In this document: positions 1 to 64,000 of the stretch, piece by piece
Layout of the letters: every line of letters starts with the position of its first letter
How positions within the stretch are numbered: position 1 is the first letter of the stretch
NCBI GenBank assembly: GCA_034005205.1
Contig: JAVEVD010000001.1
Span: 33,197 to 97,196 of the forward strand
Source: Steroidobacteraceae bacterium
GTDB lineage: Bacteria; Pseudomonadota; Gammaproteobacteria; Steroidobacterales; Steroidobacteraceae
DNA: 64,000 nucleotides
Reading direction: 5' to 3'
Notes under the pieces: generated by a model
What the model saw: the letters and a program-made list of their open reading frames with translations, nothing else
Databases searched by the model: none
Told to the model about the DNA's origin: nothing
Program-made: the position numbers and the translations under genes

Positions 1-204
1 GCGGTTCTCCAACGTGAGCTGCACATCCGCGGCATGCACCGCCAAGGCGTCGCGCACGCCACGCTCTTCCGCCTGCGCGGTCGCGCGCCATGCAATCCAG
101 GTGAGCGTGACGCCCGCGATGAGCACCAGCGCGGTGAGCAGCGCGCCGGGAACCCCGTAGAGCAGTGAAGCGTCGCGCGCCGGCGAAAGCGGGACCGAGG
201 CCAT
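1..204 (-). CDS. Partial CDS (first 68 codons; continues past left edge): membrane-anchored protein, function unknown
   Basis: ATG at 204-202 on minus strand. Hand translation MASVPLSPARDASLLYGVPGALLTALVLIAGVTLTWIAWRATAQAEERGVRDALAVHAADVQLTLENR stays open to position 1. One hydrophobic helix and G/C-rich third positions. Absent from ORF track because truncated. Confidence 0.45.
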   Translation of the reverse strand, partial: MASVPLSPARDASLLYGVPGALLTALVLIAGVTLTWIAWRATAQAEERGVRDALAVHAADVQLTLENR

Positions 205-315
205 GGGTCCCAGAGTATGGGTCAGCGCTCGCAGGCGCGCCCATGCGCGTTATTACGGTCCCTGCCGGATGCACGTTCGGCCAGCGACGTGCACATCGAC
301 GCTGACGACATTCTC

Positions 316-1734
316 TCAGCGGTGCGCAGTCAGCGGCCCGGCGTGTTGGCCCAGCCCGCCGCCCAGCGCCAGCGCCAGATCCACGGTGTTGAGTAGTGCG
401 TCACGTTCCGCCGCGACCAGATCGATCTGCGCCTGGAACAGACCACGGCGTACGTCCAGCAGCTCCAGGTAGGCGATATCGCCCTGGTCATAGCGCAGCT
501 CTGCGAGCTGCGCGGCGCGACCGAGCGCCGTCACCTGTTCTACGTTCGCCTCGCGAACGCCCGCGATCAGCTCCTGGCTCCGCATCGCATCGAGCACTTC
601 CCGGAAAGCCGTCTGCACGGTGCGTGCGTATTGGCCGTGGCGCTCCTCGCGCACGGCTTGCGCGCGGGCGACATTGGCCCGCAGGCGTCCACCCTGGAAA
701 AGCGGTTGCAGCAGTCCGCCGCTCGCGGTCCAAGCCTGCGTGGGCTCGGTGAAGAGATCGCTGAGCTCGGTGCTGATCGAGCCGAACGCCCCCGTAAGAC
801 TGATCGTCGGAAACAGCGCCGCCCGCGCTACGCCGACGTCCGCCGCGGCGGCGGCCAACGCCGCTTCGGCGGCGCCGATGTCCGGTCGCCGCTCGAGAAC
901 GGCGGACGGCAAAGCGGCCGGCAAGGCCGCCGGCGACGGCAGCACCGCTCCCGGCAGGTCGATGGCGCGATCGACCAGCTCCTGCGGCGAGCGTCCGAGC
1001 AGCACGCCCAGCGCATTGGTGCGCAGTACGAGCTCGCGCTCCAGCGTGTGCAACGACACGCGCGCCGCCGCGGCTTCCGCTTCCGCGCGGCGGAACGTGA
1101 ACTCGTCGCTCTCACCTGCATCGTAGCGCAGCCGCTCGATGCGCAAGGACTCCTCGCGGGAAGCGAGCGTATCGCGGCTCCGGGCGAGTTGCTCGGCGGC
1201 CGCAATCAGTGAAAAGTAGCCGCGCGCGACCTCGCCGGTCAGACTCAATTTCACCGCCTCGCGTCCGAATTCGCTGTTGAGGAGCTGTGCGCGCGCGGAC
1301 TCCGAAGCGCGCTTATATCGGCCCCACAAGTCGAGCTCGAAACTCACGGCGCCTTGCACCGTGTACATCGTGCGATGACGCTCGACGCCCGGCAGTTGCA
1401 GCACTGCTTCGCTGTTCTTCGAGCGCGTTGCGTCGCCCTGCGCATCCAGCCGCGGCAGCCGGTCGGCGTTGGCGATACGCAGCGTCGAACGCGCCTGCTC
1501 GACGCGCGCCGCCGCGATCGCTACATCCGGGTTGTGCGCAAGCGCTTCGTCGATCAGCTCATCGAGCGTCTCATCATCGAACAGCTCCCACCACGGATCC
1601 GGCAAGGAGACTGCGCCGGCCGACTGAGCTGGCAGCTCGTCAGGCAGAGACTGTGGCCGCGGACCAGGATCCACGCGCGTGACGATGCAGCCGGCGAGCG
1701 ATATCGACAACAACAGTACACAGACTCTACGCAT
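316..1734 (-). CDS. RND efflux outer-membrane factor lipoprotein (NodT/OprM family)
   Basis: ORF 316..1824. The likely start is the internal Met at 1734, giving MRRVCVLLLSISLAGC (lipobox). The sequence is TolC/OEP-like and repeat-rich helical. It lies 29 nt downstream of the RND pump gene on the same strand. Confidence 0.9.
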   Translation of the reverse strand: MRRVCVLLLSISLAGCIVTRVDPGPRPQSLPDELPAQSAGAVSLPDPWWELFDDETLDELIDEALAHNPDVAIAAARVEQARSTLRIANADRLPRLDAQGDATRSKNSEAVLQLPGVERHRTMYTVQGAVSFELDLWGRYKRASESARAQLLNSEFGREAVKLSLTGEVARGYFSLIAAAEQLARSRDTLASREESLRIERLRYDAGESDEFTFRRAEAEAAAARVSLHTLERELVLRTNALGVLLGRSPQELVDRAIDLPGAVLPSPAALPAALPSAVLERRPDIGAAEAALAAAAADVGVARAALFPTISLTGAFGSISTELSDLFTEPTQAWTASGGLLQPLFQGGRLRANVARAQAVREERHGQYARTVQTAFREVLDAMRSQELIAGVREANVEQVTALGRAAQLAELRYDQGDIAYLELLDVRRGLFQAQIDLVAAERDALLNTVDLALALGGGLGQHAGPLTAHR

Positions 1735-1763
1735 ATCGATTCTTCGTCCTTCGTTCGATCCTG

Positions 1764-4700
1764 TCAGCCGCTCACCGCCGGCCGTTGCATCTCGGCGGCG
1801 CGTCCGGCGCGTCGTTCGCTCCAACCCGCGATCCAGCGGAAGAACAGCGGCACGAACAGCGTCGCTATGAAGGTGGCCGCGAGCATGCCGCCGATCACGC
1901 TCGTGCCGAGCGAGTGCCGGCTCGCAGCCCCGGCGCCCGAGCTGATCGCGAGCGGCAGCACGCCGAACATCAGCGCCAACGAGGTCATGATAATCGGGCG
2001 GAAGCGCAAGCGCGCGCCGGCGACCGCGGCGTCCATCAGCGGCATGCCCTCGTGATGCTTCATCAGCGCGAACTCCACTATCAGAATCGCGTTTTTCGCC
2101 GCGAGACCGATCAGCGTCAGCATGCCGATCTGGAAGTAGATATCGTTCTCCAGGCCGCGCAGGAACGCCGCGGCGAGCGCGCCGAATGCTGCGAACGGCA
2201 CGGCTAGGATCACCGCGACGGGCAGCGTCCAGCGCTCGAACTGCGCAGCGAGAATCAGGAACACCATCAGCACGCCGAGCAGATATACCTTGTTGGAGGC
2301 GCCCCCGGCCGCTTTCTCCTGATAGGCGACGCCCGTCCAGGCGAGCTCGTACCCCTCGGGCAGCACCTCCTCGGCGACCTCCTCCGCGACCCGGATCGCA
2401 TCGCCGGAGCTGTAGCCGGGCGCCGCGCCGCCCATGACCATCGCAGAATTGAATACGTTGAAGCGCTCCACGATCTCGGGGCCGGTGACCTCGCGGATGG
2501 CGGCGATTGCGGTCAGCGGCACGAGGTCTCCGGAGCGCGAACGCACGTACACGTTGCGGATGTCGTCGGGATACGCGCGAAAGCGCGGTTCGGACTGCAG
2601 CTGCACCTGGAACACACGTCCGGAGCGGTTGAAATCGTTTACGTACAACGCGCCGAAGGTGCTCTGCAGCGTGTCGAACACCTCATTGACCGGCACGCCG
2701 AGGCTCATCGCCTTCTCGCGATCGAGGTCGATGCGCATTTGCGGCACGCTCGCGCTGAACGTGGTCGTTACGCCCGCAAGCTCAGGTCGCTGGGAAGCAG
2801 CCTGCACGAACCGCTGCGCGACGTCTTCCAAGTCCTTCATCGAACCGCGGCCGCGCGACTGGATGAACCCTTCGAATCCGCCGGTCATCGACAAGCCTTC
2901 GATCGGCGGCGGCTCCACCGCGAAGAAGAACGCGTCCTTCACTCGCGCTCCGGCCGCGGCGACCGCATCGACGACCGCTTTCGGCGTCATGTTCTGCTCG
3001 CCGATGCGCTCGCTCCAATGCTTCATCGACAGCCAGGTGATCCACGCGTTGGTCTTGAACGCGAATGTCAGCGCATCCAGGCCGGCGACGCTCACGGCGT
3101 TGGTCACCGCCGGATGATCGAGCATCTGGCCTTCCAAGGCGTCGACGGCGGCGACGGTCCGATCCAGCGAAGCCGCGTCCTGCAGCACGCCGATCACGAA
3201 CACGTAACCCTGGTCCTCGGCGGGCGCGAGCGAGCTCGGCACGGCGCGAAACAAACTCAGCATCACGACGATCATGACGGCGAACACGCCCAACGCGAGC
3301 GCGCCGCGCTTCATGAAGAACCGCACGCCGCTCTCGTAACGACCCGTCATGCGCTGAAACCACTGGTTGAACTTTTGCAAGAACCCGTGGTGCACGACGT
3401 CCTCGCGCCGCAATAACAGGGCGCAGAGCGCCGGGGTGAGCGTCAGCGCGACGAAGCCGGAGATCGCCACCGAGACCGAGATGGTCACGGCGAACTGCCG
3501 GTACATCTCGCCGACCAGGCCGCCCACGAAAGCGACCGGCAGGAACACCGCGGTCAGCACCAGCACGATCGCAATGACCGGACGCGTCACTTCGCCCATG
3601 GCCTTCATCGTGGCCTCGGGCGCCGGCAGGTTCTCCGTCGTCATGATGCGTTCGACGTTTTCCAGCACCACGATCGCATCGTCCACGACGATGCCGATCG
3701 CAAGCACCATGCCGAACAGCGTCAGCATGTTGATCGAGAAGCCGAAGGCGTACATGGCGGCGAAGGTCCCCACCAGAGACACGGGCACGGCGAGCATCGG
3801 AATGATGGTGGCGCGCCAGTTCTGCAGGAACAGCAGCACGACGAAGAACACCAGCACCATCGCCTCGAGCAGCGTCTTGACCACTTCCTTGATGGACGCC
3901 TGGACGTACTGGATGGTGTTGTGCGGGATCGCGTACTCCATCCCCGGAGGGAAATCCCTCGACAGCTCCTCCAGGCGCGCCTTGACCGCGCCGCCCGTCT
4001 GGAGCGCATTCGCACCGGGCTGCAGGAACACGGCGATCATGGCGGCTTCCTTGCCGTCGATGGACGATTCGAAGTTGTAGGTCTGCGCCCCGAGCTCGAC
4101 GCGCGCGACGTCGCGCAGGCGCACGACCGATCCCGCGTCGGTGGCGCGCACCACGATCTGCTCGAACTCCTCGGGCGTCGCCAGCCGACCCTGCGCGGTG
4201 ACCGAATACGTGAAGTCGACATGCTCGCCCATCGGCTCGACGCCGATGCGGCCGGCCGCGAACTGTGAATTCTGCTGCCGGACCGCCGCGACCACGTCCG
4301 CAGGCGTGAGGCCGAGCTGCGCCAGCTTGTCGGGCTGCATCCAGATACGGATCGCGTACGGGTGCGCCCACATATGCGCATCGCCTACGCCTGGCACGCG
4401 GCGCACCTCATCGAGGATGTTGAGCGTCGTATAGCTGCTCAGCGAAAGCATGTCGTGGCTGCCGTCCGGCGAGCTGAGCGCGATGATCTGCAGCAAGCTC
4501 GCCGACGCCTTGCGCACCACCACGCCTTGACGACGCACTTCCTCGGGCAGGCGGGGCACAGCGGCCTGAATGCGGTTGTTGACGTTGATCGCGGCGAGGT
4601 CCGGATCGGCGCCCACGGCGAACGTGACATTGATGGCGAGCGCGCCGTCGCCGGAGCTGACGGAGCTCATGTACAGCATGTCTTCTACGCCGTTGATCTG

Positions 4701-4904
4701 CTCTTCGAGCGGCGCAGCGACGGTTTCGGCTATGGTCTCGGCCGTCGCTCCGGGGTAGTTGGCGGAGACGGTGACCATGGGCGGGATGATTTCCGGATAC
4801 GCCGAGATCGGCAGCGCGCGCATTCCGCCCAGCCCCGCGATCACAATGAACGCGGAGATCACGCACGCGAAGATCGGGCGCGTGATGAAGAAGCGGGAGA
4901 TCAT
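1764..4904 (-). CDS. RND multidrug efflux permease (HAE1, AcrB/MexB-like)
   Basis: 1046 aa. The N-terminus MISRFFITRPIFACVISAFIVIAGLGGMRALPISAYPEIIPPMVTVSANYPGA is the hallmark AcrB-family start. Multiple TM blocks and two large periplasmic loops. Confidence 0.95.
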   Translation of the reverse strand: MISRFFITRPIFACVISAFIVIAGLGGMRALPISAYPEIIPPMVTVSANYPGATAETIAETVAAPLEEQINGVEDMLYMSSVSSGDGALAINVTFAVGADPDLAAINVNNRIQAAVPRLPEEVRRQGVVVRKASASLLQIIALSSPDGSHDMLSLSSYTTLNILDEVRRVPGVGDAHMWAHPYAIRIWMQPDKLAQLGLTPADVVAAVRQQNSQFAAGRIGVEPMGEHVDFTYSVTAQGRLATPEEFEQIVVRATDAGSVVRLRDVARVELGAQTYNFESSIDGKEAAMIAVFLQPGANALQTGGAVKARLEELSRDFPPGMEYAIPHNTIQYVQASIKEVVKTLLEAMVLVFFVVLLFLQNWRATIIPMLAVPVSLVGTFAAMYAFGFSINMLTLFGMVLAIGIVVDDAIVVLENVERIMTTENLPAPEATMKAMGEVTRPVIAIVLVLTAVFLPVAFVGGLVGEMYRQFAVTISVSVAISGFVALTLTPALCALLLRREDVVHHGFLQKFNQWFQRMTGRYESGVRFFMKRGALALGVFAVMIVVMLSLFRAVPSSLAPAEDQGYVFVIGVLQDAASLDRTVAAVDALEGQMLDHPAVTNAVSVAGLDALTFAFKTNAWITWLSMKHWSERIGEQNMTPKAVVDAVAAAGARVKDAFFFAVEPPPIEGLSMTGGFEGFIQSRGRGSMKDLEDVAQRFVQAASQRPELAGVTTTFSASVPQMRIDLDREKAMSLGVPVNEVFDTLQSTFGALYVNDFNRSGRVFQVQLQSEPRFRAYPDDIRNVYVRSRSGDLVPLTAIAAIREVTGPEIVERFNVFNSAMVMGGAAPGYSSGDAIRVAEEVAEEVLPEGYELAWTGVAYQEKAAGGASNKVYLLGVLMVFLILAAQFERWTLPVAVILAVPFAAFGALAAAFLRGLENDIYFQIGMLTLIGLAAKNAILIVEFALMKHHEGMPLMDAAVAGARLRFRPIIMTSLALMFGVLPLAISSGAGAASRHSLGTSVIGGMLAATFIATLFVPLFFRWIAGWSERRAGRAAEMQRPAVSG

Positions 4905-6121
4905 GCGTCCTCCTCACCTGCGGCGCGGGCGCCATCGCCTGGCGCGCTCGCGCGATCGTCGGCGCCGGCTTGGCGTGCGGCCGCATCCACCGATACGGCG
5001 TTCACCTGCAGTCCAGGCCGCACCTTGAGGACGCCTTCGACGATAAAGCGCTCGCCCTCGGACAGTCCGGCCGTCACGATAATGCTGTTGCGCGTGGTGC
5101 GCCCGACCTGTACGGGCCGCGCCTCGACCTTCTCATCCTCGCCCACGACATACACGAACGGTCCCTGGGCGCTGCTCATGACCGCCTTGCGCGGGATCGC
5201 AACCGCGCTCGGCAGGGCCACGCCCTCGATGCTGGCGCGCACGAACTGCCCCGGAATGAGCTTGCCATGCGGATTGCTCAGCACCGCGCGGACACGCACC
5301 GTGCCGGTGTTCGGATCCACTGCGTTGTCGATGAAAGTGATCCTGGCGGTCTCGGGGTGCTCGATCCCGTTCTGCAGCTCGAGCTTCACGACCAGCGGCG
5401 CTTGCGGCTCGCTGTCCGCGCTGGCCCGCAGCAGCGCCGCCTCCGACTCGGGCGCGGCGAACTCCACGTACAGCGGGTCGACCTGCACGATGCGGGTGAG
5501 CAGACTCGAGTCCTGGTCGGTCGAGACCAGGCTGCCCTCGGACATGACCTCGCGGCTAGCGAGCCCGGAAATCGGCGCGCGCACGTCCGTGTATTCGAGA
5601 TCGAGCTGCGCCATGCGCAGGCTCGACTCCGCCGCCTGCAGGTTCGCCTGCGCGACTTCGTATGCAGAGACCACCTCGTCGCGCCGGCTCTGGCTCACCG
5701 CGTTCTGCTCGAAGAGCGGCAGCACACGGTCGCGCTGCCGGCGCGCCTCGTCGAGGCGCGCGCGGGCCACGGCGACTTCGGCGCGCGCCGCCGCGAGCCG
5801 CGCGCGGACCGGCTCGGGGTCGATCAGGAACATCGGCTGACCCTGACGCACCCAGCCGCCTTCTTCGTAACGCCGCTTGATGAGGATGCCGCTGACGCGC
5901 GCCCGCACCTCGACTTCTCGCGAACCCACCGTCCGCGCGGTGTACGTCAGCTCGAGCGGCGCCGGAGTCTTCTGCAGCGTCTGCACGGCGACTTCAGGCG
6001 GCGGCGGCGCGTGCATCTGGTCGGACTGGCTGCAGGCGCCGAGTGCGACCGCGCATGCGACCAGCAACAGCGAGCGCAGCGTTACGGGCGGACGACTGGG
6101 GCGCAGTGTGGGGCGCAACAT
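4901..6121 (-). CDS. RND efflux periplasmic adaptor (membrane fusion protein, AcrA/MexA-like)
   Basis: 406 aa. Lipoprotein-type signal LLLVACAVALGAC. HlyD-type coiled-coil hairpin and beta-barrel regions. Its stop overlaps the RND pump start by 4 nt. Confidence 0.9.
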   Translation of the reverse strand: MLRPTLRPSRPPVTLRSLLLVACAVALGACSQSDQMHAPPPPEVAVQTLQKTPAPLELTYTARTVGSREVEVRARVSGILIKRRYEEGGWVRQGQPMFLIDPEPVRARLAAARAEVAVARARLDEARRQRDRVLPLFEQNAVSQSRRDEVVSAYEVAQANLQAAESSLRMAQLDLEYTDVRAPISGLASREVMSEGSLVSTDQDSSLLTRIVQVDPLYVEFAAPESEAALLRASADSEPQAPLVVKLELQNGIEHPETARITFIDNAVDPNTGTVRVRAVLSNPHGKLIPGQFVRASIEGVALPSAVAIPRKAVMSSAQGPFVYVVGEDEKVEARPVQVGRTTRNSIIVTAGLSEGERFIVEGVLKVRPGLQVNAVSVDAAARQAGADDRASAPGDGARAAGEEDA

Positions 6122-6219
6122 GCGAATTCACCTGGAATGATTACGAAAACGCCGCGCCGCCCTCGATCGAAGGCGACGCGCGTAGTGAAGGACGACGCGA
6201 CAGGCGCCAAGTCGACGAC

Positions 6220-6792
6220 TCAACCGCGTCCTGCGAATGCTTCCTCTGCCATCTTCAGAAGTTCCTCAACGACTTGCGCCCGCTGCTGATCGCTCAGACA
6301 GGAGATGCGCAGCCACTCGCGTATTTTCAGCCCCTCGACCGCAAGCAACACCACGACTGCGCGCGCGAAATGAATTTGCGGGCACACCAGCTGCTGCGTA
6401 GAGCGCTCGACGGTTTCACGGATCACCTCCAGCAGCGCCGGGTCGTTGGCGGCGGCCGCCAGCAGGGCGGCGCCCATCGTCTTCGATCGCGGGTCGTCGC
6501 CCAGCAAGCCGAGGATGCAAGCCTTCAGCTCCCTGCCCGATTCATGCTCGTGCAACTCGCAGCGCGCCGCGTCGACGCATTGCTGCTGGTGGTCCACATA
6601 GCGTTGCGCCAGGCCGCCCAGCAGCGATTCCTTGGTCGGGAAGTGATAGAGCAAACCGCCCTTACTCACGCCCGCCGCCTGGGCCACGAGGTCCAGGGTC
6701 AGCCGCGCGGCGCCCACTTGACTCACCACGCGCTCGGCGGCTTCCAGGATCCGATCGCGTACGGGGGTGAGCGCGAGCGTGACTTCGACCAT
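6220..6792 (-). CDS. TetR/AcrR-family transcriptional repressor (probable regulator of the downstream efflux operon)
   Basis: N-terminal HTH RDRILEAAERVVSQVGAARLTLDLVAQAAGVSKGGLLYHFPTKESLL. I prefer the ATG at 6792 (MVEVTLALTP...) over the ORF-track start at 6873, whose first codons (TTA TTG ... ACT GTA) are atypical for this genome. Confidence 0.85.
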   Translation of the reverse strand: MVEVTLALTPVRDRILEAAERVVSQVGAARLTLDLVAQAAGVSKGGLLYHFPTKESLLGGLAQRYVDHQQQCVDAARCELHEHESGRELKACILGLLGDDPRSKTMGAALLAAAANDPALLEVIRETVERSTQQLVCPQIHFARAVVVLLAVEGLKIREWLRISCLSDQQRAQVVEELLKMAEEAFAGRG

Positions 6793-6815
6793 GGACGATG
6801 CTTCTTCGGGCTGCA

Positions 6816-6864
6816 GCGACTGTACCGGCTGGACGGTATTGTGCCGTCCAGCCGGTACAGTCGC
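6816..6864. promoter_or_regulatory. Perfect 21-bp inverted repeat with 7-nt spacer upstream of tetR (candidate operator or leader hairpin)
   Basis: GCGACTGTACCGGCTGGACGG (6816-6836), spacer tattgtg, CCGTCCAGCCGGTACAGTCGC (6844-6864). It ends 24 nt upstream of the preferred tetR start. Confidence 0.5.
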
Positions 6865-7665
6865 CAATAACATTTCGTCACACCCTCATCGCACAACATG
6901 TCAGCCCGTTCTGACGCGACCGCGCGCGAACGCTTGAACGGCCAGGTAGCGTCAACCATTGGCCGCCACACGATCGAGGCGTGGCCGTCGTCCAATGACC
7001 GGCTCGGCGGTGTTCACCGCCGTCCGATCCAGCTGGCTGTTTATCCAAGCCCATCCAACTAGACTTTATCCAGCAAGATCTCGAAAGCGCATCGCGATTG
7101 TTCAAGCGAACCAAATAAGCCGCCCGTGTATCTCGCTAATTCCGACGAGACGTTCAAGCTGCGCTTAAGAACCGACTCTGGATTGACTGCCGACCCACCT
7201 GGGATTTGGACGCATTTTAGCGGCCGGACCACTGCTTGCCAGCATGCGGCCATGCGAAGCGCTGAACCGCTGGTCAGTCATAGTGAAGACGCCGCGTGAG
7301 TCTCGCGAGACGCCCTCACAACCGCCGACGCCCTGCGATCCGGCGAAGGCGAGTGCATGCGCCGAGGCGCGCTGCAAGGACAACGGACTGACGATTGCTT
7401 CATGTGTGCGGCCGATCATTTGAATCGAGGTGCGCAGTGCTACGCTGAATCCGGGTAATCGCTCAACGCGCGAGTGCGATGCGGCCGCCGATATGATGGA
7501 ATGACGTGCTGCACGCGAGGCGCGCTCTTATCCGCTCGCTTTGTGTGAACCAGCCAGCGACGCAGCCGGCTCGGCTCGACGCGCGCACGAATGCGTACGG
7601 TATAGACGCGTACTCAGAACACACGGCTCGGCGCCAACGTCGCACAGCCGGCCCAGGGAGAATGC

Positions 7666-8781
7666 ATGCAGGGTTTCGAGACAGCTGCGGCCAGCACCAA
7701 GGACATCATCTCGCCGAGCTCCGCCTCTCTACTCGCGGCTTCGGACGTGCTGCTGGCGCTCGCTTATCTCGCCATCCTCTTCGTTCTCGTATACATGACT
7801 TGGCGCAGGCGCGACCTGCGCTTCAACTTGCTCGTCTTGTGCTTCGGCGTCTTTCTCGCTACGAGCAGCATCACACACGTCGTCGGGGCTTTCGGCGGCT
7901 ATCTCGTCCCTGCATGGTTGAACAGCGCGCTTCGCATGGTGACCGCCGCCGCCTCGGTCCCGACCGTCGTTCTGCTGTGGCGCTCGCTGCCCAACATCCT
8001 CTCTCTGCCCAGCCGACGGGAGCTGCGCGACGCGAACGAGTCTCTCGCGCGCGCAAATCGCGAGCTCGAAGCGTTCACTGCTTCGGTGTCGCACGATCTG
8101 CGCTCTCCGCTCACGACCATCGCCGGACAGGCGGGCATGCTCGAACTGTCGATGCCCAATGCGAGCGAGGATCAGGTCCGACGCATGCATCGCATCCAGC
8201 GCAGCGTGCGTCAGATGTCCGAGCTGATCGAGGCGCTGCTCGCCCTGTCGCGCATCTCCCGCCACACCCTGCGCCGCGAGCACGTCAACATCAGCGATCT
8301 GGTGGAGGACATCGTGCTCGAGCACCGGCAGAAGGATCCCGGCCGCGCCGTCGAGGTGACGGTGCAGCCTCACATGCACGCGCACGGCGATCGCCGTCTG
8401 CTCGCCGATCTTTTCCAGAACCTGATCGCCAACGCCTGGAAATTCACCTCCAAGACGCCGGACGCGCGCATCGAGATTGGGCAGTCGCAGTGCAGCGAGA
8501 TGGCGACGCTGTACGTACGCGATAACGGCGCGGGATTCGACATGCAGTACGAGAGCAAGCTGTTCAAGCCCTTCCAGCGCCTGCACGGCCCGACGGAGTT
8601 CGAAGGCTCAGGCATCGGGCTCGCCACGGTGGCGCGCATCGTGGACCGGCACGGCGGTCGGATCTGGGCCGACGGCGCACCGAACGCCGGGGCGACCTTC
8701 TATTTCACCCTGCCCACGGCGCCGATCACGGATGAGTTCCTGGCGAGGCGGAGTGAGAAGCGGTTGCTAGTCAGCGGTTGA
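7666..8781 (+). CDS. Membrane sensor histidine kinase (HisKA + HATPase_c), no adjacent response regulator
   Basis: 371 aa. N-terminal hydrophobic helices. H-box SVSHDLRSPL, N-box NLIANAWKF, G1 DNGAGF, G2 GSGIGLATV. Confidence 0.9.
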   Translation: MQGFETAAASTKDIISPSSASLLAASDVLLALAYLAILFVLVYMTWRRRDLRFNLLVLCFGVFLATSSITHVVGAFGGYLVPAWLNSALRMVTAAASVPTVVLLWRSLPNILSLPSRRELRDANESLARANRELEAFTASVSHDLRSPLTTIAGQAGMLELSMPNASEDQVRRMHRIQRSVRQMSELIEALLALSRISRHTLRREHVNISDLVEDIVLEHRQKDPGRAVEVTVQPHMHAHGDRRLLADLFQNLIANAWKFTSKTPDARIEIGQSQCSEMATLYVRDNGAGFDMQYESKLFKPFQRLHGPTEFEGSGIGLATVARIVDRHGGRIWADGAPNAGATFYFTLPTAPITDEFLARRSEKRLLVSG

Positions 8782-8803
8782 AGCGGTTAGCGGTTAGCGG
8801 TTA
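8774..8803. repeat. Tandem heptamer array GCGGTTG-aa-GCGGTTA x3
   Basis: Read directly. The first unit contains the kinase stop codon (TGA 8779-8781). This is the inverted partner of the TAACCGC units at 8902-8915. Confidence 0.8.
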
Positions 8804-8866
8804 GTGAGCATGCGGCGTCGGCGCCGTTGCCCCCTCACTCGGCGCCGATCGAGACGCGCCGGCGGC

Positions 8867-8900
8867 CTAGCGTCGGCCAAAGCGACGCTGCTGGTTTTTT
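8867..8900 (+). terminator. Rho-independent terminator of the histidine kinase gene
   Basis: Stem AGCGTCG (8869-8875), loop gccaaag, stem CGACGCT (8883-8889), followed by gctgg and TTTTTT (8895-8900). Confidence 0.7.
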
Positions 8901-8901
8901 C

Positions 8902-8915
8902 TAACCGCTAACCGC
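8902..8915. repeat. TAACCGC x2 (reverse orientation of the GCGGTTA heptamer)
   Basis: ctaaccgctaaccgcttcc (8901-8919) is identical to 11528-11546. Confidence 0.8.
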
Positions 8916-8922
8916 TTCCGTC

Positions 8923-10125
8923 TTACTCCGCTCGCAGCGCCTCCACCGGCTCGAGCCGCGCCGCACGCATCGCCGGCAAGACGCCGGAAACGAGCCCGAC
9001 CGCCACCGCAAGCGCCTCGGACATCACAATGAACGGCAATGAATAGCTGACCGGCAACGCGGGAACCGCCAGATCCAGGCTGGCCGCGACAGCAAGGCCG
9101 ACCACCAGACCGCCGCCGCCGCCGATAGCGGCCAGCAGCACCGCCTCGGACAGAAACACACGCAGCACCTGGCTGCGAGCCGCACCGAGCGCGCGCAGCA
9201 ACCCGATTTCCGTCGTGCGCTCCCGCACGCCGATCGTCATGATCGTGAAGATGCCCACTCCACCCACCAGCAGCGAGATGCTGCCGAGCGCGCCGACGGC
9301 GAAAGTGAGCACGCTCAGCACGGAGCCCAGCGTATCGAGCATCTGCTGCTGCGTCGTGATCGTGAAGTCCTCGTCGCCATGACGCGCGATGAGAATGCGC
9401 CGCACGCCTTCGACGACTTCCTGCACGCTCGCGTCCTCGGCGTGACTGACCTGGATCTCGAACACGCTCTGGCGATCGAACAGCTCGAGCGCGCGCGCAG
9501 TCGGCACGAACACCGTGTCATCGAGATCGAAACCCAGCGTCGTGCCCTTGGGCTGCATGACGCCCACGACGCGATAGCGCTGACCGCCCACCCGCACGTT
9601 GCGCCCCAGCGGATGCTCGCCGCGGAACAATTCCTCGTTCATCTTGGCGCCGAGCACGGCCAGATTGCGCGGCGCGCGCGGATCGTCCTCGGGCAGGAAG
9701 CGCCCCTGTGCGACTTCGAAGCGGAAGGCTTCGGCGAATGAAGGGCCTACGCCGAGAATCGTGGTGCGCCGCTTGCGTCCCAACGCTTCCACTTCGGCGT
9801 TGCCCTGCATCATCGCGTTGGTTGAGAGCACGTGCGGCGCGCGAGCGAGCGCCTGAGCGTCATCCACTGTCAGCGGGCGCACATTGCCGAACGCGCCGAT
9901 CGATCCGCCGAGCGTTTGGGTGCGCCCTGGCGTCACGCTGATGATGTTCGTGCCGAACTGCGTGAACTCGGAAAGCACGAACCTGCGCACGCCCTCGCCA
10001 ATGGATGTCAGCAGCACGACGGCGGCGACGCCGATCCCGACGCCCAGCGCCGTCAGCGATGCCCGCAGGCGATGCGCGCGAATGGAGCCGGAGGTCAGGC
10101 GGACGAGATCGGCAAGGCGCATCAC
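8923..10125 (-). CDS. ABC transporter permease, MacB/FtsX family (cluster A, second permease)
   Basis: 400 aa. N-terminal TM, large periplasmic domain, then a C-terminal FtsX-type 3-TM bundle (TEIGLLRALGAARSQV...). Confidence 0.9.
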   Translation of the reverse strand: MMRLADLVRLTSGSIRAHRLRASLTALGVGIGVAAVVLLTSIGEGVRRFVLSEFTQFGTNIISVTPGRTQTLGGSIGAFGNVRPLTVDDAQALARAPHVLSTNAMMQGNAEVEALGRKRRTTILGVGPSFAEAFRFEVAQGRFLPEDDPRAPRNLAVLGAKMNEELFRGEHPLGRNVRVGGQRYRVVGVMQPKGTTLGFDLDDTVFVPTARALELFDRQSVFEIQVSHAEDASVQEVVEGVRRILIARHGDEDFTITTQQQMLDTLGSVLSVLTFAVGALGSISLLVGGVGIFTIMTIGVRERTTEIGLLRALGAARSQVLRVFLSEAVLLAAIGGGGGLVVGLAVAASLDLAVPALPVSYSLPFIVMSEALAVAVGLVSGVLPAMRAARLEPVEALRAE

Positions 10126-10261
10126 AGCCGCCTCTGCCTGCAGCGCTTGACAGTGATCGCACGCTCCGAGCGGTCGTTCGACACTATCCCTGGCGAGCTC
10201 GGAACGCCGCCTCGCGGCGCCCCAGCGCTCGACGGCTCGATGAGCGGCGCCGCACCCACGC

Positions 10262-11473
10262 TCACTTCCTTCCTGCGAGCGCTGCGACCGGATCGAGTTG
10301 CGCAGCGCCGCGCGCCGGCGTCCAGCCGAACAATACGCCGCTCACGAGCGCGGTCGCGAGCGCCAGCCCGATCGCCCAGAACGGCGCATGGAGCGGCAAC
10401 GCCGGATACAGACCACGCACGGCCCAATTGGCCGCGAATCCGACTGCAAGGCCGGCGAGCGCGCCGGCGATCGACAGCAACACGGCCTCTGTCAGAAACA
10501 GCGCGGTGATCTGGCGTCGGGTCGCGCCGATCGCCTTCAGCAGGCCGACCTCGGCGGTGCGCTGACTGACCGACACCAGCATCACGTTCATGATGAGCAC
10601 GCCCGCCACCACCAGGCTGATCGAAGCGATGCCGGCCAGGGTGAGCGTCAGTGCGGTGAAGATGCGGTCGAAGGTGGAGAGCAGCGCATCCTGCGTGATG
10701 ACCGTGACGTCCTCCTCGCCCTGATGGCGCTCACGGATCGCAGCGACCACCGCTTGCTGCGCGCGCGGCAAGGCCTCACGGCTGCGTGTCTGGATCAGCA
10801 GCCGGAACAGCGATTCGGTATTGAACAGCGCTTGCGCCGCGCCCACCGGAACGATCACCAGCTCCTGCGAGTCGAGGCCGATCGTACGCCCCTCGTCGCC
10901 CAACACGCCGATCACGCGGAAACGGCGGTCGCCGATGCGCAGATTCGCGCCGAGCGCGTCGCGCGCCGGAAACAGTTCGCGGGCGATGTTCGCACCGATG
11001 ACGCACACCGCCCGGTCAGCCGCCAGCTCGCCCTCCGGCAGGAAGCGACCGCGCTGCAGCTCGAAGGCGTAGATCTCGAGGAAGTCGGAGTTCGCGCCCA
11101 GCACCGGCGCCTCCCGTTCGAGCGCTCCGACTGAAACGGGCGCCGAACCGACCACCAGCGGCGCAACGCGTTCGACTTCCGTAATACGAAGCACCGCCTG
11201 AGCATCGCCGAGCGTGAGATCGCGCGGCGTCTCTCCGCTCAGCAAACCCGGGGCCACGCCGCCAGTTTCTGAGCGGCCGGGAATCACGATGATCAGGCGC
11301 GCGCCCAAGGCCTGGAACTCGCCCGTGACATACCTCCGCGCGGCTTCTCCCAGAGACGTGAGCACCACCACCGACGCCACGCCGATGCTCATCGCGAGCA
11401 GCAGCATGAGGCTGCGCAGCCGCGCGCGCAGCGCGGATTGAGCGGACAGACGCAACAGATCGCGGAATGACAT
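10262..11473 (-). CDS. ABC transporter permease, MacB/FtsX family (cluster A, first permease)
   Basis: 403 aa. Same architecture as 8923..10125 (TAEVGLLKAIGATRRQI...). Confidence 0.9.
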   Translation of the reverse strand: MSFRDLLRLSAQSALRARLRSLMLLLAMSIGVASVVVLTSLGEAARRYVTGEFQALGARLIIVIPGRSETGGVAPGLLSGETPRDLTLGDAQAVLRITEVERVAPLVVGSAPVSVGALEREAPVLGANSDFLEIYAFELQRGRFLPEGELAADRAVCVIGANIARELFPARDALGANLRIGDRRFRVIGVLGDEGRTIGLDSQELVIVPVGAAQALFNTESLFRLLIQTRSREALPRAQQAVVAAIRERHQGEEDVTVITQDALLSTFDRIFTALTLTLAGIASISLVVAGVLIMNVMLVSVSQRTAEVGLLKAIGATRRQITALFLTEAVLLSIAGALAGLAVGFAANWAVRGLYPALPLHAPFWAIGLALATALVSGVLFGWTPARGAAQLDPVAALAGRK

Positions 11474-11491
11474 TTATGAGTGGGGTCTGAA

Positions 11492-11542
11492 GCGGATAGC
11501 GGATAGTGGTTAGCGGTCCGCTAACCGCTAACCGCTAACCGC
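11492..11542. repeat. Inverted heptamer array: GCGGATA GCGGATA GTGGTTA GCGG-t-CCGC TAACCGC x3 (about 25-bp imperfect hairpin)
   Basis: Read directly. The right arm overlaps the last five codons and the TAG stop (11528-11530) of the ABC ATPase gene. Confidence 0.85.
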
Positions 11543-12217
11543 TTCCTTCTCCCTATCCTCCACGATCCTGCCGTCCCGCATCCTGATGCGGCGGCGCGCG
11601 CGGTCGCCGACTTCGATATCGTGGGTCACCACGAGCAGCGTGATGCCCGCTGCATTTAGCGACTCGATGGCGTTGAGCACTTCGGCGCCCGAGGCGTGAT
11701 CGAGATTGCCGGTAGGCTCGTCGGCCAGCAGGACAGTGGGCTTCATCACCATCGCGCGGGCGATCGCGACGCGCTGACGCTGACCGCCCGACAGCTCGTT
11801 CGGACGATGGTGCGCTCGATCGGCGAGACTGAGGCTGTCGAGCAGCTCGGTTACGCGCCGCCGACGCTGGGCTGCGGGCTCGCCGGCGAGCACCATCGGC
11901 AGCTCGATGTTTTCGAACGCGGTCATGCGCGGCACAAGGTGGAAGGACTGGAAGACGAAGCCGATCTTGCGGCCGCGCATCAGCGCCAGCTCGTCGTCGC
12001 TGAGAGAGATGGTGTCTCGTCCATCCAGCAGGTACTCACCGCTGGTGGGCCGATCGAGCAGGCCGATGATGTTGAGGAGCGTGGATTTCCCGGAACCGGA
12101 CGGACCCATGATCGACAGGTACTCGCCCGACTCGATGCGCAGGTCCACCTCATCCAGCGCGCGCACCTGCTGATCCCCCATGACGAAATGGCGGCTCACG
12201 CTGCGCAACTCGATCAT
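11528..12217 (-). CDS. ABC transporter ATP-binding protein (MacB/LolD-like, cluster A)
   Basis: 229 aa. Walker A GPSGSGKST, signature LSGGQRQRVAIARA, Walker B LLADEPTGNLD. Confidence 0.95.
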   Translation of the reverse strand: MIELRSVSRHFVMGDQQVRALDEVDLRIESGEYLSIMGPSGSGKSTLLNIIGLLDRPTSGEYLLDGRDTISLSDDELALMRGRKIGFVFQSFHLVPRMTAFENIELPMVLAGEPAAQRRRRVTELLDSLSLADRAHHRPNELSGGQRQRVAIARAMVMKPTVLLADEPTGNLDHASGAEVLNAIESLNAAGITLLVVTHDIEVGDRARRRIRMRDGRIVEDREKEAVSG

Positions 12218-13371
12218 CGCGCGGCCGCTCGGCTGCTTTCCTGAGCGTACGCGGCGGCGCCGTCCGCCAGGCCTTCGCGGTCGATGCTGACGACGACGCG
12301 ATCACCTTCGTTGAGCCCGGCGAGCGCCTCGGTGTATTCCCAGTTGCGCAGGCCGGTTTCGATCTGCCGCAAGATCACCCGGCCTGCATCGGCGTCGTAG
12401 AGGTACACGCGATCCCCTTCGAGGAGCGCGCGCGTAGGGATGCGCAGCGCATTCTCGCGCTCCTGCAGGACGACTTCGATGTCCGCGCTGTAGCCGGGCA
12501 GCAACTGCACGCCCTCGATCTGCTCCAGCTCGGCCTCGACTTCCACGGTGCGGGCCTGCTTTTCCAGATCGAGCACGTACGGCGCAACGCGTCGCACGTG
12601 CGCCGGGAAAGTGCGGTCGCGAAAGGCGTCGAGCGTCACACGCGCGCGCATGCCTTGGCGGATGCGCGGCGCATCCACTTCATCGATCGGCGCCGTCACG
12701 TAGATGCAGCTCGCGTCGATCACGTCGACGGCCGGCGGCGTCGGGATGCCCACCGGCGAAGGCGTAACGAACTCGCCCAGCTCGCCGTTGATCTCCGCAA
12801 CCACGCCGTCGAACGGGGCGCGCAGCAGCATGCGCTCGATCGACGCATGCGCCTGCGCGATCCGCGCCTCGGCCACCTTGATGTTCTCGGTGGCGGCCCG
12901 GCAGGCCGCCTCCCGACTCTCCGCTTCGCCCTGCGCCTGATCGACCACATCCTCCGCGACGAGTTTGCGGGCCAGCAGCTTTTGAAGTCGATCGGCCTCG
13001 CGCCGCGCAACCTTGGCGGCGACGCAAACCTCTTCGGCCCGGGCCTGTGCGGCCGCCGCGTCGCGCTCGGCCAGCAAGAGCTGCGCCTTGATGTCTTCGC
13101 GCCAGAGCTCGAGCAGCACCTCGCCTGCTTTCACCCGGTCGCCTTTCTCGACCGGCAGGCGCGCGATCTGGCCGCCTGACGGCGGCGCGAGACGCGCTCG
13201 CAGGCAGGCTTCGATCGACCCGGCGCGCGTGTTGGTGACGGTTTCGGACACTACGCCGCGCTCAACCGGCGCGACCTCCACGGCGATCGCCTCCGGGCGC
13301 ATCGCATGGAACGCCCCGACCGCCAGCACGACGACCGCGCCGCCGATGATCAAGGAAGTGCGGCGCTTCAT
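12214..13371 (-). CDS. Efflux periplasmic adaptor, HlyD/MacA family (cluster A)
   Basis: ORF 12214..13506. The likely start is the Met at 13371 (MKRRTSLIIGGAVVVLAVGAF, TM anchor). Long coiled-coil segment. Its stop overlaps the ATPase start by 4 nt. Confidence 0.85.
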   Translation of the reverse strand: MKRRTSLIIGGAVVVLAVGAFHAMRPEAIAVEVAPVERGVVSETVTNTRAGSIEACLRARLAPPSGGQIARLPVEKGDRVKAGEVLLELWREDIKAQLLLAERDAAAAQARAEEVCVAAKVARREADRLQKLLARKLVAEDVVDQAQGEAESREAACRAATENIKVAEARIAQAHASIERMLLRAPFDGVVAEINGELGEFVTPSPVGIPTPPAVDVIDASCIYVTAPIDEVDAPRIRQGMRARVTLDAFRDRTFPAHVRRVAPYVLDLEKQARTVEVEAELEQIEGVQLLPGYSADIEVVLQERENALRIPTRALLEGDRVYLYDADAGRVILRQIETGLRNWEYTEALAGLNEGDRVVVSIDREGLADGAAAYAQESSRAAAR

Positions 13372-13643
13372 ACCGTGCAATCCGGGGCCGACAAATCGAA
13401 ACCTGACGACTCGATTAGCTTGAGCATGAAGTAGTTGATGCTTGCCGCACCCTCTCGACTGACTTGGCTGATCACGTGAGCGCTGCTCGATTCTGCAGAG
13501 TACCATCCAACGGACTGGCGGTGATCGTGGGGCGTGGATCGGCGAAGCCGCGGCGGCGACCGGCCAACACAGCGGCTTACAGGGCGTGCGATCCCGGGTT
13601 TAGAATCCGCCGCTCCCATGGCGACGGCGGCCCACAGGACCTC

Positions 13644-14879
13644 ATGGCCCTCGACCAGAACGCTCTCGACAGTCTGCGCATCGAACGCGACAGCGACGCC
13701 GAACCGACCGAGTCGAGGCGGATCTACAAGTGGGTCATCCTCGCGGCGCTGTTGCTGGCCGCAATCGCCGCCGGCTATGCGATGTTGCGCAACGACGCAG
13801 CGCCAGTCGACACGATCACCGTGCAGGCGGCGGCGGCCGACAGCTCGGGCGGCGTAGGCGCCGCGGTGCTCAATGCTTCCGGGTACGTCGTGGCCCGACG
13901 GCAGGCGACCGTCTCGGCCAAAGTCACCGGCAAGGTGGCGGAAGTGCTGATCGAAGAAGGCATGGAGGTCAGCGAGGGTCAGTTGCTCGCTCGGCTGGAC
14001 GATCAGACGCAGCAGCCGCTTTACGAGCTCGCGCAGCGCCAGCTTGATGCGGCCCGCAAGAACCTCGAGGAAGTCGAGGTGCGCATCGCCGAAGCCGAGC
14101 GCAATCTGCAACGCATGGAGCGGCTTCGCAAGGACAATCTGGTGAGCGTCGCTCAGCTCGACCAGGCGCAGGCGGAGTTCGCCGCGCTGACCGCCCGGCT
14201 GGAAGCGCTGCGCAGCGAGGTGAAAGTCGCCGAGGGCGGCGTACGCGTGCGCGCGCAGGAGCTCGAGGATCTGGAGGTGCGCGCGCCGTTCGCCGGAGTG
14301 GTCATTTCCAAGGATGCGCAACCGGGAGAGATGATCTCGCCGATCTCTGCCGGCGGCGGGTTCACTCGCACCGGCATCGCCACGCTCGTGGACATGGACT
14401 CGCGCGAGATCGAAGTAGACGTCAACGAGGCGTTCATCAATCGAGTACAGCCGAACCAGCGCACCGAGGCTGTGCTCGATGCGTATCCGGAGTGGAGAAT
14501 CCCAAGCCATGTGATCAACATCGTGCCGACTGCCGACCGGCAGAAGGCCACGGTGCGCGTGCGCATCGCCTTCGATGAGCTCGATCCGCGTATCCTGCCG
14601 GACATGGGCGTCAAGGTGAGCTTCTTCGAGGAAGCAGAGCAGCTGAGCGACGCGGCGACGCGTCCGGCGGTGCGCGTGCCTGCCGCAGCGGTGGTGCGCG
14701 AGGGCGAGGTGAGCTACGTGTGGCGCGTCGTGAACGACAAAGTCGAGCGCGTGGCCGTACGCGTCGGCGCGGAGCGCAACGGGCAGATCGAGGTGTTGTC
14801 CGGCGTGAGCCCAGGAGACGTCCTGGCGGCCAGCGCGGTCGAGGCCCTGAGCGAAGGCGCTGCGGTGCGACCCCGGTAA
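13644..14879 (+). CDS. Efflux periplasmic adaptor, HlyD/MacA family (cluster B)
   Basis: ORF 13464..14879. The likely start is the ATG at 13644 (MALDQNALDSLRIERD...), followed by TM WVILAALLLAAIAAGYAM, a coiled coil and a beta-barrel. Confidence 0.85.
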   Translation: MALDQNALDSLRIERDSDAEPTESRRIYKWVILAALLLAAIAAGYAMLRNDAAPVDTITVQAAAADSSGGVGAAVLNASGYVVARRQATVSAKVTGKVAEVLIEEGMEVSEGQLLARLDDQTQQPLYELAQRQLDAARKNLEEVEVRIAEAERNLQRMERLRKDNLVSVAQLDQAQAEFAALTARLEALRSEVKVAEGGVRVRAQELEDLEVRAPFAGVVISKDAQPGEMISPISAGGGFTRTGIATLVDMDSREIEVDVNEAFINRVQPNQRTEAVLDAYPEWRIPSHVINIVPTADRQKATVRVRIAFDELDPRILPDMGVKVSFFEEAEQLSDAATRPAVRVPAAAVVREGEVSYVWRVVNDKVERVAVRVGAERNGQIEVLSGVSPGDVLAASAVEALSEGAAVRPR

Positions 14880-14981
14880 GGTTCAAGGGCGTCGGGTTCG
14901 CAACCCACCGAATCTCGCCAGCAGACTGAGCGCATTCAACATGCAACCTGGGGAAGCTCTGATTTATTTACTACCCTGATC

Positions 14982-15026
14982 ATGCAAGTCGAAGAGGCGC
15001 CCTTGATGCAAGGGCTTCGAGTGCAT
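14982..15026 (+). other. Imperfect long hairpin inside the 214-nt MFP-ATPase spacer of cluster B
   Basis: Core GCCCTTG (14999-15005), loop atg, CAAGGGC (15009-15015). It is flanked by TCGAA/TTCGA and ATGCA/TGCAT pairings. The motif atgcaa occurs three times in the spacer. Confidence 0.45.
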
Positions 15027-15093
15027 CGACATCACGGAAGCAAGAGTAGATCAGAGGCTCCCTGGCAAACCTGATGTCGATGGAGGAAAGGGC

Positions 15094-15771
15094 GTGCTGG
15101 TGAGACTGCGAGCGGTGACAAAAGACTACCGACGCGGCGCCGAGACGGTGCAGGTGCTGCGCAAGCTCGACCTGGACATTCCTTCCGGGGATTTCCTGGC
15201 GCTGATGGGGCCTTCGGGATCCGGCAAGTCCACGCTGCTCAATCTGATCGGCGGACTGGATCGGCCGAGCGCCGGCTCGATCGAGATCGCCGGCAAGCGC
15301 ATCGACGCCATGAGCGAAGGCGAGCTCGGCCGCTGGCGCGCGCGCAACGTCGGGTTCATCTTCCAGATGTACAACCTGCTGCCGGTGCTGAGTGCGGAAC
15401 GCAACGTGGAGCTGCCGCTGCTGCTCACGTCGCTGTCTGCGAGCGAGCGGCGCAAACGTGTGCAAGCCGCGCTCGCCCTCGTGGGACTGACCGAACGCGC
15501 CAAGCACAAGCCGCGCGAGCTGTCCGGCGGCCAGGAGCAGCGTGTCGGCATCGCGCGCGCCATCGTCTCCGACCCGACGATCCTGCTGTGCGACGAGCCG
15601 ACCGGCGACCTGGACCGCAAGTCGGGCGATGAGATCCTCGAGCTGCTGCAGGCGCTGAACGAACAGCAGGGCAAGACGATCGTCATGGTCACGCACGATC
15701 CGCACGCAGCCGAGCGCGCGCGGCGCGTGCTTCACCTGGACAAGGGTCAGCTCGAACAGCGCGCAGCCTGA
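15094..15771 (+). CDS. ABC transporter ATP-binding protein (MacB/LolD-like, cluster B)
   Basis: 225 aa. GTG start preceded by GGAGGAAAGGG. Walker A GPSGSGKST, signature LSGGQEQRVGIARA, Walker B LLCDEPTGDLD. Confidence 0.95.
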   Translation: MLVRLRAVTKDYRRGAETVQVLRKLDLDIPSGDFLALMGPSGSGKSTLLNLIGGLDRPSAGSIEIAGKRIDAMSEGELGRWRARNVGFIFQMYNLLPVLSAERNVELPLLLTSLSASERRKRVQAALALVGLTERAKHKPRELSGGQEQRVGIARAIVSDPTILLCDEPTGDLDRKSGDEILELLQALNEQQGKTIVMVTHDPHAAERARRVLHLDKGQLEQRAA

Positions 15772-15889
15772 GGTGCGCCGCTGGAGTCTACAGGCCGCCA
15801 GTCCGGCGAAATGGTCGGCGGTCGTGAGCCATGGCTGCGAAGCCGCTGCATTCATCGCGACCAGTCGTTCAGCGTTTGCGTAAACGATC

Positions 15890-17044
15890 ATGATCACACG
15901 CTACCTGCCGCTGCTGTGGGCGAATCTCATGCGCAAGCGCCTGCGCACGAGCCTTACGCTCGCATCGATCGTCATCGCGTTCCTGCTGTTCGGGCTGCTG
16001 CAGGCGCTGCGGCTCGCGCTCACCGGCACGCCCGAGCTCGCCGGAGTCGACCGGCTGATCACGATCCACAAGGTCTCGATCATCCAATCGCTGCCGCGGA
16101 GCTACCTCACCCGTATTCGCGGAGTCGACGGCGTGAAGGTGGCGACCTCGCTCGACTGGTTCGGCGGGATCTACCAGGACGATCGCAACCAGATCGGCTC
16201 GTTCCCCGTGGAGGTCGAGACCTTTTTCGACGTGTATCCGGAGTACCAGCTGCCGCCAGAGCAGCGGGCGGCCTGGGAGTCGGACCGCACTGCGGCGATC
16301 GTCGGGCAGGCGCTCATGGAGCGCTTCGGCTGGCAGGTGGGCGATGTGATCCCGCTCAGATCCAACATCTGGCGAAAGCAGGACGGCGGCAATGTGTGGG
16401 ACCTGCGCATTGCGGGCGTCTATTCCGCCGAGAACGGCGACAACTCGGGCTTGTACTTCCACTACGACTATTTCAACGAATCGCGCACAGCCGACCGAGA
16501 CCGCATCGGCTGGGTGGCGTTGCGCGTCGAGGATCCCGATCGCGCCGCGCAGATCGCCGCGCGCATCGATGAAATGTTCGCGAATTCCTCCACCGAGACG
16601 AAGACCACGACCGAGAAAGCCTTCGTTCAGGGCTTCGCCAATCAGCTGGGTAATATCGGCGCGCTGCTGACGGCGATCGCGGCGGCGGTCTTCTTCACCA
16701 TGCTGCTGGTCACCGCCAACACGATGGGTCAATCGATTCGCGAGCGCATCAGTGAAATCGGCGTGATGAAAACGTTGGGCTTCTCGGCGTTCAACGTCAC
16801 CTCCCTGGTGCTTGCCGAAGCGATGCTGGTGACGCTGCTCGGGGCCGCAATCGGCCTGACCCTCGCGAGTCTGGCCGTCGACGCCCTGGCGCAGGCGGTG
16901 CAGCAGTATTTCCCGCTGCTCGGGCTGCCGAACTCGACGTATGCGCTTGGCGCAGCGCTGGCGATCGGCCTCGGCGCAGCGGCGGCCGCGCTGCCGTGCG
17001 CCCAAGCCTGGCGGTTGAAGATCGTCGAGGCGCTGAGAAAATGA
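15890..17044 (+). CDS. ABC transporter permease, FtsX family (cluster B, first permease)
   Basis: 384 aa. N-terminal TM, periplasmic domain, C-terminal FtsX bundle (ISEIGVMKTLGFSAFNV...). Confidence 0.9.
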   Translation: MITRYLPLLWANLMRKRLRTSLTLASIVIAFLLFGLLQALRLALTGTPELAGVDRLITIHKVSIIQSLPRSYLTRIRGVDGVKVATSLDWFGGIYQDDRNQIGSFPVEVETFFDVYPEYQLPPEQRAAWESDRTAAIVGQALMERFGWQVGDVIPLRSNIWRKQDGGNVWDLRIAGVYSAENGDNSGLYFHYDYFNESRTADRDRIGWVALRVEDPDRAAQIAARIDEMFANSSTETKTTTEKAFVQGFANQLGNIGALLTAIAAAVFFTMLLVTANTMGQSIRERISEIGVMKTLGFSAFNVTSLVLAEAMLVTLLGAAIGLTLASLAVDALAQAVQQYFPLLGLPNSTYALGAALAIGLGAAAAALPCAQAWRLKIVEALRK

Positions 17045-17141
17045 ATTTCTGCGTCATGCATGAACCGCGCTGGCCGACCTGCAGCCTTCATGCATGATGC
17101 AGGGCGCTGCAGAGTTCTGATCGAGGTCGGGAGACGACTCA

Positions 17142-18335
17142 ATGTCAGGTAATGCGCTTGCACAGATCGCGGCGATCACGTCCATGAACGTGCGCAACAT
17201 GTCGGCGCGCGCAACCTCCTCGATCGTCGCGCTGGTCGGCGTCGCAGGCGTGGTCACCGTCCTCACGGGCGTGCTGTCCATCGCCGAAGGATTCCGCACC
17301 GTACTTGCACAGTCCGGCGCCGAGGATGTCGCCATAGTCCTGCGCAGCGGCGCCACCGAGGAAATGGGCAGCAGCTTCAGCAACGAGCAGACGCGCATCA
17401 TCGCCGACGCGCCGCAGATCGCCCGGGACGATGCAGGACCGATCGTCTCACCAGAGCTGTACGTCGTGGTCGACGTGCCGCTCAAGTCCACGGGCACGCC
17501 CGCCAATGTGCCGATGCGCGGCGTCGGGCCGCAGGCGATGCAGTTGCGCGAAGGGTTTCGCATGATCGAGGGCCGCCCGTTCACGCCCGGCAAGTTCGAG
17601 GTCATGGTCGGACGCGGCGCAGCCGCGCAGTTCGCAGGGCTCGGTCTCGGCAGTCGTCTGCGCTGGGGCTCGACCGAGTGGATCGTGACCGGAATCTTCG
17701 GCGATCGCGGCGGGGTCGCCGAATCGGAGATCTGGACCGACGCCGTCGTTCTGCAGGGCGCCTACAACCGCGGCAATACGTACCAATCGGTGCGCGCCAA
17801 GTTGATCTCGCCCGATGCGCTGCGGGGGTTCAAGGATGCGCTCACCACCGACCCGCGACTGAGCGTGCGCATCTTCACCGAAAAGGAATATTACGAGGAG
17901 CTCTCCCGCAGCCTCGTGACGCTGATCCGCACCATCGGTACGGCGATCGCCCTGCTCATGGGCCTGGGCGCGGTATTCGCCGCGCTCAACACCATGTACT
18001 CCGCGGTCGCCGCGCGCAATCGCGAGATCGCCACCCTGCGCGCGCTCGGTTTCGGGCCGGCCCCGGTGGTGATTTCGGTGCTCGCCGAGGCATTGCTCAT
18101 CGGGCTGATCGGCGGCTGCATCGGCATGGCGGTCGCGTACCTCGCATTCGACGGTCTGCGCACCTCGACGATCAACTTCGCCACCTTCAGCCAAGTGACC
18201 TTCGCGTTCGCGGTCACGCCCGAGGTGCTGGCGCAGGGTCTCATCTACGCACTCGCGCTCGGACTGATAGGCGGGCTGCTGCCGAGCGTCAGGGCGGCGC
18301 GCCTGCCGATCACCGCGGGCCTGCGCGAACTCTGA
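17142..18335 (+). CDS. ABC transporter permease, FtsX family (cluster B, second permease)
   Basis: 397 aa. Same architecture as 15890..17044 (NREIATLRALGFGPAPV...). Confidence 0.9.
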   Translation: MSGNALAQIAAITSMNVRNMSARATSSIVALVGVAGVVTVLTGVLSIAEGFRTVLAQSGAEDVAIVLRSGATEEMGSSFSNEQTRIIADAPQIARDDAGPIVSPELYVVVDVPLKSTGTPANVPMRGVGPQAMQLREGFRMIEGRPFTPGKFEVMVGRGAAAQFAGLGLGSRLRWGSTEWIVTGIFGDRGGVAESEIWTDAVVLQGAYNRGNTYQSVRAKLISPDALRGFKDALTTDPRLSVRIFTEKEYYEELSRSLVTLIRTIGTAIALLMGLGAVFAALNTMYSAVAARNREIATLRALGFGPAPVVISVLAEALLIGLIGGCIGMAVAYLAFDGLRTSTINFATFSQVTFAFAVTPEVLAQGLIYALALGLIGGLLPSVRAARLPITAGLREL

Positions 18336-18436
18336 GGAACCTCTCACTTACTCCGAGAGGACGCAGCCGACGGCCCGTGGACACCGCTGGCGCATGAAGC
18401 AACAATCTTACGCATCCGCCGCACGCAGGCTTCACC

Positions 18437-18919
18437 GTGGCCATCAATCTCGACAGACTGGATCGCCGCATACTTGAGCTGCTGCAGCGGGACGGTTCGC
18501 TCACGGCCACGGAGATCGCCGATCGCATCGGCTTGTCCAAGGCGCCGTGCTGGCGGCGCATTCAGCGCTTGCGCGAAGCTGGCGTGATCGCGCGCACGGT
18601 GGCGCTGCTCGATGCAAGAAGCCTTAACCTGGGCACCACGGTTTTCGTGACCATCAGGACCGCCGATCACAGCGCCGCGTGGATGAACAAGTTCATTCGC
18701 GCGGTGCGCGACATGCCCGAGGTGACGGAGATCCATCGACTGAGCGGCGACGCCGACTACCTGCTGCGCGTGATCGTTCCGGACATCGGCGCTTACGACG
18801 CCGTGTACAAGTCGTTGATCGCCGCTTGCGAATTGCTCGACGTGAGTGCGAGCTTCTCGCTGGAAACCATCAAGCACACCACCGAGCTGCCGCTGCGGTA
18901 CGCGCCTTCGAGCGAATGA
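18437..18919 (+). CDS. Lrp/AsnC-family transcriptional regulator
   Basis: 160 aa. HTH LDRLDRRILELLQRDGSLTATEIADRIGLSKAPCWRRIQRLREAGVI plus a C-terminal RAM/AsnC_trans_reg region. Confidence 0.9.
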   Translation: MAINLDRLDRRILELLQRDGSLTATEIADRIGLSKAPCWRRIQRLREAGVIARTVALLDARSLNLGTTVFVTIRTADHSAAWMNKFIRAVRDMPEVTEIHRLSGDADYLLRVIVPDIGAYDAVYKSLIAACELLDVSASFSLETIKHTTELPLRYAPSSE

Positions 18920-18937
18920 GCTCGGTGAACGGGTCGA

Positions 18938-19285
18938 TCAGAAAGAGCGACCGTCCACCGCCACGCGCTTCAGCGCCGACAGATCGACTCCCTCCAGACA
19001 GCGCACGTTGACCGCCGCGGTCGCTTTGCCGCTGCTGTCGGCGCCAAAGCCGAAGGGCGCGCAGCCGCAGGTGGGACAAAAGTGATGTCTGATGACGTGC
19101 TTGTTGAACGTATAGACGGCAAGCGCATCTTCCGGACAGTTCAACGTGACGCTCGAACGAGGCAGGAACCACAGCAAGTAGCCCTTACGGCTGCAATGCG
19201 AGCAGTTGCATTCGATCACCTGCTCGAGATCGCCGTCCGCCTCGAACGTAATGCGCCCGCAATGGCACTTGCCCTGATACCTCAT
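18938..19285 (-). CDS. GFA-family (glutathione-dependent formaldehyde-activating/CENP-V-like) zinc protein
   Basis: Start at the internal Met (MRYQGKCHCGRITFEADGDLEQVIECNCSHCSRKGYL...). Cys pattern CHCG...CNCSHC...CPTCG is typical of the GFA fold. Confidence 0.8.
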   Translation of the reverse strand: MRYQGKCHCGRITFEADGDLEQVIECNCSHCSRKGYLLWFLPRSSVTLNCPEDALAVYTFNKHVIRHHFCPTCGCAPFGFGADSSGKATAAVNVRCLEGVDLSALKRVAVDGRSF

Positions 19286-19557
19286 GACGCTGCCTCCCGC
19301 CGGATGACGCAGATCCTGCTCGCAGCGCTTCGGCCTATCAAGCATTGGAACGCGGGTTCAGGGGGCGAACGAGGACGCCGCTTTCGGGGCCGAATTTGCG
19401 AATCTGGAAAACCGGTCCTTGCGCTGGAGTCAACTGTTGCTGTAACGCGACAGACGGCTCGCAATGCAGCGTTTTACTTCGTTAGAATGTGGCCCGCCGG
19501 CAACGCGCTGGCCGGCGCCGGTCACCGGCGCTGACTCTCATCACTAGGAGACTCTGA

Positions 19558-20127
19558 ATGCAACGACGCACACTGAGCGTGCTGGCTGCGCTCGCGGCCG
19601 CGCTGCCCCTGGCGAGCCAGGCCGGGACGATGGATTACACCTTCGTCGAGCTTGGCTACGTGGACGCAGAAGTGGACGACTTCGACGTGGATGGCGACGG
19701 CTTCGAGTTGCGCGGCTCAGTCGCTTTCCATCCGAACTTCTTCGCGTTCGCCGAGTATCAGGACCTGGGCCTGGACGGCGGCGCAGACGTCACGACCATG
19801 CAGGTCGGCGTAGGCGGACGCTACGCGCTGAACGACAAGCTGGATCTGGTCGGCCGCTTGGGCGTGGTGCGGGCGGACCTGGAATGGCGCCGCTTCAACC
19901 TGGACGAGGACGAGGACGGCTTCACCATCGGCGCATATCTGCGCGGCGAAGTCTTGCCGAAGCTGGAGGTGAAGGGCGGTTTCGATTACGTCGACATGGA
20001 CAGCGGCGATGACACTGCCGTGACGCTCGAAGGCCGCTACTTCTTCCTCGACAACCTGTCAGGCGGACTGCGGCTGTCTTTCGGCGACATCGACGTCGTC
20101 GGCGTCGGGCTGCGCATGACGTTCTGA
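19558..20127 (+). CDS. Small acidic outer-membrane beta-barrel protein (OmpA-like barrel / OMP_b-brl type)
   Basis: 189 aa. Signal peptide MQRRTLSVLAALAAALPLASQA. Alternating amphipathic strands, Asp/Glu-rich loops, C-terminal ...GLRMTF. AGGAG ribosome-binding site (RBS). Confidence 0.75.
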   Translation: MQRRTLSVLAALAAALPLASQAGTMDYTFVELGYVDAEVDDFDVDGDGFELRGSVAFHPNFFAFAEYQDLGLDGGADVTTMQVGVGGRYALNDKLDLVGRLGVVRADLEWRRFNLDEDEDGFTIGAYLRGEVLPKLEVKGGFDYVDMDSGDDTAVTLEGRYFFLDNLSGGLRLSFGDIDVVGVGLRMTF

Positions 20128-20182
20128 TCCGCTGCAGATCGTCTGCGCCGCCCGCAGCAGCCGGCGGCGCAGATCCAATCAG

Positions 20183-20209
20183 GGGCGCGGCGTCAGTCGC
20201 GCCCTTTTT
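20183..20209 (+). terminator. Rho-independent terminator after the OMP gene
   Basis: GGGCGCG (20183-20189), 8-nt loop, CGCGCCC (20198-20204), TTTTT (20205-20209). It is preceded by a second 11-bp hairpin, TCTGCGCCGCC / GGCGGCGCAGA (20142-20173). Confidence 0.75.
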
Positions 20210-20288
20210 GCTTCGCTTTCCGCCTCCGCTTCCTGTTTTGCGCTTACCCGGACGGCGCCGCTCAGAGCGCCCCGCTGCTCGCCCATCT

Positions 20289-20600
20289 TCAGAATTCGGC
20301 GAACGAAGCCTCCAGAATCTCCCCTTCCGCCGCGCAACCGATTTCCCGCACGGAGTTCGGCGTCGAATAGAAGCGATCGGTCAGATCCTTGCCGCCGGCC
20401 GCCCGCCAGCGCACTGTCGCCGCCACCGTCTTGTACGTGTGCGAGTTAGTGAGCCACAGGCGCTGATTCTGCTCGTCACAGGCGCCTTCCAGCTTCAGGG
20501 ACACGAAGGTGTCTGGCGCCGGCTCTTCGGAAGCTTGCAGCCCGGGGACTGCCGCCGCCAACGCCGTCAGCGCTGCGGCGATACATGCGGGTTTGCTCAC
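20289..20600 (-). CDS. Small secreted hypothetical protein
   Basis: GTG at 20600 preceded by AAAGGGG. Product VSKPACIAAALTALAAAVPGLQASEEP... has a signal peptide and two Cys pairs. No family recognised. Confidence 0.5.
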   Translation of the reverse strand: MSKPACIAAALTALAAAVPGLQASEEPAPDTFVSLKLEGACDEQNQRLWLTNSHTYKTVAATVRWRAAGGKDLTDRFYSTPNSVREIGCAAEGEILEASFAEF

Positions 20601-21133
20601 GGTCCACCCCTTTCGCGTTGTGTACGCGCATCGATCACGCTGCGCGAACCCGAAGCTGTCAGGCTCGGGCGCAAGCAGCCTCTGCCTTGCGCCGCGCGCA
20701 GTCGCGCCCATGACGCGCAATGGCCGAAATATAGACTCTCTGGCCAGCGCGCGCGTGACGCTGCGCGCATTCGCGCGCGGCGACTGCAGGAATTATCCCC
20801 TCCGCCGAGGCGAGTTTGGAGACGATCAGACGCGCCTGACCCGGCCCCGACGTGTGAAGCGCGTCACAAACGCCCGCAGCTTGCGCCGCAGCAGACCGCC
20901 GAACGCTCGCGCAGGCTGCGGCTTGATTCTGTCCCTGTTTCTATCCCGTATGACGGAACCAGAGCAGTCCCATACGACTGAACCAGGGCCGGGCCGGCGC
21001 ATGTGCGCATAACGATTCTGTATCGCTACGTAGACCGCGCAGGGCGCCACAGCCGCTATCATCCAGGAACTTCGCGGATCGTCGGTACGTTCGCGAAGCT
21101 ACTCCTTTGGTACACACACGATCAGGAGCCGCC

Positions 21134-21745
21134 ATGGCGTTCACGCTCAATCCGTTGCCGTTCCCCAAAGACTCTCTGGGTCCGACGATGTCGGCGCGCA
21201 CCCTGGAGCATCATCACGACAAGCACCACGCCAACTACGTGAACAAGCTCAACGAGCTGGTCGCCGGAAGCGAGTTCGAAGGTCAGAGCCTCGAAGCCGT
21301 CATCCGCGCCACCGCCGGCGGCGAGGGCAAGCAGCGCAAGATCTTCAACAACGCTGCGCAGGTATGGAACCACGATTTCTTCTGGCAGTCGCTCGCGCCG
21401 AACGGCGGCGGCCAGGCGCCCGAGCCGGTGCGCAAGCGCATCGAAGCGACGTTCGGCTCGCACGACAACTTCCGCGACAAGTTCGTCGAAGCCGCCGTGA
21501 ACCAGTTCGGCAGCGGCTGGGCGTGGCTGACGCTCAAGGACGGCAAGCTCGAAATCGTCACCACGCACGATGCGGACAATCCGCTGACCTCGGGCGCGCA
21601 CGCGCTGTGGACGTGCGACGTCTGGGAGCACGCCTACTATCTCGACTATCAGCAGGACCGGGCCCGCTTCGTGAAAGCGGTGATCGAGAATCTGGCGAAC
21701 TGGCAATTCGTGGGCAAGCGCCTGGTCGAGGCCGAGAAGAAGTGA
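21134..21745 (+). CDS. sodB: Iron superoxide dismutase
   Basis: ATG at 21134 after AGGAG. MAFTLNPLPFPKDSLGPTMSARTLEHHHDKHH..., AAQVWNHDFFW and DVWEHAYYLDY are collinear with E. coli SodB as I recall it. Confidence 0.95.
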   Translation: MAFTLNPLPFPKDSLGPTMSARTLEHHHDKHHANYVNKLNELVAGSEFEGQSLEAVIRATAGGEGKQRKIFNNAAQVWNHDFFWQSLAPNGGGQAPEPVRKRIEATFGSHDNFRDKFVEAAVNQFGSGWAWLTLKDGKLEIVTTHDADNPLTSGAHALWTCDVWEHAYYLDYQQDRARFVKAVIENLANWQFVGKRLVEAEKK

Positions 21746-21751
21746 AGCCTG

Positions 21752-21785
21752 CCCGCCCGAAGCGCCGCAGCGCGCTTCGGGCGGG
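21752..21785 (+). terminator. 14-bp GC-rich hairpin after sodB (terminator candidate, no strong T-run)
   Basis: CCCGCCCGAAGCGC (21752-21765), 6-nt loop, GCGCTTCGGGCGGG (21772-21785). Confidence 0.5.
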
Positions 21786-21799
21786 TCTCGGCGGCTGAC

Positions 21800-22216
21800 C
21801 TACGTAATCGCCCAACTTCCCGCGCCGCCGAGACCCTCGCAACATCGCATGACGCTGCGCGCCGCACGCTCATGCATCCGAATCACGTAAACCGCACCGA
21901 ATCGGCGATCTACTGGGGCGCCGTCGGCCTGATCGTCTGCGAAGGCCTGTCGATCGGCAAGGCTGCCGAGCGGCTCGGCGTCGACGACGACGAGCTTCGC
22001 GCCATCGTTCACCGCCGCCAGAAAATAGGACACGCGGCGCAGCACCGCCGCAGCGTAGAGACTCATCGTCTGCGCACCTGATCGTCGGCGCGCAATCGCG
22101 AATCCTTCCGTCGGATCGCCCGCCAGGGCGCGCAGCCGGCGCAGCCGTTCGGAACGACCGTCGGTCGACGGCGACGCGACAAGCGCCGAGGCTTGGCCCT
22201 GCTCGGAGTCGTTCAC
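21800..22216 (-). CDS. Hypothetical protein (strand assignment uncertain)
   Basis: 138-aa ORF with GTG start. G/C-rich third positions along its whole length. An overlapping 69-aa plus-strand ORF shares the same codon register (GNC-type symmetric codons), so coding strand is ambiguous. Confidence 0.3.
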   Translation of the reverse strand: MNDSEQGQASALVASPSTDGRSERLRRLRALAGDPTEGFAIARRRSGAQTMSLYAAAVLRRVSYFLAAVNDGAKLVVVDAEPLGSLADRQAFADDQADGAPVDRRFGAVYVIRMHERAARSVMRCCEGLGGAGSWAIT

Positions 22217-22284
22217 ACGCTGGTCAGCGCGACGCGAATAGGCGCTGATGCATAATCGCCGCTTCGCATCGGGAGAGCGGCGCG

Positions 22285-23157
22285 GTGACGGCCAAGGCGA
22301 ACACGATTTCTTCCAAGCGCGGCGCAGATCGGCCGAGACCGAAGCACATACTGGCGTTCCTGTCCTTCGCGACGCCTGGCGCTTTCGCCGCAGAAACGCT
22401 GCCCGACTGGGCGCCGCAGCCGCCCCCGAGAATCATGGAAGATCGCCTGCGCGCCGAGGTGCTGCTGCTGGGCGCCGAACTCGACACGAAGCTGCGCGTC
22501 GATCAATCGCTCGACCAGCCGGGCACGCTGATCGACGCGGAGCGCGACCTGGGTCTGGAAAGAACGGAATGGCTGCCGATGGTGGAGCTCACCCTGTTGC
22601 CGGGCGAACGACATCTCGTGCGCCTGAGCGGCCTGGGCGTACGGCGCTCAGCCCAGGCGACGCTCACACGTCAGATCGACTTCGACGACCAGGCGTACTT
22701 CGCCGGGGAGCGCGTCGACAGCGAAATCAACCTGACCATGTTCGGCCTGGCGTACGGCTACCGGTTTCTCGTTCGCGAACGCGCCGAGCTGACCGGGACA
22801 TTCGGCGTACAGATCACCGAAGTCGAAGCAAACGCGGTGGTGCGCAGCCGCGTGGTGCGAGATGCGGACAGCGCAGCGGCGCCGTTGCCGTTCCTGGGCA
22901 TGGAGGGGCGATACGATTTCACGCCCCGTTGGTCCGTCGAAGCTCGCCTGCAATATCTGAGCGCGGACATCGAGCAAGTTGACGGCGAGATCTTCGATGC
23001 ACGCCTCGCCGTCACGTGGCGCATGAATCCTTACCTGGTGTTCGGTCTCGGCTATCGCACGTTCGCCGCCGAAGTCGACTCGCGCGATGAGGACACGCCC
23101 GGGCTCGTGGACCTGGATTTGTCAGGCGCCCTCGCATTCGTGCGAGCCAGCCTGTAG
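22285..23157 (+). CDS. Hypothetical secreted protein, probable outer-membrane beta-barrel
   Basis: 290 aa. Signal-like KHILAFLSFATPGAFAAE. C-terminal two-thirds shows alternating strand pattern (FGLAYGYRF, LTGTFGVQITEVEA, YLVFGLGYRTFAAEV, ALAFVRASL). Confidence 0.55.
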   Translation: MTAKANTISSKRGADRPRPKHILAFLSFATPGAFAAETLPDWAPQPPPRIMEDRLRAEVLLLGAELDTKLRVDQSLDQPGTLIDAERDLGLERTEWLPMVELTLLPGERHLVRLSGLGVRRSAQATLTRQIDFDDQAYFAGERVDSEINLTMFGLAYGYRFLVRERAELTGTFGVQITEVEANAVVRSRVVRDADSAAAPLPFLGMEGRYDFTPRWSVEARLQYLSADIEQVDGEIFDARLAVTWRMNPYLVFGLGYRTFAAEVDSRDEDTPGLVDLDLSGALAFVRASL

Positions 23158-23258
23158 ACGGTCGATGGCGCGCGAGCGCGCAGCACGGCGCCTGCACGCC
23201 AAGTGCGCCGCGGCGCTCCACTGCGCGGGCGTAACGATCCCAGCCAAATCGATCGATA

Positions 23259-23675
23259 TCAGCGGCTTTCGGCTTCGGGCTTTGGCTCGGCGGGACGGGT
23301 CTCGACCGGCTGCAGGATGACTACGCCAGGCTGCTGCTGTATGCGCTCGGGCGGCGGCTGCGTTTGTTCCTGCTGCGGCGGCGAGGCGTAAATCAAGTTG
23401 ACCTTCTGAAAAACGCGCAGGAATGCATCCACCGCGCCGAAAATGAGCACCACAGGCGCCATGGCGATCAGCAGAATGACGGCCCAGCGCAGCGGCGCCG
23501 GCTTCTTCGCTTGTCGATCGCGATCGCGCTCGATCTCCATGGTTTCCTGGGCGCGCAGCTGCACGGCGCGCTGCAGGTCAGACTGCGGGCGCTCGAACGG
23601 CAGGATGCGCGCCGACCTATGATCGGAGGATTCCGGCGCTGACTGCTCGATGCGATCTTCGGAGTGCTGACTCAT
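23259..23675 (-). CDS. Hypothetical single-pass membrane protein
   Basis: 138 aa. Charged N-terminus, TM WAVILLIAMAPVVLIFGAV, Gln/Pro-rich C-terminus. Confidence 0.5.
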   Translation of the reverse strand: MSQHSEDRIEQSAPESSDHRSARILPFERPQSDLQRAVQLRAQETMEIERDRDRQAKKPAPLRWAVILLIAMAPVVLIFGAVDAFLRVFQKVNLIYASPPQQEQTQPPPERIQQQPGVVILQPVETRPAEPKPEAESR

Positions 23676-23881
23676 GAGCAGGACTCGATGGGGAAGCGTG
23701 GCGGCGACGTCCCAGTGTACCCCGCCGCGGCTGTATCAGAAGACCGTGCTTTCGACCACCTGGTTCCGCACCGGCCGCAACCCGTAGGGAAAAAACGGAG
23801 CGTCATCCGCACAGGCGCCTGGCGCAGCAAGCGCCGGCTCTCCCGCCGGGCCTTGGCTTCGCCCGAGGCTGCGGGTCGCAA

Positions 23882-23929
23882 TTGCGGCTCACTCGCGTTG
23901 CGGCTCACTCACATTACGGCTCACAAGTG
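23882..23929. repeat. Three tandem 16-nt units TTGCGGCTCACTCGCG / TTGCGGCTCACTCACA / TTACGGCTCACAAGTG
   Basis: Read directly. The third unit contains the last codons and the stop (23921-23923) of the PLD gene. A degenerate fourth unit may lie at about 23868-23881. Confidence 0.75.
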
Positions 23930-25447
23930 CGACTCTATCGGCAGCCCGCTCAACACGCAGGTGAGCAGACGTCGTCCCAGGCTCGCATGGGGATCGCGCG
24001 TGTGCTCTACGGTGCGCCCGTCGCACTCCTCACTCCAGCGTGTGCCTCCGCTCGCGTCCAGCGACAGCCGATAGCTGCGCCGCGGGGAGATGGCCGATGC
24101 GAACGCATCGCGCAGCTCACGCACCAGCGGCGCAGCATCCAACCACACACCCATTTCGCAATTCAATTGCGCGGAACGCGGATCCAGGTTGAACGAGCCG
24201 ACCAGGATGCGCGCATCATCCACCACGATCGCTTTCGTATGCAGACTGGCGCGCGAAGCGCCGACGCCTATGCGCCGCTCGTCCAGCCCCGCCGCGGACG
24301 CTTTCAGCTCATACAACTCGATTCCGCCGTCGATGAGGGCGTTGCGGTAACGTGAATAGCCGCTGTGCACGGCGGCTACGTCGGTCGCGGCGAGCGAGTT
24401 GGTCAGAATGACGACGCGTACGCCCCGGCGGGCGATCTGGCGCAGCGTCGCCGTTCCGCCCGGTCCGGGGACCAGATAGGGCGATATGATGAGCAGCTCG
24501 CGCCGTGCGCTTTCGAACGCTGCGACCACTTCTTCCAGCACGCCAGGACGGCGTGACCGCCCGCGCTGCGCCTTGCGCGGGTCGTCGGCCACGATGCGCA
24601 CCCCCGACCACTCGAGGCGCCGCAAACCGTCCAGCCCATCGGGCGGTATGTCCGCGGGCGCGGGCGTCGCGCTCGCACTCGGCTGCGCGGCGTTCGCTGC
24701 GGCGACCCGGGCGCGCAACGCGTCCAGAGTGAGCTGAGTGCGCCGCAGTCGGCGAAAGCGTCGAATGGGCCTGACTGTCTTGCTGTTCCAGTATTCCTCG
24801 AACACGTCGATCGCATCTTCGACGGCGCGGCCGACCACCGCGACGTCCATGTCGATGAAGTTCATATCGTCGCTCGCGGCGAAGTACTCATCGCCGATGT
24901 TGCGCCCGCCCACGATGGCGAGCCGGCCGTCGACGATCCAGCTCTTGTTGTGCATGCGGTGATTGAGGCGCGAGGCGCGCACCAGCAGCTCGCGTGCGGT
25001 TCGCAGCACGCCATGACGCGTGCGAAACGGATTGAATACTCGCACCTCGATTTCCTTGTGACGGTCGAACGCCACGAGGAGCTGGTCGCGCGAGCGCGCA
25101 TCCATGTCGTCGAGCAACAGACGCACATGCACGCCGCGATCAGCCGCATGCAGCAGCTCCTGAACAAGCAGGCGGCCGCTGGAATCGTTGCGCCAAATGT
25201 AATACTGCAGATCGATGCTGCGGACCGCGGCCCGCGCGCTTGCCGCTCTGATCGCGAGCGCCTCGGCGCCCTGAGACAACAGCCGCGCACCGCTTTTTCC
25301 GGGATGCTCTGCGATCTGCGGAGCAAGCAGCCGGTCCAGAGGGGACAGTGCAGCGACCTCCGACGATGGGAAAAACAGCGTCATGATCGGAATTGTGGTT
25401 GCGCTGGGCGAACGCTGAACGAGCGCTGTCCGATAGAACGGCGGCAT
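23921..25447 (-). CDS. Phospholipase D / cardiolipin-synthase-like family protein (two HKD motifs)
   Basis: 508 aa. HKD motifs HNKSWIVDGRLAIVGGRNIGDEY and HTKAIVVDDARILVGSFNLDPRS. An alternative start lies at 25384 (MTLFFPSS...). Confidence 0.9.
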   Translation of the reverse strand: MPPFYRTALVQRSPSATTIPIMTLFFPSSEVAALSPLDRLLAPQIAEHPGKSGARLLSQGAEALAIRAASARAAVRSIDLQYYIWRNDSSGRLLVQELLHAADRGVHVRLLLDDMDARSRDQLLVAFDRHKEIEVRVFNPFRTRHGVLRTARELLVRASRLNHRMHNKSWIVDGRLAIVGGRNIGDEYFAASDDMNFIDMDVAVVGRAVEDAIDVFEEYWNSKTVRPIRRFRRLRRTQLTLDALRARVAAANAAQPSASATPAPADIPPDGLDGLRRLEWSGVRIVADDPRKAQRGRSRRPGVLEEVVAAFESARRELLIISPYLVPGPGGTATLRQIARRGVRVVILTNSLAATDVAAVHSGYSRYRNALIDGGIELYELKASAAGLDERRIGVGASRASLHTKAIVVDDARILVGSFNLDPRSAQLNCEMGVWLDAAPLVRELRDAFASAISPRRSYRLSLDASGGTRWSEECDGRTVEHTRDPHASLGRRLLTCVLSGLPIESHL

Positions 25448-25689
25448 CGTTCAGCGCTTGCCTGGCGTCTGCGCTGATGGAACGACGACCGCCCGATTCT
25501 AGGCAAGCTGTCTCCAACGCACTACCCTGCCGCTTCAGGCCGAGAAATGCCTGAAATGCGCCGCGTTTCGAGCGCCTGCAGACGCGCAAGCAGGTGGTTC
25601 AGCCGTCCTTGGGGCGCACGACGTGCGCCGCGCGGCGCAAGACTCCCACAAAGCCGTTGTCCGTCCCGGCGCGCGTCCGGCGAGGGCGC

Positions 25690-26091
25690 TCACAGACTGG
25701 GCGTCACCCCACTGGCGTGCGTCTTCTCATAGTGCTCTTGACAGACGATGCAACGCGCAGCCGTCGGTTCGGCCTCCAAGCGCGCCAGCGAGATCGGCTG
25801 CCTGCAGTTGATGCAGTCGCCGTAAGCGCCGCTCCTCAGTCGCAGGAGCGCTTCGTCGATCCGGCGCAGCTCCTCCGCATCGCGCTCGATTTCGGCGAAG
25901 TTCAGATCGACGATCAGGTTCGAGAAAGAATCGTCCTCGATGTCGCGCGCGCGCTCGGCGATTCTCACGTGGGTTTCGTCCGAAGAGCGCTCGAGCGTGC
26001 TCCGGATCTCGCTGCGCAGCTGGTCGGCGCGCTCTCGCAGCTGGGTCTCAAACTGCACTGTCTGTTCGGAGCTGAGCGGCATGACGGTCAC
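25690..26091 (-). CDS. DksA/TraR-family C4 zinc-finger protein
   Basis: 133 aa. Coiled-coil N-half and CINC-x17-CIVC finger. Confidence 0.85.
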   Translation of the reverse strand: MTVMPLSSEQTVQFETQLRERADQLRSEIRSTLERSSDETHVRIAERARDIEDDSFSNLIVDLNFAEIERDAEELRRIDEALLRLRSGAYGDCINCRQPISLARLEAEPTAARCIVCQEHYEKTHASGVTPSL

Positions 26092-26226
26092 CTCGCGCGA
26101 AGAGCGCTCTTGGCGGAACTGCGCTGCACCCTACACGGTTCCGCGCGGCGCTGCACACAGACGCTGGCGCACGCACCGCTATGGCGTTCTGCGGCGCATT
26201 GCTTTACGCCGCCAGATCGACGCCTC

Positions 26227-26763
26227 TCAATCGAGGCGCTTCTCCATCATGATATCGCAACGCGAGTAGCGCGCATCCTGCACCGGCAGCTCCGTGAAGC
26301 CGTACTTGAAGTACATGCCGATTGCGGCTTTGAGTCCGCGTTGTGAGTAGAGAATGACGCGGCGGGCGCCGCGCGAGCGCGCGACGGCGCAGGCCGCCTG
26401 AAGCAGCCGCGCACCGTAGCCGCGGCCTTGCATCCGCTCCTCGACAGCCATCTTGGTGAGTTCGAACTCATGGTCTCGCTCGCGCTTCAACGCCGCCGTG
26501 CCGACCACCTCGCCTTCGAGCAACGCGAACAGCACCTCGCCGCCGTGCGCCAGGATCTCGTTCTCCGGATCTCCGAGCACGCGCTCGTCGATCGGCTCGA
26601 CGCGAAAGTAGCGCTCCAGCCAAGCGACATTCAGGCGGCGGAACTCAGCGCGCAGCGCCGGATCGAACGTGACGATCTGCAAGCCATCGTCGAATGCGAC
26701 GACGACGAGCGCCGGTTGGCCGGCGCTCGCACCTCCCGATGCGTCCTTGTCGAGTACATTCAT
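26227..26763 (-). CDS. GNAT-family N-acetyltransferase
   Basis: Start at the internal Met (MNVLDKD...). Acetyl-CoA motif VEERMQGRGYGARLL. Confidence 0.85.
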   Translation of the reverse strand: MNVLDKDASGGASAGQPALVVVAFDDGLQIVTFDPALRAEFRRLNVAWLERYFRVEPIDERVLGDPENEILAHGGEVLFALLEGEVVGTAALKRERDHEFELTKMAVEERMQGRGYGARLLQAACAVARSRGARRVILYSQRGLKAAIGMYFKYGFTELPVQDARYSRCDIMMEKRLD

Positions 26764-26827
26764 CGCAGGCTCCTTACGAGCAGCGGCTGGAGGCGCCACT
26801 CTGCTCTCATACTGGCCGGCGGTACAG

Positions 26828-27007
26828 TCACGGTCCAGCCGACGCGAGGACGTGCGTGTAAGCCGCAAGCTGCCCGTCGCTCGGCAGCTGGACGATGGAT
26901 ACGACGCCTTCCGGCGCGCGCTGCGCCATCAGCACACTCAGATCCAGGGCGCCCAGCAGGGCGAAGTTGACGGCCAGAGACGCTGCAAAAGCGATAAGAC
27001 GATTCAT
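26828..27007 (-). CDS. Small hypothetical membrane/secreted protein (59 aa)
   Basis: MNRLIAFAASLAVNFALLGALDLSVL... Its start overlaps the stop of the upstream 70-aa ORF (ATGA). Confidence 0.35.
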   Translation of the reverse strand: MNRLIAFAASLAVNFALLGALDLSVLMAQRAPEGVVSIVQLPSDGQLAAYTHVLASAGP

Positions 27008-27216
27008 GACTGCGATCTCCACGTACGGGCGCGCAGCACGCTGCGCGTAGGCCATTGATGCGCGCGCAGGAAATTGCGCACGGCCCGGAAGTATTCGGGC
27101 GACTTGTTGCGGCTCGCCGCAGGCTCAGGTTGCGGTGATGTTGCACGCTGCTGGCGCTCGAGGCGGCGCCGATCCGCCGCCAGCTTCGCCGCAATCGACA
27201 GGGTGTATTCGTCCAT
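27004..27216 (-). CDS. Small hypothetical protein (70 aa)
   Basis: ATG at 27216 preceded by GAAGGAGG. MDEYTLSIAAKLAADRRRLERQQ... G/C-rich third positions. Confidence 0.4.
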   Translation of the reverse strand: MDEYTLSIAAKLAADRRRLERQQRATSPQPEPAASRNKSPEYFRAVRNFLRAHQWPTRSVLRARTWRSQS

Positions 27217-27371
27217 CGGGCCTCCTTCGAGATATGCATCTCGGTCATGGAGGCGTAGCCTAGAGCGCGATCTGAAGCCGCGAAAAGCGATACTTCGGCT
27301 ATCGAATCTCTGACTTGAAGTCATAGCTTTGGAAAGTCACTCGTGACCTGAAGCGAGCAGTTCCGACGCCC

Positions 27372-28280
27372 ATGAAGCGCATTCCGGTCGCCGCCCTGCG
27401 CGCCTTCGACGTGGCGGCGCGCAATCTCAACCTGACCGCCGCAGCGGAGGAGTTGAACGTCACGCATGCAGCCGTCAGCCGGCAGGTGAAGCAGCTCGAG
27501 CAGCGGCTCGGCGTGAAGCTTTTCGAGCGACTGCCACGCGGCCTGAGGCTGACGCCGCACGGCGCCTTGCTCGCGGAGGGCGCGCGTGAGGCGTTCGACC
27601 GGCTGGCGACGGCGCTGGAAGACGTGTCCATGCCGGCCGTGCGGCGCAAGCTCACGATCTCGACGTTCGCTTCGCTGGCGGCGCGCTGGCTCATGCCGCG
27701 TGTGCACGATTTCGCCGCGCTGTTTCCTGACACCGATCTGCAGGTCGTCACGGACACCCGATTGGTCGACTTCGCCCGCGAGGACGTCGATATCGGCATC
27801 CGCTTCGGCAGCGGCCGTTACGCCGGACTGCATGTGGCGCCGCTATTCCAGCCCAGGGAGATCGTTATCGCAGCGCCTCAGTTGCTGCAACGCGGCCCGC
27901 CGATCGAAAGCTTCGCTGATCTCAGGCGCCACACACTGCTGCACGAGGATTCCTACCGCACGTGGCGACGTTGGCTCGATGCGGTAGGTGCAAAGGAGGT
28001 CAATGCAAAACGCGGCGTCATCTGCGGCGATCGCAATTCGATGCTGCAGGCGGCGCTGGAAGGTCAGGGAATCGGCATCGCTTCCGCCGTGTTCACCGCC
28101 AACGATCTGGCGAGCGGACGTCTGGTGAAAGTATTCGAACAGGAGGTCGCGTCCGAGTACGCGATTTATGCGGTCTGCCTGCCGCGTCGACTGAACGACC
28201 CGCTCGTCAGCGGCGCGCTCGAGTGGCTGATGCGCGAAGCGGCCAACTCGAGCGACGCGCATCCACCGCCGGCGCCGTGA
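27372..28280 (+). CDS. LysR-family transcriptional regulator (GcvA-like)
   Basis: 302 aa. HTH LRAFDVAARNLNLTAAAEELNVTHAAVSRQVKQLE plus a LysR substrate-binding domain. Divergent from the small-ORF/GNAT genes. Confidence 0.9.
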   Translation: MKRIPVAALRAFDVAARNLNLTAAAEELNVTHAAVSRQVKQLEQRLGVKLFERLPRGLRLTPHGALLAEGAREAFDRLATALEDVSMPAVRRKLTISTFASLAARWLMPRVHDFAALFPDTDLQVVTDTRLVDFAREDVDIGIRFGSGRYAGLHVAPLFQPREIVIAAPQLLQRGPPIESFADLRRHTLLHEDSYRTWRRWLDAVGAKEVNAKRGVICGDRNSMLQAALEGQGIGIASAVFTANDLASGRLVKVFEQEVASEYAIYAVCLPRRLNDPLVSGALEWLMREAANSSDAHPPPAP

Positions 28281-28388
28281 ACTGCAAGGCCGCCGCAGCC
28301 AGCTGGACGCCGCCGTGTCCCGAACCGAAACTCCTTCGCTTGCTCTGTCGTCGGCGCTCCCGCGGCCGCTCCCGAGCGGCGGCGGGCG

Positions 28389-28769
28389 TTACTTCTTTTT
28401 TTTCCCGAACAGCGCCTCGAGCTCATCGCGGGCCCGATCGGCGGGAGACGGCGCCGATTCGGCGCTCGGCCCGCCAAACAGAGCTTCCAGTTCGGAGCGC
28501 GCCCGCGCCGCCGAATCCTGCGGCGACCCGCCGGTCCATGCGTCCGGGCGCGGCTTGAAGTAATCGCAAAAATTGGCGCGCTCCTTGTCCTTCACTTCCT
28601 CCGCCATCGGCTCGCGGCAATGCTTGGCGACGGCCGTGCTGTACCACTCGCACATCCGGCACACATGCAGCTCGGCGCCGCACTTGCGGCACTCTTCCAG
28701 GCGGCGCAGCGGCAGCGTGTAATCAGCCAGAGAGGCGCCGCACTTCCAGCAGATCAGTTGGTCGCTCAT
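28389..28769 (-). CDS. Zinc-ribbon hypothetical protein
   Basis: Start at MSDQLICWKCGASL... Cys pairs CWKC, CRKC, CRMC. C-terminal duplicated motif SELEALFG / DELEALFG, then KKKK. Confidence 0.6.
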   Translation of the reverse strand: MSDQLICWKCGASLADYTLPLRRLEECRKCGAELHVCRMCEWYSTAVAKHCREPMAEEVKDKERANFCDYFKPRPDAWTGGSPQDSAARARSELEALFGGPSAESAPSPADRARDELEALFGKKKK

Positions 28770-28789
28770 CCGGGTTCCGGGCGATCGGT

Positions 28790-29212
28790 TCACTCGCCCG
28801 CCTCCGTCGCAATCTCGTCGTAGCCCTTGCCGATGAACTCGATCAGGCATACGCCATGCCCGAAAGGATCGGCCAGCATCGCGATTCTGCCCCAGCTATT
28901 GGTGCGCACCGGGCCCTCGAGCCGCGCGCCGGCATTACGCGCCCGGTCGAGGGCGGCCTCGATCTCGTCGACCACGAAGTCCAGATGAATGGGCGTCCAA
29001 TGCCGCGCGTAGGAACGCAAATGGCGGCTGGTCGGCGAGGCGACGGTGCCGTTCGGCTTAACCAGGAGATAGATCGGCGAAGTCGCTCCGAGCAGCTCGA
29101 CGGCGTCGCCGCCGAAGCGCCGCCCGATGCGCAACCCGAACGCATTGCAATAGAACTCGGCAGCCTTCTTCAGGTCGTCGACATCGATGTTGATGAGCAA
29201 CGTGGCGGTCAT
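28790..29212 (-). CDS. VOC-family (glyoxalase/bleomycin-resistance fold) protein
   Basis: Start at the internal Met (MTATLLINIDVDDLKKAAEFYCNAFGL...). C-terminal FGHGVCLIEF is typical of the fold. Confidence 0.8.
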   Translation of the reverse strand: MTATLLINIDVDDLKKAAEFYCNAFGLRIGRRFGGDAVELLGATSPIYLLVKPNGTVASPTSRHLRSYARHWTPIHLDFVVDEIEAALDRARNAGARLEGPVRTNSWGRIAMLADPFGHGVCLIEFIGKGYDEIATEAGE

Positions 29213-29462
29213 CGCAAATCTCGCTGGCGCTGGCGACGTGAGAGTATCGCGACAAGCGGCGCAGGGCAGCAGTCGCAAAGTGCGGACGGCGAGAGAACGG
29301 GAAGCCGGCGCGGCGCAAGGCGGAAAGGGACGCGCGACGGCGGGAAGCGCCGAGAGGTAGGGAGGATCGTCTTGCGGCCTTCCCTGCAGAACGCCGAGAC
29401 GCACCGTGGCAAGCTTGCCGCATGAGCAGCGACAGGCAGCTGACGTGAATACGCCGTCCGCA

Positions 29463-30368
29463 ATGAGCCCCGATCAATCCCGCCGCGTCGCGCGGATCGC
29501 ACCCGCCGAGCGCACGCTGGAAGGCGGCGGTTTCCCGGTCCGCCGCCCGTTTCCGGTTCCGGGATTCAGCCACTTCGATCCGTTTCTGCTGATCGACCAC
29601 CTCGGGCCGGTGACCTGGCGCCCTGGCGAGGCGCTCGGAGCGCCGGACCATCCGCATCGTGGATTCGAAACCGTCACCTATGTGCTCGCGGGCGAAAACG
29701 AGCATCGCGACTCATCCGGCGCCGTCGAAGTTCTCGGGCCTGGAGACGTGCAGTGGATGACCGCCGGCGGCGGCGTGATCCATTCCGAAACCCCGACCGC
29801 GCGATTCCACGCCGAGGGCGGCGTGCAGGAAGGCTTCCAGATCTGGGTGAACCTGCCGGCCGCCGACAAGATGATGGCCCCGCGCTACCAGACAGTGCGG
29901 GCCGAGCAGATCCCGAAGGGCGCATCGGCGGACGGCCGCGTGCAAGTGCGGGTGATCGCCGGCGCGTCGCTCGGAGCGTCCGCGCGCATCGACACGCGCG
30001 CGCCGATCCAGATGCTGCATTTCACGATTGCGCCCGGCGGGCGAATCGAGCAGCCCATCCCCGCCGAGCAGAACGCGCTGCTCTACGTATTCAAGGGAAC
30101 GGCGCGCATCGGCGCCGACGCACGCGAGGTGCGAGAAGGCCAGGCGGCGCTGCTTTCCTCGGGGGAATGGACCGCCCTCGGCGCAGACGATGACGCGCAG
30201 GAACCTGCGCACGTGCTGTTGCTGTCGGGCAAGCCGCTCAATGAACCGGTGGCGCGCTACGGCCCGTTCGTCATGAATACGCGCGAGCAGGTCGAACAGG
30301 CGTTTCAGGATTATCAGAACGGTCGGTTCGCGGTGATCCCGCGGCGAGAAAGGGAGAAGGGAAGCTGA
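29463..30368 (+). CDS. Pirin-family protein
   Basis: The ATG at 29463 is preferred. Bicupin with HPHRGFETVTYVLAG and MTAGGGVIHSE. Confidence 0.9.
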   Translation: MSPDQSRRVARIAPAERTLEGGGFPVRRPFPVPGFSHFDPFLLIDHLGPVTWRPGEALGAPDHPHRGFETVTYVLAGENEHRDSSGAVEVLGPGDVQWMTAGGGVIHSETPTARFHAEGGVQEGFQIWVNLPAADKMMAPRYQTVRAEQIPKGASADGRVQVRVIAGASLGASARIDTRAPIQMLHFTIAPGGRIEQPIPAEQNALLYVFKGTARIGADAREVREGQAALLSSGEWTALGADDDAQEPAHVLLLSGKPLNEPVARYGPFVMNTREQVEQAFQDYQNGRFAVIPRREREKGS

Positions 30369-30442
30369 GGACGGCGAAAGGATGCGTCCCGTCCTCCTCA
30401 CGCCTTTCCGTCTGCGGCCTTCCGGCCTCCCGCCTCCCCTGC

Positions 30443-30889
30443 TCACACCAGCCCCGTCCCCTGAATCGGACGGTTGCGGCTGCGGTCGGCCAGCTCCTGC
30501 TCGAACAGTCGGGACTCGAGCTTGCGGCCTTCGACGAAGTAGTAGATGAGATAAGCGAGACCCACGCCGAGCGGCACCAGGCTGATCATCCAAGGCGCAT
30601 CGCGCTCGTCCCCGAGCAGCATGCCGCCCGCCACGGCCAGTCCAATGAAGAACCACACCAGGCCCGGCAGCAGCGAGCTGCGCCGCCGCCGACGCGGGGC
30701 GTCGATCAGCTCCAGGGGCAGCGGCGGAATGTCCATGCCGCGCTCGATCGCCGCCATACGCTCGGTATGGTGCAGCTCCATCAGCCTGCGCCGCTTGCGG
30801 TAGTTCAGGACGATCCAGACGATCGGGATGCACAGCGGCAGGCCGATCGCGAATACGATCGCGAACAGGGGAATGATCTCTTCAGGCAT
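30443..30889 (-). CDS. Hypothetical integral membrane protein (3-4 TM)
   Basis: 148 aa. PLFAIVFAIGLPLCIPIVWIVL, LLPGLVWFFIGLAVAGGMLL, ISLVPLGVGLAYLIYYF. Divergent from the ECF sigma gene. Confidence 0.6.
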   Translation of the reverse strand: MPEEIIPLFAIVFAIGLPLCIPIVWIVLNYRKRRRLMELHHTERMAAIERGMDIPPLPLELIDAPRRRRRSSLLPGLVWFFIGLAVAGGMLLGDERDAPWMISLVPLGVGLAYLIYYFVEGRKLESRLFEQELADRSRNRPIQGTGLV

Positions 30890-30963
30890 AGCGCGCGCCT
30901 CTCAGGGTGCGGTTGCATTGTGTACGGGCTTCAGACGCAGCGGCTGCACGCAGGGTTGCAGGC

Positions 30964-30987
30964 CGGTTCACCGGCGCCGGTGAACCG
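30964..30987. promoter_or_regulatory. Perfect 24-bp palindrome in the divergent intergenic region
   Basis: CGGTTCACCGGC|GCCGGTGAACCG, read directly. Confidence 0.4.
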
Positions 30988-31070
30988 CCGGCGCCAGCCG
31001 GCCGATTGCGGTTCGGCGACCACGAAGAATCGGGGCCGCTTGCTACAGTGGCGCACGCCTACAAGGCCGC

Positions 31071-31097
31071 GCAACCTTCTTCCGCCCTCCTACGTCT
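31071..31097 (+). promoter_or_regulatory. Candidate ECF-type promoter (GCAACC-N17-CGTCT)
   Basis: An AAC-containing -35 (31071-31076) and CGTCT (31093-31097) resemble the ECF autoregulated promoter consensus. It lies only about 10 nt before the ATG, and no Shine-Dalgarno (SD) sequence is seen. Confidence 0.3.
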
Positions 31098-31106
31098 CAA
31101 CCGGCA

Positions 31107-31670
31107 ATGACGCCATCGCCCGTTCCCCATGCAGACGCCGACATTCTCGAGCGCCTGCAGGCCCGGCAGTATCGCGAGGCGTTCGCGGCCCTTGTCCCAC
31201 GCTTTCGGGACAAGATTTTCAGGTTGTGCATCAGTATGTTAAGGGATCACGCGCAGGCTGAGGACGTTTCCCAGGAGGTGCTCCTGAGGGTCTGGCGCGC
31301 CCTGCCGGGCTTCGCCGGCCAGTCGCAGCTCTCGACCTGGATATACGCCATCACGCGCAACGCCTGCCTTTCGGAGCTGCGCAAGCGCCGACCGCACACC
31401 TCGATCGACTTGGATGACGACGAGCGCCATCCGGAAATCGCCAATCTGTCCACCTCCGACGCGGACGACTCGGCGACCGTGAGCGTGACCCAGCTGCTCG
31501 ACCAGCTCCCGGAACGTTACCGGCAGGCGGTAGTTCTCTTCTACATGGAAGACAAGTCGTATGAGCAGACCGCGGCCAGCCTCGATCTGCCCCTGGGCAC
31601 GGTGAAGGCGCTGCTGCACAGGGCGCGCAAGCGGCTCATCGAGCTGACGCGCGAAACCGAGACGGCGTGA
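31107..31670 (+). CDS. ECF-subfamily RNA polymerase sigma-70 factor
   Basis: 187 aa. Region 2 AEDVSQEVLLRVWRAL...WIYAITRNACL. Region 4 SYEQTAASLDLPLGTVKALLHRARKRL. Confidence 0.9.
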   Translation: MTPSPVPHADADILERLQARQYREAFAALVPRFRDKIFRLCISMLRDHAQAEDVSQEVLLRVWRALPGFAGQSQLSTWIYAITRNACLSELRKRRPHTSIDLDDDERHPEIANLSTSDADDSATVSVTQLLDQLPERYRQAVVLFYMEDKSYEQTAASLDLPLGTVKALLHRARKRLIELTRETETA

Positions 31671-31680
31671 CGATCCCGGC

Positions 31681-32232
31681 ATGACTCCCGAGCAGCAACA
31701 CGCACTGCAGTACAACGACCAGCTCCAGGACTGGCTGGACGGGGACGTCGACCCCGCCGAGGCCGCTGGCTTAGAAGCGCATCTGGCGGACTGCGTGCTC
31801 TGCCAGGAGCAGCTCGCCAGGTTCGAGAGTCTGGATGAGTCTTTGCGGGCCGCCGTCGCGCCGGCGACGCTCGACCATAGCTTCGATGAGCGGCTGTTCG
31901 CGCAAATCGATTCGATCGACGAGCAGCAACGCGCGGCGGCGCGCGCGCGCATCGAGCAGGAGATGCAGGAAAGCATGCTCGCCCTGTCGCGGAGCTGGCG
32001 GCGCATGCTCGCGTTCGTGGCGCCCGGCGTCATTGCAGGCGTGGCGCTCGCGTTCGCACTCGCCGGCTACTTCTTCAGCGCCGACTTCTCCACACAGATG
32101 ACGCAGGAGCTGATCGAAGGCGCAGGCGCCGGCGGTAGTTTCGGCGTGGTGCATCTGCTGCTCACGACTTTGCTGGGCGCAGGCGTCGGCGGCGGGGTGG
32201 CCAGCTGGCTAGCGCGCGTGGCCGCCGAATAA
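31681..32232 (+). CDS. Anti-sigma factor (zf-HC2 type, membrane-anchored)
   Basis: 183 aa. HLADCVLCQEQL zinc-binding motif. TM segments near the C-terminus. Starts 11 nt after the sigma gene. Confidence 0.8.
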   Translation: MTPEQQHALQYNDQLQDWLDGDVDPAEAAGLEAHLADCVLCQEQLARFESLDESLRAAVAPATLDHSFDERLFAQIDSIDEQQRAAARARIEQEMQESMLALSRSWRRMLAFVAPGVIAGVALAFALAGYFFSADFSTQMTQELIEGAGAGGSFGVVHLLLTTLLGAGVGGGVASWLARVAAE

Positions 32233-32324
32233 GTCCGCTGCGCGACACGCGCGGCGGAGGGTCCGCTCATGAAGGGATCTTCGACCATTCAACGGATCTG
32301 GACCCGTCGGCCGGTCTGCGGCGA

Positions 32325-33353
32325 TCACAGCGCTTCGTGTCTGGGACCCGCTTCGGCGAAAGCCTGCCGCAGGCCCACGAATGCGGGCAGCGGCGAGTGG
32401 ATCACGTAGGTCGGGACGGCGGCGAGATAATCTGCGTAGCGCCCTTTGTCCTCGAAGCGATCGCGAAACGGCGAGTTGGTGAACAATGAGCCGAGGGCGG
32501 GGACCACGCCTCCACCGATGTACACGCCGCCCAATGCGCCCAGAGTGAGCACCAGGTTGCCCGCCATGGTCCCGAGGAGCGCGCAGAACATGCTCACGGC
32601 CTCCATGCAGACGCGGCATGAAGCCTGCTGCGCCCGACGCGTGACCGCCGGCGGATCGAGCGGCTCGGCGACCACGCCGTCGAGCGCGCACAGCGCCTCG
32701 TAGAGATTCACCAGACCGGGGCCGGAGAGCACGCGCTCGGCGGAAACGTGCGAGAACCGCTGGTGAAGCTGGCGCAGCACGGACATCTCGCGCTCGGTCA
32801 TCACCGACAAGGTCGAGTGGCCGCCCTCCCCCTGCAGCGCCACCCAATGGTCGTTGGCCGGAATCACGCCGGAGACGCCGAGGCCCGTACCGGGCCCGAT
32901 CACCGCGAGCGGCGCATTCGGCGTCGGACGTCCGCCGCCGATCTGCTCGAGCTCGTCCTGCGGCAAATGGCGCGTCGCCATCGCGAGCGCCGTGAAGTCG
33001 TTGATCACGATGAGTCGGCGCAGTCCGAGTCGCTGGCGCGTCTGCGAAGCTGAGAACTGCCACACATGATACGTCATTCTGATCAGATCGCCGGTGACCG
33101 GCCCGGCGATCGCGATCGCCGCTTCGACCGGCCGGCGCGCGCCGGTGATCGCTCCGACCGAGCTCAGATACTGCTCGACGGCGGAAATCAGGTCCGGATA
33201 GGCTGCGCACGCCAGCACCTGAATATCGCGCGGCGCATCTTGCTCGAGCAAGGCGAAACGAGCGTTGGTGCCGCCGATGTCAGCGATCAGCCGCGTGCTC
33301 TGGCGAGCGGCGCGCGACGCTTCGCGTCCCGATTCAGGGGGCCCAGAAGACAT
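32325..33353 (-). CDS. glk: Glucokinase
   Basis: 342 aa. LIADIGGTNARFALLE ATP-binding start, with overall Glk collinearity. Overlaps the pgl stop by 20 nt. Confidence 0.9.
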   Translation of the reverse strand: MSSGPPESGREASRAARQSTRLIADIGGTNARFALLEQDAPRDIQVLACAAYPDLISAVEQYLSSVGAITGARRPVEAAIAIAGPVTGDLIRMTYHVWQFSASQTRQRLGLRRLIVINDFTALAMATRHLPQDELEQIGGGRPTPNAPLAVIGPGTGLGVSGVIPANDHWVALQGEGGHSTLSVMTEREMSVLRQLHQRFSHVSAERVLSGPGLVNLYEALCALDGVVAEPLDPPAVTRRAQQASCRVCMEAVSMFCALLGTMAGNLVLTLGALGGVYIGGGVVPALGSLFTNSPFRDRFEDKGRYADYLAAVPTYVIHSPLPAFVGLRQAFAEAGPRHEAL

Positions 33354-34032
33354 CGAACGGCGTCTCCTTCTGCTGGAGGATGGCGCGCACCGGCAACTCG
33401 CTGACGCTGCCGGCGGCGCGGGCGCGCTGGTAGACGCGCCATTTAGCCTCGCCCTCGAAGTGCAGAATGATGCGGCGGGCGTCGAGCAGCGCGGCCAGAT
33501 TGAGGCTCATGCGCGCGTGCGGCGCAGTCAACGCATTCACGGCCACGCATCCTGGCGCGGCTGCAGGATCCAGGGCGCGCGACAGGGCCATAGAGCCCGG
33601 AAACAGCGACGCCGTGTGACCATCCTCACCCATGCCGAGCAGCACCACATCGAACGGCCGCGGCGCGCGGGTCAACGCGCGAGCGGCCCATTCGGCTCCG
33701 GCTTCTGGGGTGGGCGCCGGGTTCTTCAGTCCGATGAAGTGCGCGGCGGCCGCTGCATCCTGCAATAGCAGCTCGCGAACCATGCGCTCATTGCTGTCCG
33801 CTGACGTGACATCGACCCAGCGTTCGTCCGCGAGCGTAATCCAGACCTTCGACCAGTCGAGCCGCTCGCGACGCAGCTGCTGGAAAAGCAGCCGAGGCGT
33901 GCGCCCACCGGACACGACCAGGCTGGCGGCGCCGCGCGCCGCGATCGCTTCGTCCAGATCGACCTGAATCTCCCCGGAGAGTGCGTGCGCCAGCGCCAGG
34001 GAGTCGGGGAAGCGATGTTCGTGGCGGCGCAT
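33334..34032 (-). CDS. pgl: 6-phosphogluconolactonase
   Basis: 232 aa. LVVSGGRTP and LLGMGEDGHTASLFPG motifs. Confidence 0.9.
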   Translation of the reverse strand: MRRHEHRFPDSLALAHALSGEIQVDLDEAIAARGAASLVVSGGRTPRLLFQQLRRERLDWSKVWITLADERWVDVTSADSNERMVRELLLQDAAAAAHFIGLKNPAPTPEAGAEWAARALTRAPRPFDVVLLGMGEDGHTASLFPGSMALSRALDPAAAPGCVAVNALTAPHARMSLNLAALLDARRIILHFEGEAKWRVYQRARAAGSVSELPVRAILQQKETPFDVFWAP

Positions 34033-34153
34033 GGGGCGGAAGCAGTTGGCGGTTGGCGACTTGGCGGCGGCTTCAGACTCGACGTCAGCTTAGGCCATTT
34101 ATGTGGGTGCGTCCCATCGTGTGCACTCGCATTTCCTTGCCGCCGCCTCCTCC

Positions 34154-35611
34154 TTACAACTCGTTCCTCCAGGCAAACCCGTCCCGCCCGATCAGCGTGC
34201 TGGCCGCGGCTGGGCCCCAACTGCCGGCCGTGTAAGCCTTGGGTCGCTCGTCGAACTGCCGCCAGGCTTCGTGGATCGGATCGATCCACGCCCAGGCGGC
34301 GTCCAGTTCGTCGCGTCGCAGGAAGAGCGTCAACAGACCGTTGATGACATCGGTCAGCAGGCGCTCATAGGCGTCAAGCCTTCGGCCCTTGAAGGTCTCG
34401 CAGAAATCGAGACTCAGATCGACGGGCTTCAGGACCATACCCTCGCCCGGCTTCTTGGCGCGCACGGTGAGGGCTATTCCCTCCTCGGGTTGCAGCTGGA
34501 TCAGCAAGCGATTCAGCCCTTGATGGTTCGGCTGCTCGTAGATCATGTGCGGCACGTCTTCGAACGTGACGACGATCTCAGCCTGCTTTTCCTGCAAGCG
34601 CTTGCCAGTGCGCAGGTAGAACGGCACGCCGGCCCAGCGCCACGAATCGATGTACGCCTTGAGCGCGACGTAGGTCTCGGTCACGCTGTCCGGATCCACG
34701 CCGGGCTCGTCGAGATAGCCGACCACCGGCGCCCCGCCCACCGCGCCCGCCTTGTACTGTCCGCGCACGGTATGCTGCAGCACTTCATGGCCGCTGAGCG
34801 GACGCAGCGCGCGCAGTACTTTGACCTTCTCATCGCGCATGGCGTCCGGATCGCGCGTGGCGGGCGGCTCCATCGCGATGATGCATAGAAGCTGCAGCAG
34901 ATGGTTCTGCATCATGTCGCGCAACGCGCCGGTCTGATCGTAGAACTTTGCTCGGCGCCCGATCCCGACCTCCTCTGCGACGGTGATCTGCACATGCTGG
35001 ACGCGCCCCCGCCGCCACAAAGGTTCGAACAGCGTGTTGCCGAAGCGCAGCACCAACAGGTTCTGCACGGTCTCTTTGCCGAGATAATGATCGATGCGGA
35101 AGATCTGCTGCTCGGAGAAGACGGCGCCCACTCGCTCGTTGATCCGTGCGGCAGAAACGCGGTCGTGACCTAGCGGCTTCTCGAGCACGATCCGCGAATT
35201 CGGCGTGACGAGGTTGTGGCGCTGCACCGCCTCGGCGACCGGCGCGAACAAATCCGGTCCCGTGGACATGAAGAACACACGCACCTTGTCTTCACGCCCT
35301 TGCAGCACGCGCTCCAGTGAGGCGAAATCCTCGTCCGAATGCGCGTCGATCTTCTGGTAGCTGACAAGTTGCTCGAACTGCGCCCAACGCTCCGCATCGA
35401 ACGCCTCGCCTACGTGCTTTTCGCAGCTCTCGTGAACCTGCGCCAGGTATTCCTCGCGTGAAAGCTGCGTGCGCGCCGCAGCGATGATTCGCGAGTCCGT
35501 CGTGACGGCGCCGGCGGCCGTGCGGCGATACAGCGCCGGCAGAAGCTTGCGCATGGCGAGGTCGCCGGAACCGCCGAAGAGAACGAGATCAAAGGTTGGC
35601 GAAGATTGCAT
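34154..35611 (-). CDS. zwf: Glucose-6-phosphate 1-dehydrogenase
   Basis: 485 aa. NADP site LFGGSGDLAMRKLLPALY and active-site signature RIDHYLGKE. Confidence 0.95.
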   Translation of the reverse strand: MQSSPTFDLVLFGGSGDLAMRKLLPALYRRTAAGAVTTDSRIIAAARTQLSREEYLAQVHESCEKHVGEAFDAERWAQFEQLVSYQKIDAHSDEDFASLERVLQGREDKVRVFFMSTGPDLFAPVAEAVQRHNLVTPNSRIVLEKPLGHDRVSAARINERVGAVFSEQQIFRIDHYLGKETVQNLLVLRFGNTLFEPLWRRGRVQHVQITVAEEVGIGRRAKFYDQTGALRDMMQNHLLQLLCIIAMEPPATRDPDAMRDEKVKVLRALRPLSGHEVLQHTVRGQYKAGAVGGAPVVGYLDEPGVDPDSVTETYVALKAYIDSWRWAGVPFYLRTGKRLQEKQAEIVVTFEDVPHMIYEQPNHQGLNRLLIQLQPEEGIALTVRAKKPGEGMVLKPVDLSLDFCETFKGRRLDAYERLLTDVINGLLTLFLRRDELDAAWAWIDPIHEAWRQFDERPKAYTAGSWGPAAASTLIGRDGFAWRNEL

Positions 35612-35788
35612 GAACGCGCCTGGGTGGGACCCCGCTGCTAAGTTAACAGAGGGGCCGCAGGCCGGTCAGGACCGATGCACGCATGCGCATGCATGAAAGC
35701 CGCAGTGCGAAAGTTCTTACACGCAGCTCGGAACAGCATGCATTGCAGGCAGTTCCCTGGGCTGAACCCTCAGCGCGGCGGGTTTCCC

Positions 35789-37615
35789 TCAGCCGGCCGC
35801 CTTCTTGCGCGATTCGCTGCGTGAGCCGGTCGATTTTTTGCCTGCGAGCGCGGCAGCGGCGCGCTTCAGCTCTTCGCGCGCCACTGCGCGCATGCGCTGC
35901 GTGGCGGTCATCCGATCTTCGCGGGGCTGCGGGCTCGGTTTCGCTGGCGCCGGGGCGGAGACGGGCTTCACGATGCGCTCCTCCGAGGTCAGCTCCTCGG
36001 GGGCCAGCAGGTCTTCCAACTCGGCGTCGTCCACCGTCCGCGGCTGCAGCGCCGGCCCGCGGTGCTCGCCCGAGGACGCGATGCTCAACTCGAACAGCTC
36101 CAAGACGTCTCCATCGCCGATGGGCTTGCCAGCGCCTTGCGGCGCCGCGTCGTCGCCCGACCGCAGCACGGCGCGCTCACTCCCGTCGCCGGTCGTCGTC
36201 GACTCCGCTGCATGCTCGCGACCCGCGTCGAGCGTCGCAGGACCTTTGCTGACCGGAGCGATGTCGAAATCCGGCTCGATTACATCTGGATTTGAACGTG
36301 GAGGAGAAGAACTCTCGGCGGGCGCGCGCTCGCCTGACGCCTGAGGCGCTGCATCACGCGAATGCGCCTGAGCCTCCTTTGCAACAGGCTTCGGCGCCTG
36401 CAGTTGCGCGACGGCGGCGTCCGCGGGCGGCGCCGGCAGTGCATCGGCCGCCTGGCGGCTTTCGCCGAGCAGATCGAAATACAACTGCAGATACTTCTGC
36501 AGTGAGCGGACATAGACGTAGTCCTTCATCGCATGCTTGCGCGCGCCCTGTACGAGCTGCGCCCGCCGCTCGGGCGGAAGCTGCATCACTCGGGTGACGC
36601 CCTTGACGAACGCGGCCGGGCTGCCCGGCTCGAGCGCGACGCCGTAGCTGCCTATCAGTTCACCCTGCGCGCCCATACCGGTTGCGACACACGGAACGCC
36701 GCACAACATCGCCATGGCCAGCGTCATGCGCGCACTGTCGTCGAGGGCGCTGGAGCACACCATGTCGCAGGCGTTGAACAACGAGGCGACGTCTGACCAC
36801 TCGCCCAGCAGATGTACGCGGGCGCCCAGGGAGCCGCCGCCCAGCAGCGCCATGAGCTGGGCGTTGCCCTTCTGCACGCCGCGCCCGGCCAGCACGACGT
36901 TGATCTCGGGGTGTGTCTTGACCAGCTCCGCCATTGCCTTGAGAAAGGTGGCGTGGTCGTGGTCCGGCCGGAACGGTGCGTGCATGCCGATCACGAACGA
37001 TTGCGGCGACAACTGAAGTTGCTCGCGGACTTTCCGCCGCAGCTCCGCGTCCGGCTTGAAACGCGCTGCATCCAGTCCCGGAGGCGCAACCAGGCAACCG
37101 CTTTCGGGAAAGCCCACGTGGCGGTGGCGTGCGGCGCCAGTCTCGGACGTGTAGACGATCCGATCGACGCCGGGCGCGCACCTCGCAGCGATACGCAGCT
37201 TCCAACGATCGATCAGACCAGCGCCGTGCGGCAATGGTTGAGTGTTGACGACGCTCCAAACCAGCCGCGGCTTCCAGTCGCAGCGCGCGCGTACGATCGA
37301 GGAGACGATCTGCGCGGTGACGCCCCAGGCCTGAATCACGTCCGGCCGAAAACGCCGCGCAGCGCTCACGATCTCGAAGTACGCCGCGGGCGAGCAGCGT
37401 TGTCTCGACAACGAAATCTCGTGCACTGGCGCGCCATGCTGGCGGAGCACGGCGGCGGGCAGCACGCCGCGCGAAAGACAGACGATCTCTGCTTGCACCC
37501 GCTCCTTGGGCATGCGCGTCAGAAGCGGCATGAAAAGCGTTTGCTGGACGGATTCAGCTCCGCCTGCGCTCACGATGTGCAGCACGCGCAGCTGTCGATG
37601 AGGCTCTCCGGACAC
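35789..37615 (-). CDS. Group-1 (GT4-like) glycosyltransferase with about 220-aa low-complexity C-terminal tail
   Basis: 608 aa. The N-terminal about 385 aa are GT-B like (RVLHIVSAGGAE..., LLGEWSDV...FNACDMVCSSAL). The remainder is Ala/Pro/Glu/Asp-rich and ends with a Lys/Arg-rich segment. Confidence 0.75.
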   Translation of the reverse strand: MSGEPHRQLRVLHIVSAGGAESVQQTLFMPLLTRMPKERVQAEIVCLSRGVLPAAVLRQHGAPVHEISLSRQRCSPAAYFEIVSAARRFRPDVIQAWGVTAQIVSSIVRARCDWKPRLVWSVVNTQPLPHGAGLIDRWKLRIAARCAPGVDRIVYTSETGAARHRHVGFPESGCLVAPPGLDAARFKPDAELRRKVREQLQLSPQSFVIGMHAPFRPDHDHATFLKAMAELVKTHPEINVVLAGRGVQKGNAQLMALLGGGSLGARVHLLGEWSDVASLFNACDMVCSSALDDSARMTLAMAMLCGVPCVATGMGAQGELIGSYGVALEPGSPAAFVKGVTRVMQLPPERRAQLVQGARKHAMKDYVYVRSLQKYLQLYFDLLGESRQAADALPAPPADAAVAQLQAPKPVAKEAQAHSRDAAPQASGERAPAESSSPPRSNPDVIEPDFDIAPVSKGPATLDAGREHAAESTTTGDGSERAVLRSGDDAAPQGAGKPIGDGDVLELFELSIASSGEHRGPALQPRTVDDAELEDLLAPEELTSEERIVKPVSAPAPAKPSPQPREDRMTATQRMRAVAREELKRAAAALAGKKSTGSRSESRKKAAG

Positions 37616-37747
37616 TTCGCTCGCCCATCAATAACTCACTGGGCGGCATCGTAATGTAGTCTGATCGCTGACGCCCGCGCGTTGGACGGATCTGTTAATC
37701 CGGCCACACAATGCAGGGTGACGGAAATTGGCAGGTGGAGACGCAGG

Positions 37748-38410
37748 TCACGAAAGCGGGCCTGCACGGACGCCGAGCGCGCGATCGCTCACATACGGAT
37801 TGCAGTTCCGCTCCTGGCCGAATGTGGACATCGGACCATGGCCGGGCAGGAAACGGACGTCGTCCCCTAGAGTAAACAACCGCTCGCGGATCGAGCGAAT
37901 CAGCGTTGCATGATCGCCGCCCGGCAAATCGGTGCGCCCGATCGAGCCGGCGAAGATCACATCGCCCACCCACGCAAAGCGTCCCGGTCTGTGAAAGAAC
38001 ACCACATGCCCGGGCGTGTGGCCCGGACAATGCAGCACTTCGAGCGTTTCCGAGCCGACGCTCACGAGATCGCCGTGCTCGAGCCAGCGATCCGGCTCGA
38101 ATGATCGAGCAGTCGGAAAACCTAGGCTGCGCGTCGCCTCCGGCAGACCATCGATCCAGAACTTGTCCCCGCGCTGCGGCCCCTCGATCGGAACCTTCTT
38201 CAGCGCCGCCAGCTCGGCGGTCCCGGCTGCGTGATCGAGATGCGCATGCGTCAACAGGATTTTTTCCAGCGCCAGGTCGTGCTCGTCGAGCGCCGCGAGC
38301 ACCTGGTCGAGATCGCCGCCTGGGTCGACCACAGCGGCGCGCTTCGCATCGTCCCAGATGAGGGAGCAGTTTTGCTGGAAAGCGGTGACGGGGATGATGA
38401 GGGTTTGCAT
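37748..38410 (-). CDS. MBL-fold metallo-hydrolase (glyoxalase II / YcbL-like)
   Basis: 220 aa. THAHLDHAAG (HxHxDH), CPGHTPGH. Confidence 0.9.
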   Translation of the reverse strand: MQTLIIPVTAFQQNCSLIWDDAKRAAVVDPGGDLDQVLAALDEHDLALEKILLTHAHLDHAAGTAELAALKKVPIEGPQRGDKFWIDGLPEATRSLGFPTARSFEPDRWLEHGDLVSVGSETLEVLHCPGHTPGHVVFFHRPGRFAWVGDVIFAGSIGRTDLPGGDHATLIRSIRERLFTLGDDVRFLPGHGPMSTFGQERNCNPYVSDRALGVRAGPLS

Positions 38411-38572
38411 GAGTGCGTGGACAGTGAAGAGTCAGCGGTGAGAGGAGTTTAGCGGGGATACGGGAGCGGGAGGACGGAAAGAAGGGAAGGCGTGAAGGTC
38501 AAAAGCGGGAGCGTCAGAGAGAGCGCATTCCATTCGCCCTCACGCATTCACGCATGCGCACATCCTCCCGCC

Positions 38573-39157
38573 TCACCCGCTGCCGCTCACGCCGCCTATC
38601 AACACCAGGCGCATGGCCTCCTCGACCGACAGATCCGTCTCGCGCAGCTCGTGTCGCGGCAGGTACAGCGTATAACCGCCGATCTGGTAGCTCATGGGGA
38701 AATACACGGCCGCCAGTTCGCCGGCCGCGTCGCCGAACAGCCGCGGGCTGACGTTCTCTTCGGTGACGAAGCCGATGATCTGGGCGCCGTTCATGCGCCA
38801 TAGGACCACGCGCTTGAGATCGCGCGAACGATCGCCCGCCGGCAGAAAGCGCGTGAAGTCCTTGAGCGCACCGAAGATCGATTTGACGATCGGGATGCGC
38901 GCCAGCAGCGATTCGCCGAACCGGATCAGCCGGCGCACCACGTATGCATCGACCAGCACGCCGACCGCCAGCACCAGCCCAAAGGCGGCAAGCAGCCCGA
39001 GCCCGGGCCAGTAGCGGTCCGAGGGCAGCCATGTGCGCAGCGGGCCGCTCAGGATCGTCTCGGCCGTGATCGCCAGCCAATACACGACCCAGACGGTCAA
39101 CGTCACTGGCGCCACGGCCGCCAGGCCCTTCAGAAATGTGTTCCACAATCGCCGCAT
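38573..39157 (-). CDS. DUF502-family membrane protein
   Basis: 194 aa. Two N-terminal TM helices followed by IPIVKSIFGALKDF, as I recall for DUF502. Confidence 0.7.
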   Translation of the reverse strand: MRRLWNTFLKGLAAVAPVTLTVWVVYWLAITAETILSGPLRTWLPSDRYWPGLGLLAAFGLVLAVGVLVDAYVVRRLIRFGESLLARIPIVKSIFGALKDFTRFLPAGDRSRDLKRVVLWRMNGAQIIGFVTEENVSPRLFGDAAGELAAVYFPMSYQIGGYTLYLPRHELRETDLSVEEAMRLVLIGGVSGSG

Positions 39158-39217
39158 GGATGCTCCGCCGAAAGGCGCTGACGATCAGCGCCGACTGAGA
39201 CGTGCGCTGTATGCACC

Positions 39218-40741
39218 ATGAGATCTTCCCGCATCGATGCGAAACGTCGCAACGTTTCTGCGATGCGCGCTGCTACACTTGCGCCGGCCGCCTGGTTCCT
39301 CGTCGATATGCTCCGTCGCTTGTTGCTCATCACGGCGCTTGCAGCGCTGTTCTCCCAACTCGTCCATGCGGATGCGCCCGCGGCGCAGCCGCCCTCGTCC
39401 GTGCTGCGGGCGATGCAGCGCCATGGCGTACCCTCTTCGTCAGTGAGCATATTCGTGCGCGACGTGGCCGCCCGTCAGACGCTCGTCGAACTGCACCCCG
39501 AGCAGCCGCGCAGTCCTGCATCCACGATCAAGGTGCTCACGACGTTCGCCGCCCTGGACATGCTCGGACCCGGCTACACCTGGAAGACCCGCGCCTTCGC
39601 CAACGGCGAGTTGCGGAAAGGCGTGCTCGAGGGCGATCTGGTGCTGGTCGGCGGCGGCGATCCGTACATGACCACCGAGCGCTGGTGGACCTTCGTGCGC
39701 AATCTGCGTGCGCGCGGCGTCGAGCACATCACCGGCGATGTCGTTCTCGACAATACTTTCTTCGCGCCGGACGAAACGGACCGCGGAGCGTTCGACGGAC
39801 AGATCTTCCGCAGCTACAACGTTCTGCCGGACGCGCTGATGGTCAATTTCCAGACCACGCGTTTCACGATTCTGGCGGCGCCGCTCGAGGAGCGGCCGCA
39901 GATCGTACTGTTTCCACAGCCCGAGAACCTCAAGGTGCAGAATCGGCTGCGGCTCGGACCGGGCGAGTGCCGCGGCTACAACCGCGGCGTGAGTTTCCAC
40001 ATGCCGGATCCGCAGGACCCGGACACGGTCGCGGTGAGCGGCGTGTTCCCTGCTTCGTGCGGCAGTTATTCGATCTCGCGGGCGGTCGGCTCTGCTCCGA
40101 GCTACGCATACGGCACATTCCGTTCACTGTGGAGCGAGGCGGGCGGCAGGATCGATGGCCGCATGCGCCTGAACGCCGCGGACGGGAAGTTGCGCATGCT
40201 CTACGAGCACGAATCGCTCCTGCTTCCGGAAATCATCCGGCTCGTGAACAAGCACTCCAACAACGTCATGGCGCGGCACTTGCTGCTCACGCTGGGCGCT
40301 GAGCGATACGGCGCCCCCGGCACGATCGAAAACGGCCGCACGGCCGTTCGCGCCTGGCTTGCCGAACGCAACATCCCGATGCCGGGCTTCGTGCTCGACA
40401 ACGGCTCAGGGCTGTCGCGCACCGAGCGGGTCACTGCGCGCGGCATGGGCGAGTTGCTCGATGCTGCCTGGCGCAGCCCGTTCATGCCCGAGTTTGCAGC
40501 CTCCCTGCCGCTCTCGGCGGTCGACGGTACGCTGCGCGAGCGCTTCAACGGCCCGGGCATGCAGGGACGCATTCGCCTGAAGACCGGCCGCATCGACGAT
40601 GTAAGCGGGCTGGCCGGCTACATCCACGCCTCCTCCGGAGCGACGTACGTCGTGGTGATCCTCATCAACCATCCCGGCGCTCACCTCGGCGTGGGCGAAG
40701 CGATTCAATCCGAGCTCGTGAAGTGGGTGTTCGCCAAGTAG
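39218..40741 (+). CDS. dacB: D-alanyl-D-alanine carboxypeptidase/endopeptidase (PBP4 family)
   Basis: 507 aa. SxxK (PASTIKVLT), SxN (KHSNNVMA), KTG (RLKTGRIDD). N-terminal signal sequence. Confidence 0.9.
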   Translation: MRSSRIDAKRRNVSAMRAATLAPAAWFLVDMLRRLLLITALAALFSQLVHADAPAAQPPSSVLRAMQRHGVPSSSVSIFVRDVAARQTLVELHPEQPRSPASTIKVLTTFAALDMLGPGYTWKTRAFANGELRKGVLEGDLVLVGGGDPYMTTERWWTFVRNLRARGVEHITGDVVLDNTFFAPDETDRGAFDGQIFRSYNVLPDALMVNFQTTRFTILAAPLEERPQIVLFPQPENLKVQNRLRLGPGECRGYNRGVSFHMPDPQDPDTVAVSGVFPASCGSYSISRAVGSAPSYAYGTFRSLWSEAGGRIDGRMRLNAADGKLRMLYEHESLLLPEIIRLVNKHSNNVMARHLLLTLGAERYGAPGTIENGRTAVRAWLAERNIPMPGFVLDNGSGLSRTERVTARGMGELLDAAWRSPFMPEFAASLPLSAVDGTLRERFNGPGMQGRIRLKTGRIDDVSGLAGYIHASSGATYVVVILINHPGAHLGVGEAIQSELVKWVFAK

Positions 40742-40794
40742 CAAACGGATAGCGCAGAGGGGACGTGGATTTCTTGCGAAGCCCTCTGAACTCT

Positions 40795-40826
40795 CCGCTA
40801 TCCGCTATCCGCTATCCGAAATCCGC
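40795..40826. repeat. Heptamer array CCGC TATCCGC TATCCGC TATCCGA AATCCGC (reverse orientation of GCGGATA)
   Basis: Read directly. CGCTATCCG (40796-40804) pairs with CGGATAGCG (40746-40754). A nested pair is CAGAGGG (40755-40761) / CCCTCTG (40782-40788). Confidence 0.8.
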
Positions 40827-40956
40827 TTCTTTCCTTGCACAGCGGAACCCCCTTCGCTGCGGTGCGTTTTGGCTGCGTGAGTCTTGCGTCCGCGACGCAA
40901 CAGCGGGTGCGTGTACTTCATGCAACCGTGAAATTCAGGCCATGCAAGGAGCTTTT

Positions 40957-41550
40957 ATGAACAAAGCCATTGTTGCGGGCGCGCTAATGTCAGCCTGCGC
41001 CGGCGCCGCTCACGCACAGTCGTCAGAGAACGACGCAGGGCTGTACCTCGGCCTCGGATTCGGCGCTTACAACGTGCAGCTGGACGACATCGACGAGACC
41101 GACGATGCGATCGAGCGCATCGATGACGACGACAACGCCTGGAAGGTGTTCGCCGGCTGGCGGTTCAATCCGTACTTCGCGCTCGAGCTGAACTACGTGG
41201 ACTTCGGCGATCCCGACGATCGGCTGGAAGCATCGGGCTCGAGCGGCGATTACCGGCTGGAGCTGAGCGGCGTCCAGCCTGCGATCCTGGGAACATTCCC
41301 GCTCGGACCGGTCGAGCTGTTCGCCAAGCTAGGCTACTACTTCTACGACATCGATCTGTCCATCGACCTGGACGATATCACCGAGGATGTATTCACTTCG
41401 GACACGAGCGAGGAGGCATGGTCTTACGGCGGCGGCGTCGGCATGACTTTCTTCGAGCGCCTGCACGCGAGGCTTGAATACGAGCGCATCGACACGGACG
41501 TGATCGACGATCTGGATTCGATCTGGCTGTCGGCGGCCTGGCGGTTCTGA
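40957..41550 (+). CDS. Small acidic outer-membrane beta-barrel protein
   Basis: ATG at 40957 after CAAGGAG. Signal MNKAIVAGALMSACAGAAHAQ. Asp-rich loops. C-terminal ...SAAWRF. Confidence 0.75.
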   Translation: MNKAIVAGALMSACAGAAHAQSSENDAGLYLGLGFGAYNVQLDDIDETDDAIERIDDDDNAWKVFAGWRFNPYFALELNYVDFGDPDDRLEASGSSGDYRLELSGVQPAILGTFPLGPVELFAKLGYYFYDIDLSIDLDDITEDVFTSDTSEEAWSYGGGVGMTFFERLHARLEYERIDTDVIDDLDSIWLSAAWRF

Positions 41551-41686
41551 GAACCTCCGACTTACTCCGTGGCTGGGATCGAACCGCCGTGCATTTCAGG
41601 CGTCCGTGGTCTGAGAGGTAGTTGCCAATCCGAGCTTCCCAGAGCGCAGCGGCAGCCGTGGATGCAGCTCGAGCGCCGAGAGCCTG

Positions 41687-44600
41687 TCACGACTTCCGCC
41701 GCCGGGCGCCGCGCCTGCCGTCGCCGATCAGGTTCAGCAGCGCGGTCCCCGGCACAGTGATCCAGGCAGGGCGCCCCGCGAGCTCAGCGCGCAATTCGCG
41801 CAGCGCCCGCGTGATCTCGAAAAGCGTGAGCAGCCGATTCATCTCCGCTTCCTCGAACACTTGCCGGGAGCCGGCGACGCCCGTTCGATAGCCTTGCAGG
41901 AACGCCTCGCGCGACGTGCGCTGCCAGCCGCCGAGCGCGGGCTCGAGTCGCTCGCGCATGTCCGAGCCGGCGAGAGATGCGTGCTCCAACGCGACCGCCC
42001 GCGCATAGTCGAACGAGCGCAGGACGCACGCGACGTCGTACAGAGGCGAATGCTTCGCTCGGCGCTCGTCCACGCTCAGGGACAAATCACCCTCGAAGCC
42101 GGTGATCACCACATCGTCGGCGGACAGGAGCGCCTTGCCGATGTGCAGGTTGGTGTGGATGCGCGTTTTGAGGTGCGCAACCGGGCCCTCGCACAACTCG
42201 CCGATGCGCGCCAGCAGTTTCTCGCGCCCGACGTCGAGACGGTGAGCGCAAGCGCGCGCCTGCTCGGGCAGCGACAGGAAATCGCGCTCGAGCGCCGCGA
42301 GGACCGACGTGGCCAGGTGCTGCGCCGTGCGGCGCCAGCGCTCCAGATCCGTCGACTCGATCGGCTCCGCCGCGAAATTCGCATCGCTGGTGGGCGCGGC
42401 CAGCAAGGCGTGCATCTCGCCGACGCGTCGTCCCATCGTGTGCATCTGAGCGGCGAACAGCTCGTGCGGAGATTCACCAGGCCCCGCCTGGGAATAAACT
42501 CCTACGGCGAAGCGCTCCAGGTGATTGAGCGCATAGTTCAGCACGTCGCCCTGGTGTCCGACGCGCGCGAAGAAGGCGGCGATGACGGTCGGCTGCGCGG
42601 CAACGTGGGTAATTGCGGCGGCGAGCGCTGCGATCTGCTTGAAGCCGGCGCGCGTGAGGAAATCCGTCATTTCGATGTCCGGATGCGGCCCGCGGGTCAG
42701 CAGCCTGTACGCCTTGAGGAACAGCACATCGTTCAGAATGACGCTGGTGTTCGTCGGCTCGGGCGTGATGTATTCCAGATCGTGCGGCTGCAGGTCCGGC
42801 AACTCGGGAAAGGCGTCCGTGCGCTGGAATTGCAGCTCGCCGCCGGCGAACGGGATGCTTTCCTCATTGCTCGCGCAGCGCGTCAGCGCGATGCAGAAGG
42901 CGGGGTCCGCAAAGGCGTCGATCAATAAGCCGACGCGCGCGTGTTCGCGCACTTTGGCGAGCGTCCACTCGGCGGTGCGCAGCGCGCCGTCGTCCGAGTC
43001 TTCCCAGACGAGCGTGAACGGCAGGAAGTAATCGAGTTCCTCACCCGACTCGGAGCGAGCCTCTATGTAGCACAGCAGATATGACTTCTGCTCGCGCCGC
43101 CACAGGGAGCGTCGTCCCAGCCGCGCCGACTGCAGCGCTCCCATGTGCCGAGTGATCCAACTGCGCGGACGAAGGAACTCGGGCAACACCTCCTGTTCGA
43201 GATGCTGCAGCGTGCGGCGCGCGACGATCTGGCTCGCGCCGTCATCCGGCAGCAGCGTGGCGAGGCCGTTGGTCAGCACCAGCACGGGCAGCTCGGTGGC
43301 GGGCGTGCGCTCGATGTGCCAGGCCGGCGGTTCGGCGTCCTCGCTGAGCAGCAGCCAGAAAAAGCCGTGCGCCGGCAGCGTCAGGAAGTAAGGCAGCTCG
43401 CCGACCGGAGGAAACGCGTTACGGCCGAGCATCTCCACCGGCACGCGACCCTTGTACTTCGATAGATCCAGCTCCACGGCCTGCGCCGTTTGCGCGAGAT
43501 TCGCCACGCAAAGCACGATCTCGTCCTCGCAGGTGCGCACGTATGCAATCACCTTGCGGTTCTGCGGACGTACGAACTCGAGCTCGCCGCGGCCGAAGCA
43601 ATGGTGCTGGCGGCGCACCGCCAGGATGCGCCGCGTCCAGTTCAGCAGCGACGACGGGTCGCGGCTCTGCGCCTCGACGTTGACCGCCTGATAGCCGTAG
43701 ATCGGGTCCATGATCACCGGCAGATAAAGTTGTTGCGGATCGGCGCGCGAGAAGCCGGCGTTGCGGTCGATGCTCCACTGCATCGGCGTGCGTACGCCAT
43801 TGCGGTCGCCGATGTAGATGTTGTCTCCCATGCCGATCTCATCGCCGTAATAGATGATCGGCGAACCGGGCATGGACAACAGCAGGCTGTTCATCAGCTT
43901 GATGCGATCGATGTCGTTGTCCAGCAGCGGCGCCAGACGCCGCCGGATGCCCACGTTGACGCGCATGCGCGGCTCCTTCGCATACATGCGGTACATGTAG
44001 TCGCGTTCCGCATCGGTCACCATCTCGAGCGTCAGCTCGTCGTGATTGCGCAGGAAGATCGCCCACTGACAGTTCTCGGGGATTTCGGGCGTCTGGCGCA
44101 TGATTTCCGCGATGGGATAACGATCCTCCAGCGCCACCGCCATGAAAATGCGCGGCATCAGCGGGAAGTGATACGCCATGTGACATTCATCGCCGTCGCC
44201 GAAGTACTCGCGCACGTCCTCCGGCCATTGGTTCGCTTCGGCGAGGAACATTCGCCCGGTGTAGTTGGCGTCCATCGCCGCGCGCATGCGCTTGAGCACC
44301 GCGTGCGTCTCAGGAAGGTTTTCGTTGTTGGTGCCTTCGCGTACGCACAGGTACGGGATCGCATCGAGACGCATCCCGTCCACGCCCATGTCCATCCAGA
44401 AGCGCATCACCTCGATGACCGCCTCCACCACGCGCGGATTGTTGTGATTGAGGTCAGGCTGATGCGAGAAGAAGCGATGCCAATAGTACTGTCCGGCGAT
44501 CGGATCCCACGCCCAGTTGGAGCTCTCGGTATCGGTAAAGATGATGCGCGTGCCGGCGAACTTCTTGTCGTCGTCGCTCCACACGTAGAATTCGCGTTCG

Positions 44601-45079
44601 GGCGAGCCGCGCGGCGCGCGGCGCGCCGCCTGGAACCACGGGTGCTGATCCGATGTGTGGTTGATCACCAGCTCGGTGATGACTTTCAGCCCGCGACGAT
44701 GCGCCTCGTCGATCAACCGGCGAAAATCGTCGAGCGAGCCGTAGTCCGGATGCACGTTGCAGTAATCAGCGATGTCGTAGCCGTCGTCGCGCAGCGGCGA
44801 AGGATAGAAAGGCAGCAGCCAGATCGCGTTGACGCCCAACTCCTGTATGTAGTCGAGCTTCTGTGTGAGGCCCGCGAAGTCGCCCACGCCATCGCCGCTG
44901 GAGTCGTAGAACGCCTTTACGTGCATCTGGTAGATGACGGCGTCCTTGTACCAGAGCGGATCGTTCGTCGGCTGCAGCGCCTGCCGCTCCTCTGAGGCTT
45001 CGACGCCCTCGGGCTTGGCGGCTTCGCTCTGCGCGCCAGCATCGGCTGCGCGCGGAATGTCGGTGGAAACCTCGGTCAT
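41687..45079 (-). CDS. treS: Trehalose synthase (maltose alpha-D-glucosyltransferase) fused to maltokinase
   Basis: About 1130 aa from the Met at 45079. N-terminal GH13 region ([42 protein letters not shown]). C-terminal about 450 aa is kinase-like, as in TreS-Pep2 fusions. Confidence 0.9.
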
Positions 45080-45169
45080 GTCGTGCGGGTTTTTTCTTGA
45101 CACTGTGTCGCGGTAACGCGCGCGGCGCGCGTGAGGGTTCCGGGCTGCGGCCAATCAAAGAAGGGACAA

Positions 45170-45186
45170 GCGGTTAGCGGTGGGCG
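45170..45186. repeat. GCGGTTA GCGGTGGGCG, with inverted partner CGCCCACCGC at 45226-45235
   Basis: Read directly, in the divergent treS / TonB-C intergenic region. Confidence 0.6.
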
Positions 45187-45378
45187 CAAGCGATCGAATC
45201 AACCGTTGCAGTCCAATAGACTAGTCGCCCACCGCGCTTCGCGCGAGTCCGAAGGATGAAAGAGCCGCCCCCAAACCAACAGCCGACCTTTGACCGCTTT
45301 TCCGGAAAACTTGGGGTGGACGCTCGCATCCCTCTTGCTTAGCCTTGCAGCCCTCGCTCAGCAGAGCAAACAACCCTC

Positions 45379-46779
45379 ATGCACGCCCGTCCACGAGCCA
45401 TCGCCCTCCTGTGGCTCACGCTCGCCGCCGCAGCGGCCGGCGTCACCGCGGCCGGGACGGCGCCTTCCGAGCAGGAATACTGGGCCGAGTTCGATCATCG
45501 AGACTGGCGGGGCGCCACCGAAACGGCCGAACGCCTCGTGGCCGCGGCGCGCGCCGACGCCGTACGCCAACCGCTGGCGCTCTCAGAAGCCCTTGCGCTG
45601 CTCGGCAACGCGCAGCTCGCCTCGGGCGACTTCGTGAGCGCCGAAAGCTCCTTCAGGGAAGCGCTCCAGCTCGCGCAGCGACACGCCCGCGCGATGAGCG
45701 CGAAGCTGCTCGATCCGATGCGCGGCCTCGGCTACACGCTGGCGGCCAGCGGCAAGCACGAGGAAGCCGCCGGCGTCCTCGAGCGCGCGCTGCTGGTGGC
45801 GCACCGCAATTACGGCCTGTTCGATCCAGGGCAGCAGGGAATTCTGCGACAGCTCGCGGCGAGCCTGACTCGCGCGGGACGGCTGGAAGAAGCCGGGCGC
45901 CGCATGGCGTATCTATTGCAGGTCGCCGAGCGGGCACACGGCAAGGACGATCCAGACCTCGTTCCCACCTTGTGCATCGTAGGCGGCTGGTACTCGGACG
46001 TCGCGCAGTTCGGCGCCGCCCGCGAAACGTTCCATCGCGCCCTGCAGATCGTCGAGAAGAAAAAAGGCCCCATGGATCTGGCGGCCGTACCGGCGTTGCG
46101 CGGGCTGGCGCGCTCATACACTCTGGAGGTCTACTACTCCACTCTGGGCGTACGCGTACGCAGCGGTCGCATTCCGTCCGACGCCGACGGCTCGAGCAAC
46201 GATCGGCAGCCGCTCGATCCCCGCTATCTGAGCTCCGCAGGCGAGAAGGCGCTGCAACGCGCGCTCGACATCATCGAGGCGCAGCCTGAACCTTCCCTCG
46301 ATCAGCATATCGACACGCTCATTCAGCTCGGGGACTGGATGCAGACCAAGCACCAGCCGGAGGACGCCCTGCCGCTGTATCGGCATGCTGCGCAATTGAT
46401 AGAGCAGCGCGCGGCGCAGACGCAGTCCGGCGAGCGCGGTGAACCGCCGGAGGGGCCGTTCAGTTTTCCGACGCGCGTCTGGTATCCGGCGCCCTGGCTC
46501 GCCACCCGCAACCTGACGGCTTCGCCAGAAGCCGTGGACGAGCGCTACGTGCAGCTCGAGTTTACGGTGACCAGCGACGGGTCGGTGGCTGATGCGAAGG
46601 TGGTCGACAGCGACGGCAGCAATCGGCAGATCGCTCAATCACTCGAAGCGATCCGCGCGGCGCGCTACCGGCCGAGATTCGAGAACGGCGAGCCGGTCGA
46701 CACCCCCGCGGTCACCCACCGCGAGGTGTTCAGGACTCGCCGCTCGACTCCACAGAGCGATCAAGAAGTCGGCAGTTGA
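45379..46779 (+). CDS. Secreted TPR-repeat protein with TonB C-terminal domain
   Basis: 466 aa. Signal MHARPRAIALLWLTLAAAAAGVTAAG. TPR-like helical repeats. C-terminus YVQLEFTVTSDGSVADAKVVDSDGSNRQIAQSLEAIRAARYRPRFENGEPV fits the TonB_C pattern. Confidence 0.75.
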   Translation: MHARPRAIALLWLTLAAAAAGVTAAGTAPSEQEYWAEFDHRDWRGATETAERLVAAARADAVRQPLALSEALALLGNAQLASGDFVSAESSFREALQLAQRHARAMSAKLLDPMRGLGYTLAASGKHEEAAGVLERALLVAHRNYGLFDPGQQGILRQLAASLTRAGRLEEAGRRMAYLLQVAERAHGKDDPDLVPTLCIVGGWYSDVAQFGAARETFHRALQIVEKKKGPMDLAAVPALRGLARSYTLEVYYSTLGVRVRSGRIPSDADGSSNDRQPLDPRYLSSAGEKALQRALDIIEAQPEPSLDQHIDTLIQLGDWMQTKHQPEDALPLYRHAAQLIEQRAAQTQSGERGEPPEGPFSFPTRVWYPAPWLATRNLTASPEAVDERYVQLEFTVTSDGSVADAKVVDSDGSNRQIAQSLEAIRAARYRPRFENGEPVDTPAVTHREVFRTRRSTPQSDQEVGS

Positions 46780-46810
46780 TGGCTCGCAAGAGCCGTCTCA
46801 TCGGGGTTCC

Positions 46811-47692
46811 TCAAAAATCGCCAGGGTGCGCGCCGGCCGCTTCCTTGCCGTCATCCGCCGCTTCATCTTCGAGCGCCGGTTCGTCTTCGAGCGCCGGCTG
46901 CTCGTCGCGCTGCGTCTCGGTCGCCGACTCCGACTGCGCGTCGCCCGTCGGCGCCTCGGATGTGGCCGATGACTCGGAATCGGACTGCGGCTCCAGCTGC
47001 ACCGCTTCGCCGGACTCTGCTTCTTCGGACTCTGCTTCGCCTGCGGACTGATCGCTCGGCGCCGGCGGCGCAGGACCATCATCGGCGGTGGGCTCCTGCG
47101 GCAGCAGCCCCCGCACGACCGCCTGCTCGCGAAACTCCACTGCGAGCTTCGCGCCTGCATCACGCATCGCGACCGCCGTGGCGGCGGCCAGCGGCGGCGC
47201 GCTCGACAGTCCCGCCGCCGGCGCTGACCCGTAGCCGGTGAAGCCCCACGAGTCGGCGAGCTTGCCGTCGGGCAGATATACGTTCACGCGATACTTGATG
47301 CTGACGGCGTAGAAGGACGAGCCGGCGTCGCGCGGGGTTACGAACGCGTACTCCTCGATGCTCGGCTCCAAGATCGCGGCGATCCCGTCGATTTGCGTCC
47401 CGGCGTTGACGCTGTCGACGGTGACGACGTGCTCGAACATGGCCGTGATCAACCGCTTCACGCCTTCGGTCTGGGCGGCGCCCAGCTCGACCTGCCACTT
47501 GGTGCTCCAGCGCTCCTCCTGGTGAACGTACTGCGAGAAATCCGGGGGCAGGAACAGCGCCACGCCGATCGGGATCTTCACGACCAGGGGCGGGGGGATA
47601 TTGGCGCTGGCCACGAGATGGACCGGACCACATCCCGCGAGCGCGACGGCGCAGGCGGCGAGCACCGAGACGATGAATTGGCGGGACTTCAC
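46811..47692 (-). CDS. Lipoprotein with acidic low-complexity tail (last gene of cluster)
   Basis: GTG start overlapping the upstream stop (GTGA). MKSRQFIVSVLAACAVALAGC lipobox. C-terminal Glu/Asp/Ser-rich about 90 aa. Confidence 0.7.
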   Translation of the reverse strand: MKSRQFIVSVLAACAVALAGCGPVHLVASANIPPPLVVKIPIGVALFLPPDFSQYVHQEERWSTKWQVELGAAQTEGVKRLITAMFEHVVTVDSVNAGTQIDGIAAILEPSIEEYAFVTPRDAGSSFYAVSIKYRVNVYLPDGKLADSWGFTGYGSAPAAGLSSAPPLAAATAVAMRDAGAKLAVEFREQAVVRGLLPQEPTADDGPAPPAPSDQSAGEAESEEAESGEAVQLEPQSDSESSATSEAPTGDAQSESATETQRDEQPALEDEPALEDEAADDGKEAAGAHPGDF

Positions 47693-48765
47693 GAGGACCT
47701 CGGTCGCGGGGGTTCGGCGCTGCGCGTCGGAGCAGCCGCCGCATCACCTATACGAAACTGCGGGCCGCGGCGTTCCGGATCGTCCAGCCCCACGAACGTG
47801 CCGCCGTTGCGCTGGCACATGATGCGCATCAGGGTGGCGAAGCGGATGCTGGTGTATTGCGGGGCGTCCGGGCGCACCGGGAAGCCGATCGCATGGATGC
47901 GCACGCGCCGCTCGCCGGTCTCGTCCTCGCGATTGATGATGTCCACGCCCTTGAGCACGGAGTCGATCGACGGCCCCGTGAACTCGTCGCCGAACACGTA
48001 CAGGCTGATTCTCTTGTCCTTCGAGTAATACGTGCGGATCGCCTCGACGATGCCTTCGATCGGGCTGGAGTTGGAGAACGCGTTCCAGGTGCGCAGCCGC
48101 TCGATGACCGTGCGGCGCTGCGAAGGAGTGTCGGGAATCCACTTGCCGCGATAACTCGTGAACATGTAGGCGCCTTCGTCATTCATCACCTGAAAGCCCT
48201 TCACGCGCGGGTAGATGTTCAGGGTCTCCTCCACCTTCTGCAGCATCAGCGGCCAGGCGTAATTGAACATGCTGCCCGAGGTGTCGATGATGAAAATGAT
48301 GTACTCGCTGTCTACGGGTATGCCGCCGATCGCATCGTCCTTCTTGCGGCGGAAACCTTCACCGAGCAGGCGTTTCATCTCCTCCGTCAGCGTCTGCTGC
48401 GCGGCGGCGAGCTGCCCTTCGAGCTGGTTGGCGACGTCGGCTTCCTGCCGGGAGGCGCGGTGACGGCCGCGCACATCGCTCAGATCGCCCTGCAGGCGCG
48501 CAATACGCGCTTTCACATCCGAAAGCTGTTCCTGCCGCGCGGCGAGATCCCGATTTAGGATCTCGCTCTGTCCTTCGATGTCGACCAGTTCGTCCTGCAG
48601 CTTCAGAAGCTGCGCCTGAAGATCCTCTTGCGCCTGCTCGATTTCCGGCGAGCGGATGTTGCTCAGCACCAGCAGCAGCACGACTGAACCCAGACCACAG
48701 GTGATGCAGTCCAGGAACGAGATGCTGAAGATCTCCGTCTCGCGGCGGATCATGCGGCGAGCCAC
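47689..48765 (-). CDS. TM-anchored coiled-coil vWA-domain protein (paralog 1) with ExbD/TolR-like Asp-containing anchor
   Basis: 358 aa. MARRMIRRETEIFSISFLDCITCGLGSVVLLLVL, about 110-aa heptad-rich region, vWA MIDAS start IIFIIDTSGSM. Confidence 0.8.
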   Translation of the reverse strand: MARRMIRRETEIFSISFLDCITCGLGSVVLLLVLSNIRSPEIEQAQEDLQAQLLKLQDELVDIEGQSEILNRDLAARQEQLSDVKARIARLQGDLSDVRGRHRASRQEADVANQLEGQLAAAQQTLTEEMKRLLGEGFRRKKDDAIGGIPVDSEYIIFIIDTSGSMFNYAWPLMLQKVEETLNIYPRVKGFQVMNDEGAYMFTSYRGKWIPDTPSQRRTVIERLRTWNAFSNSSPIEGIVEAIRTYYSKDKRISLYVFGDEFTGPSIDSVLKGVDIINREDETGERRVRIHAIGFPVRPDAPQYTSIRFATLMRIMCQRNGGTFVGLDDPERRGPQFRIGDAAAAPTRSAEPPRPRSS

Positions 48766-48844
48766 TACACCCTCCTGCTGCGCGGCGCAGCCATACCCGC
48801 GGCCGTCGTAGGATGCATGGTCGAGCGCCTCATGAGCCGCCGCT

Positions 48845-49939
48845 TCATGGCCAATCCTTCGACGGGCTCAGGAAGGAGCCGCCGGTGCGCCGCGCAGCGA
48901 GCCAGAACGCGCTCGGCGCCATCGGATCCCCCTCCATGGGCATGAGGATCACATTGAACGGCACGCCCTGGGGATACTTGGCGAACGCGCGCTCGAACAG
49001 CTTCAGCCGCGCATCGCCGTCGATGGTCTTGCGGATCATCGGCGCGCCGGCGCCCTGGGTCGGCAACCCGTCGGTGATCATGATTACGTTGTCCGGACGC
49101 GGATTGAGCGCATTCATCGCGGCGAACGCGTTCTCGACGCTGGTGCCGTCCTGCGGAATCGTCTTGCCGAGCGCCGCGAGCGCCTCGCTCATGGCGTTCG
49201 GATCGCTGACTTTCAGCCACTTGCCGTCCGTGTCGGGCGCCAGCGCCCATGCCTTGGTGTTGAACGCGTAGATCTGAAACTGGCTTTCCATCGGCATCTG
49301 CGCCGCAAGCCACTCGACCGTGGAGACCGTGCGGCGCCACTTCTCCGACAGGAGCTTGCGTGACTCCGGCATGTTGCGCATGCGCAGGATGTTGACCACC
49401 GTCTCATCGAGCATGCTCGCCGAAACGTCCACCAGCAGCACGATTCGCTGGCCGGAGATGCGCAACCCCGTGAGGTACTGGCGGTCCCCGGAGCCCACGA
49501 AACCGCGCACGCGCGTCCCGGGGGCGCTCACCTCCCGCGCCGCGCCCTCCAGGCGCCGCGCACCTTCCTCGAGCGACTTCAGATCGGCTTTCAGCCGCTC
49601 GATCGCCTCGCGCCGAGACAGTGTTTCCTTCTCCGCATCCGCGAGTTGCTCGCTCAGACGCTTGGTGTCTTCGATGATGCGCGCGCCCAGACCCTCGGTG
49701 CGCACGCGCTCTTGATCGGATTCGATGATCGAATTGCGCAACACGACCAGGCGCTGATAGCCCTCGAGCACCTGCTCTTCCATTTTCTCGACCTGCGCGC
49801 TCAGCTCCCGCGACTCGGTCGCGAGGCGCAGACCGCCCTGCGCGTTGATCAGCGTATAGACGAGCACCACCGACCCGAACGCGCAGGTGATGCAGTCGAG
49901 GAACGACATGCTGAAGACTTCAGTCTTGCGGCGCGCCAT
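48845..49939 (-). CDS. TM-anchored coiled-coil vWA-domain protein (paralog 2)
   Basis: 364 aa. MARRKTEVFSMSFLDCITCAFGSVVLVYTLI, coiled coil, MIDAS start IVLLVDVSASM. Confidence 0.8.
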   Translation of the reverse strand: MARRKTEVFSMSFLDCITCAFGSVVLVYTLINAQGGLRLATESRELSAQVEKMEEQVLEGYQRLVVLRNSIIESDQERVRTEGLGARIIEDTKRLSEQLADAEKETLSRREAIERLKADLKSLEEGARRLEGAAREVSAPGTRVRGFVGSGDRQYLTGLRISGQRIVLLVDVSASMLDETVVNILRMRNMPESRKLLSEKWRRTVSTVEWLAAQMPMESQFQIYAFNTKAWALAPDTDGKWLKVSDPNAMSEALAALGKTIPQDGTSVENAFAAMNALNPRPDNVIMITDGLPTQGAGAPMIRKTIDGDARLKLFERAFAKYPQGVPFNVILMPMEGDPMAPSAFWLAARRTGGSFLSPSKDWP

Positions 49940-51323
49940 CGTCGTTCACCAGCTGAATGAGCTCGAGCGTGACGCCAGGCGCTCCGAGGCGCAGACGATC
50001 GCCCACCGTGAGCACGGTGCGCCCGGAAACGCGTTCCTCATTCACGTACGAGCCGTAAGTGCTGTGGTCTTCGACCAGCACAGCGCCGTTGCGTCGTACG
50101 AGCGAGCAGTGCGCGCGCGACACGCCGGGCGCGGCGCCGGGCAGCGCCAGGGCGCGGCGCTCGGGCGGCACGGACCAGCCGACGACCAGCGGCTGCTCCG
50201 TGATGCGCCACGCGCGCCCTTGGAAAAGCACGTGCGTCGGACGCAACGGTGCGGGCGTCGCCTGCGGGTCCGAGGCGGTCAGGCTCCCTTCGGCGCGGGG
50301 CGTCGGCAGTTGATACACCAGCGCGAGTGCGTCGGCCGGCCTGCGGATCGCAGCTTCGTACTGCAGGGCGCCGAGCGCAGCAGCGCCGCTGGGCAGGACC
50401 TGGATCGTGCAATCGCGCAGCTTGTGCAGCTCCTCCAGAAGTCCCGGGAGCGCCGCGACTCGCGCCGAGACGCGCAGCTCGATCGGCATGCCAGCTACAC
50501 GCGCACCCTGCACGAGGCGCACGAGCTCGAGGTAATGTGACTGAACCGCCTCGATGAACTGCTCGCGCTCCAGTTCGATCTCCAGGGCGCGGCCGGCGAA
50601 CTGCATCGGCAGGCTGATGCGCTCGGCTTCGCGCAGCGCGGCCAGCCAGCCCGGCAGCTCATCGAGCAGGCGCTGCTCGCTGCTCGCCTCATGCAGCGGA
50701 TCGAAGCGCGTGCGGCGAACGAACTGCTCGGCGATAAATTTCATCCACGCCTGCTGCAGCGCCAGCACGCCGTGGCCCAGCGCAATCTCATAGCGGCTGC
50801 GTCGCAGGCCTCCCGGAGAACCGCCGGTCTGCTCCAGCACCGTGAGGATGGCCTGGTGCAGCTCCAGCTCGAGATGCAGCACGCGCTCGGGCGCAGGCTC
50901 GAGGCTGCAGGCGGCGAGTGCGGCGTCCACCAGCCCTGCAACTGGGAGTCCGGTTTCGTTCACCACGCCGAGCAGCAAGCTGAGCTGTTCGCGCGTGTAC
51001 CCGGCGGGCGCCGCCAGAAGCACGCCCTCCTCCTGCGACTTGTAAGAACCGAGCAGACTGCGCGCTTGCGCGAACGCGATGTCGGCCGGCGTACGCGCGA
51101 ACCGCGAGGCTCGCGTGAGCGGCGCAGTGCTCAGTCCACGCCAGAAACCGGTCTGCGCGAGCAGCGGCTTGAGGCGCACGCGGGCCGCCGCCTCGGCGCC
51201 GGTCACGATCCCCTGCTCGTCGAGAATCGCCATACCGGGCGCTTCCGCGACGACTTGCGCAGGCTCCTCGCCGTTGCGACGCGCAAGCACGAGACCCGAA
51301 TCGATGAGCGACAACGAAAGCAT
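49920..51323 (-). CDS. Degenerate Hsp70/actin-like ATPase-fold domain fused to C-terminal FHA domain
   Basis: 467 aa. The N-terminal about 340 aa are collinear with the DnaK nucleotide-binding domain (NBD) (VLLAAPAGYTREQLSLLLGVVNETGLPVAGLVDAALAA versus [35 protein letters not shown]), but the phosphate motifs are replaced. FHA: GVSRAHCSLVRRNGAVLVEDHSTYGSYVNEERV...VGDRLRLG. Confidence 0.7.
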   Translation of the reverse strand: MLSLSLIDSGLVLARRNGEEPAQVVAEAPGMAILDEQGIVTGAEAAARVRLKPLLAQTGFWRGLSTAPLTRASRFARTPADIAFAQARSLLGSYKSQEEGVLLAAPAGYTREQLSLLLGVVNETGLPVAGLVDAALAACSLEPAPERVLHLELELHQAILTVLEQTGGSPGGLRRSRYEIALGHGVLALQQAWMKFIAEQFVRRTRFDPLHEASSEQRLLDELPGWLAALREAERISLPMQFAGRALEIELEREQFIEAVQSHYLELVRLVQGARVAGMPIELRVSARVAALPGLLEELHKLRDCTIQVLPSGAAALGALQYEAAIRRPADALALVYQLPTPRAEGSLTASDPQATPAPLRPTHVLFQGRAWRITEQPLVVGWSVPPERRALALPGAAPGVSRAHCSLVRRNGAVLVEDHSTYGSYVNEERVSGRTVLTVGDRLRLGAPGVTLELIQLVNDDGAPQD

Positions 51324-51437
51324 TGATCGATAATTCGCGTGACGGGCGCCTGGCGACTCGTGATTAGCGGTTGCTCAGCGGCCGGCCAGTCTCCCGACCG
51401 CTGCCCCTACAAGCCACGGGTCGCCGGTCACTCATCT

Positions 51438-52271
51438 TCATCTCACTTGCATGTGCCTGATAAGGTTCTGATCGATCCAGTGGTCGGTGTCGTGGACGAA
51501 CTGTTCCTGCGCCTGCTGCACCTGGTGCAGGAAGAACATCAGAATGATGGTGAGCAGCAGGGCGACGAATGTGGCGTTGAAAGCGATGCCCAGGTCGGAA
51601 GTGACGCCGGTGATGTCGCCGGTCACCGCCTTGTGAGCCTGCAGCAGCGCATCGCCGATGTGGCGCACCGTGCCGATGAAGCCGATCGCCGGGATCGCCC
51701 AGGAGATGTAGCGGATCATCGCCAGGCCTGAGTCAAGCCGGTCCGCCTCGGAATCGCAGACGGCGCGCGCAGTCTCGGCGGAATCGCGGATGCTGCGCGT
51801 GGCTGCGAAGCGATCCAGCGTGCGCTTCAAGGCGCGCACGACCAGCATGGGCTTGTCTTCCTCGGGCAGCTCCTCGAGCTGGCGTGCGTAATCCTTCGCA
51901 TCTTCGGGCAACACCTTGATGCCCTCCGGCACATGGATCAGCTCGCGCTCGAGCAGCTTGCGCTCGCGGCGCACGAGCAGCCCCTTGTAGCCGAGTATCA
52001 GCAGCGCCCATATGAAATGAATGATCGCCGCTTCCTGTTCGTAGTCCTTGATGACCAGGAACACCGAGCGATCAGGCACATAGTCCGGATCGGCGCGCAT
52101 GCGCGCCTGCTCGGCGGCGATGACTTCCGCGCCGGCCGGCCGAATCCACGCCACGTAAGCCGCATGCACCGCCAGCACCGTGACGATGAGAGCGAACAGC
52201 GTGACGAAGAACTCGCTCGGATAGTGAAACCGGCGAGGCGTTGCGGCGTCCGAGGCTGTTGTCGTGACCAT
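51438..52271 (-). CDS. MotA/TolQ/ExbB-family proton-channel protein
   Basis: 277 aa, 4 predicted TM. C-terminal IPAIGFIGTVRHIGDAL...DLGIAFNATFVALLLTIILMFF matches the MotA_ExbB core (compare ExbB APFVGLFGTVWGIM...GIAEALLATAIGL). Confidence 0.8.
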   Translation of the reverse strand: MVTTTASDAATPRRFHYPSEFFVTLFALIVTVLAVHAAYVAWIRPAGAEVIAAEQARMRADPDYVPDRSVFLVIKDYEQEAAIIHFIWALLILGYKGLLVRRERKLLERELIHVPEGIKVLPEDAKDYARQLEELPEEDKPMLVVRALKRTLDRFAATRSIRDSAETARAVCDSEADRLDSGLAMIRYISWAIPAIGFIGTVRHIGDALLQAHKAVTGDITGVTSDLGIAFNATFVALLLTIILMFFLHQVQQAQEQFVHDTDHWIDQNLIRHMQVR

Positions 52272-52327
52272 GAATTTGAGTCTCTGCTTGGGTCCGCTCG
52301 GACGGCGCAGTCCTCGCGACCGGCGGA

Positions 52328-52822
52328 TCAGATGTCGATGGGGAACGAAACGTCGAAATCGGCGCGCACCTGCTCCGACGGCGTAAAGCGCTGCGGCGAG
52401 GCGCGGCCGGAAGCGTTCGAAGCCGGCGGCGGCGCGTCTCGCTGGTCTTCCTCGGCGGTCGGCGCAGACGGCTGCGCTTCGTCCTGGGCGCCGGCGGCGT
52501 CCTTGGCGGCGTGCACTTCGTCCTCCGAGACCTGCCGTCCAGGCGCATTCTCGGCGGACGCGGCGCTTTCGCCTGGCTGCGCCGCGGCGCCTGCGGGCGC
52601 CTCTGCGGTGAGCGCCGGCATCGGCGCCGCCGCTGCAGGCTTGGCCGACGCCGCGCTCACGCTGCGCGGCTGCAAAGCTTCCGTCGCGAACAAGATGGAG
52701 CCCGAGGTCGCCACCGCGGCAAGCATCACCGTCATTCGCATCTGCGGGTTCGAACCCCGCCGGCGCCGCGATCGATCCGTTGAACGATTCATGTCCACCC
52801 TCTCATACGCGCATCGCCTCAA
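52328..52822 (-). CDS. Ala/Pro/Glu-rich secreted hypothetical protein (start uncertain: 52822, 52792 or 52741)
   Basis: Signal-like MRMTVMLAAVATSGSILFATEA, a low-complexity middle, C-terminus RFTPSEQVRADFDVSFPIDI. The longest start overlaps the upstream stop by 4 nt. Confidence 0.5.
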   Translation of the reverse strand: MRRCAYERVDMNRSTDRSRRRRGSNPQMRMTVMLAAVATSGSILFATEALQPRSVSAASAKPAAAAPMPALTAEAPAGAAAQPGESAASAENAPGRQVSEDEVHAAKDAAGAQDEAQPSAPTAEEDQRDAPPPASNASGRASPQRFTPSEQVRADFDVSFPIDI

Positions 52823-55230
52823 TGTGCGTAGCGCGCAATGCGAAACCCGACGTCGTCACGCGCGCTGTCGCCGAAATCGCGGGCCGCGAGCCGCAGATCC
52901 GTGACGCTGGAGCTGCGCCAGCTCGAGCCGCGAATCACGTGCTGACGTCCCTCGGCGGGGCCAGTCGGATCCACTGCAACCTCCCGAGCATCCATACTCA
53001 CAGTGTAGAGATCGTGCACCCACTCAGCGACGTTGCCGCCCAGATCGTGCAGTCCGAGCGCGCTGGGCGGAAACTTGGCTACGGGCGCGGCCGCCGCGAA
53101 GCCGTCGTCGTAATCCGGAACGACATTCGTCACGAGCAGTCGTGCGCTCGCATCTGCGTAATTGCCCGAGGCGGCGGCGACCGGCAGCGTATCGCCCCAT
53201 GGATAGCGGCGCAGCGCTCCGGAACGTTCGCGCCGCGCAACCCACTCCCATTCTGCATCGGTCGGCAGACGATAGCCGTTGGTCAGCGGATTCACCGCAA
53301 CCAGCGCATCGCCCTTCTTCTCGTAGGCAGGCTCGAGCCCTTCCTGTTCCGAAAGCCAGTTACAGAACGCGGCGGCGTCCTGCCAGCTCACGCCGACCAC
53401 CGGCTGATTGTCGAGATCGAGCGTGTGCTGTCCTGCAATGCCGGAACGATGTTGCGGACGGAACCGGCGGAACTGGGCGTTGGTCACTTCGGTCACGCCG
53501 ATATAGAACGGCCGCCTCAACTCCACTTCACGCTGCGCTTCATTCGCGCGGCGTCCGGGTTCGCGCCGCGGGCTGCCCATGACGAATCGCCCGAGCGGCA
53601 TCAGGCGCAGCTCTTGATCCGCCTTGGTGCGGATCGTCGCGGGCGTCTGCGCGAGCCTGGCTTGCGCCGGCGTCAGCAGCGTAGCTTCGACCACTTGCGG
53701 CACGCCGGGGCGCGGCGTGACTGTGGCCGTATAGTCGACGTAGCCGGATTTGCGAACGGTGATCTCGTGCGTCGTCGCGACGAGCCGCAGCGTCTGGTTC
53801 GCCGCGCCGCTCGCCTTGCCGTTCACGAACACCTGAGCGTCCGCGGGCTGCGCGCGCACGGTGACCTCCCCGTAGACGCCGGTCAGCGGCACGGACAGTG
53901 AGCGCTGCTCGCCGGGCGCAAGCTTGAGCTCGCGCGTCGCGGCTTCGTACCCGGGCCGTGTGAGCACGACGGCGTGCGTCATATCGGGCTTCAGCTCCAG
54001 CGTTAGCGGGGTGCGTCCGCGATACACGCCCGCCACCGAGACGTTGGCGTCCGCAGGCTCCGAACGCAGCGTGAGCTGCGCGTCCGGCAACCCGAGCTGC
54101 ACCGGTCCGATGGTCTGTGGCTCATTCGCCTTGACCTGGATGTCCGTGCTCCAGGGCTTGAAGCCCTCCAGCCGCAGTTCGATCGGATGATTGCCGGCGA
54201 CGATCTGCGTAGTGAGCGGCGTGACGCCGCGCCGCTCGCCGTTCACGAGCAGCTCGGCGCCCGTGGGCTGCGAGGTGATGCTCACGTCCGCCCAGTTGGG
54301 CGTGAGCTGAGGCGTGAGGGTCTGCACCTTGCCGCCGCCCTCCACTTCCACCTGGGCGCTGAACGGCTGGTAGCGTTGCGCGGCGATCGACACCGTATGA
54401 CGCCCGGCAGGAAGCTCGAACTCGCCCGGCGTCGCGCCGAGCGTCTCTCCGTCGACGCTCACGACCGCGCCCTCGGGCGCATCGATGCGCAGCCGTCCTG
54501 GAAGCTTCGCCAGTTTGAGCTCGAACCGCTGATTGGGCTCCGCCGTGACGCGGGCCTCGAGCTGCGCGGGCTCGTAGCCCGGAAGCTGCGCACGAAAGCG
54601 ATACTCGCCCGGGCGCAACAGCACCCTCTCGCCCAGCCGTACGGAAAACGTCGAACCTTCCACAGTCACCCTCGCCTCGGCCGGTTCGGTGCGCACGCTG
54701 ATCGAGGTCGCCGTGAACACGAACCACAGTACGAAAGCCGCCGCGACCGCCAGTGCGCCCAGCGCCAGCCGCATCGGACTGAGGCTGAACGAGCGTCGGG
54801 CGCGCGTCGGCTGAGTCGGGCGGAACTGCGCCGCATCTATGCGCTCGGCCTCCGCGTCGCCGGCCCCACGCAACCGCGCGCCGGGCTCGATGACGGGCGG
54901 GACAGTGATGTTGTCCGCGGCCCCGTCTTCGACCTCGATCACCGGGCCATCCTCGTTGGCCGTGAGTCGCAGCCGCGCGGCGCCGAAGTTCACTACGTCG
55001 CCGGGACGCAGCCATGTGGAGCGCGTGACTGGCTCGCCGTTGTGCAGCACCTCGGCGCCCTCGGCCGGCTGTACGAAGAGCTGCTCCTCGTGCAGCCCCA
55101 CGTAAGCCTGCGCGCCGGGCGGACGACCCGCCATCACCACGGCGGCGCCTTCGCCGCCGACCGCGATGGGAAAGTCCTCGGCCGTGAAGCGACGTTCGCC
55201 CAGCGCCTCGCGCAACAGCAGCCCGCTCAA
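52819..55230 (-). CDS. FHA-like / TM / PEGA-repeat / FGE-sulfatase (SUMF1-like) domain protein
   Basis: I place the start at the TTG at 55230 (GAGGA 6 nt upstream; overlaps the kinase stop as TTGA). FHA-like FPIAVGGEGAAVV...LHNGEPV...GDVVNFG. TM LALGALAVAAAFVLWFVF. Repeated PEGA-type modules (e.g. DAPEGAVVSVDGETLGATP). C-terminal FGE domain (WQDAAAFCNWLS, GNVAEWVHD, VIRGSSWRS). Confidence 0.8.
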   Translation of the reverse strand: MSGLLLREALGERRFTAEDFPIAVGGEGAAVVMAGRPPGAQAYVGLHEEQLFVQPAEGAEVLHNGEPVTRSTWLRPGDVVNFGAARLRLTANEDGPVIEVEDGAADNITVPPVIEPGARLRGAGDAEAERIDAAQFRPTQPTRARRSFSLSPMRLALGALAVAAAFVLWFVFTATSISVRTEPAEARVTVEGSTFSVRLGERVLLRPGEYRFRAQLPGYEPAQLEARVTAEPNQRFELKLAKLPGRLRIDAPEGAVVSVDGETLGATPGEFELPAGRHTVSIAAQRYQPFSAQVEVEGGGKVQTLTPQLTPNWADVSITSQPTGAELLVNGERRGVTPLTTQIVAGNHPIELRLEGFKPWSTDIQVKANEPQTIGPVQLGLPDAQLTLRSEPADANVSVAGVYRGRTPLTLELKPDMTHAVVLTRPGYEAATRELKLAPGEQRSLSVPLTGVYGEVTVRAQPADAQVFVNGKASGAANQTLRLVATTHEITVRKSGYVDYTATVTPRPGVPQVVEATLLTPAQARLAQTPATIRTKADQELRLMPLGRFVMGSPRREPGRRANEAQREVELRRPFYIGVTEVTNAQFRRFRPQHRSGIAGQHTLDLDNQPVVGVSWQDAAAFCNWLSEQEGLEPAYEKKGDALVAVNPLTNGYRLPTDAEWEWVARRERSGALRRYPWGDTLPVAAASGNYADASARLLVTNVVPDYDDGFAAAAPVAKFPPSALGLHDLGGNVAEWVHDLYTVSMDAREVAVDPTGPAEGRQHVIRGSSWRSSSVTDLRLAARDFGDSARDDVGFRIARYAH

Positions 55231-57629
55231 ATGCGATCCTCGCAACGAATCACCACGGGCTCGAGCGCGGCGCCGGGGGCGACGTCGATCTGCCGCCGCA
55301 CGTCGCGATAACCGGGACGCGTGCCCACGATCGTGTATCTGCCCGGCTCCAGCGTCAGCGAGCGTTCGCCGAACGCGCCCAGCTCGCCGACGCGATAAAC
55401 GGTGACGTGAGTGAGGTTGTCGGACCGTAGCGCCACCTGCACCGGCTGCCCGGCTCGGGCGACCCATTCCTCCAGTTTCGCGATTTGCCGCTGCAGCACC
55501 GGTCCGCGATCGGGAACGCTCCTGGCGCGCTCGATGGTCTCGGCAGCTGCGGCCCGCACCGGTTTGCTGAACAGCCGCTCAGGCTGCGTGAGGTAGAGCT
55601 CGATCTCCTCGTGCAAGGCCGCGCGCGGCGAGGCGCGCTGCACCCCTTGGTTCGCCGCGACGATCGTCGAATCCAGCTCGAGCACCGCGCGGTACTCGCG
55701 CAGCGCTTCGACCCAGCGCTCCCGCCCTTCCAACTCCTGAGCCTCCCGCAGCTTGGCGGCGATCGTTTCGGTGCGCTGCTCCTGCTCGATCTGCGCCAGC
55801 GCCTGCGCGATCTCCGGCGCTTGCGGGCGAAGGCCGCGCGCCGCCTCGAACGCGCTGCGCGCGCTGGCATAATCCGCATTCGCCATCGCCGCGTAGCCGC
55901 GCGCCATGGCGCTCGCGAACGCGTCCGCGGCCTGTTTACCTTCGATACGCGCGACGCCTTCGGCGGCGCGCGACGTTTGTGCGTCTAGCGCGAGCGCCTT
56001 GCGGAAACCCGCGAGCGCCGGCTCCATCTGGCCAGCGTTCTCCAAACGCTCGGCTTCGGCGAGCAGGCGCAGCACTTCGTCGAGCACGCCGGCGCGCTTC
56101 AAACCCTGCTCGGCGTGCGCGTTCTGCGGCTCGATGTTCAGCGCCAGCGCGAAAGCCGCAGCCGCATCCTCGGAACGGCCCTCCTGCAAGGCCGTATCGC
56201 CCGTCGCGAGCTGCTCGCGCAGCACCTCGCCGGCCCGCTTTTCCAGCGCATCCAGCAATGGCGCCATGCGCTCGAAGTGCTGCAAGGATGTTTGATACTC
56301 GCGCTGCTGATAGGCGGCGTCGGCGGCTGCGAGCTGGGCGCTGGCCTGGCGGAAATCGGCGGCGCCCCAACGCTCGGCGGCGCGCTCGACGAGCTGTTGC
56401 AGCCGATTTTCGAGCGGCGCCCGGATTTCGTCGACGCGCTGTTTGGCGCGCGCCAGCGCCGCGAAATCGATCTCCTCGACATTCTTGCGCTCGTTGTCGG
56501 GTTGGGCGGCTGCTGCGACATCCTGTGCGCTCGTCGCCTGGCGGTGGCGCGCACCCGCGTCATCCTGGCCGACCCAGCGCGGCAGCCCGACGAACACGAA
56601 CAACACGCCGGCCAGTCCCACAGCGATCGCCGCAGCGGCCACGCGCCGACGGCGGTCCTGACCGCGACGGATCTCGGCGGCGCTCGCGCCCGCGGCGGAC
56701 GTGCGGCGCCATTCACCCTTCAACGGCTCGCCGTGGCCCGGCGGCGGCCGCAGGGCGGGGGGTTCGATGCGCACGGCTTGGTGAGTCTGTTCGCTGCTCA
56801 TGATCGATGACGTCAGGGACGACGACATGCCCGTACCAAGCGACGCGCCGAGCGCCGCTTCGAGTTCCCGTTCGACAGTCTGGATATCCGGCCGTTCAGT
56901 CGCACGCTTCGCCAGCATCCTGCAGACCAGCGCGGCGAGCGCCGGCGGAGCCGAGGCGGGCGGCGCAGGCGGTTCGCGGCGGATGCGGTCAGGCGTTGCA
57001 TGCGGATAAAACGGCGGATACCCGGTCAACAGTTCATACAACATCGCCCCGAGGCCGTACACATCGTCCGCGGGACTCGCGGGCCGCCCGTCGAGTTGCT
57101 GCGGACTCATGCTGTACGGCGAGCCGCCGCCCACGGCGGCCGGGCCGTCGCCGATCGTGAGCGCCGTCGCCGTACCGAAGTCCGCGAGCAACGCGGCGCC
57201 TTCGTGCGACAGCAATACGTTCGACGACTTGACGTCACGATGCACCAGCCCGGCGCGGTGCGCATACGCAAGCGCCGCAGCAACCTGACGAGCTGCGCGT
57301 ATGATCGCCTCGACTTCGCCCCCGCGCAGGCGGGTCAGGTCGCCTCCTGGGGCGTAGTCCATGACGAGCCAGGCGCGCTCGCCCGAGCGGTAGAGACCGT
57401 GCACGCGCAGGATGTTGGGATGATGAAGCCTGCGGACCAGGGCGTACTCACGCTCGAGCATCCGCAGCGCGTCCGGATTCCGCGCCAACTCGGGCGCGAA
57501 CAGCTTCACCGCAGCGGGACGGCCGCGCAGTCGATCCTGCACCAGCCATACCTCCGCCCCGCCGCCCGCCCCGAGGCGGCGCAGCAACGTGAATCCGGCA
57601 GACAGCGCCTGCCCGCTTTCGAAGTTCAT
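55227..57629 (-). CDS. Hanks-type Ser/Thr protein kinase with TM, periplasmic TPR repeats and PEGA-like C-terminus
   Basis: 800 aa. G-loop LGAGGGAEVW, AAVKL, HRDVKSSNVLL, DFGTA. TM VAAAAIAVGLAGVLFVFVGL. TPR-like repeats. C-terminal LEPGRYTIVGTRPGYRDV. Confidence 0.9.
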   Translation of the reverse strand: MNFESGQALSAGFTLLRRLGAGGGAEVWLVQDRLRGRPAAVKLFAPELARNPDALRMLEREYALVRRLHHPNILRVHGLYRSGERAWLVMDYAPGGDLTRLRGGEVEAIIRAARQVAAALAYAHRAGLVHRDVKSSNVLLSHEGAALLADFGTATALTIGDGPAAVGGGSPYSMSPQQLDGRPASPADDVYGLGAMLYELLTGYPPFYPHATPDRIRREPPAPPASAPPALAALVCRMLAKRATERPDIQTVERELEAALGASLGTGMSSSLTSSIMSSEQTHQAVRIEPPALRPPPGHGEPLKGEWRRTSAAGASAAEIRRGQDRRRRVAAAAIAVGLAGVLFVFVGLPRWVGQDDAGARHRQATSAQDVAAAAQPDNERKNVEEIDFAALARAKQRVDEIRAPLENRLQQLVERAAERWGAADFRQASAQLAAADAAYQQREYQTSLQHFERMAPLLDALEKRAGEVLREQLATGDTALQEGRSEDAAAAFALALNIEPQNAHAEQGLKRAGVLDEVLRLLAEAERLENAGQMEPALAGFRKALALDAQTSRAAEGVARIEGKQAADAFASAMARGYAAMANADYASARSAFEAARGLRPQAPEIAQALAQIEQEQRTETIAAKLREAQELEGRERWVEALREYRAVLELDSTIVAANQGVQRASPRAALHEEIELYLTQPERLFSKPVRAAAAETIERARSVPDRGPVLQRQIAKLEEWVARAGQPVQVALRSDNLTHVTVYRVGELGAFGERSLTLEPGRYTIVGTRPGYRDVRRQIDVAPGAALEPVVIRCEDRI

Positions 57630-57690
57630 TCGTTTTCGTCAGCGCACCGCCCCGCCGCCGCGGCGGGCGGTCAGCGCGCATCGTGCGACG

Positions 57691-58944
57691 TTATTCGCCG
57701 CCGCTCGACGACGCTGCCGCGTCGGCGGACGCCGCCGGCGCCTGCGCAGGCAAACCAGTCTCGTTCTCGTACAGCTCCTTCAGCAGTCGGCGCCATTCCT
57801 GGAACTGCTCTTCCGCCGTGCCTTTGAGCTGCAGAGTGCGCCCCTCCACCTCGACCACCATCGGTTGTACTTCCGCCTGGAACGACTCGCCCAACTGCTG
57901 CAGGGAGTCGGAATGCATCTTCACCTCGGCGCCCTTGTCGAAGCCGCTTTTCACCGCGTAAGCGCCGCCGAAGACGGCGCCGGTGGCGGCCGCCTGCCCG
58001 GCGTACGTGTTCGCTTCGCTGCCGACCACCAAGCCGCCGACGATGGCGGCCGCGCCGAGCAGCTTTCTGGTAAGCGCCGAACGACGCGCTTCGTCCTCGG
58101 CTTCATGCTCCGCATAGCTGTAGCGGCGCCAGTTCGTGTAGGGCTCAGACATGTTGTCGGCGAACAGCGCGTAATGCTCATTTATGGTGTCGAGCAGCGC
58201 ATAGTCGCGCTCGCGGATGCGATCCATGCGCACCATCAGCGGATCACTCTCGGCGGGCAGGCGCACGATCTGACGCTGACCGCTCTTGCGATCGACTTGC
58301 ACATACGACTCGAAAGCGTAAGGCGCGAGCTCCGCCGCAAATCGCAGCTCCGATACGCGGCGCACGTTCTCCAGGTCCTGCGGCGTGAGCTGCTGACGGT
58401 AGGCCAGCATGTCGTTCGCCAGGTTGCTGTACAGGTTCTGAAATGGATCGCGCGGCCGACCGCTCGAGTCCTTGTAGGAGCGAGTATCGGCGATCTGCTG
58501 GTATTCCTTGCTGAACCACTGTCGACCGGTCGCGTCCTCCACCGTGACGTGCAGCCTGAGCTCCTGACCATTCGACTCGAGGATCTTGCCCGAAACGTAT
58601 ACATCGAGCGCCTCGGCGTCGGCCGGTATCACGCGCACTTGGCCCCAGTGGCCGGCGCCCTCGAGCGTATTGCGGATCTGCATCGGCAGGTAGCGCGCTT
58701 CGGCCCGCCGCACCTCCGGGAAGATGTGCTCGCGCGCTAGCTTCTCTTCATCCTCGGGCACGTTCTCATCGAACAGCCGCACGCTCACGTCGAGCAGTTG
58801 CTCGGCCGGGATCTCGTGAGTGGCCTGGATTGCTTTGACGTATGGCAGCGGGCGGATCTCGTGAGTGACGCAGCCCGCGGCTGCGAGCGCGGCCAGCGCG
58901 GCCAGCGCCGCGCCAATCGGGCGATTCGAGCGGTTCATAAGCAT
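57691..58944 (-). CDS. Lipoprotein, function unknown, with Gly-zipper-like segment
   Basis: 417 aa. AALAALAALAAAGC lipobox. LLGAAAIVGGLVVGSEANTYAGQAAATGAVFGGAYAV glycine-zipper-like stretch. Confidence 0.65.
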   Translation of the reverse strand: MLMNRSNRPIGAALAALAALAAAGCVTHEIRPLPYVKAIQATHEIPAEQLLDVSVRLFDENVPEDEEKLAREHIFPEVRRAEARYLPMQIRNTLEGAGHWGQVRVIPADAEALDVYVSGKILESNGQELRLHVTVEDATGRQWFSKEYQQIADTRSYKDSSGRPRDPFQNLYSNLANDMLAYRQQLTPQDLENVRRVSELRFAAELAPYAFESYVQVDRKSGQRQIVRLPAESDPLMVRMDRIRERDYALLDTINEHYALFADNMSEPYTNWRRYSYAEHEAEDEARRSALTRKLLGAAAIVGGLVVGSEANTYAGQAAATGAVFGGAYAVKSGFDKGAEVKMHSDSLQQLGESFQAEVQPMVVEVEGRTLQLKGTAEEQFQEWRRLLKELYENETGLPAQAPAASADAAASSSGGE

Positions 58945-58984
58945 GTGTCCGGCAACCGTTGATCTGTCCTCACGAAACGTCCCG

Positions 58985-60433
58985 TCAACTCGTCGCCTTC
59001 TTGTAGTTGCGATACTCCTGCCAGAGCTTCTCGCGCAGCTCCGGATCCGTCTCGTTCATCGCGGCCTCGCGAAGCTGGCGCGCTACGATGTCATCGTCGC
59101 TGCCATCGGGGATATCCGCCGGGACAGTGCTCGGACCGCTGCCGCCGCCGGCCCCGCCGCCGACGCCGCCTCCTCCGCCGCTGCGCTGGCCGCCCTGACC
59201 CTGACCCTGACCCTGGCCCTCATCTCCGCCTTCGCCCTGACCGCTCGCGCCGCCCTGGCCAGCCTGATCGCCCGCGCCGCCCTGACCGCCCGCTCCCTGA
59301 CCGTCGCCGCCGGCGCCTTGCGCGTCCGAACCTCCGCCGACGCCTTCCTCATCCATCGTGGATCCGGCGCCTGCGCCGCTCCAACCTGAGCCGCGGCCGC
59401 CGCGCTGGCCGGCGATCACCGCCTGCTCCTGGCGAATCCGCCCATCGAAGACGCCGAACGAAGCGTCCAACTCACGATCGATCTGGGCCACCCGCTCGCC
59501 GCTCGTCATCGGGCCGCCGCCAGGTCCGCCGCCAGATTCGCCATGGGCCCCAGATGCGCCGCCTGAACCGGCCGCGCCGTGGCCTGCGCCATACGCGCCG
59601 CCCTGACCGCCCTCGCCGCCCTGGCCGCCAGCCGAACCCGCGACTGCGCCCGAGCCCGCAGCTCCACCCGGACCGCCCTGCGCACCGCCGCCCATGCCCG
59701 GCGAGCCGCCCTCTGCAGCGCCGCCGCCGGACCCCCCGGAAGCGCCGGAAGATCCGCCGCCGCTAGAACCTCTGAAAATGCTCTCATTCGCGGCGCCGCC
59801 GCCCATTGCGCCGCCCGCCTCGGGCGCGGCGCCGCCGGCTGATGATCCCGCGCCGCCTGCGGCGCCGCCGTTCGGAGAAGGAACGCCCACAGCCGGCGAA
59901 CCGCCGACGCTTGGAAGTCCCACGCTCCCGGCGCCGCCGGAACCCGAACCGCCGCCGGTTTGACCAGTCGCACCGCCGCCCGGCGCGCCCGCCTGGCCGC
60001 CCTGGCCCTGAGCGCCTCCGCCCTGGGAAGTTCCGCCGCCCTGCGCGCCGCCGCTCTGGCCGCCCTGCACGCCTCCGGAACTAGCGCCGGATCGCCCGCC
60101 GCTTTGCGAACCACCCGATTGACCCTGGCTGCCGCCCGAGCTCGACGGCATTCCCGAGGGAAGCGACGCACCCGAGCCGGACTGCCCGCCGGGCGAGGGC
60201 ATGCTCGACGAAGATCCGCCGCCGCTCGGCGAGCTGGAGCCGCCGGTGGAGCCGGGCGAGCCGCCGCTTGGCGAAGGCGGCGTGGAAGACGGCGTCGAGG
60301 TGGAGGACTGGCTCGCGCAACCGCCCATGAGCAGCGCCGATACGGCGCTCACTGCCGTGACGTGCGCTGCAATCACGCACACCCTCCGCAACCGCGAGGG
60401 GCGTGTGCGTTGCGACCTGTGCTGAGCGTTCAT
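58985..60433 (-). CDS. Gly/Ser/Ala/Gln-rich low-complexity lipoprotein
   Basis: Start at the Met at 60433 (MNAQHRSQRTRPSRLRRVCVIAAHVTAVSAVSALLMGGC). About 400 aa are almost only G/S/A/Q/P. Ordered C-terminus DDDIVARQLREAAMNETDPELREKLWQEYRNYKKATS. Confidence 0.6.
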   Translation of the reverse strand: MNAQHRSQRTRPSRLRRVCVIAAHVTAVSAVSALLMGGCASQSSTSTPSSTPPSPSGGSPGSTGGSSSPSGGGSSSSMPSPGGQSGSGASLPSGMPSSSGGSQGQSGGSQSGGRSGASSGGVQGGQSGGAQGGGTSQGGGAQGQGGQAGAPGGGATGQTGGGSGSGGAGSVGLPSVGGSPAVGVPSPNGGAAGGAGSSAGGAAPEAGGAMGGGAANESIFRGSSGGGSSGASGGSGGGAAEGGSPGMGGGAQGGPGGAAGSGAVAGSAGGQGGEGGQGGAYGAGHGAAGSGGASGAHGESGGGPGGGPMTSGERVAQIDRELDASFGVFDGRIRQEQAVIAGQRGGRGSGWSGAGAGSTMDEEGVGGGSDAQGAGGDGQGAGGQGGAGDQAGQGGASGQGEGGDEGQGQGQGQGGQRSGGGGGVGGGAGGGSGPSTVPADIPDGSDDDIVARQLREAAMNETDPELREKLWQEYRNYKKATS

Positions 60434-60585
60434 CGTGTCTCCTGCGATCGTCTGGTCGCGATCGGATGCTTGCGCGGCTGCCGCCGCGAAAACTGTGCGA
60501 TCCACCACCTGAACGACGGCTGAGCGTCATTCGATCCGCGCACGCGCGTTCTGTCCGCGCAGACGCTGTGCCCCGCGCGGGCGGC

Positions 60586-61389
60586 TCAGTCGACCCGCGC
60601 CGCCGCGTCCTCCTGACCCGAGCCGAGCAGAAACGACTTGAGTTGCCCGGCCAGACGATCGCAGGCCGTGCTCTGCACCGGCGCGATCAACGGAATTGGC
60701 GCAATCGCGCCGATCATCACCGACGTGCCCTTCACGCCTGTAGTCAGACTGCCGGCGCTCAATCCGGTGCGCAGGTCCCAGATCGTCGCTTCGTAGTCGG
60801 AGGTCTTCTCCCACCAGCCGAGCCCCAGGCATCCCGCCCCGCCCGGCCCGGCGGCGCAGGCGATGCTGCCGCCGCCGTCGGTCTTCTCCGTGACGCCGTC
60901 CACCCAGACGATGTAGCGCACGCCCATCTCGGTCACCCGCTCGCTCACGCCGGGTCGGGCGAGAAACGCGCTAAACCCTTGCGCGTTGGCCGGAGCGGTG
61001 CTCGGCTCGAGCCACGGGTACAGCGCGTCGATGAAATGGTGATCAGCGTAGATCTGGAACGGACGATTGCGCAGGCTGCTGCGCGGGGCGACGTCCTTGC
61101 CCGTGCGTTGCCTGTCGGCAACGGTTGCGGAGACTGCTTCACCGACCAGTTCGCGCTCCAGGCAATCGAGGAATTTGTCTTCTGTGCCCGTGCCTTCCAG
61201 ATGCGGCTTGGCGAGCAGCACGATCGCCTCGTCTGATCGGATTTGCGTCGGCGCCTCACGCACCTCTTCTATCTTGGCGGTCATACAGCCGCTAACGCCG
61301 AGCGCCAGCGAGCCGAGCGCCGCAACGCGCAGCGACCTGGCGACGGTCCGCTGCAATGAATGTGCAATAGAGGTTTGTTTCGCCGACAT
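60586..61389 (-). CDS. Lipoprotein, function unknown (first gene of cluster)
   Basis: Start at the Met at 61389 (MSAKQTSIAHSLQRTVARSLRVAALGSLALGVSGC). Several Cys residues. No family recognised. Confidence 0.6.
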   Translation of the reverse strand: MSAKQTSIAHSLQRTVARSLRVAALGSLALGVSGCMTAKIEEVREAPTQIRSDEAIVLLAKPHLEGTGTEDKFLDCLERELVGEAVSATVADRQRTGKDVAPRSSLRNRPFQIYADHHFIDALYPWLEPSTAPANAQGFSAFLARPGVSERVTEMGVRYIVWVDGVTEKTDGGGSIACAAGPGGAGCLGLGWWEKTSDYEATIWDLRTGLSAGSLTTGVKGTSVMIGAIAPIPLIAPVQSTACDRLAGQLKSFLLGSGQEDAAARVD

Positions 61390-61439
61390 CGCGCCGCAGC
61401 CTGCCGCCTGATGCATGAGCGTCTCCCGGAATGCGCCGC

Positions 61440-61455
61440 CGGGATCGCGATCCCG
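61440..61455. promoter_or_regulatory. Perfect 16-bp palindrome CGGGATCGCGATCCCG about 50 nt upstream of the first cluster gene
   Basis: Read directly and cross-checked against the frame of ORF 61415..62764. Confidence 0.35.
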
Positions 61456-61711
61456 ACCCGGCCGTCGCGCTACGCCGTCCGCCGAATCGCGGCGGGCGCA
61501 CGGTCACTCACTTCCGGTGCATCTGTGTACGCTCGGCGCGGTCGACGGGTTCGAGCTCTACCGCATTTTCTTCCTGAGAGCATCTCGGGAGAACGTCGGT
61601 CGAGGCGAACTGCAATCGAGTATACGCCAGCGCTCGGCCCGCAAACGCCGGAAAACGCGCACAAGGATCACGGGTTGCGACGCCGCGCGACGGCGGCGGT
61701 CGGCCGCTCGC

Positions 61712-62830
61712 TCAAACAAGTGCCAGCTGCTGCGGGCCGTTGACCGGCGCAGTGAACGCCGCGCAGTTGTACTCGAACCGTTCGCGTCGACTCAGGCCGT
61801 AGCGCGTGCACGCCGTCTTGAAGCGCTGCGCGAGCAGCTGCGCGTATTCGCCTTCGCCGCGCTGCCGGCTCTTCCACCGCGAGTCGTAATCACGCCCGCC
61901 GCGCATTGCGGTCATGCGCGACATGACGTGCTTCGCCTTGAGAGGCTCATTCAGCTCCAACCACTCGCGAAACAGGTCTTTCACTTCGTACGGCAGGCGC
62001 AGCAACACGTAGCCTGCGCTGCTGGCGCCGGCTTGCGCGGCGGCCTGGAGAATGTTTTCCAGCTCCGAATCGGTGAGCACCGGGATCACCGGGGCCGCCA
62101 TGACGCCGACGCACACGCCGGCCTCGGCCAGCCTGCGGATGGTTCGCAGTCGCGCCGCAGGCGATGCGGTGCGCGGCTCGAGCGTGCGCTTCAGCTCGTT
62201 CGACAGCGTCGTCACGCTCACGAAAGCATGCACCAGACTGTCGCGCGCGAGCGGCGCAAGCAGATCGAGATCACGCTCGATGAGCGCGCTCTTGGTGATG
62301 ATGGAGAACGGATGCCGGCAGCGCGCCAGCACTTCGATGATGCTGCGGGTGATCCGGTATTCGCGCTCGATGGGCTGATAGGGATCGGTGTTGGCGCCAA
62401 TCGCGATCGGCTCGCAGCGATAGCCCGGCGCGGCGAGCTCCTGCTCGAGCAATCGAGCCGCATCCTTCTTGTAGAAGAGCCTGGTCTCGAAATCCAGGCC
62501 AGGAGACAGATTCACGTAAGCGTGCGACGGGCGTGCATAGCAGTAGATGCAGCCGTGCTCGCAGCCGCGATAAGGATTGATGGACTGCGAAAATGGAATG
62601 TCGGGCGACTGGTTGCGGGAGATGATCGAACGCGCCGGCTCGGGGAGCACCACGGTCTCGAACGGCGGCAGTTCCTCGTCGGCGGATCCCCAGCCGTCGT
62701 CCACCCGTTCGGTGCGGGTGGATTCAAAACGGCCTGGCGGATTCGACAAGGCGCCGCGGCCTGATTGGATGGGACGGTGCATGGAGCGGCGGTTGGCGGT
62801 TCGCAAGGCGCCGTAGTCGCGCCTGACCAC
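61712..62830 (-). CDS. Radical SAM protein (PA0069-type)
   Basis: 372 aa, with an alternative start at 62782 (MHRPIQSGRGALSNPPGRF). CxxxCxxC cluster motif GCEHGCIYCYARP. Confidence 0.85.
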   Translation of the reverse strand: MVRRDYGALRTANRRSMHRPIQSGRGALSNPPGRFESTRTERVDDGWGSADEELPPFETVVLPEPARSIISRNQSPDIPFSQSINPYRGCEHGCIYCYARPSHAYVNLSPGLDFETRLFYKKDAARLLEQELAAPGYRCEPIAIGANTDPYQPIEREYRITRSIIEVLARCRHPFSIITKSALIERDLDLLAPLARDSLVHAFVSVTTLSNELKRTLEPRTASPAARLRTIRRLAEAGVCVGVMAAPVIPVLTDSELENILQAAAQAGASSAGYVLLRLPYEVKDLFREWLELNEPLKAKHVMSRMTAMRGGRDYDSRWKSRQRGEGEYAQLLAQRFKTACTRYGLSRRERFEYNCAAFTAPVNGPQQLALV

Positions 62831-62896
62831 TGTATTAAAAATCAGCTGCTGGTGAAAGCCGGCCGATCACGTACGGAAGCTCGGCGTCTCCTGACC

Positions 62897-62912
62897 AACC
62901 GCTAATCGCTTC
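62897..62912. repeat. AACCGCTAATCGCTTC (single degenerate copy of the TAACCGC element)
   Basis: Contains the TAG stop (62902-62904, minus) of the HWE kinase gene. ATTAGCGGTT recurs in the opposite orientation at about 51363-51372. Confidence 0.55.
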
Positions 62913-64000
62913 TCGCCTGCGCCGGAAACCGCACCTGCACCGTCGTGCCCTGCTCCGAGGAGCTGATGCGTAACTCGCCGCGCAACTGCCGCGCGAAAGC
63001 CTCGATGAGGGAGTGGCCGAGTCCGGCGCTTTCGTGGTTCGGCTCGGAAGCGTCCAGGCCGACGCCGTCGTCCTGCACGGTGAGCGTGAGCGTGCCGGGC
63101 GAATCGCGTTCGACTTTCACCCATACGCGCCCGCCCTCGCGACCATTGAACGCGTGCTTGTAGGCGTTGGTGATCGCCTCCGTGACCAACAAGCCGAGCG
63201 GCGCCGCTGCGCTCGGTCCGATGACCTCGCTTGGGCATTCGACCAGCAGATCGACGTGCCGCCCGCGAGGCATGCCGCTGCGGCGCAGTTCCGCGGCGAG
63301 GTCTTCGAGGAACCACTTCAGATCGATCTCCTGCAGACTCTCTGATTCGTACAGTCGGCGATGCAGGGTGGCGAGCGCATTGATGCGGCTGCGCGCCTCG
63401 GCGAAGGCGACTTCCGCCTGTGGATCGCGAATGCGTCGCGCATGCAGGTTGAGCAGGCTCATCACCAGCTGCAGGTTGTTCTTCACGCGATGATGAACCT
63501 CGCGCACCAGCACTTCCTTCTGCTGCAGAGAATCGCGCAGCTCCGCTTCGCGCGCCGATAGCAGATCGGCCATTCGCGAGAACGTCTCGCCCAGGCTGCG
63601 GATCTCCGCCGGCGCGGCGCTCACGCGCTCCGGCCGCACGCTGTGGCGCCCAGACGCATAAGCCGACGTGATGCGTTCCAAGTACGTAATCCAGCGCACC
63701 ACCATGTGCTCGATGCCAAACCACACTACCGCAATCGCGAGCACCCACATCAGCAGCGGCGTGAGCACGCCCCATGCAACCTGCAGCGCAAGCGGGCCAA
63801 TGGCGGTCCGCACGGGCGTGCCGAGAAGTGCGAAGATGCGCCCTTCGATCAACGGGCCAATGGTGTAGAGGCGCCATACTCCGTCATGCCCGCGCGCGCG
63901 GAACGCCGTGGCTCCGGCGACCGCCAGCGGCAGGTGTTCCTCTACGACGCTGCGGGGCGGAAGCGGCGAGCGCGCCGGCGAGCGGACTCCTTCACCGGTG
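62902..64000 (-). CDS. Sensor histidine kinase, HisKA_2/HWE type (partial; N-terminus beyond right edge)
   Basis: The ORF track starts it at 63852 (TTG), but I checked the frame by hand and it stays open to 63999. TM plus HAMP-like linker, H-box EVHHRVKNNLQLVMSLLNL, HATPase region LVTEAITNAYKHAF...DDGVGL. Confidence 0.85.
   Translation of the reverse strand, partial: TGEGVRSPARSPLPPRSVVEEHLPLAVAGATAFRARGHDGVWRLYTIGPLIEGRIFALLGTPVRTAIGPLALQVAWGVLTPLLMWVLAIAVVWFGIEHMVVRWITYLERITSAYASGRHSVRPERVSAAPAEIRSLGETFSRMADLLSAREAELRDSLQQKEVLVREVHHRVKNNLQLVMSLLNLHARRIRDPQAEVAFAEARSRINALATLHRRLYESESLQEIDLKWFLEDLAAELRRSGMPRGRHVDLLVECPSEVIGPSAAAPLGLLVTEAITNAYKHAFNGREGGRVWVKVERDSPGTLTLTVQDDGVGLDASEPNHESAGLGHSLIEAFARQLRGELRISSSEQGTTVQVRFPAQARSD

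Follow-up and report, generated by a model that had tools for sequence, protein, structure and literature searches.

Closest described systems

The closest characterised composite to the gene cluster examined here is the Agl-Glt system of Myxococcus, which combines a TolQR-type stator, an FHA-TM-TonB_C protein, several TPR proteins, a vWA lipoprotein and further lipoproteins (PMC11761067). A computational study from 2025 (PMC12204202) reported a TolQ-like gene together with a heterologous pair of transpore-helix vWA proteins, and its AlphaFold3 models of the same kind of TolQ-like and transpore-helix-vWA pair place Asp residues inside a Thr ring. The threonine phosphorylation pathway of the T6SS includes periplasmic TagR (COG1262, the FGE/SUMF1-type family), the kinase PpkA and Fha1 (PMC13584744). 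The literature searched contained no description of the full set of partners or of the kinase/FHA layer reported below, and the part noted previously is the motor and vWA core only, by computation.

Organisation of the gene cluster

The window, the whole stretch of 64,000 nucleotides analysed from a Steroidobacteraceae bacterium, includes 11 co-directional ORFs, g01 to g11, on the minus strand at 46811-61389 (Table 1). A first-pass annotation, made from the sequence alone, had listed eleven minus-strand genes, and all are present at the coordinates it gave. The start/stop overlaps that it listed, GTGA at 47689-47692 and TTGA at 55227-55230, and an overlap of 20 nt at 49920-49939 were confirmed, but at 52819-52822, where it gave possibly ATGA, the letters are TTGA. 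The remaining intergenic gaps within the cluster are 40-152 nt. The start of g06 is ambiguous; ATG at 52792 is preferred over 52822 because a GAGAGGG Shine-Dalgarno-like run precedes it and a charged n-region and signal peptide follow, as in homologues.

The genuine upstream neighbour is a radical-SAM gene (61712-62830, minus strand) that is co-directional with the cluster. An ORF on the opposite strand at 61415-62764 is spurious and antisense, and is not the true neighbour. Downstream, the convergent gene for a TPR-TonB_C protein was assigned to the system and is probably a component, so that the limits of the first-pass annotation held only in part and the system is likely to extend down to 45379. 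A Pfam search found no ExbD, TolR or MotB gene in the cluster, which also has no PP2C phosphatase gene, and five of the component families are without any annotation.

Table 1. Predicted genes of the cluster and the adjoining TPR-TonB_C gene, with positions in the window.
Gene	Position	Strand	Predicted product
g01	60586..61389	-	Lipoprotein, lipobox VSGC; unannotated family
g02	58985..60433	-	Lipoprotein; long disordered Gly/Ser-rich linker and C-terminal module of ~40 aa (DDDIVARQLREAAMNETDPELREKLWQEYRNYKK)
g03	57691..58944	-	Core lipoprotein, unannotated family; Gly-zipper-like hydrophobic segment near residues 295-335
g04	55227..57629	-	Hanks-type Ser/Thr kinase (cytoplasmic), Ser/Thr-rich juxtamembrane segment, one TM helix, periplasmic TPR repeats
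g05	52819..55230	-	Cytoplasmic FHA-like domain (degenerate) and a single TM helix, then a periplasmic part with five PEGA domains and an apparently non-catalytic FGE-sulfatase-like domain
g06	52328..52792	-	Small secreted protein; signal peptide, Ala/Pro/Glu-rich linker, conserved extreme C-terminus
g07	51438..52271	-	TolQ/ExbB-like proton-channel subunit with an additional TM helix at the N-terminus; putative pentameric stator
g08	49920..51323	-	Cytoplasmic Hsp70-NBD-like domain (probably non-ATPase) fused to a C-terminal FHA domain
g09	48845..49939	-	TM-coiled-coil-vWA protein; VWA_2 E 2.9e-6 (Pfam)
g10	47689..48765	-	g09 paralogue that shares the transpore helix (Asp19) and has a coiled coil and divergent vWA (DTSGS)
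g11	46811..47692	-	Lipoprotein, lipobox LAGC, unannotated family; acidic disordered C-terminal tail
TPR-TonB_C	45379..46779	+	Periplasmic TPR and TonB_C protein; cleavable signal peptide, no TM anchor

Conservation and variation between loci

Synteny was counted in 54 loci whose flanks reach at least 7.5 kb upstream and at least 5.2 kb downstream of the MotA-like gene. All 54 carry g04 (TM-TPR), g05 (PEGA-FGE) and both vWA genes beside the TolQ/ExbB-like gene, g08 is found in 52/54, the C-terminal motif of g02 in 51/54 and g03 in 50/54. The exact order g03-g04-g05-g07-g08-g09-g10 is retained in 36 of the 54. These loci are from Gammaproteobacteria and also from Acidobacteriota, where they lie on large contigs; within the former, synteny extends over Steroidobacteraceae, Woeseiaceae, Nevskiaceae, Acidibacter, Porticoccaceae and other Pseudomonadales. 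The cluster is conserved in at least two bacterial phyla, with an order far beyond chance.

A minimal class, with 32-38% identity in the MotA-like protein, contains g03, the TPR protein, PEGA-FGE, the stator and two vWA genes, and lacks g08, g01 and g11. The system is layered, with g03, TM-TPR, PEGA-FGE, the stator and the vWA pair forming the minimal core and g08 an added layer. Homologues of g04 exist that have no kinase domain (489-520 aa) or a pseudokinase lacking HRD; the TM-TPR part of g04 belongs to the core and the kinase domain is an add-on.

Kinase and FHA domains covary across 77 evaluable loci. A strong kinase is accompanied by FHA in 40 loci and found without it in 1, while loci with no kinase lack FHA in 15 cases and have it in 1, as a weak match. 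Where the kinase is weak or a pseudokinase, FHA is present in 5 loci and absent from 15. The covariation itself is plain in these counts, which draw on few independent clades and carry no phylogenetic correction. The kinase and FHA domains are lineage-specific additions, gained or lost together, and not part of the core.

The predicted motor

The g07 product matches MotA_ExbB (Pfam, E 5e-11; 42.9 bits against a cutoff of 22.9). Its AlphaFold2 model (pLDDT 87.5) finds ExbB and TolQ as top Foldseek matches, with MotA weaker, at E-values of ~1e-3 and TM-scores of 0.5-0.7; at the sequence level, TolQ in the PDB is matched only weakly (E 0.012). In a profile comparison with E. coli TolQ, the GTV and (S/A)T threonines are in register, and the TolQ pore threonines (GTVWG, LIATA) are conserved as T201 and T234, which are invariant or nearly so in the g07 family.

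A near-invariant N-terminal TM motif, FS(L/M)SFLD..CGFGA, Asp included, is found in both vWA paralogues, and in g09 FSMSFLD..C.FG is invariant across ~70 homologues. The MIDAS DxSxS is conserved in both proteins, with the g09 MIDAS residues at least 90% conserved. g10 has no Pfam match; it aligns with g09 over the N-terminal half by BLASTP (E 4e-11), and the C-terminal vWA halves of the pair align by hhalign (probability 99.96%, E 4e-39).

Kinase, FHA and associated domains

g04 matches Pkinase (Pfam, E 1.2e-39) and TPR_2, and the kinase motifs GxGxxG, VKL Lys, HRD and DFG are present. g05 matches PEGA in five stretches (E 5e-61) and FGE-sulfatase (E 1.3e-46), and its N-terminal 105 aa are FHA-like by hhalign against the g08 FHA family (probability 97%, E 1e-10). 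Judged by eye against human FGE, the FGE domain is without the catalytic Cys pair (RGSSWRSSSVTDLRLAARD), and this domain is possibly enzymatically dead.

The N-terminal 340 aa of g08 adopt the Hsp70 nucleotide-binding domain fold in an AlphaFold2 model (pLDDT 80.5), with Foldseek matches to the NBDs of Ssz1, Hsp110 and DnaK (E 1e-16 to 1e-13). LELELHQ stands in place of the phosphate-2 loop DLGGGT. The C-terminal FHA domain (Pfam, E 2e-11) keeps SRxH and the Asn but does not have the phosphate-binding Arg of the canonical GR motif, this position being W383 here and mostly S, T, L or V in homologues, and binding of phospho-Thr is therefore not assured.

Lipoproteins and periplasmic proteins

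Lipoboxes are visible in g01, g02, g03 and g11 and are retained in their homologues, those of g01 among them. g01 has no match in Pfam, NCBIfam or PADLOC, g02 has none in Pfam, g03 has neither a Pfam match nor a sequence match in the PDB, and family searches with g11 returned nothing. Conservation of g02 is limited to its C-terminal motif, which is nearly identical in L084 and L086. The g03 alignment has 36 invariant columns, and the gene is retained in the minimal class.

g01, g11 and the TPR-TonB_C gene (TPR_12 E 3e-21; TonB_C E 1e-9) travel together and co-occur in rearranged positions. g01 and g11 homologues adjoin in many loci (L058, L059, L063, L071, L072, L079, L084, L086 and L167), and in L086 and L167 a single co-directional operon begins with the TPR-TonB_C gene. 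The g06 C-terminus, F.PSE..D..VSFP(I/V)DI-COOH, is shared by the small ORFs that separate the FGE gene from the stator gene in Gammaproteobacteria, in Acidobacteriota-type loci and in L084.

A putative trans-envelope machine

On balance, and with moderate confidence, we favour an uncharacterised trans-envelope machine that would act as a 5:2 force transducer, driven by pmf and gated through Thr phosphorylation. This is inferred, with no experimental data, and no multimer model stands behind the 5:2 stoichiometry, pmf use, binding partners or direction of signalling. g07 would form an inner-membrane pentamer, and the TolR/ExbD-like transpore helices of g09 and g10, each with its conserved Asp, would enter the pore as a heterodimeric axle that proton flux turns or pulls. 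A coiled coil of ~100 residues would carry the two adhesion-type, MIDAS-bearing vWA heads across the periplasm, where they may engage the inner-membrane-anchored PEGA5-FGE-like stalk g05, the TM-TPR protein g04, the lipoproteins g03, g02, g01 and g11, the TPR-TonB_C protein and the small secreted g06 with its invariant acidic C-terminus. In Agl-Glt the vWA domain is on a lipoprotein, whereas here it is fused to the inner-membrane axle.

The Hsp70-NBD-like g08 would be a cytoplasmic scaffold and a later addition. In this lineage a regulatory layer would have been put on existing parts, with a Hanks kinase fused to the TPR protein and FHA to g08, and the degenerate FHA-like domain of g05 may also belong to it, less consistently. 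Activation of the kinase would follow when the TPR and FGE-like parts sense a signal in the periplasm, and the resulting phospho-Thr sites would recruit g08 via FHA, so that the motor is switched on or positioned. By analogy, this follows the logic of T6SS TagR-PpkA-Fha1. The output can only be guessed at; the inference we would offer is a process at the outer membrane or cell surface, for example tethering, adhesion or the moving of a surface component.

The domains named in the first-pass annotation all held, by Pfam, profile comparison or structure prediction, as did its composition, topology and reading as a single apparatus, and the synteny test that it had named beforehand as a possible refutation was passed decisively. 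The ExbD-like anchor proposed for the vWA pair is supported by the conserved TM motif with Asp in a cluster with no ExbD/TolR/MotB gene. Regulation by phospho-Thr is supported by the covariation of active kinase with the g08 FHA and remains, like powering by pmf, an inference. Kinase and FHA as parts of the apparatus held only in part, since they are add-ons. The claim that no known system couples a stator to vWA, FHA, kinase and FGE components was too strong, because the core had already been described (PMC12204202) and Agl-Glt combines stator, FHA, TPR and vWA.

Alternative explanations

A Zorya-type envelope-surveillance or anti-phage system, in which the 5:2 motor senses envelope perturbation and the kinase or other proteins act as transducer or effector, is improbable. 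The use of MotAB-like 5:2 motors in defence is known from Zorya, which is mentioned in a preprint (10.1101/2024.03.12.584617). Defence-kinase models, MADS6 and PD-T4-6 among them, match the g04 kinase domain with good scores, the Acidobacteriota copies are at an identity level equal to that of distant Gammaproteobacteria, which suggests horizontal transfer, and in L082 and L083 the cluster has transposases, an antitoxin and a DruA-domain gene on its flanks. However, PADLOC matched no component other than the kinase, where the matches reflect generic Pkinase similarity. The cluster has no effector that can be recognised, be it a nuclease, protease, NADase or another, and it lacks both a ZorA-like tail and a ZorB-like domain for binding peptidoglycan. 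Across Steroidobacteraceae the stator shares 80-92% identity and the chromosomal context is fixed, which looks like housekeeping conservation and unlike a patchy defence island. The plasmid and phage collections searched yielded no copies, and variants without the kinase are common.

A surface motility, adhesion or secretion apparatus like Agl-Glt or the GldKLMN/PorKLMN of Bacteroidota, with the vWA heads or an FGE-like ring moving or energising a surface adhesin or outer-membrane translocon, is also doubtful, and overlaps the favoured machine, from which only the output assumed for it sets it apart. Agl-Glt has the same list of module types, and the top NCBIfam match of the FGE-like domain is GldK/PorK, with GldJ also matching; an FGE-like lipoprotein is known to work alongside a 5:2 motor in the T9SS. 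Against this, the GldK match is generic FGE-fold similarity because its score is far below the cutoff (124 against 350 bits), the conserved neighbourhood showed no outer-membrane beta-barrel, SprA/PorV-like or GltA/B/K-like gene, and vWA is on an inner-membrane axle and not on an outer-membrane lipoprotein. The host families are not known to glide.

Chance proximity of unrelated operons, two or three in number (for a kinase/FGE signalling pair, a stator-vWA unit and various lipoproteins), can be all but set aside: gaps of 114 and 152 nt could house internal promoters, g01, g11 and the TPR-TonB_C gene are placed differently between genomes and a motif scan yields no operon information, but these three mobile modules shift together and remain close to the cluster, domain gain and loss is correlated between genes, and chance juxtaposition is effectively refuted because synteny is conserved, with the gene set and its order kept at stator identities of 32-60%, across at least two phyla and between unrelated flanks.

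Gene content of the cluster

The eleven minus-strand genes g01 to g11, numbered from the upstream end, are best read as encoding a 5:2-type motor, an interpretation inferred in the absence of a multimer model of the cluster. All eleven open reading frames proposed in the first-pass annotation exist as described, and its overlaps of GTGA at 47689, 20 nt at 49920-49939 and TTGA at 55227 were also confirmed. A possible ATGA overlap suggested at 52819 was not, as the sequence there is TTGA, and ATG 52792 is probably the better start for the small gene g06. Coordinates of individual features are collected in the table below.

Features of the cluster, of related loci (L numbers) and of the surrounding window
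Feature	Sequence	Coordinates	Strand	Description
PLD-family gene	window	23921-25447	-	cardiolipin-synthase-like
PLD-family gene	L082	1414-2778
PLD-family gene	L083	802-2277
TPR-TonB_C gene	window	45379-46779	+	genuine convergent gene downstream of g10/g11; signal peptide, TPR, TonB_C, no TM anchor
g11	window	46811-47692	-	lipoprotein
g08 FHA domain	window	49920-50210	-	C-terminal domain of g08
g06	window	52328-52792	-	small secreted protein
g06 counterpart	L084	5160-5399		C-terminal motif kept
g06 counterpart	L086	9686-9973		C-terminal motif kept
g06 counterpart	L157	5913-6089		C-terminal motif kept
g02 C-terminal module	window	58985-59110	-	DDDI(V/I)ARQLREAAM.E.DPEL.EKLW.EY..YKK
g01	window	60586-61389	-	lipoprotein
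Radical-SAM gene	window	61712-62830	-	true upstream neighbour, co-directional, ~320 nt from g01
HisKA_2/HWE-type histidine kinase	window	62902-63852	-	upstream of the radical-SAM gene

The stator and the vWA axle pair

The g07 product scored above threshold against Pfam PF01618 (MotA/TolQ/ExbB; E 5.1e-11, 42.9 bits, cutoff 22.9). Scores against the NCBIfam TolQ and ExbB equivalogs fell far under their cutoffs, and g07 is therefore neither TolQ nor ExbB proper. When the AlphaFold2 model of g07 (pLDDT 87.5) was compared with the PDB using Foldseek, the top 43 matches were all ExbB/TolQ chains (best E 6e-4), with target-normalised TM-scores of up to 0.72; MotA and PomA scored lower. The earlier description of g07 as a 4-TM protein is reasonable, with one additional N-terminal hydrophobic helix present.

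A search of PDB sequences with the g07 family profile returned nothing at E 0.01 or better. TolQ was found at E 0.012, and this weak match was used solely to set the residue register. On E. coli TolQ, the profile places GFIGTVRGI over GLFGTVWGI and AFN(S/A)T over ALIAT, and the two TolQ pore threonines fall on g07 T201 and T234, which are nearly invariant and invariant, respectively, in 43 diverse homologues. The pore threonines facing the axle Asp are T145 and T178 in TolQ, and T148 and T181 in ExbB. By inference, g07 would form an ion-driven pentamer around a dimeric axle (5:2), for which there is neither a multimer model nor an experiment on this cluster.

The putative axle proteins, g09 and g10, are paralogues with 31% identity across the N-terminal half. 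Each consists of a short basic tail, a single N-terminal TM helix with a conserved Asp, a coiled coil of ~100 residues, and a vWA domain with a conserved DxSxS. The TM motif FS(L/M)SFLD..CGFGA is near-invariant in both paralogues (~70 loci each), with just two exceptions, both from draft MAGs. The helices contain no His and hence no SHLS motif. The g09 vWA domain matched VWA_2 (E 2.9e-6, 28.3 bits, cutoff 27); g10 had no Pfam match and was aligned to the g09 vWA domain by hhalign with a probability of 99.96%. Conservation of the MIDAS DxSxS is 90% or higher in each protein, and the Thr position deviates in g10. Pfam searches detected no ExbD, TolR or MotB homologue in the cluster, and neither an ExbD/TolR domain (PF02472) nor an OmpA-like peptidoglycan-binding domain in the periplasmic part of g09 or g10. 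Hence, g09 and g10 are inferred to function as axle proteins, yet by domain content they do not belong to the ExbD/TolR family.

Envelope partners

The g05 product is anchored by a TM helix and includes five PEGA domains and an FGE-sulfatase fold (PF03781, E 1.3e-46). The counterpart of the stretch carrying the FGE catalytic Cys pair (C336/C341 in human FGE) reads RGSSWRSSSVTDLRLAARD and has no Cys. By analogy with PorK/GldK, the FGE-like domain is likely to be a binding or structural domain. PorK/GldK (TIGR03525) is also the closest named NCBIfam relative of g05; however, the score of 124 bits is far under the cutoff of 350 and g05 has no lipobox, and its assignment as the T9SS protein PorK/GldK was rejected on these grounds. 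The SHLS-type motor-binding motif of TonB/TolA was not found by eye in the TM helices of g05 or of g04, the kinase-TPR protein, neither of which contains His.

Lipoboxes are present in g01, g02, g03 and g11. These four lipoproteins and the small secreted protein g06 had no match in Pfam, NCBIfam or PDB profile searches, even when distant homologues and a family profile were used. In g02, only the lipobox and the last ~40 residues are conserved, and the linker between them is free in length and composition. The C-terminal module is almost identical in Porticoccaceae (L086) and in a contig labelled Limisphaerales (L084). The body of g06 is of low complexity and precedes a near-invariant C-terminal end, F.PSE..D..VSFP(I/V)DI-COOH, which is kept from Steroidobacter to the minimal class of loci described below. 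It is conceivable, though speculative, that this C-terminus serves for docking onto a TPR clamp or a vWA MIDAS site; acidic C-terminal peptides are, by our inference, classic ligands for MIDAS sites and TPR clamps alike.

Although it lies outside the coordinates originally proposed, the convergent TPR-TonB_C gene probably belongs to the system; it travels together with g01 and g11 and heads the operon in L086 and L167.

Kinase, FHA and Hsp70-like components

The g04 product carries, in order, a Hanks kinase domain, a linker rich in Ser and Thr, a single TM helix and a stretch of TPR repeats. The kinase domain (Pkinase PF00069, E 1.2e-39) retains intact LGAGGGAEVW, AAVKLF, VHRDVKSSN and ADFG motifs and appears active, though this is inferred from sequence alone and activity was not assayed.

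A candidate reader of phospho-Thr is the C-terminal FHA domain of g08 (PF00498, E 2e-11, 44.6 bits, cutoff 20.7), in which close homologues share S402-R403-x-H405 and N428 without exception. However, the position of the phosphate-binding Arg of the FHA GR motif is occupied by W383 in g08 and by S, T, L or V in most homologues, and Arg is found there in just 2 of 15 sampled. Binding of phospho-Thr by this domain is thus not assured, since SRxH and the Asn are kept but the GR Arg is absent. At its cytoplasmic N-terminus, g05 has an FHA-like domain that is degenerate, with a deletion precisely at the expected SRxH position (probability 97% and E 1e-10 when aligned by hhalign to the FHA family of g08).

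The N-terminal part of g08 has the fold of an Hsp70 nucleotide-binding domain (NBD). This was revealed by structure prediction (AlphaFold2, pLDDT 80.5), since a sequence search against the PDB gave weak FHA matches alone, and the Pfam HSP70 profile did not match g08. Foldseek retrieved the NBDs of Ssz1, Hsp110 and DnaK at E 2.7e-16 to 1e-13, with a target-normalised TM-score of ~0.69 against NBD-only chains. The phosphate loops are degenerate when compared by eye with the Hsp70 consensus (phosphate-1 LIDSGLVLA, phosphate-2 LHLELELHQA). Consensus Hsp70 loops read DxGTT... and DLGGGT, and this is the basis for regarding those of g08 as not intact.

Conservation and distribution

A genome scan with the stator alignment recovered 80 loci with 49-60% stator identity from Woeseiaceae, Steroidobacteraceae, Acidibacter, Nevskiaceae, Pseudomonadales and Thiotrichales MAGs, and Acidobacteriota MAGs. 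Further look-ups and a metagenome scan added Porticoccaceae, one 5.5-Mb genome and many marine contigs. The order g02-g03-g04-g05-(g06)-g07-g08-g09-g10 recurs in every scanned locus with sufficient flank. Family HMMs were run on all ORFs of 54 loci in which the flanks of the stator gene measured at least 7.5 kb upstream and 5.2 kb downstream, and g04, g05, g09 and g10 were each found in all 54, g08 in 52, the g02 motif in 51 and g03 in 50. The figure for g06 (27/54) is an undercount because of its low-complexity sequence, and the motif was seen by eye in more loci.

The g01, g11 and TPR-TonB_C genes were each detected in 25 of the 54 loci and relocate as one set. This set is placed after g10 in the window, and upstream on the opposite strand in L059, L063, L072 and L079. 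In L086 and L167, a single co-directional operon of twelve genes begins with TPR-TonB_C and ends with g11-g01. The recurring order and the co-moving set therefore refute a chance juxtaposition, and extend the system to 45379.

The complete cluster is also present in six Acidobacteriota-type loci (L011, L030, L033, L053, L082 and L083), some of them on contigs of 0.4-5.9 Mb. Stator identity in these loci is 51-57%, the same as in distant gammaproteobacterial families, which points to the possibility that the whole cluster has been transferred between phyla. The g03 product of these loci has a plain signal peptide in place of the lipobox. In L082 and L083, genes for integrases, transposases and a PhdYeFM antitoxin lie on the flanks of the cluster, with a DruA-domain gene in L083; no other locus showed such a mobile or defence-island-like context.

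L084, labelled Limisphaerales, and L167, the 5.5-Mb genome, have common downstream neighbours (methyltransferase, SufBD and ABC ATPase genes), and because of this common flank the Verrucomicrobia label of L084 may be a binning error. No g10 homologue was found in plasmid and phage collections. An alignment-driven protein search and a metagenome scan for stator relatives of ~30% identity returned mostly the ~50% group, plus a minimal class at 32-38%. The complete cluster is present in the complete genome of a cultured organism, Steroidobacter denitrificans (CP011971, at about 197.6-211.8 kb, ACG33_00840 region), and the hypothesis is thus directly testable.

Layered composition of the loci

Four classes of locus differ in the layers they carry. 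The minimal class, with a stator 32-38% identical to g07, contains the g02 motif, g03, a TM-TPR protein, a PEGA-FGE protein, a small ORF, the stator and two vWA genes; g08 is missing, and g01 and g11 are missing within 10 kb. A second class (for example L084, L086 and L167) adds an Hsp70-like protein without FHA, and has a TPR protein without the kinase and a g05 without the N-terminal domain. A third has a pseudokinase without HRD, and no FHA. The class found in the window has an active-looking kinase, the g08 FHA domain and the FHA-like domain of g05.

The pseudokinase clade (L024, L059, L063, L072, L073 and L079) has a full-length kinase-like domain on the TPR protein from which HRD is missing, no FHA on g08 and no N-terminal domain on g05. 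It may represent an intermediate or a decayed state of the regulatory layer. Metagenome loci L098, L101, L109, L113 and L117 are placed with this clade and showed only weak kinase-domain similarity; the check for HRD covered L024-L079 only.

The covariation of kinase and FHA across evaluable loci is suggestive, and no statistic is offered because few independent clades are in the sample.

Occurrence of the g08 FHA domain by state of the kinase domain in 77 evaluable loci
Kinase	g08 FHA present	g08 FHA absent
Strong	40	1
Weak/pseudokinase	5	15
Absent	1 (weak hit)	15

Comparison with known systems

The core of stator and vWA pair has already been published as a computational prediction with no function assigned (PMC12204202; Mol Biol Evol 2025, 'Origin and Evolution of Bacterial Periplasmic Force Transducers', Fig. 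4c-d). That work describes a TolQ-like motor with a heterologous pair of transpore helix (TPH)-vWA proteins in Proteobacteria and Verrucomicrobia, and proposes the axle from AlphaFold3 models. Both systems have a tolQ-like gene linked to two different TM-anchored vWA genes and lack tolR, exbD and motB. The cluster also agrees in its order g07-(g08)-g09-g10, the transpore Asp and the absence of SHLS, though the Idiomarina-seed sequences of PMC12204202 were not compared directly, and Idiomarina-type loci were absent from our protein-search and metagenome-scan returns. The only match to the word 'FHA' shown for that paper is FhaC, and TPR is named only for its other vWA family. Beyond that description, the cluster adds the partner set, the Hsp70-like and kinase/FHA layers, the TPR-TonB_C gene, the g06 motif and presence in Acidobacteriota. 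No description of the partner set, the dead-FGE/PEGA stalk, the Hsp70-like scaffold, the kinase/FHA layer or the TPR-TonB_C link was found in the literature searched.

The module list overlaps in part with that of Myxococcus xanthus Agl-Glt (PMC11761067), which includes the 5:2 stator AglRQS, GltG (FHA-TM-periplasmic), TonB_C-like domains in GltG and GltJ, the TPR proteins GltC, D, E and I, the vWA lipoprotein CglB and further envelope components. Judged by module types, without a sequence-level comparison of orthology, this was the sole characterised system found with such a mix. The FHA domain of GltG lies beside a TM helix and has been modelled against the AglR pentamer (PMC11761067), a likeness to the kinase-FHA side of the cluster. 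However, vWA in Agl-Glt is on a surface-exposed outer-membrane lipoprotein, whereas the cluster has it joined to the axle of the stator. In Agl-Glt, the TolR-like proteins AglQ and AglS are of the ordinary kind, and a Hanks kinase, an FGE-like domain, a PEGA stalk and an Hsp70-like protein are all absent. Outer-membrane barrels of the GltA/B/H/K type were not seen in the conserved neighbourhood of the cluster.

Likeness to Ton (ExbB-ExbD-TonB) and Tol-Pal lies in the fold and pore threonines of g07, the axle Asp in a TolR/ExbD-like context and the linked TonB_C protein. In the cluster, the ExbD/TolR periplasmic domain is replaced by a coiled coil and vWA, the axle is heterodimeric and g07 has the additional N-terminal TM helix. 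The TonB_C protein is secreted, contains TPR repeats and lacks the SHLS-bearing TM anchor of TonB/TolA, and there are no TonB-dependent transporter, TolB or Pal genes.

Bacteroidota PorKLMN (GldKLMN) combines a 5:2 motor, PorL/GldL with PorM/GldM, and a periplasm-spanning dimeric axle with the FGE-fold PorK/GldK. In contrast, g05 is held in the inner membrane by a TM helix rather than being a lipoprotein of the outer membrane, g07 resembles TolQ/ExbB and not a two-TM GldL, and no PorN, SprA or PorV genes were found in the cluster.

In the TagQRST-PpkA-Fha1-PppA pathway of the Pseudomonas aeruginosa T6SS, a TM Hanks kinase acts downstream of periplasmic TagR and of a lipoprotein in the outer membrane, and the phospho-Thr of the kinase is read by a cytoplasmic FHA protein to switch on an envelope-spanning machine. 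TagR belongs to COG1262 (PMC13584744); COG1262 is the FGE/SUMF1 family. The cluster has no T6SS genes, PP2C phosphatase or TagS/T ABC module, its FGE-like domain is on a separate TM protein with a PEGA stalk, and its FHA is fused to an Hsp70-like domain. The likeness to T6SS threonine phosphorylation is thus an analogy of logic alone and does not imply membership.

Zorya (ZorAB) is likewise a non-flagellar 5:2 motor with unusual appendages and accessory proteins encoded alongside. The cluster lacks the long ZorA tail, the peptidoglycan-binding ZorB domain and ZorC/D/E-like effectors. Membership of Zorya (ZorA-E) was rejected, as PADLOC gave no match for g07, g09, g10 or any other non-kinase product.

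Proposed mechanism and alternatives

In the proposed mechanism, the g07 pentamer would hold a heterodimeric g09-g10 axle with its Asp residues facing the Thr ring, and the coiled coil would carry two metal-dependent adhesion heads toward the outer membrane. The conserved partners, namely the inner-membrane-anchored PEGA stalk with a dead FGE fold, the TPR arrays, the four lipoproteins, g06 and the TonB_C protein, would be candidate targets or stators of axle movement. On the cytoplasmic side, kinase and FHA may pair on the Hsp70-fold scaffold. Our favoured guess is that the motor acts on an outer-membrane or surface process.

A gliding- or secretion-type output, Agl-Glt-like or PorKLMN-like, would be a variant of this model; against it, no outer-membrane barrel or translocon gene is conserved near the cluster. 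A Zorya-like role in defence is possible and is not excluded, and one acidobacterial-type locus (L083) lies among transposases and a DruA-domain gene. However, PADLOC gave no matches past generic kinase similarity, no effector is recognisable in the cluster, the g10 search revealed no plasmid or phage copies, and conservation is housekeeping-like. Identity with a known defence system was rejected, as PADLOC returned generic kinase matches alone.

Returning to the 5:2 motor model, a bolder reading, on which we are evenly divided, is that the cluster represents a distinct, uncharacterised functional class of 5:2 ion-driven motor beside Mot, Ton, Tol, Agl, Gld/Por and Zor. Its axle would be a MIDAS-vWA heterodimer acting on at least five unannotated envelope families and a dead-FGE/PEGA stalk, with kinase/FHA control via an Hsp70-fold scaffold in some lineages. 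Known 5:2 motors drive flagella, nutrient import, outer-membrane stability, gliding, type 9 secretion and phage defence, and every class that came to be understood has opened up a new field. In this cluster, the putative axle bears integrin-like metal-dependent adhesion domains, and the fixed partner set is mostly without annotation. The natural layers (core, core with Hsp70-like scaffold, and addition of kinase and FHA) offer a natural way to tell mechanical from regulatory parts, and with the kinase-FHA layer the cluster would follow T6SS as the second envelope nanomachine to be gated through a Hanks-kinase pathway. The system occurs abundantly among Gammaproteobacteria of soil and sediment (Steroidobacteraceae, Woeseiaceae), and should be of high interest to envelope and motor specialists.

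Genomic setting

The source is a gammaproteobacterium of the Steroidobacter type. A protein of a Steroidobacter sp. MAG shares 99% identity with the g08 product, and g07 shares 80-92% identity with proteins from Steroidobacter, Peristeroidobacter and Povalibacter. The GC content of the window is 64-70%, and the remainder carries ordinary chromosomal genes for an RND efflux pump, MacB-type ABC transporters, a PLD-family enzyme, G6PD, a glycosyltransferase, PBP4 and an alpha-amylase. A scan for promoter and terminator motifs gave fewer matches than shuffled sequence and is uninformative in a 66% GC genome.

A plus-strand ORF at 61415-62764 was considered as a divergent neighbour and rejected as an Arg-rich antisense artefact of the radical-SAM gene. 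The radical-SAM gene adjoins the cluster in several Steroidobacteraceae-type loci (antisense hits in seven), and a sigma-70 gene takes its place in Steroidobacter denitrificans. In the window, a PLD-family gene lies some 21 kb away from the cluster; in acidobacterial-type loci L082 and L083 such a gene adjoins the cluster directly, which is likely to be a coincidence.

Follow-up and report, generated by a model that had tools for sequence, protein, structure and literature searches.

In the window, the 64,000-nucleotide (64-kb) stretch of DNA that was analysed, two neighbouring genes termed vWA1 and vWA2 encode membrane-tethered vWA proteins that are best explained as the B-type, proton-binding axle of an adjacent ExbB/TolQ-like channel, in which they probably replace ExbD/TolR. 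This role is proposed because the anchor Asp is conserved in both paralogues and the genes are always paired, because an ExbB/TolQ-type gene that keeps both pore threonines is usually adjacent, because ExbD, TolR and MotB were not found in the window or in 84 related neighbourhoods, because no other single-pass TM protein of the cluster has a conserved carboxylate, and because AlphaFold 3 models of what is apparently the same class independently agree (PMC12204202). The first-pass annotation of this DNA had already suggested the vWA proteins as B-type subunits of that channel; conservation, pairing and synteny speak for the suggestion, and the profile similarity to ExbD/TolR that should have accompanied it was not found.

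The idea of such an axle is not new and appears, from published models, to match the 'TPH-vWA' class, which was put forward on the basis of synteny and AlphaFold 3 modelling (Mol Biol Evol 2025;42:msaf138, PMC12204202). In section 8 and Fig. 4c-d of that paper, with Idiomarina loihiensis as exemplar, the paired helices of TM-tethered vWA proteins are modelled as inserting in a TolQ-like pentamer, where the two Asp residues lie beside a Thr ring. The value of the present work lies in confirmation and extension of an idea whose centre is in the literature (PMC12204202).

Anatomy of the two vWA proteins

Both ORFs lie on the minus strand exactly where the first-pass annotation had placed them (48845-49939 and 47689-48765). 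Their products are related as paralogues, the N-terminal ~180 residues being 30% identical (BLASTP E=8e-16), and the near-identical N-termini described earlier, each a basic tail followed by one TM helix with an Asp, were recovered as quoted. The Asp is D15 in vWA1 (codon 49895-49897) and D19 in vWA2 (codon 48709-48711), and a hydropathy scan gave a single TM segment each, at residues 13-31 and 15-33 of the two vWA proteins. All features of the region are collected in Table 1.

Table 1. Genes and features of the vWA cluster and its surroundings in the window.
Feature	Coordinates	Strand	Length	Remarks
vWA1	48845..49939	-	364 aa	ORF; VWA_2 match 2.9e-6
vWA1 anchor (residues 1-33)	49841..49939	-		MARRKTEVFSMSFLDCITCAFGSVVLVYTLINA; proposed trans-pore helix
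vWA2	47689..48765	-	358 aa	vWA1 paralogue
ExbB/TolQ-type subunit	51438..52271	-	277 aa	PF01618 MotA_ExbB 5e-11; proposed pentameric stator ring
Hsp70/actin-like ATPase-fold domain + C-terminal FHA	49920..51323	-	467 aa	FHA 2e-11; cytoplasmic
Small secreted protein	52328..52822	-		probable start 52792 or 52741; conserved C-terminal motif
FHA (cytoplasmic)-TM-5x PEGA-FGE-sulfatase-fold (periplasmic)	52819..55230	-		PEGA 3.3e-61; FGE-sulfatase 1.5e-46
Ser/Thr kinase (cytoplasmic)-TM-periplasmic TPR region + C-terminal beta domain	55227..57629	-	800 aa	Pkinase 1.2e-39
Lipoprotein	57691..58944	-	417 aa	lipobox AAGC; 37/42 loci; no Pfam match
Gly/Ser-rich lipoprotein	58985..60508	-	507 aa	31/36 loci; no Pfam match
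Lipoprotein	46811..47692	-	293 aa	lipobox LAGC; 40/67 loci; no Pfam match
Secreted TPR protein + TonB_C	45379..46779	+		TPR_12 3.3e-21; TonB_C 9.9e-10; 35/59 loci

The AF2 model of vWA1 (mean pLDDT 89.8) predicts an unbroken helix over residues 8-131, a linker of low confidence (132-164) and a vWA fold (165-364), which matches solved vWA domains in Foldseek with E values down to 1.7e-7 and a probability of 1.00 for many of them. The vWA domains that had been recognised from their MIDAS starts, DVSAS in vWA1 and DTSGS in vWA2, are indeed present, with the fold taken from AF2 and Foldseek for vWA1; both the Rossmann-like fold and the MIDAS series DxSxS...T...D were found, the Thr loop of vWA2 being SNSSP. 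Alignment of the vWA1 family revealed conservation of D171, S173 and S175 (DxSxS), of a GGT-type Thr loop and of D290, and its invariant residues include F13, D15, G22, L26, S173 and D290. In vWA2, which alone gave no match against Pfam, the late MIDAS Asp is kept but SNSSP replaces the Thr loop, and DTSGSM is at least 90% conserved among orthologues. The vWA1 protein ends in ...DWP and the C-terminal tail of vWA2 is variable.

Conservation and spread of the anchor

The anchor of the vWA1 family follows the motif RR..F(S/N)LSFLD(V/C/I)M.CGFGA..LLF.II. Its Asp is found in 95 of 95 complete N-termini from diverse representatives, which were chosen by a pattern that itself demands Asp; in the full list of vWA1 relatives, the motif-less members are all N-terminally truncated or have a mis-called start, and there are zero Asp substitutions. 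Among vWA2 orthologues the anchor motif is carried by 80 of 81 sequences, the sole exception being an N-terminally truncated fragment, and it is also present in both paralogues of three distant clusters. The Asp is accordingly kept in orthologues of both proteins, a point on which the earlier proposal was open to checking. The motif cannot be due to chance, since at least 590 of the 185,579 species genomes of a genome-collection scan and 1296 protein clusters (50% identity) contain it. A SHLS/His motif of the TonB/TolA type was absent from the vWA anchors in the family alignment.

Comparison of the anchor with ExbD, TolR and MotB

The parallel in sequence with TolR and ExbD that had first drawn attention to the anchor did not hold up. 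A search with hmmscan against Pfam (E<=10) returned no ExbD match for the full vWA proteins, their first 60 residues or 54 anchors, and an anchor HMM run against the PDB retrieved neither ExbD nor TolR. With all filters off, the anchor scored ~0 bits against ExbD, the sole aligned part being FLDvm~FIDVM. Alignment by hhalign gave a probability of 1.5-2.1% (P 0.022-0.034) over all runs and of 1.6-2.1% (P 0.022-0.032) with an ExbD/TolR profile of 12 sequences, against P 0.047-0.25 for control TM segments, unrelated and from the same cluster; there was no HMM or profile signal above these controls, and the hhalign alignments put the anchor Asp on TolR D23. Judged by sequence, the anchor is no closer to ExbD/TolR than unrelated TM helices are, homology is not demonstrable, and the resemblance is limited to the F-[IL]-D-V-M pentapeptide, the topology and the membrane depth. 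The vWA proteins stand outside the ExbD/TolR family, though they may function like its members.

The traits shared with ExbD/TolR (PF02472) are an N-in single-pass helix whose Asp lies 3-4 residues in from the cytoplasmic side, the F/L-[IL]-D-V-M surroundings of that Asp, linkage to an ExbB/TolQ-type gene (58 of 65 loci for the vWA genes, with one gene between) and an expected two copies per pentamer. In contrast, detectable profile similarity is absent, ExbD/TolR do not have the invariant CGFGA glycine motif of the vWA anchor, a long helix and a vWA domain take the place of the periplasmic ExbD alpha/beta domain, and a heterodimer of paralogues is proposed here whereas ExbD/TolR form a homodimer. 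With MotB/PomB the vWA proteins share a conserved Asp in their only TM helix, the insertion of this helix (here by proposal) in the pentamer of A subunits, and a periplasmic part that, in that class, ties the stator to an envelope structure; they differ in having neither the plug helix nor the OmpA-like peptidoglycan-binding domain, and Pfam gave no OmpA match in either vWA protein.

The TolQ-like partner

The MotA/ExbB-family gene reported 1.5 kb upstream of vWA1 and in the same direction is there, at 51438-52271, and the gap is occupied by the gene at 49920-51323. The family profile of its product matches E. coli TolQ (8odt_A, E=3e-4), and two invariant threonines of the product, T201 and T234, fall on TolQ T145 and T178 in the alignment. 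Another invariant residue, T158, with Ile at +3, lies in the cytoplasmic loop. When the AF2 model (pLDDT 88.7) was compared with the PDB by Foldseek, the top 45 structures were all ExbB/TolQ (best TM-score 0.71, 8vlw_B) and MotA/PomA appeared only from rank 46, so that family model, fold and pore Thr residues together place this A subunit with ExbB/TolQ.

As had been stated earlier, a canonical ExbD, TolR or MotB is absent from the window: over 611 window ORFs with filters off the best E value of a 12-sequence ExbD/TolR HMM was 2.5, and E. coli ExbD, TolR and MotB used as queries (tblastn, phmmer) found nothing, a search that covered 64 kb of the genome, such that an ExbD/TolR may be encoded elsewhere. 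None was detected in the 84 related neighbourhoods.

Proposed motor

In the arrangement that we propose, vWA1 and vWA2 would pair as a heterodimer, with both N-terminal TM helices inside the TolQ-like pentamer, giving a 5:2 ion-driven motor. D15 and D19 would take the role of ExbD D25, TolR D23 and MotB D32, being protonated and deprotonated beside the ring of T201 and T234. Each axle subunit would continue into a helix of ~100 residues (~15 nm), presumably in a coiled coil with its partner, followed by a flexible linker and a vWA head with its metal-ion-dependent adhesion site. Driven by proton flow, the stalk would rotate or be pulled and so exert force on a vWA-bound target in the periplasm or at the outer membrane. 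Anatomy, conservation, pairing, synteny, the lack of a canonical partner nearby and the ExbB/TolQ fold are observed, and from them the 5:2 assembly, the heterodimer, proton binding by the Asp and the transmission of force are inferred. The ligand of the vWA head, and regulation by the Ser/Thr kinase and the two FHA proteins, are matters of speculation.

To our knowledge, a dedicated B subunit is part of every 5:2 ion-driven motor characterised so far (Mot, Ton, Tol, Gld/Por, Zor). If vWA domains sit on a rotating axle, such motors would be wired to metal-dependent binding, a wholly different output. The GldLM/PorLM system is likewise of the 5:2 type, with a long periplasmic arm of the axle directed towards outer-membrane components, and its PorK/GldK has a counterpart here in the FGE-sulfatase-fold protein (NCBIfam GldK, 1.1e-35 at domain level, far below the family cut-off). 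The key charged residues of GldLM are arranged differently, the vWA proteins are not homologous to GldM and the cluster is without T9SS genes.

Judged by described features rather than by sequence comparison with the Idiomarina exemplars, the vWA pair appears to belong to the TPH-vWA class. Common to both are a TM-tethered vWA with a conserved Asp in the helix and without the SHLS motif, a heterologous pair (75/75 loci) beside a tolQ-like gene (58/65) with no tolR, exbD or motB nearby (84 neighbourhoods), a conserved Thr ring in the TolQ-like partner (here T201 and T234), a distribution over Proteobacteria and the PVC group, and the mechanism proposed. The text of PMC12204202 has no mention of the Hsp70-like/FHA gene, the kinase, the FHA-PEGA-FGE protein, the small protein with a C-terminal motif or the lipoproteins.

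Counted against the axle are the separate gene between the TolQ-like and vWA genes, the undetectable homology of the anchor to ExbD/TolR/MotB and the seven loci with no TolQ-like gene within reach. Four of these are full clusters and three are orphan pairs, and together with an anchor no closer to ExbD/TolR than unrelated TM helices and a view of the genome of 64 kb they would also suit ordinary signal-anchors, whose Asp and CGFGA serve another purpose (heterodimerisation, membrane-protein contact, quality control) while the TolQ-like pentamer has its axle encoded elsewhere or is an axle-less channel or sensor. We regard this as unlikely: burying a conserved carboxylate in a lone TM helix carries a cost and is a hallmark of B subunits, synteny viewed from either side ties the TolQ-like subfamily specifically to the cluster, both pore threonines are conserved with zero ExbD/TolR in 84 neighbourhoods, and published AF3 models favour pore insertion (PMC12204202). 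The architecture, a C-terminal binding head carried on a long stalk through the periplasm, also resembles TolA/TonB, and a class of TolA-like vWA transducers, inner-membrane stalks that reach across the periplasm from an ExbB/TolQ-type motor, has been described (PMC12204202). Were the present proteins force transducers of this kind, docked outside the pentamer with something else in the pore, they should bind its exterior via a SHLS/His motif, with ExbD/TolR required inside the pore. Neither is seen here: the anchor has no SHLS-type motif or conserved His, and no tolR/exbD gene that could fill this place was found in the window or in 84 neighbourhoods. The stalk is also helical, not Pro-rich, and the genes are an obligatory pair, all of which makes docking outside the pentamer very improbable.

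A further reading, which we hold to be quite improbable, takes the cluster mainly as a transmembrane Ser/Thr-phosphorylation module (kinase, FHA proteins, vWA adaptors), with the TolQ-like protein as proton-gated sensor or scaffold and the vWA proteins as periplasmic ligand sensors. The kinase and two FHA-domain proteins are co-conserved, the cytoplasmic loop of the TolQ-like protein has its invariant Thr with Ile at +3, and modules that combine vWA and kinase are widespread among bacteria. Such a module would leave the intramembrane Asp and the pore threonines unexplained, however, and the distant member L081 keeps the four-gene core with no kinase nearby; signalling and motor function can also coexist.

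Conserved gene cluster

The vWA and TolQ-like genes are part of a conserved cluster of ~10-12 genes that is found across several phyla and extends beyond the text of PMC12204202. Its parts are co-inherited in Gammaproteobacteria, Desulfobacterota, Myxococcota, Acidobacteriota, Kiritimatiellia and Planctomycetota. The vWA genes lie side by side in 75 of 75 loci and the TolQ-like gene lies at most 2.4 kb upstream in 58 of 65; the same core is retained in members at 31-35% identity, in the four genes of L081 and when the search starts from the TolQ-like side. Four otherwise complete clusters (L046, L054, L061 and L065) are without the TolQ-like gene, and three orphan vWA pairs (L010, L011 and L015) have none within reach; the Asp is kept in all of them.

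The gene between the TolQ-like gene and vWA1, whose start it overlaps by 20 nt, is present in 68 of 72 loci. Its family profile matches SSB1/DnaK nucleotide-binding domains (E 3.5e-5 to 1.7e-3, profile positions 79-295), and a hydropathy scan found no TM segment in the product. The small secreted protein has a signal-like N-terminus, a low-complexity middle and a strongly conserved C-terminus (...RFTPSEQVRADFDVSFPIDI-COOH), and in most loci the TolQ-like gene is immediately preceded by an ORF ending in [FYW]PxD[IVLM]. For the FHA-PEGA-FGE gene (50/53 loci) the likely start is the TTG at 55230, which overlaps with the stop codon of the kinase gene; the ORF as called mechanically extends to 55467, and the TM corresponds to residues 234-252 of this long ORF. 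The Ser/Thr kinase gene (43/46 loci) encodes a TM at residues 330-348. A conserved acidic residue was found neither in the kinase nor in the FGE-protein TM helices, and besides the vWA anchors no single-pass TM of the cluster has a conserved carboxylate.

It is conceivable, though we put it forward tentatively and consider it doubtful, that the vWA pair and the TolQ-like ring are the engine of a trans-envelope machine encoded by these 10-12 genes and that motor output is gated by threonine phosphorylation; we found no earlier description of such a machine. Its parts would be a heterodimeric axle with two MIDAS heads on ~15 nm stalks, an FHA protein with an Hsp70-like ATPase fold, a membrane Ser/Thr kinase, the FHA-TM-PEGA-FGE protein, a small secreted protein with the invariant C-terminus ...SFPxDI and several lipoproteins. 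One candidate phosphosite is the invariant T158-R-x-I in the cytoplasmic loop of the TolQ-like protein, which may be readable by an FHA domain. Phosphorylation gating, if true, would be a mode of control not known from the Ton, Tol, Mot, Gld or Zor systems. The conserved partners (kinase, two FHA proteins, Hsp70-like protein, PorK/GldK-like FGE protein, small protein and lipoproteins) offer handles on the target and the switching of the proposed motor.

Downstream of the pair, the lipoprotein gene at 46811-47692 overlaps the vWA2 stop by 4 nt with its start; its product has an acidic low-complexity C-terminus and is lineage-specific. The gene at 45379-46779 is convergent with the operon and confined to some lineages.

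Anatomy of the vWA pair

Examination of the two vWA genes confirmed the reading frames, the N-termini and the acidic residues that the first-pass annotation had given, exactly and on the minus strand (see the table of features). The two genes adjoin each other and code for paralogues (BLASTP, E=8e-16, with 30% of the first ~180 residues identical). A hydropathy scan agrees with the proposal of one transmembrane (TM) helix after a basic N-terminus: each protein has a single TM segment, residues 13-31 in vWA1 and 15-33 in vWA2, behind an Arg/Lys-rich tail, which argues for an N-in, C-out topology. The AlphaFold2 model of vWA1 (mean pLDDT 89.8; 81 family sequences in the alignment) consists of a helix that runs without interruption through residues 8-131, in agreement with the long stalk proposed before the vWA domain, a low-confidence linker (132-164) and a compact domain (165-364). 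The latter matches many solved vWA domains (Foldseek, best E 1.7e-7, probability 1.00), and Pfam VWA_2 was found on vWA1 at 2.9e-6; vWA2 alone had no Pfam match. Across the aligned family, vWA1 conserves the MIDAS residues D171, S173 and S175, the GGT-type loop and D290. In vWA2, DTSGS and the late Asp are retained, but SNSSP stands in place of the Thr loop. A vWA domain with a MIDAS start can be recognised in both proteins. The periplasmic portion of the stalk helix measures ~99 residues, roughly 15 nm; together with the 33-residue linker, it would be long enough to reach peptidoglycan or outer-membrane lipoproteins.

Features of the vWA/TolQ-like cluster in the window, with examples from other genomes (L numbers are loci carrying vWA1 relatives; the last column gives loci with a phmmer match to the window protein over loci with enough flanking DNA, from a set of 80)
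Feature	Position	Strand	Size or remark	Loci
vWA1	48845-49939	minus	364 aa; Asp at position 15	
vWA2	47689-48765	minus	358 aa; Asp at position 19	75/75
Hsp70-like/FHA gene	49920-51323	minus		68/72
TolQ-like gene	51438-52271	minus	277 aa	58/65
Small secreted protein	52328-52822	minus		
FHA-PEGA-FGE gene	52819-55230	minus	about 803 aa from probable start	50/53
Ser/Thr kinase gene	55227-57629	minus		43/46
Lipoprotein, upstream of kinase	within 57691-61416	minus	417 aa	37/42
Lipoprotein, upstream of kinase	within 57691-61416	minus	507 aa; Gly/Ser-rich	31/36
Lipoprotein, upstream of kinase	within 57691-61416	minus	276 aa	
Acidic lipoprotein, after vWA2	46811-47692			
Secreted TPR/TonB_C protein	45379-46779	plus		
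Alpha-amylase-domain ORF	41687-45154	minus	1155 aa	
Small secreted protein, orthologues	L001:7374-7766; L036:7323-7760; L069:7605-7841			
OmpA-domain protein after vWA2, other loci	L073:12224-12937; L077:12251-12973; L052:7191-7916			

Conservation and affinity of the anchor

A HMMER search with vWA1 (E<=1e-3) recovered 1296 relatives among 1.84 billion cluster representatives. The anchor Asp is present in 95/95 of those with a complete N-terminus, which were picked by a pattern requiring this Asp, and their common motif reads RR..F(S/N)LSFLD(V/C/I)M.CGFGA..LLF.II, with F13, D15, G22 and L26 invariant in alignments. Over the full list, relatives without the motif were N-terminally truncated or had mis-called starts, and a substitution was seen in none. 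The motif occurs in at least 590 species (one genome per species). It is shared by vWA2 orthologues (80 of 81 sequences from 80 loci, the exception being a truncated fragment), and both paralogues keep it in three clusters where vWA1 is only 31-35% identical to that of the window. The Asp singled out at first reading is thus conserved in orthologues of both proteins.

The proposed sequence parallel of this anchor to ExbD/TolR found no support. A Pfam hmmscan (E<=10) of the full proteins, of their first 60 residues and of 54 diverse anchors found no ExbD or MotB, and an anchor HMM searched against the PDB gave a match to NDUFB4 only, judged to be due to chance. With filters off, the same HMM scored about 0 bits against ExbD, the aligned part being only FLDvm/FIDVM. 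Hhalign against an ExbD/TolR profile of 3 and then 12 sequences returned one alignment each time, which placed the family Asp on TolR D23 with a probability of 1.5-2.1% and P of 0.022-0.034. Control TM segments from the kinase, the FGE protein, a lipoprotein and the TolQ-like protein gave P of 0.047-0.25 with the same profile, close enough that the likeness of the anchor to ExbD/TolR is not distinguishable from generic TM likeness. Moreover, ExbD/TolR proteins lack the invariant CGFGA motif of the vWA anchors, and the periplasmic domains that define the ExbD/TolR and MotB families are absent from vWA1 and vWA2. Judged by sequence, the pair should not be classed as members of either family. This failed homology test makes it less credible that the proteins are ExbD, but not that they work like one.

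The TolQ-like partner

The first-pass annotation had pointed to a MotA/ExbB-family gene 1.5 kb upstream in the same direction, and its product does match PF01618 MotA_ExbB (5e-11); the gap, however, is filled by the Hsp70-like/FHA gene, which overlaps the start of vWA1 by 20 nt. A profile of 36 TolQ-like orthologues matched E. coli TolQ (8odt_A) at E=3e-4. The family-invariant T201 and T234 align to T145 and T178 of TolQ, which we take from established Tol/Ton work to be the pore-lining threonines facing the TolR/ExbD Asp. In the AlphaFold2 model of the TolQ-like protein (pLDDT 88.7, pTM 0.81), the 45 best PDB matches are all ExbB/TolQ chains, the closest being A. baumannii TolQ (8vlw_B, TM-score 0.71), and MotA and PomA appear from rank 46 on. 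The partner is therefore an ExbB/TolQ-type stator subunit and not a flagellar MotA.

The TolQ-like protein has an invariant Thr, T158 (codon 51798-51800), in a loop predicted to be cytoplasmic; it stands in the motif RFxxT-R-x-I-Q-D, with Ile at +3. The Thr/Ile(+3) pattern is typical of phospho-sites that FHA domains bind. As the cluster encodes a kinase and two FHA proteins, T158 is a candidate phospho-site read by an FHA domain, which is only a lead.

Putative B-type subunits of the TolQ-like channel

No canonical ExbD, TolR or MotB had been noticed in the 64 kb of the window, and directed searches agree. E. coli ExbD, TolR and MotB gave no tblastn match in the window, nor did a further search with E. 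coli MotB; the ExbD and TolR queries had been verified against PDB entries beforehand. A 12-sequence ExbD/TolR profile was built from E. coli and ten diverse annotated genes of plasmid and chromid records, an earlier set having been discarded because it held only Enterobacterales ExbD with identical TM regions, of no use as a profile. Searched without any HMMER filter, it gave a best E of 2.5 for the 611 reading frames of the window and of 0.52 for 5,575 ORFs of 84 related loci. Two apparent candidates were rejected: a weak phmmer match to TolR in locus L064 (7351-7716) is the small secreted protein with the conserved C-terminal motif, and a weak MotB-like match downstream of vWA2 in three Woeseiaceae-type loci is a periplasmic protein with a signal peptide, a Gly-zipper and an OmpA domain. 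Neither has a TM Asp.

We consider it fairly probable that vWA1 and vWA2 act as B-type subunits of the TolQ-like channel. This reading is favoured because each single-pass helix holds a conserved, buried carboxylate with the depth and orientation known from ExbD, TolR and MotB, because the obligatory helix pair fits the two axle sites that a 5:2 motor has, and because the dedicated ExbB/TolQ-type partner keeps both pore threonines. Further, no ExbD/TolR/MotB was found in any of the 84 neighbourhoods, no other single-pass helix in the cluster has a conserved acidic residue, and the anchor is without the SHLS/His motif of the TonB/TolA kind. By inference, the proteins would form a 5:2 assembly in which the Asp binds protons and force is transmitted. 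Of the original B-subunit proposal, the functional analogy has good support, both from context and from an independent publication, and the sequence homology to ExbD/TolR could not be demonstrated.

The TM-tethered vWA proteins of this publication (PMC12204202; Mol Biol Evol, June 2025; section 8, Fig. 4c-d) are "predominantly found in heterologous pairs" and co-occur tightly with tolQ homologues, without tolR/exbD; the AlphaFold 3 models given there place the vWA-protein helix inside the TolQ-like pentamer, beside the threonine ring. The pair studied here, matched by description, shows every descriptive feature of that class, whose exemplars are from Idiomarina. The same conclusion is already in print, and the pair will no longer surprise a specialist who knows the 2025 paper; it would still represent a widespread new use of the 5:2 motor, here with concrete residues and partners. 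Its text does not mention kinase, FHA, FGE, small-protein or lipoprotein partners, and full-text literature searches of incomplete coverage returned no other paper on the wider cluster. The new part seems to be a conserved multi-gene envelope system, probably phospho-regulated.

Conservation of the wider cluster

Matches listed for the cluster come from Steroidobacteraceae, Woeseiaceae, Halieaceae, Pseudomonadales, Desulfobacterales, Myxococcales, Vicinamibacteria, Kiritimatiellia and Isosphaeraceae, and the nearest relatives of the window from Steroidobacteraceae (76-83% identity). Starting in reverse from two high-scoring TolQ-like proteins led to the same cluster. The TolQ-like gene is missing from four otherwise complete clusters (L046, L054, L061 and L065), where only about 400 nt separate the FGE and Hsp70-like genes. 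In three further loci the vWA pair stands alone in unrelated context (L010, L011 and L015), the last (10001-12126) belonging to Peristeroidobacter soli, where the pair lies between ccm genes and an ABC transporter. The anchor Asp is kept in all seven loci without a TolQ-like gene.

A plasmid or mobile origin was rejected, no plasmid record carrying a relative and base composition being even across the window. A defence system was likewise dismissed: PADLOC gave coiled-coil noise and generic kinase matches only.

The product of the Hsp70-like/FHA gene is cytoplasmic and combines an Hsp70/actin-like ATPase fold with a C-terminal FHA domain; its profile matches the nucleotide-binding domains of SSB1 and DnaK (E 3.5e-5 to 1.7e-3). 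The gene belongs to a conserved four-gene core even in distant clusters, in which the proteins have 433-499 aa and no recorded Pfam match and may lack the FHA domain. Its product might regulate the system from the cytoplasm or partner the pentamer on the rotor side.

Further upstream, a protein of FHA-TM-5xPEGA-FGE-sulfatase-fold architecture adjoins a kinase-TM-TPR protein. With the mechanical start of the former (ATG 55467, minus strand), 240 nt would be shared with the kinase gene and the N-terminus would be Arg-rich and implausible. The true start is probably TTG 55230, which overlaps the kinase stop codon in the manner of the 4-nt overlaps in orthologues. At the domain level, its FGE-sulfatase fold matches PorK/GldK of type IX secretion, with scores far short of the family cut-off.

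In most loci, and across phyla, the gene immediately upstream of the TolQ-like one codes for a small secreted protein. Its N-terminus resembles a signal sequence, its middle is acidic and of low complexity, and strong conservation is confined to the last ~20 residues (...F.P(S/T)E.(V/I)..D..(V/I)SFP.DI-COOH). This protein may serve the machine as ligand or adaptor; with its acidic C-terminus it would fit a MIDAS.

Four lipoproteins and the TPR/TonB_C protein complete the version in the window. The 417-, 507- and 276-aa lipoproteins had no Pfam match; the 417- and 507-aa ones accompany the cluster across phyla. The secreted TPR protein, whose gene is convergent with the operon and occurs in the gammaproteobacterial branch (35/59 loci), carries a C-terminal TonB_C, a binding domain of the TonB type, but no membrane anchor of that type. 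The slot after vWA2, taken in the window by an unrelated acidic lipoprotein, is occupied in Woeseiaceae-type clusters by a signal-peptide, glycine-zipper, coiled-coil protein with a peptidoglycan-binding OmpA domain, a hint at attachment of the machine to the cell wall in some lineages. Finally, the 1155-aa ORF just outside the cluster has an alpha-amylase catalytic domain (6.7e-95), which a long extension follows at the C-terminal side; it resembles a fused enzyme of the trehalose-synthase type and is unrelated to the vWA/TolQ-like system.
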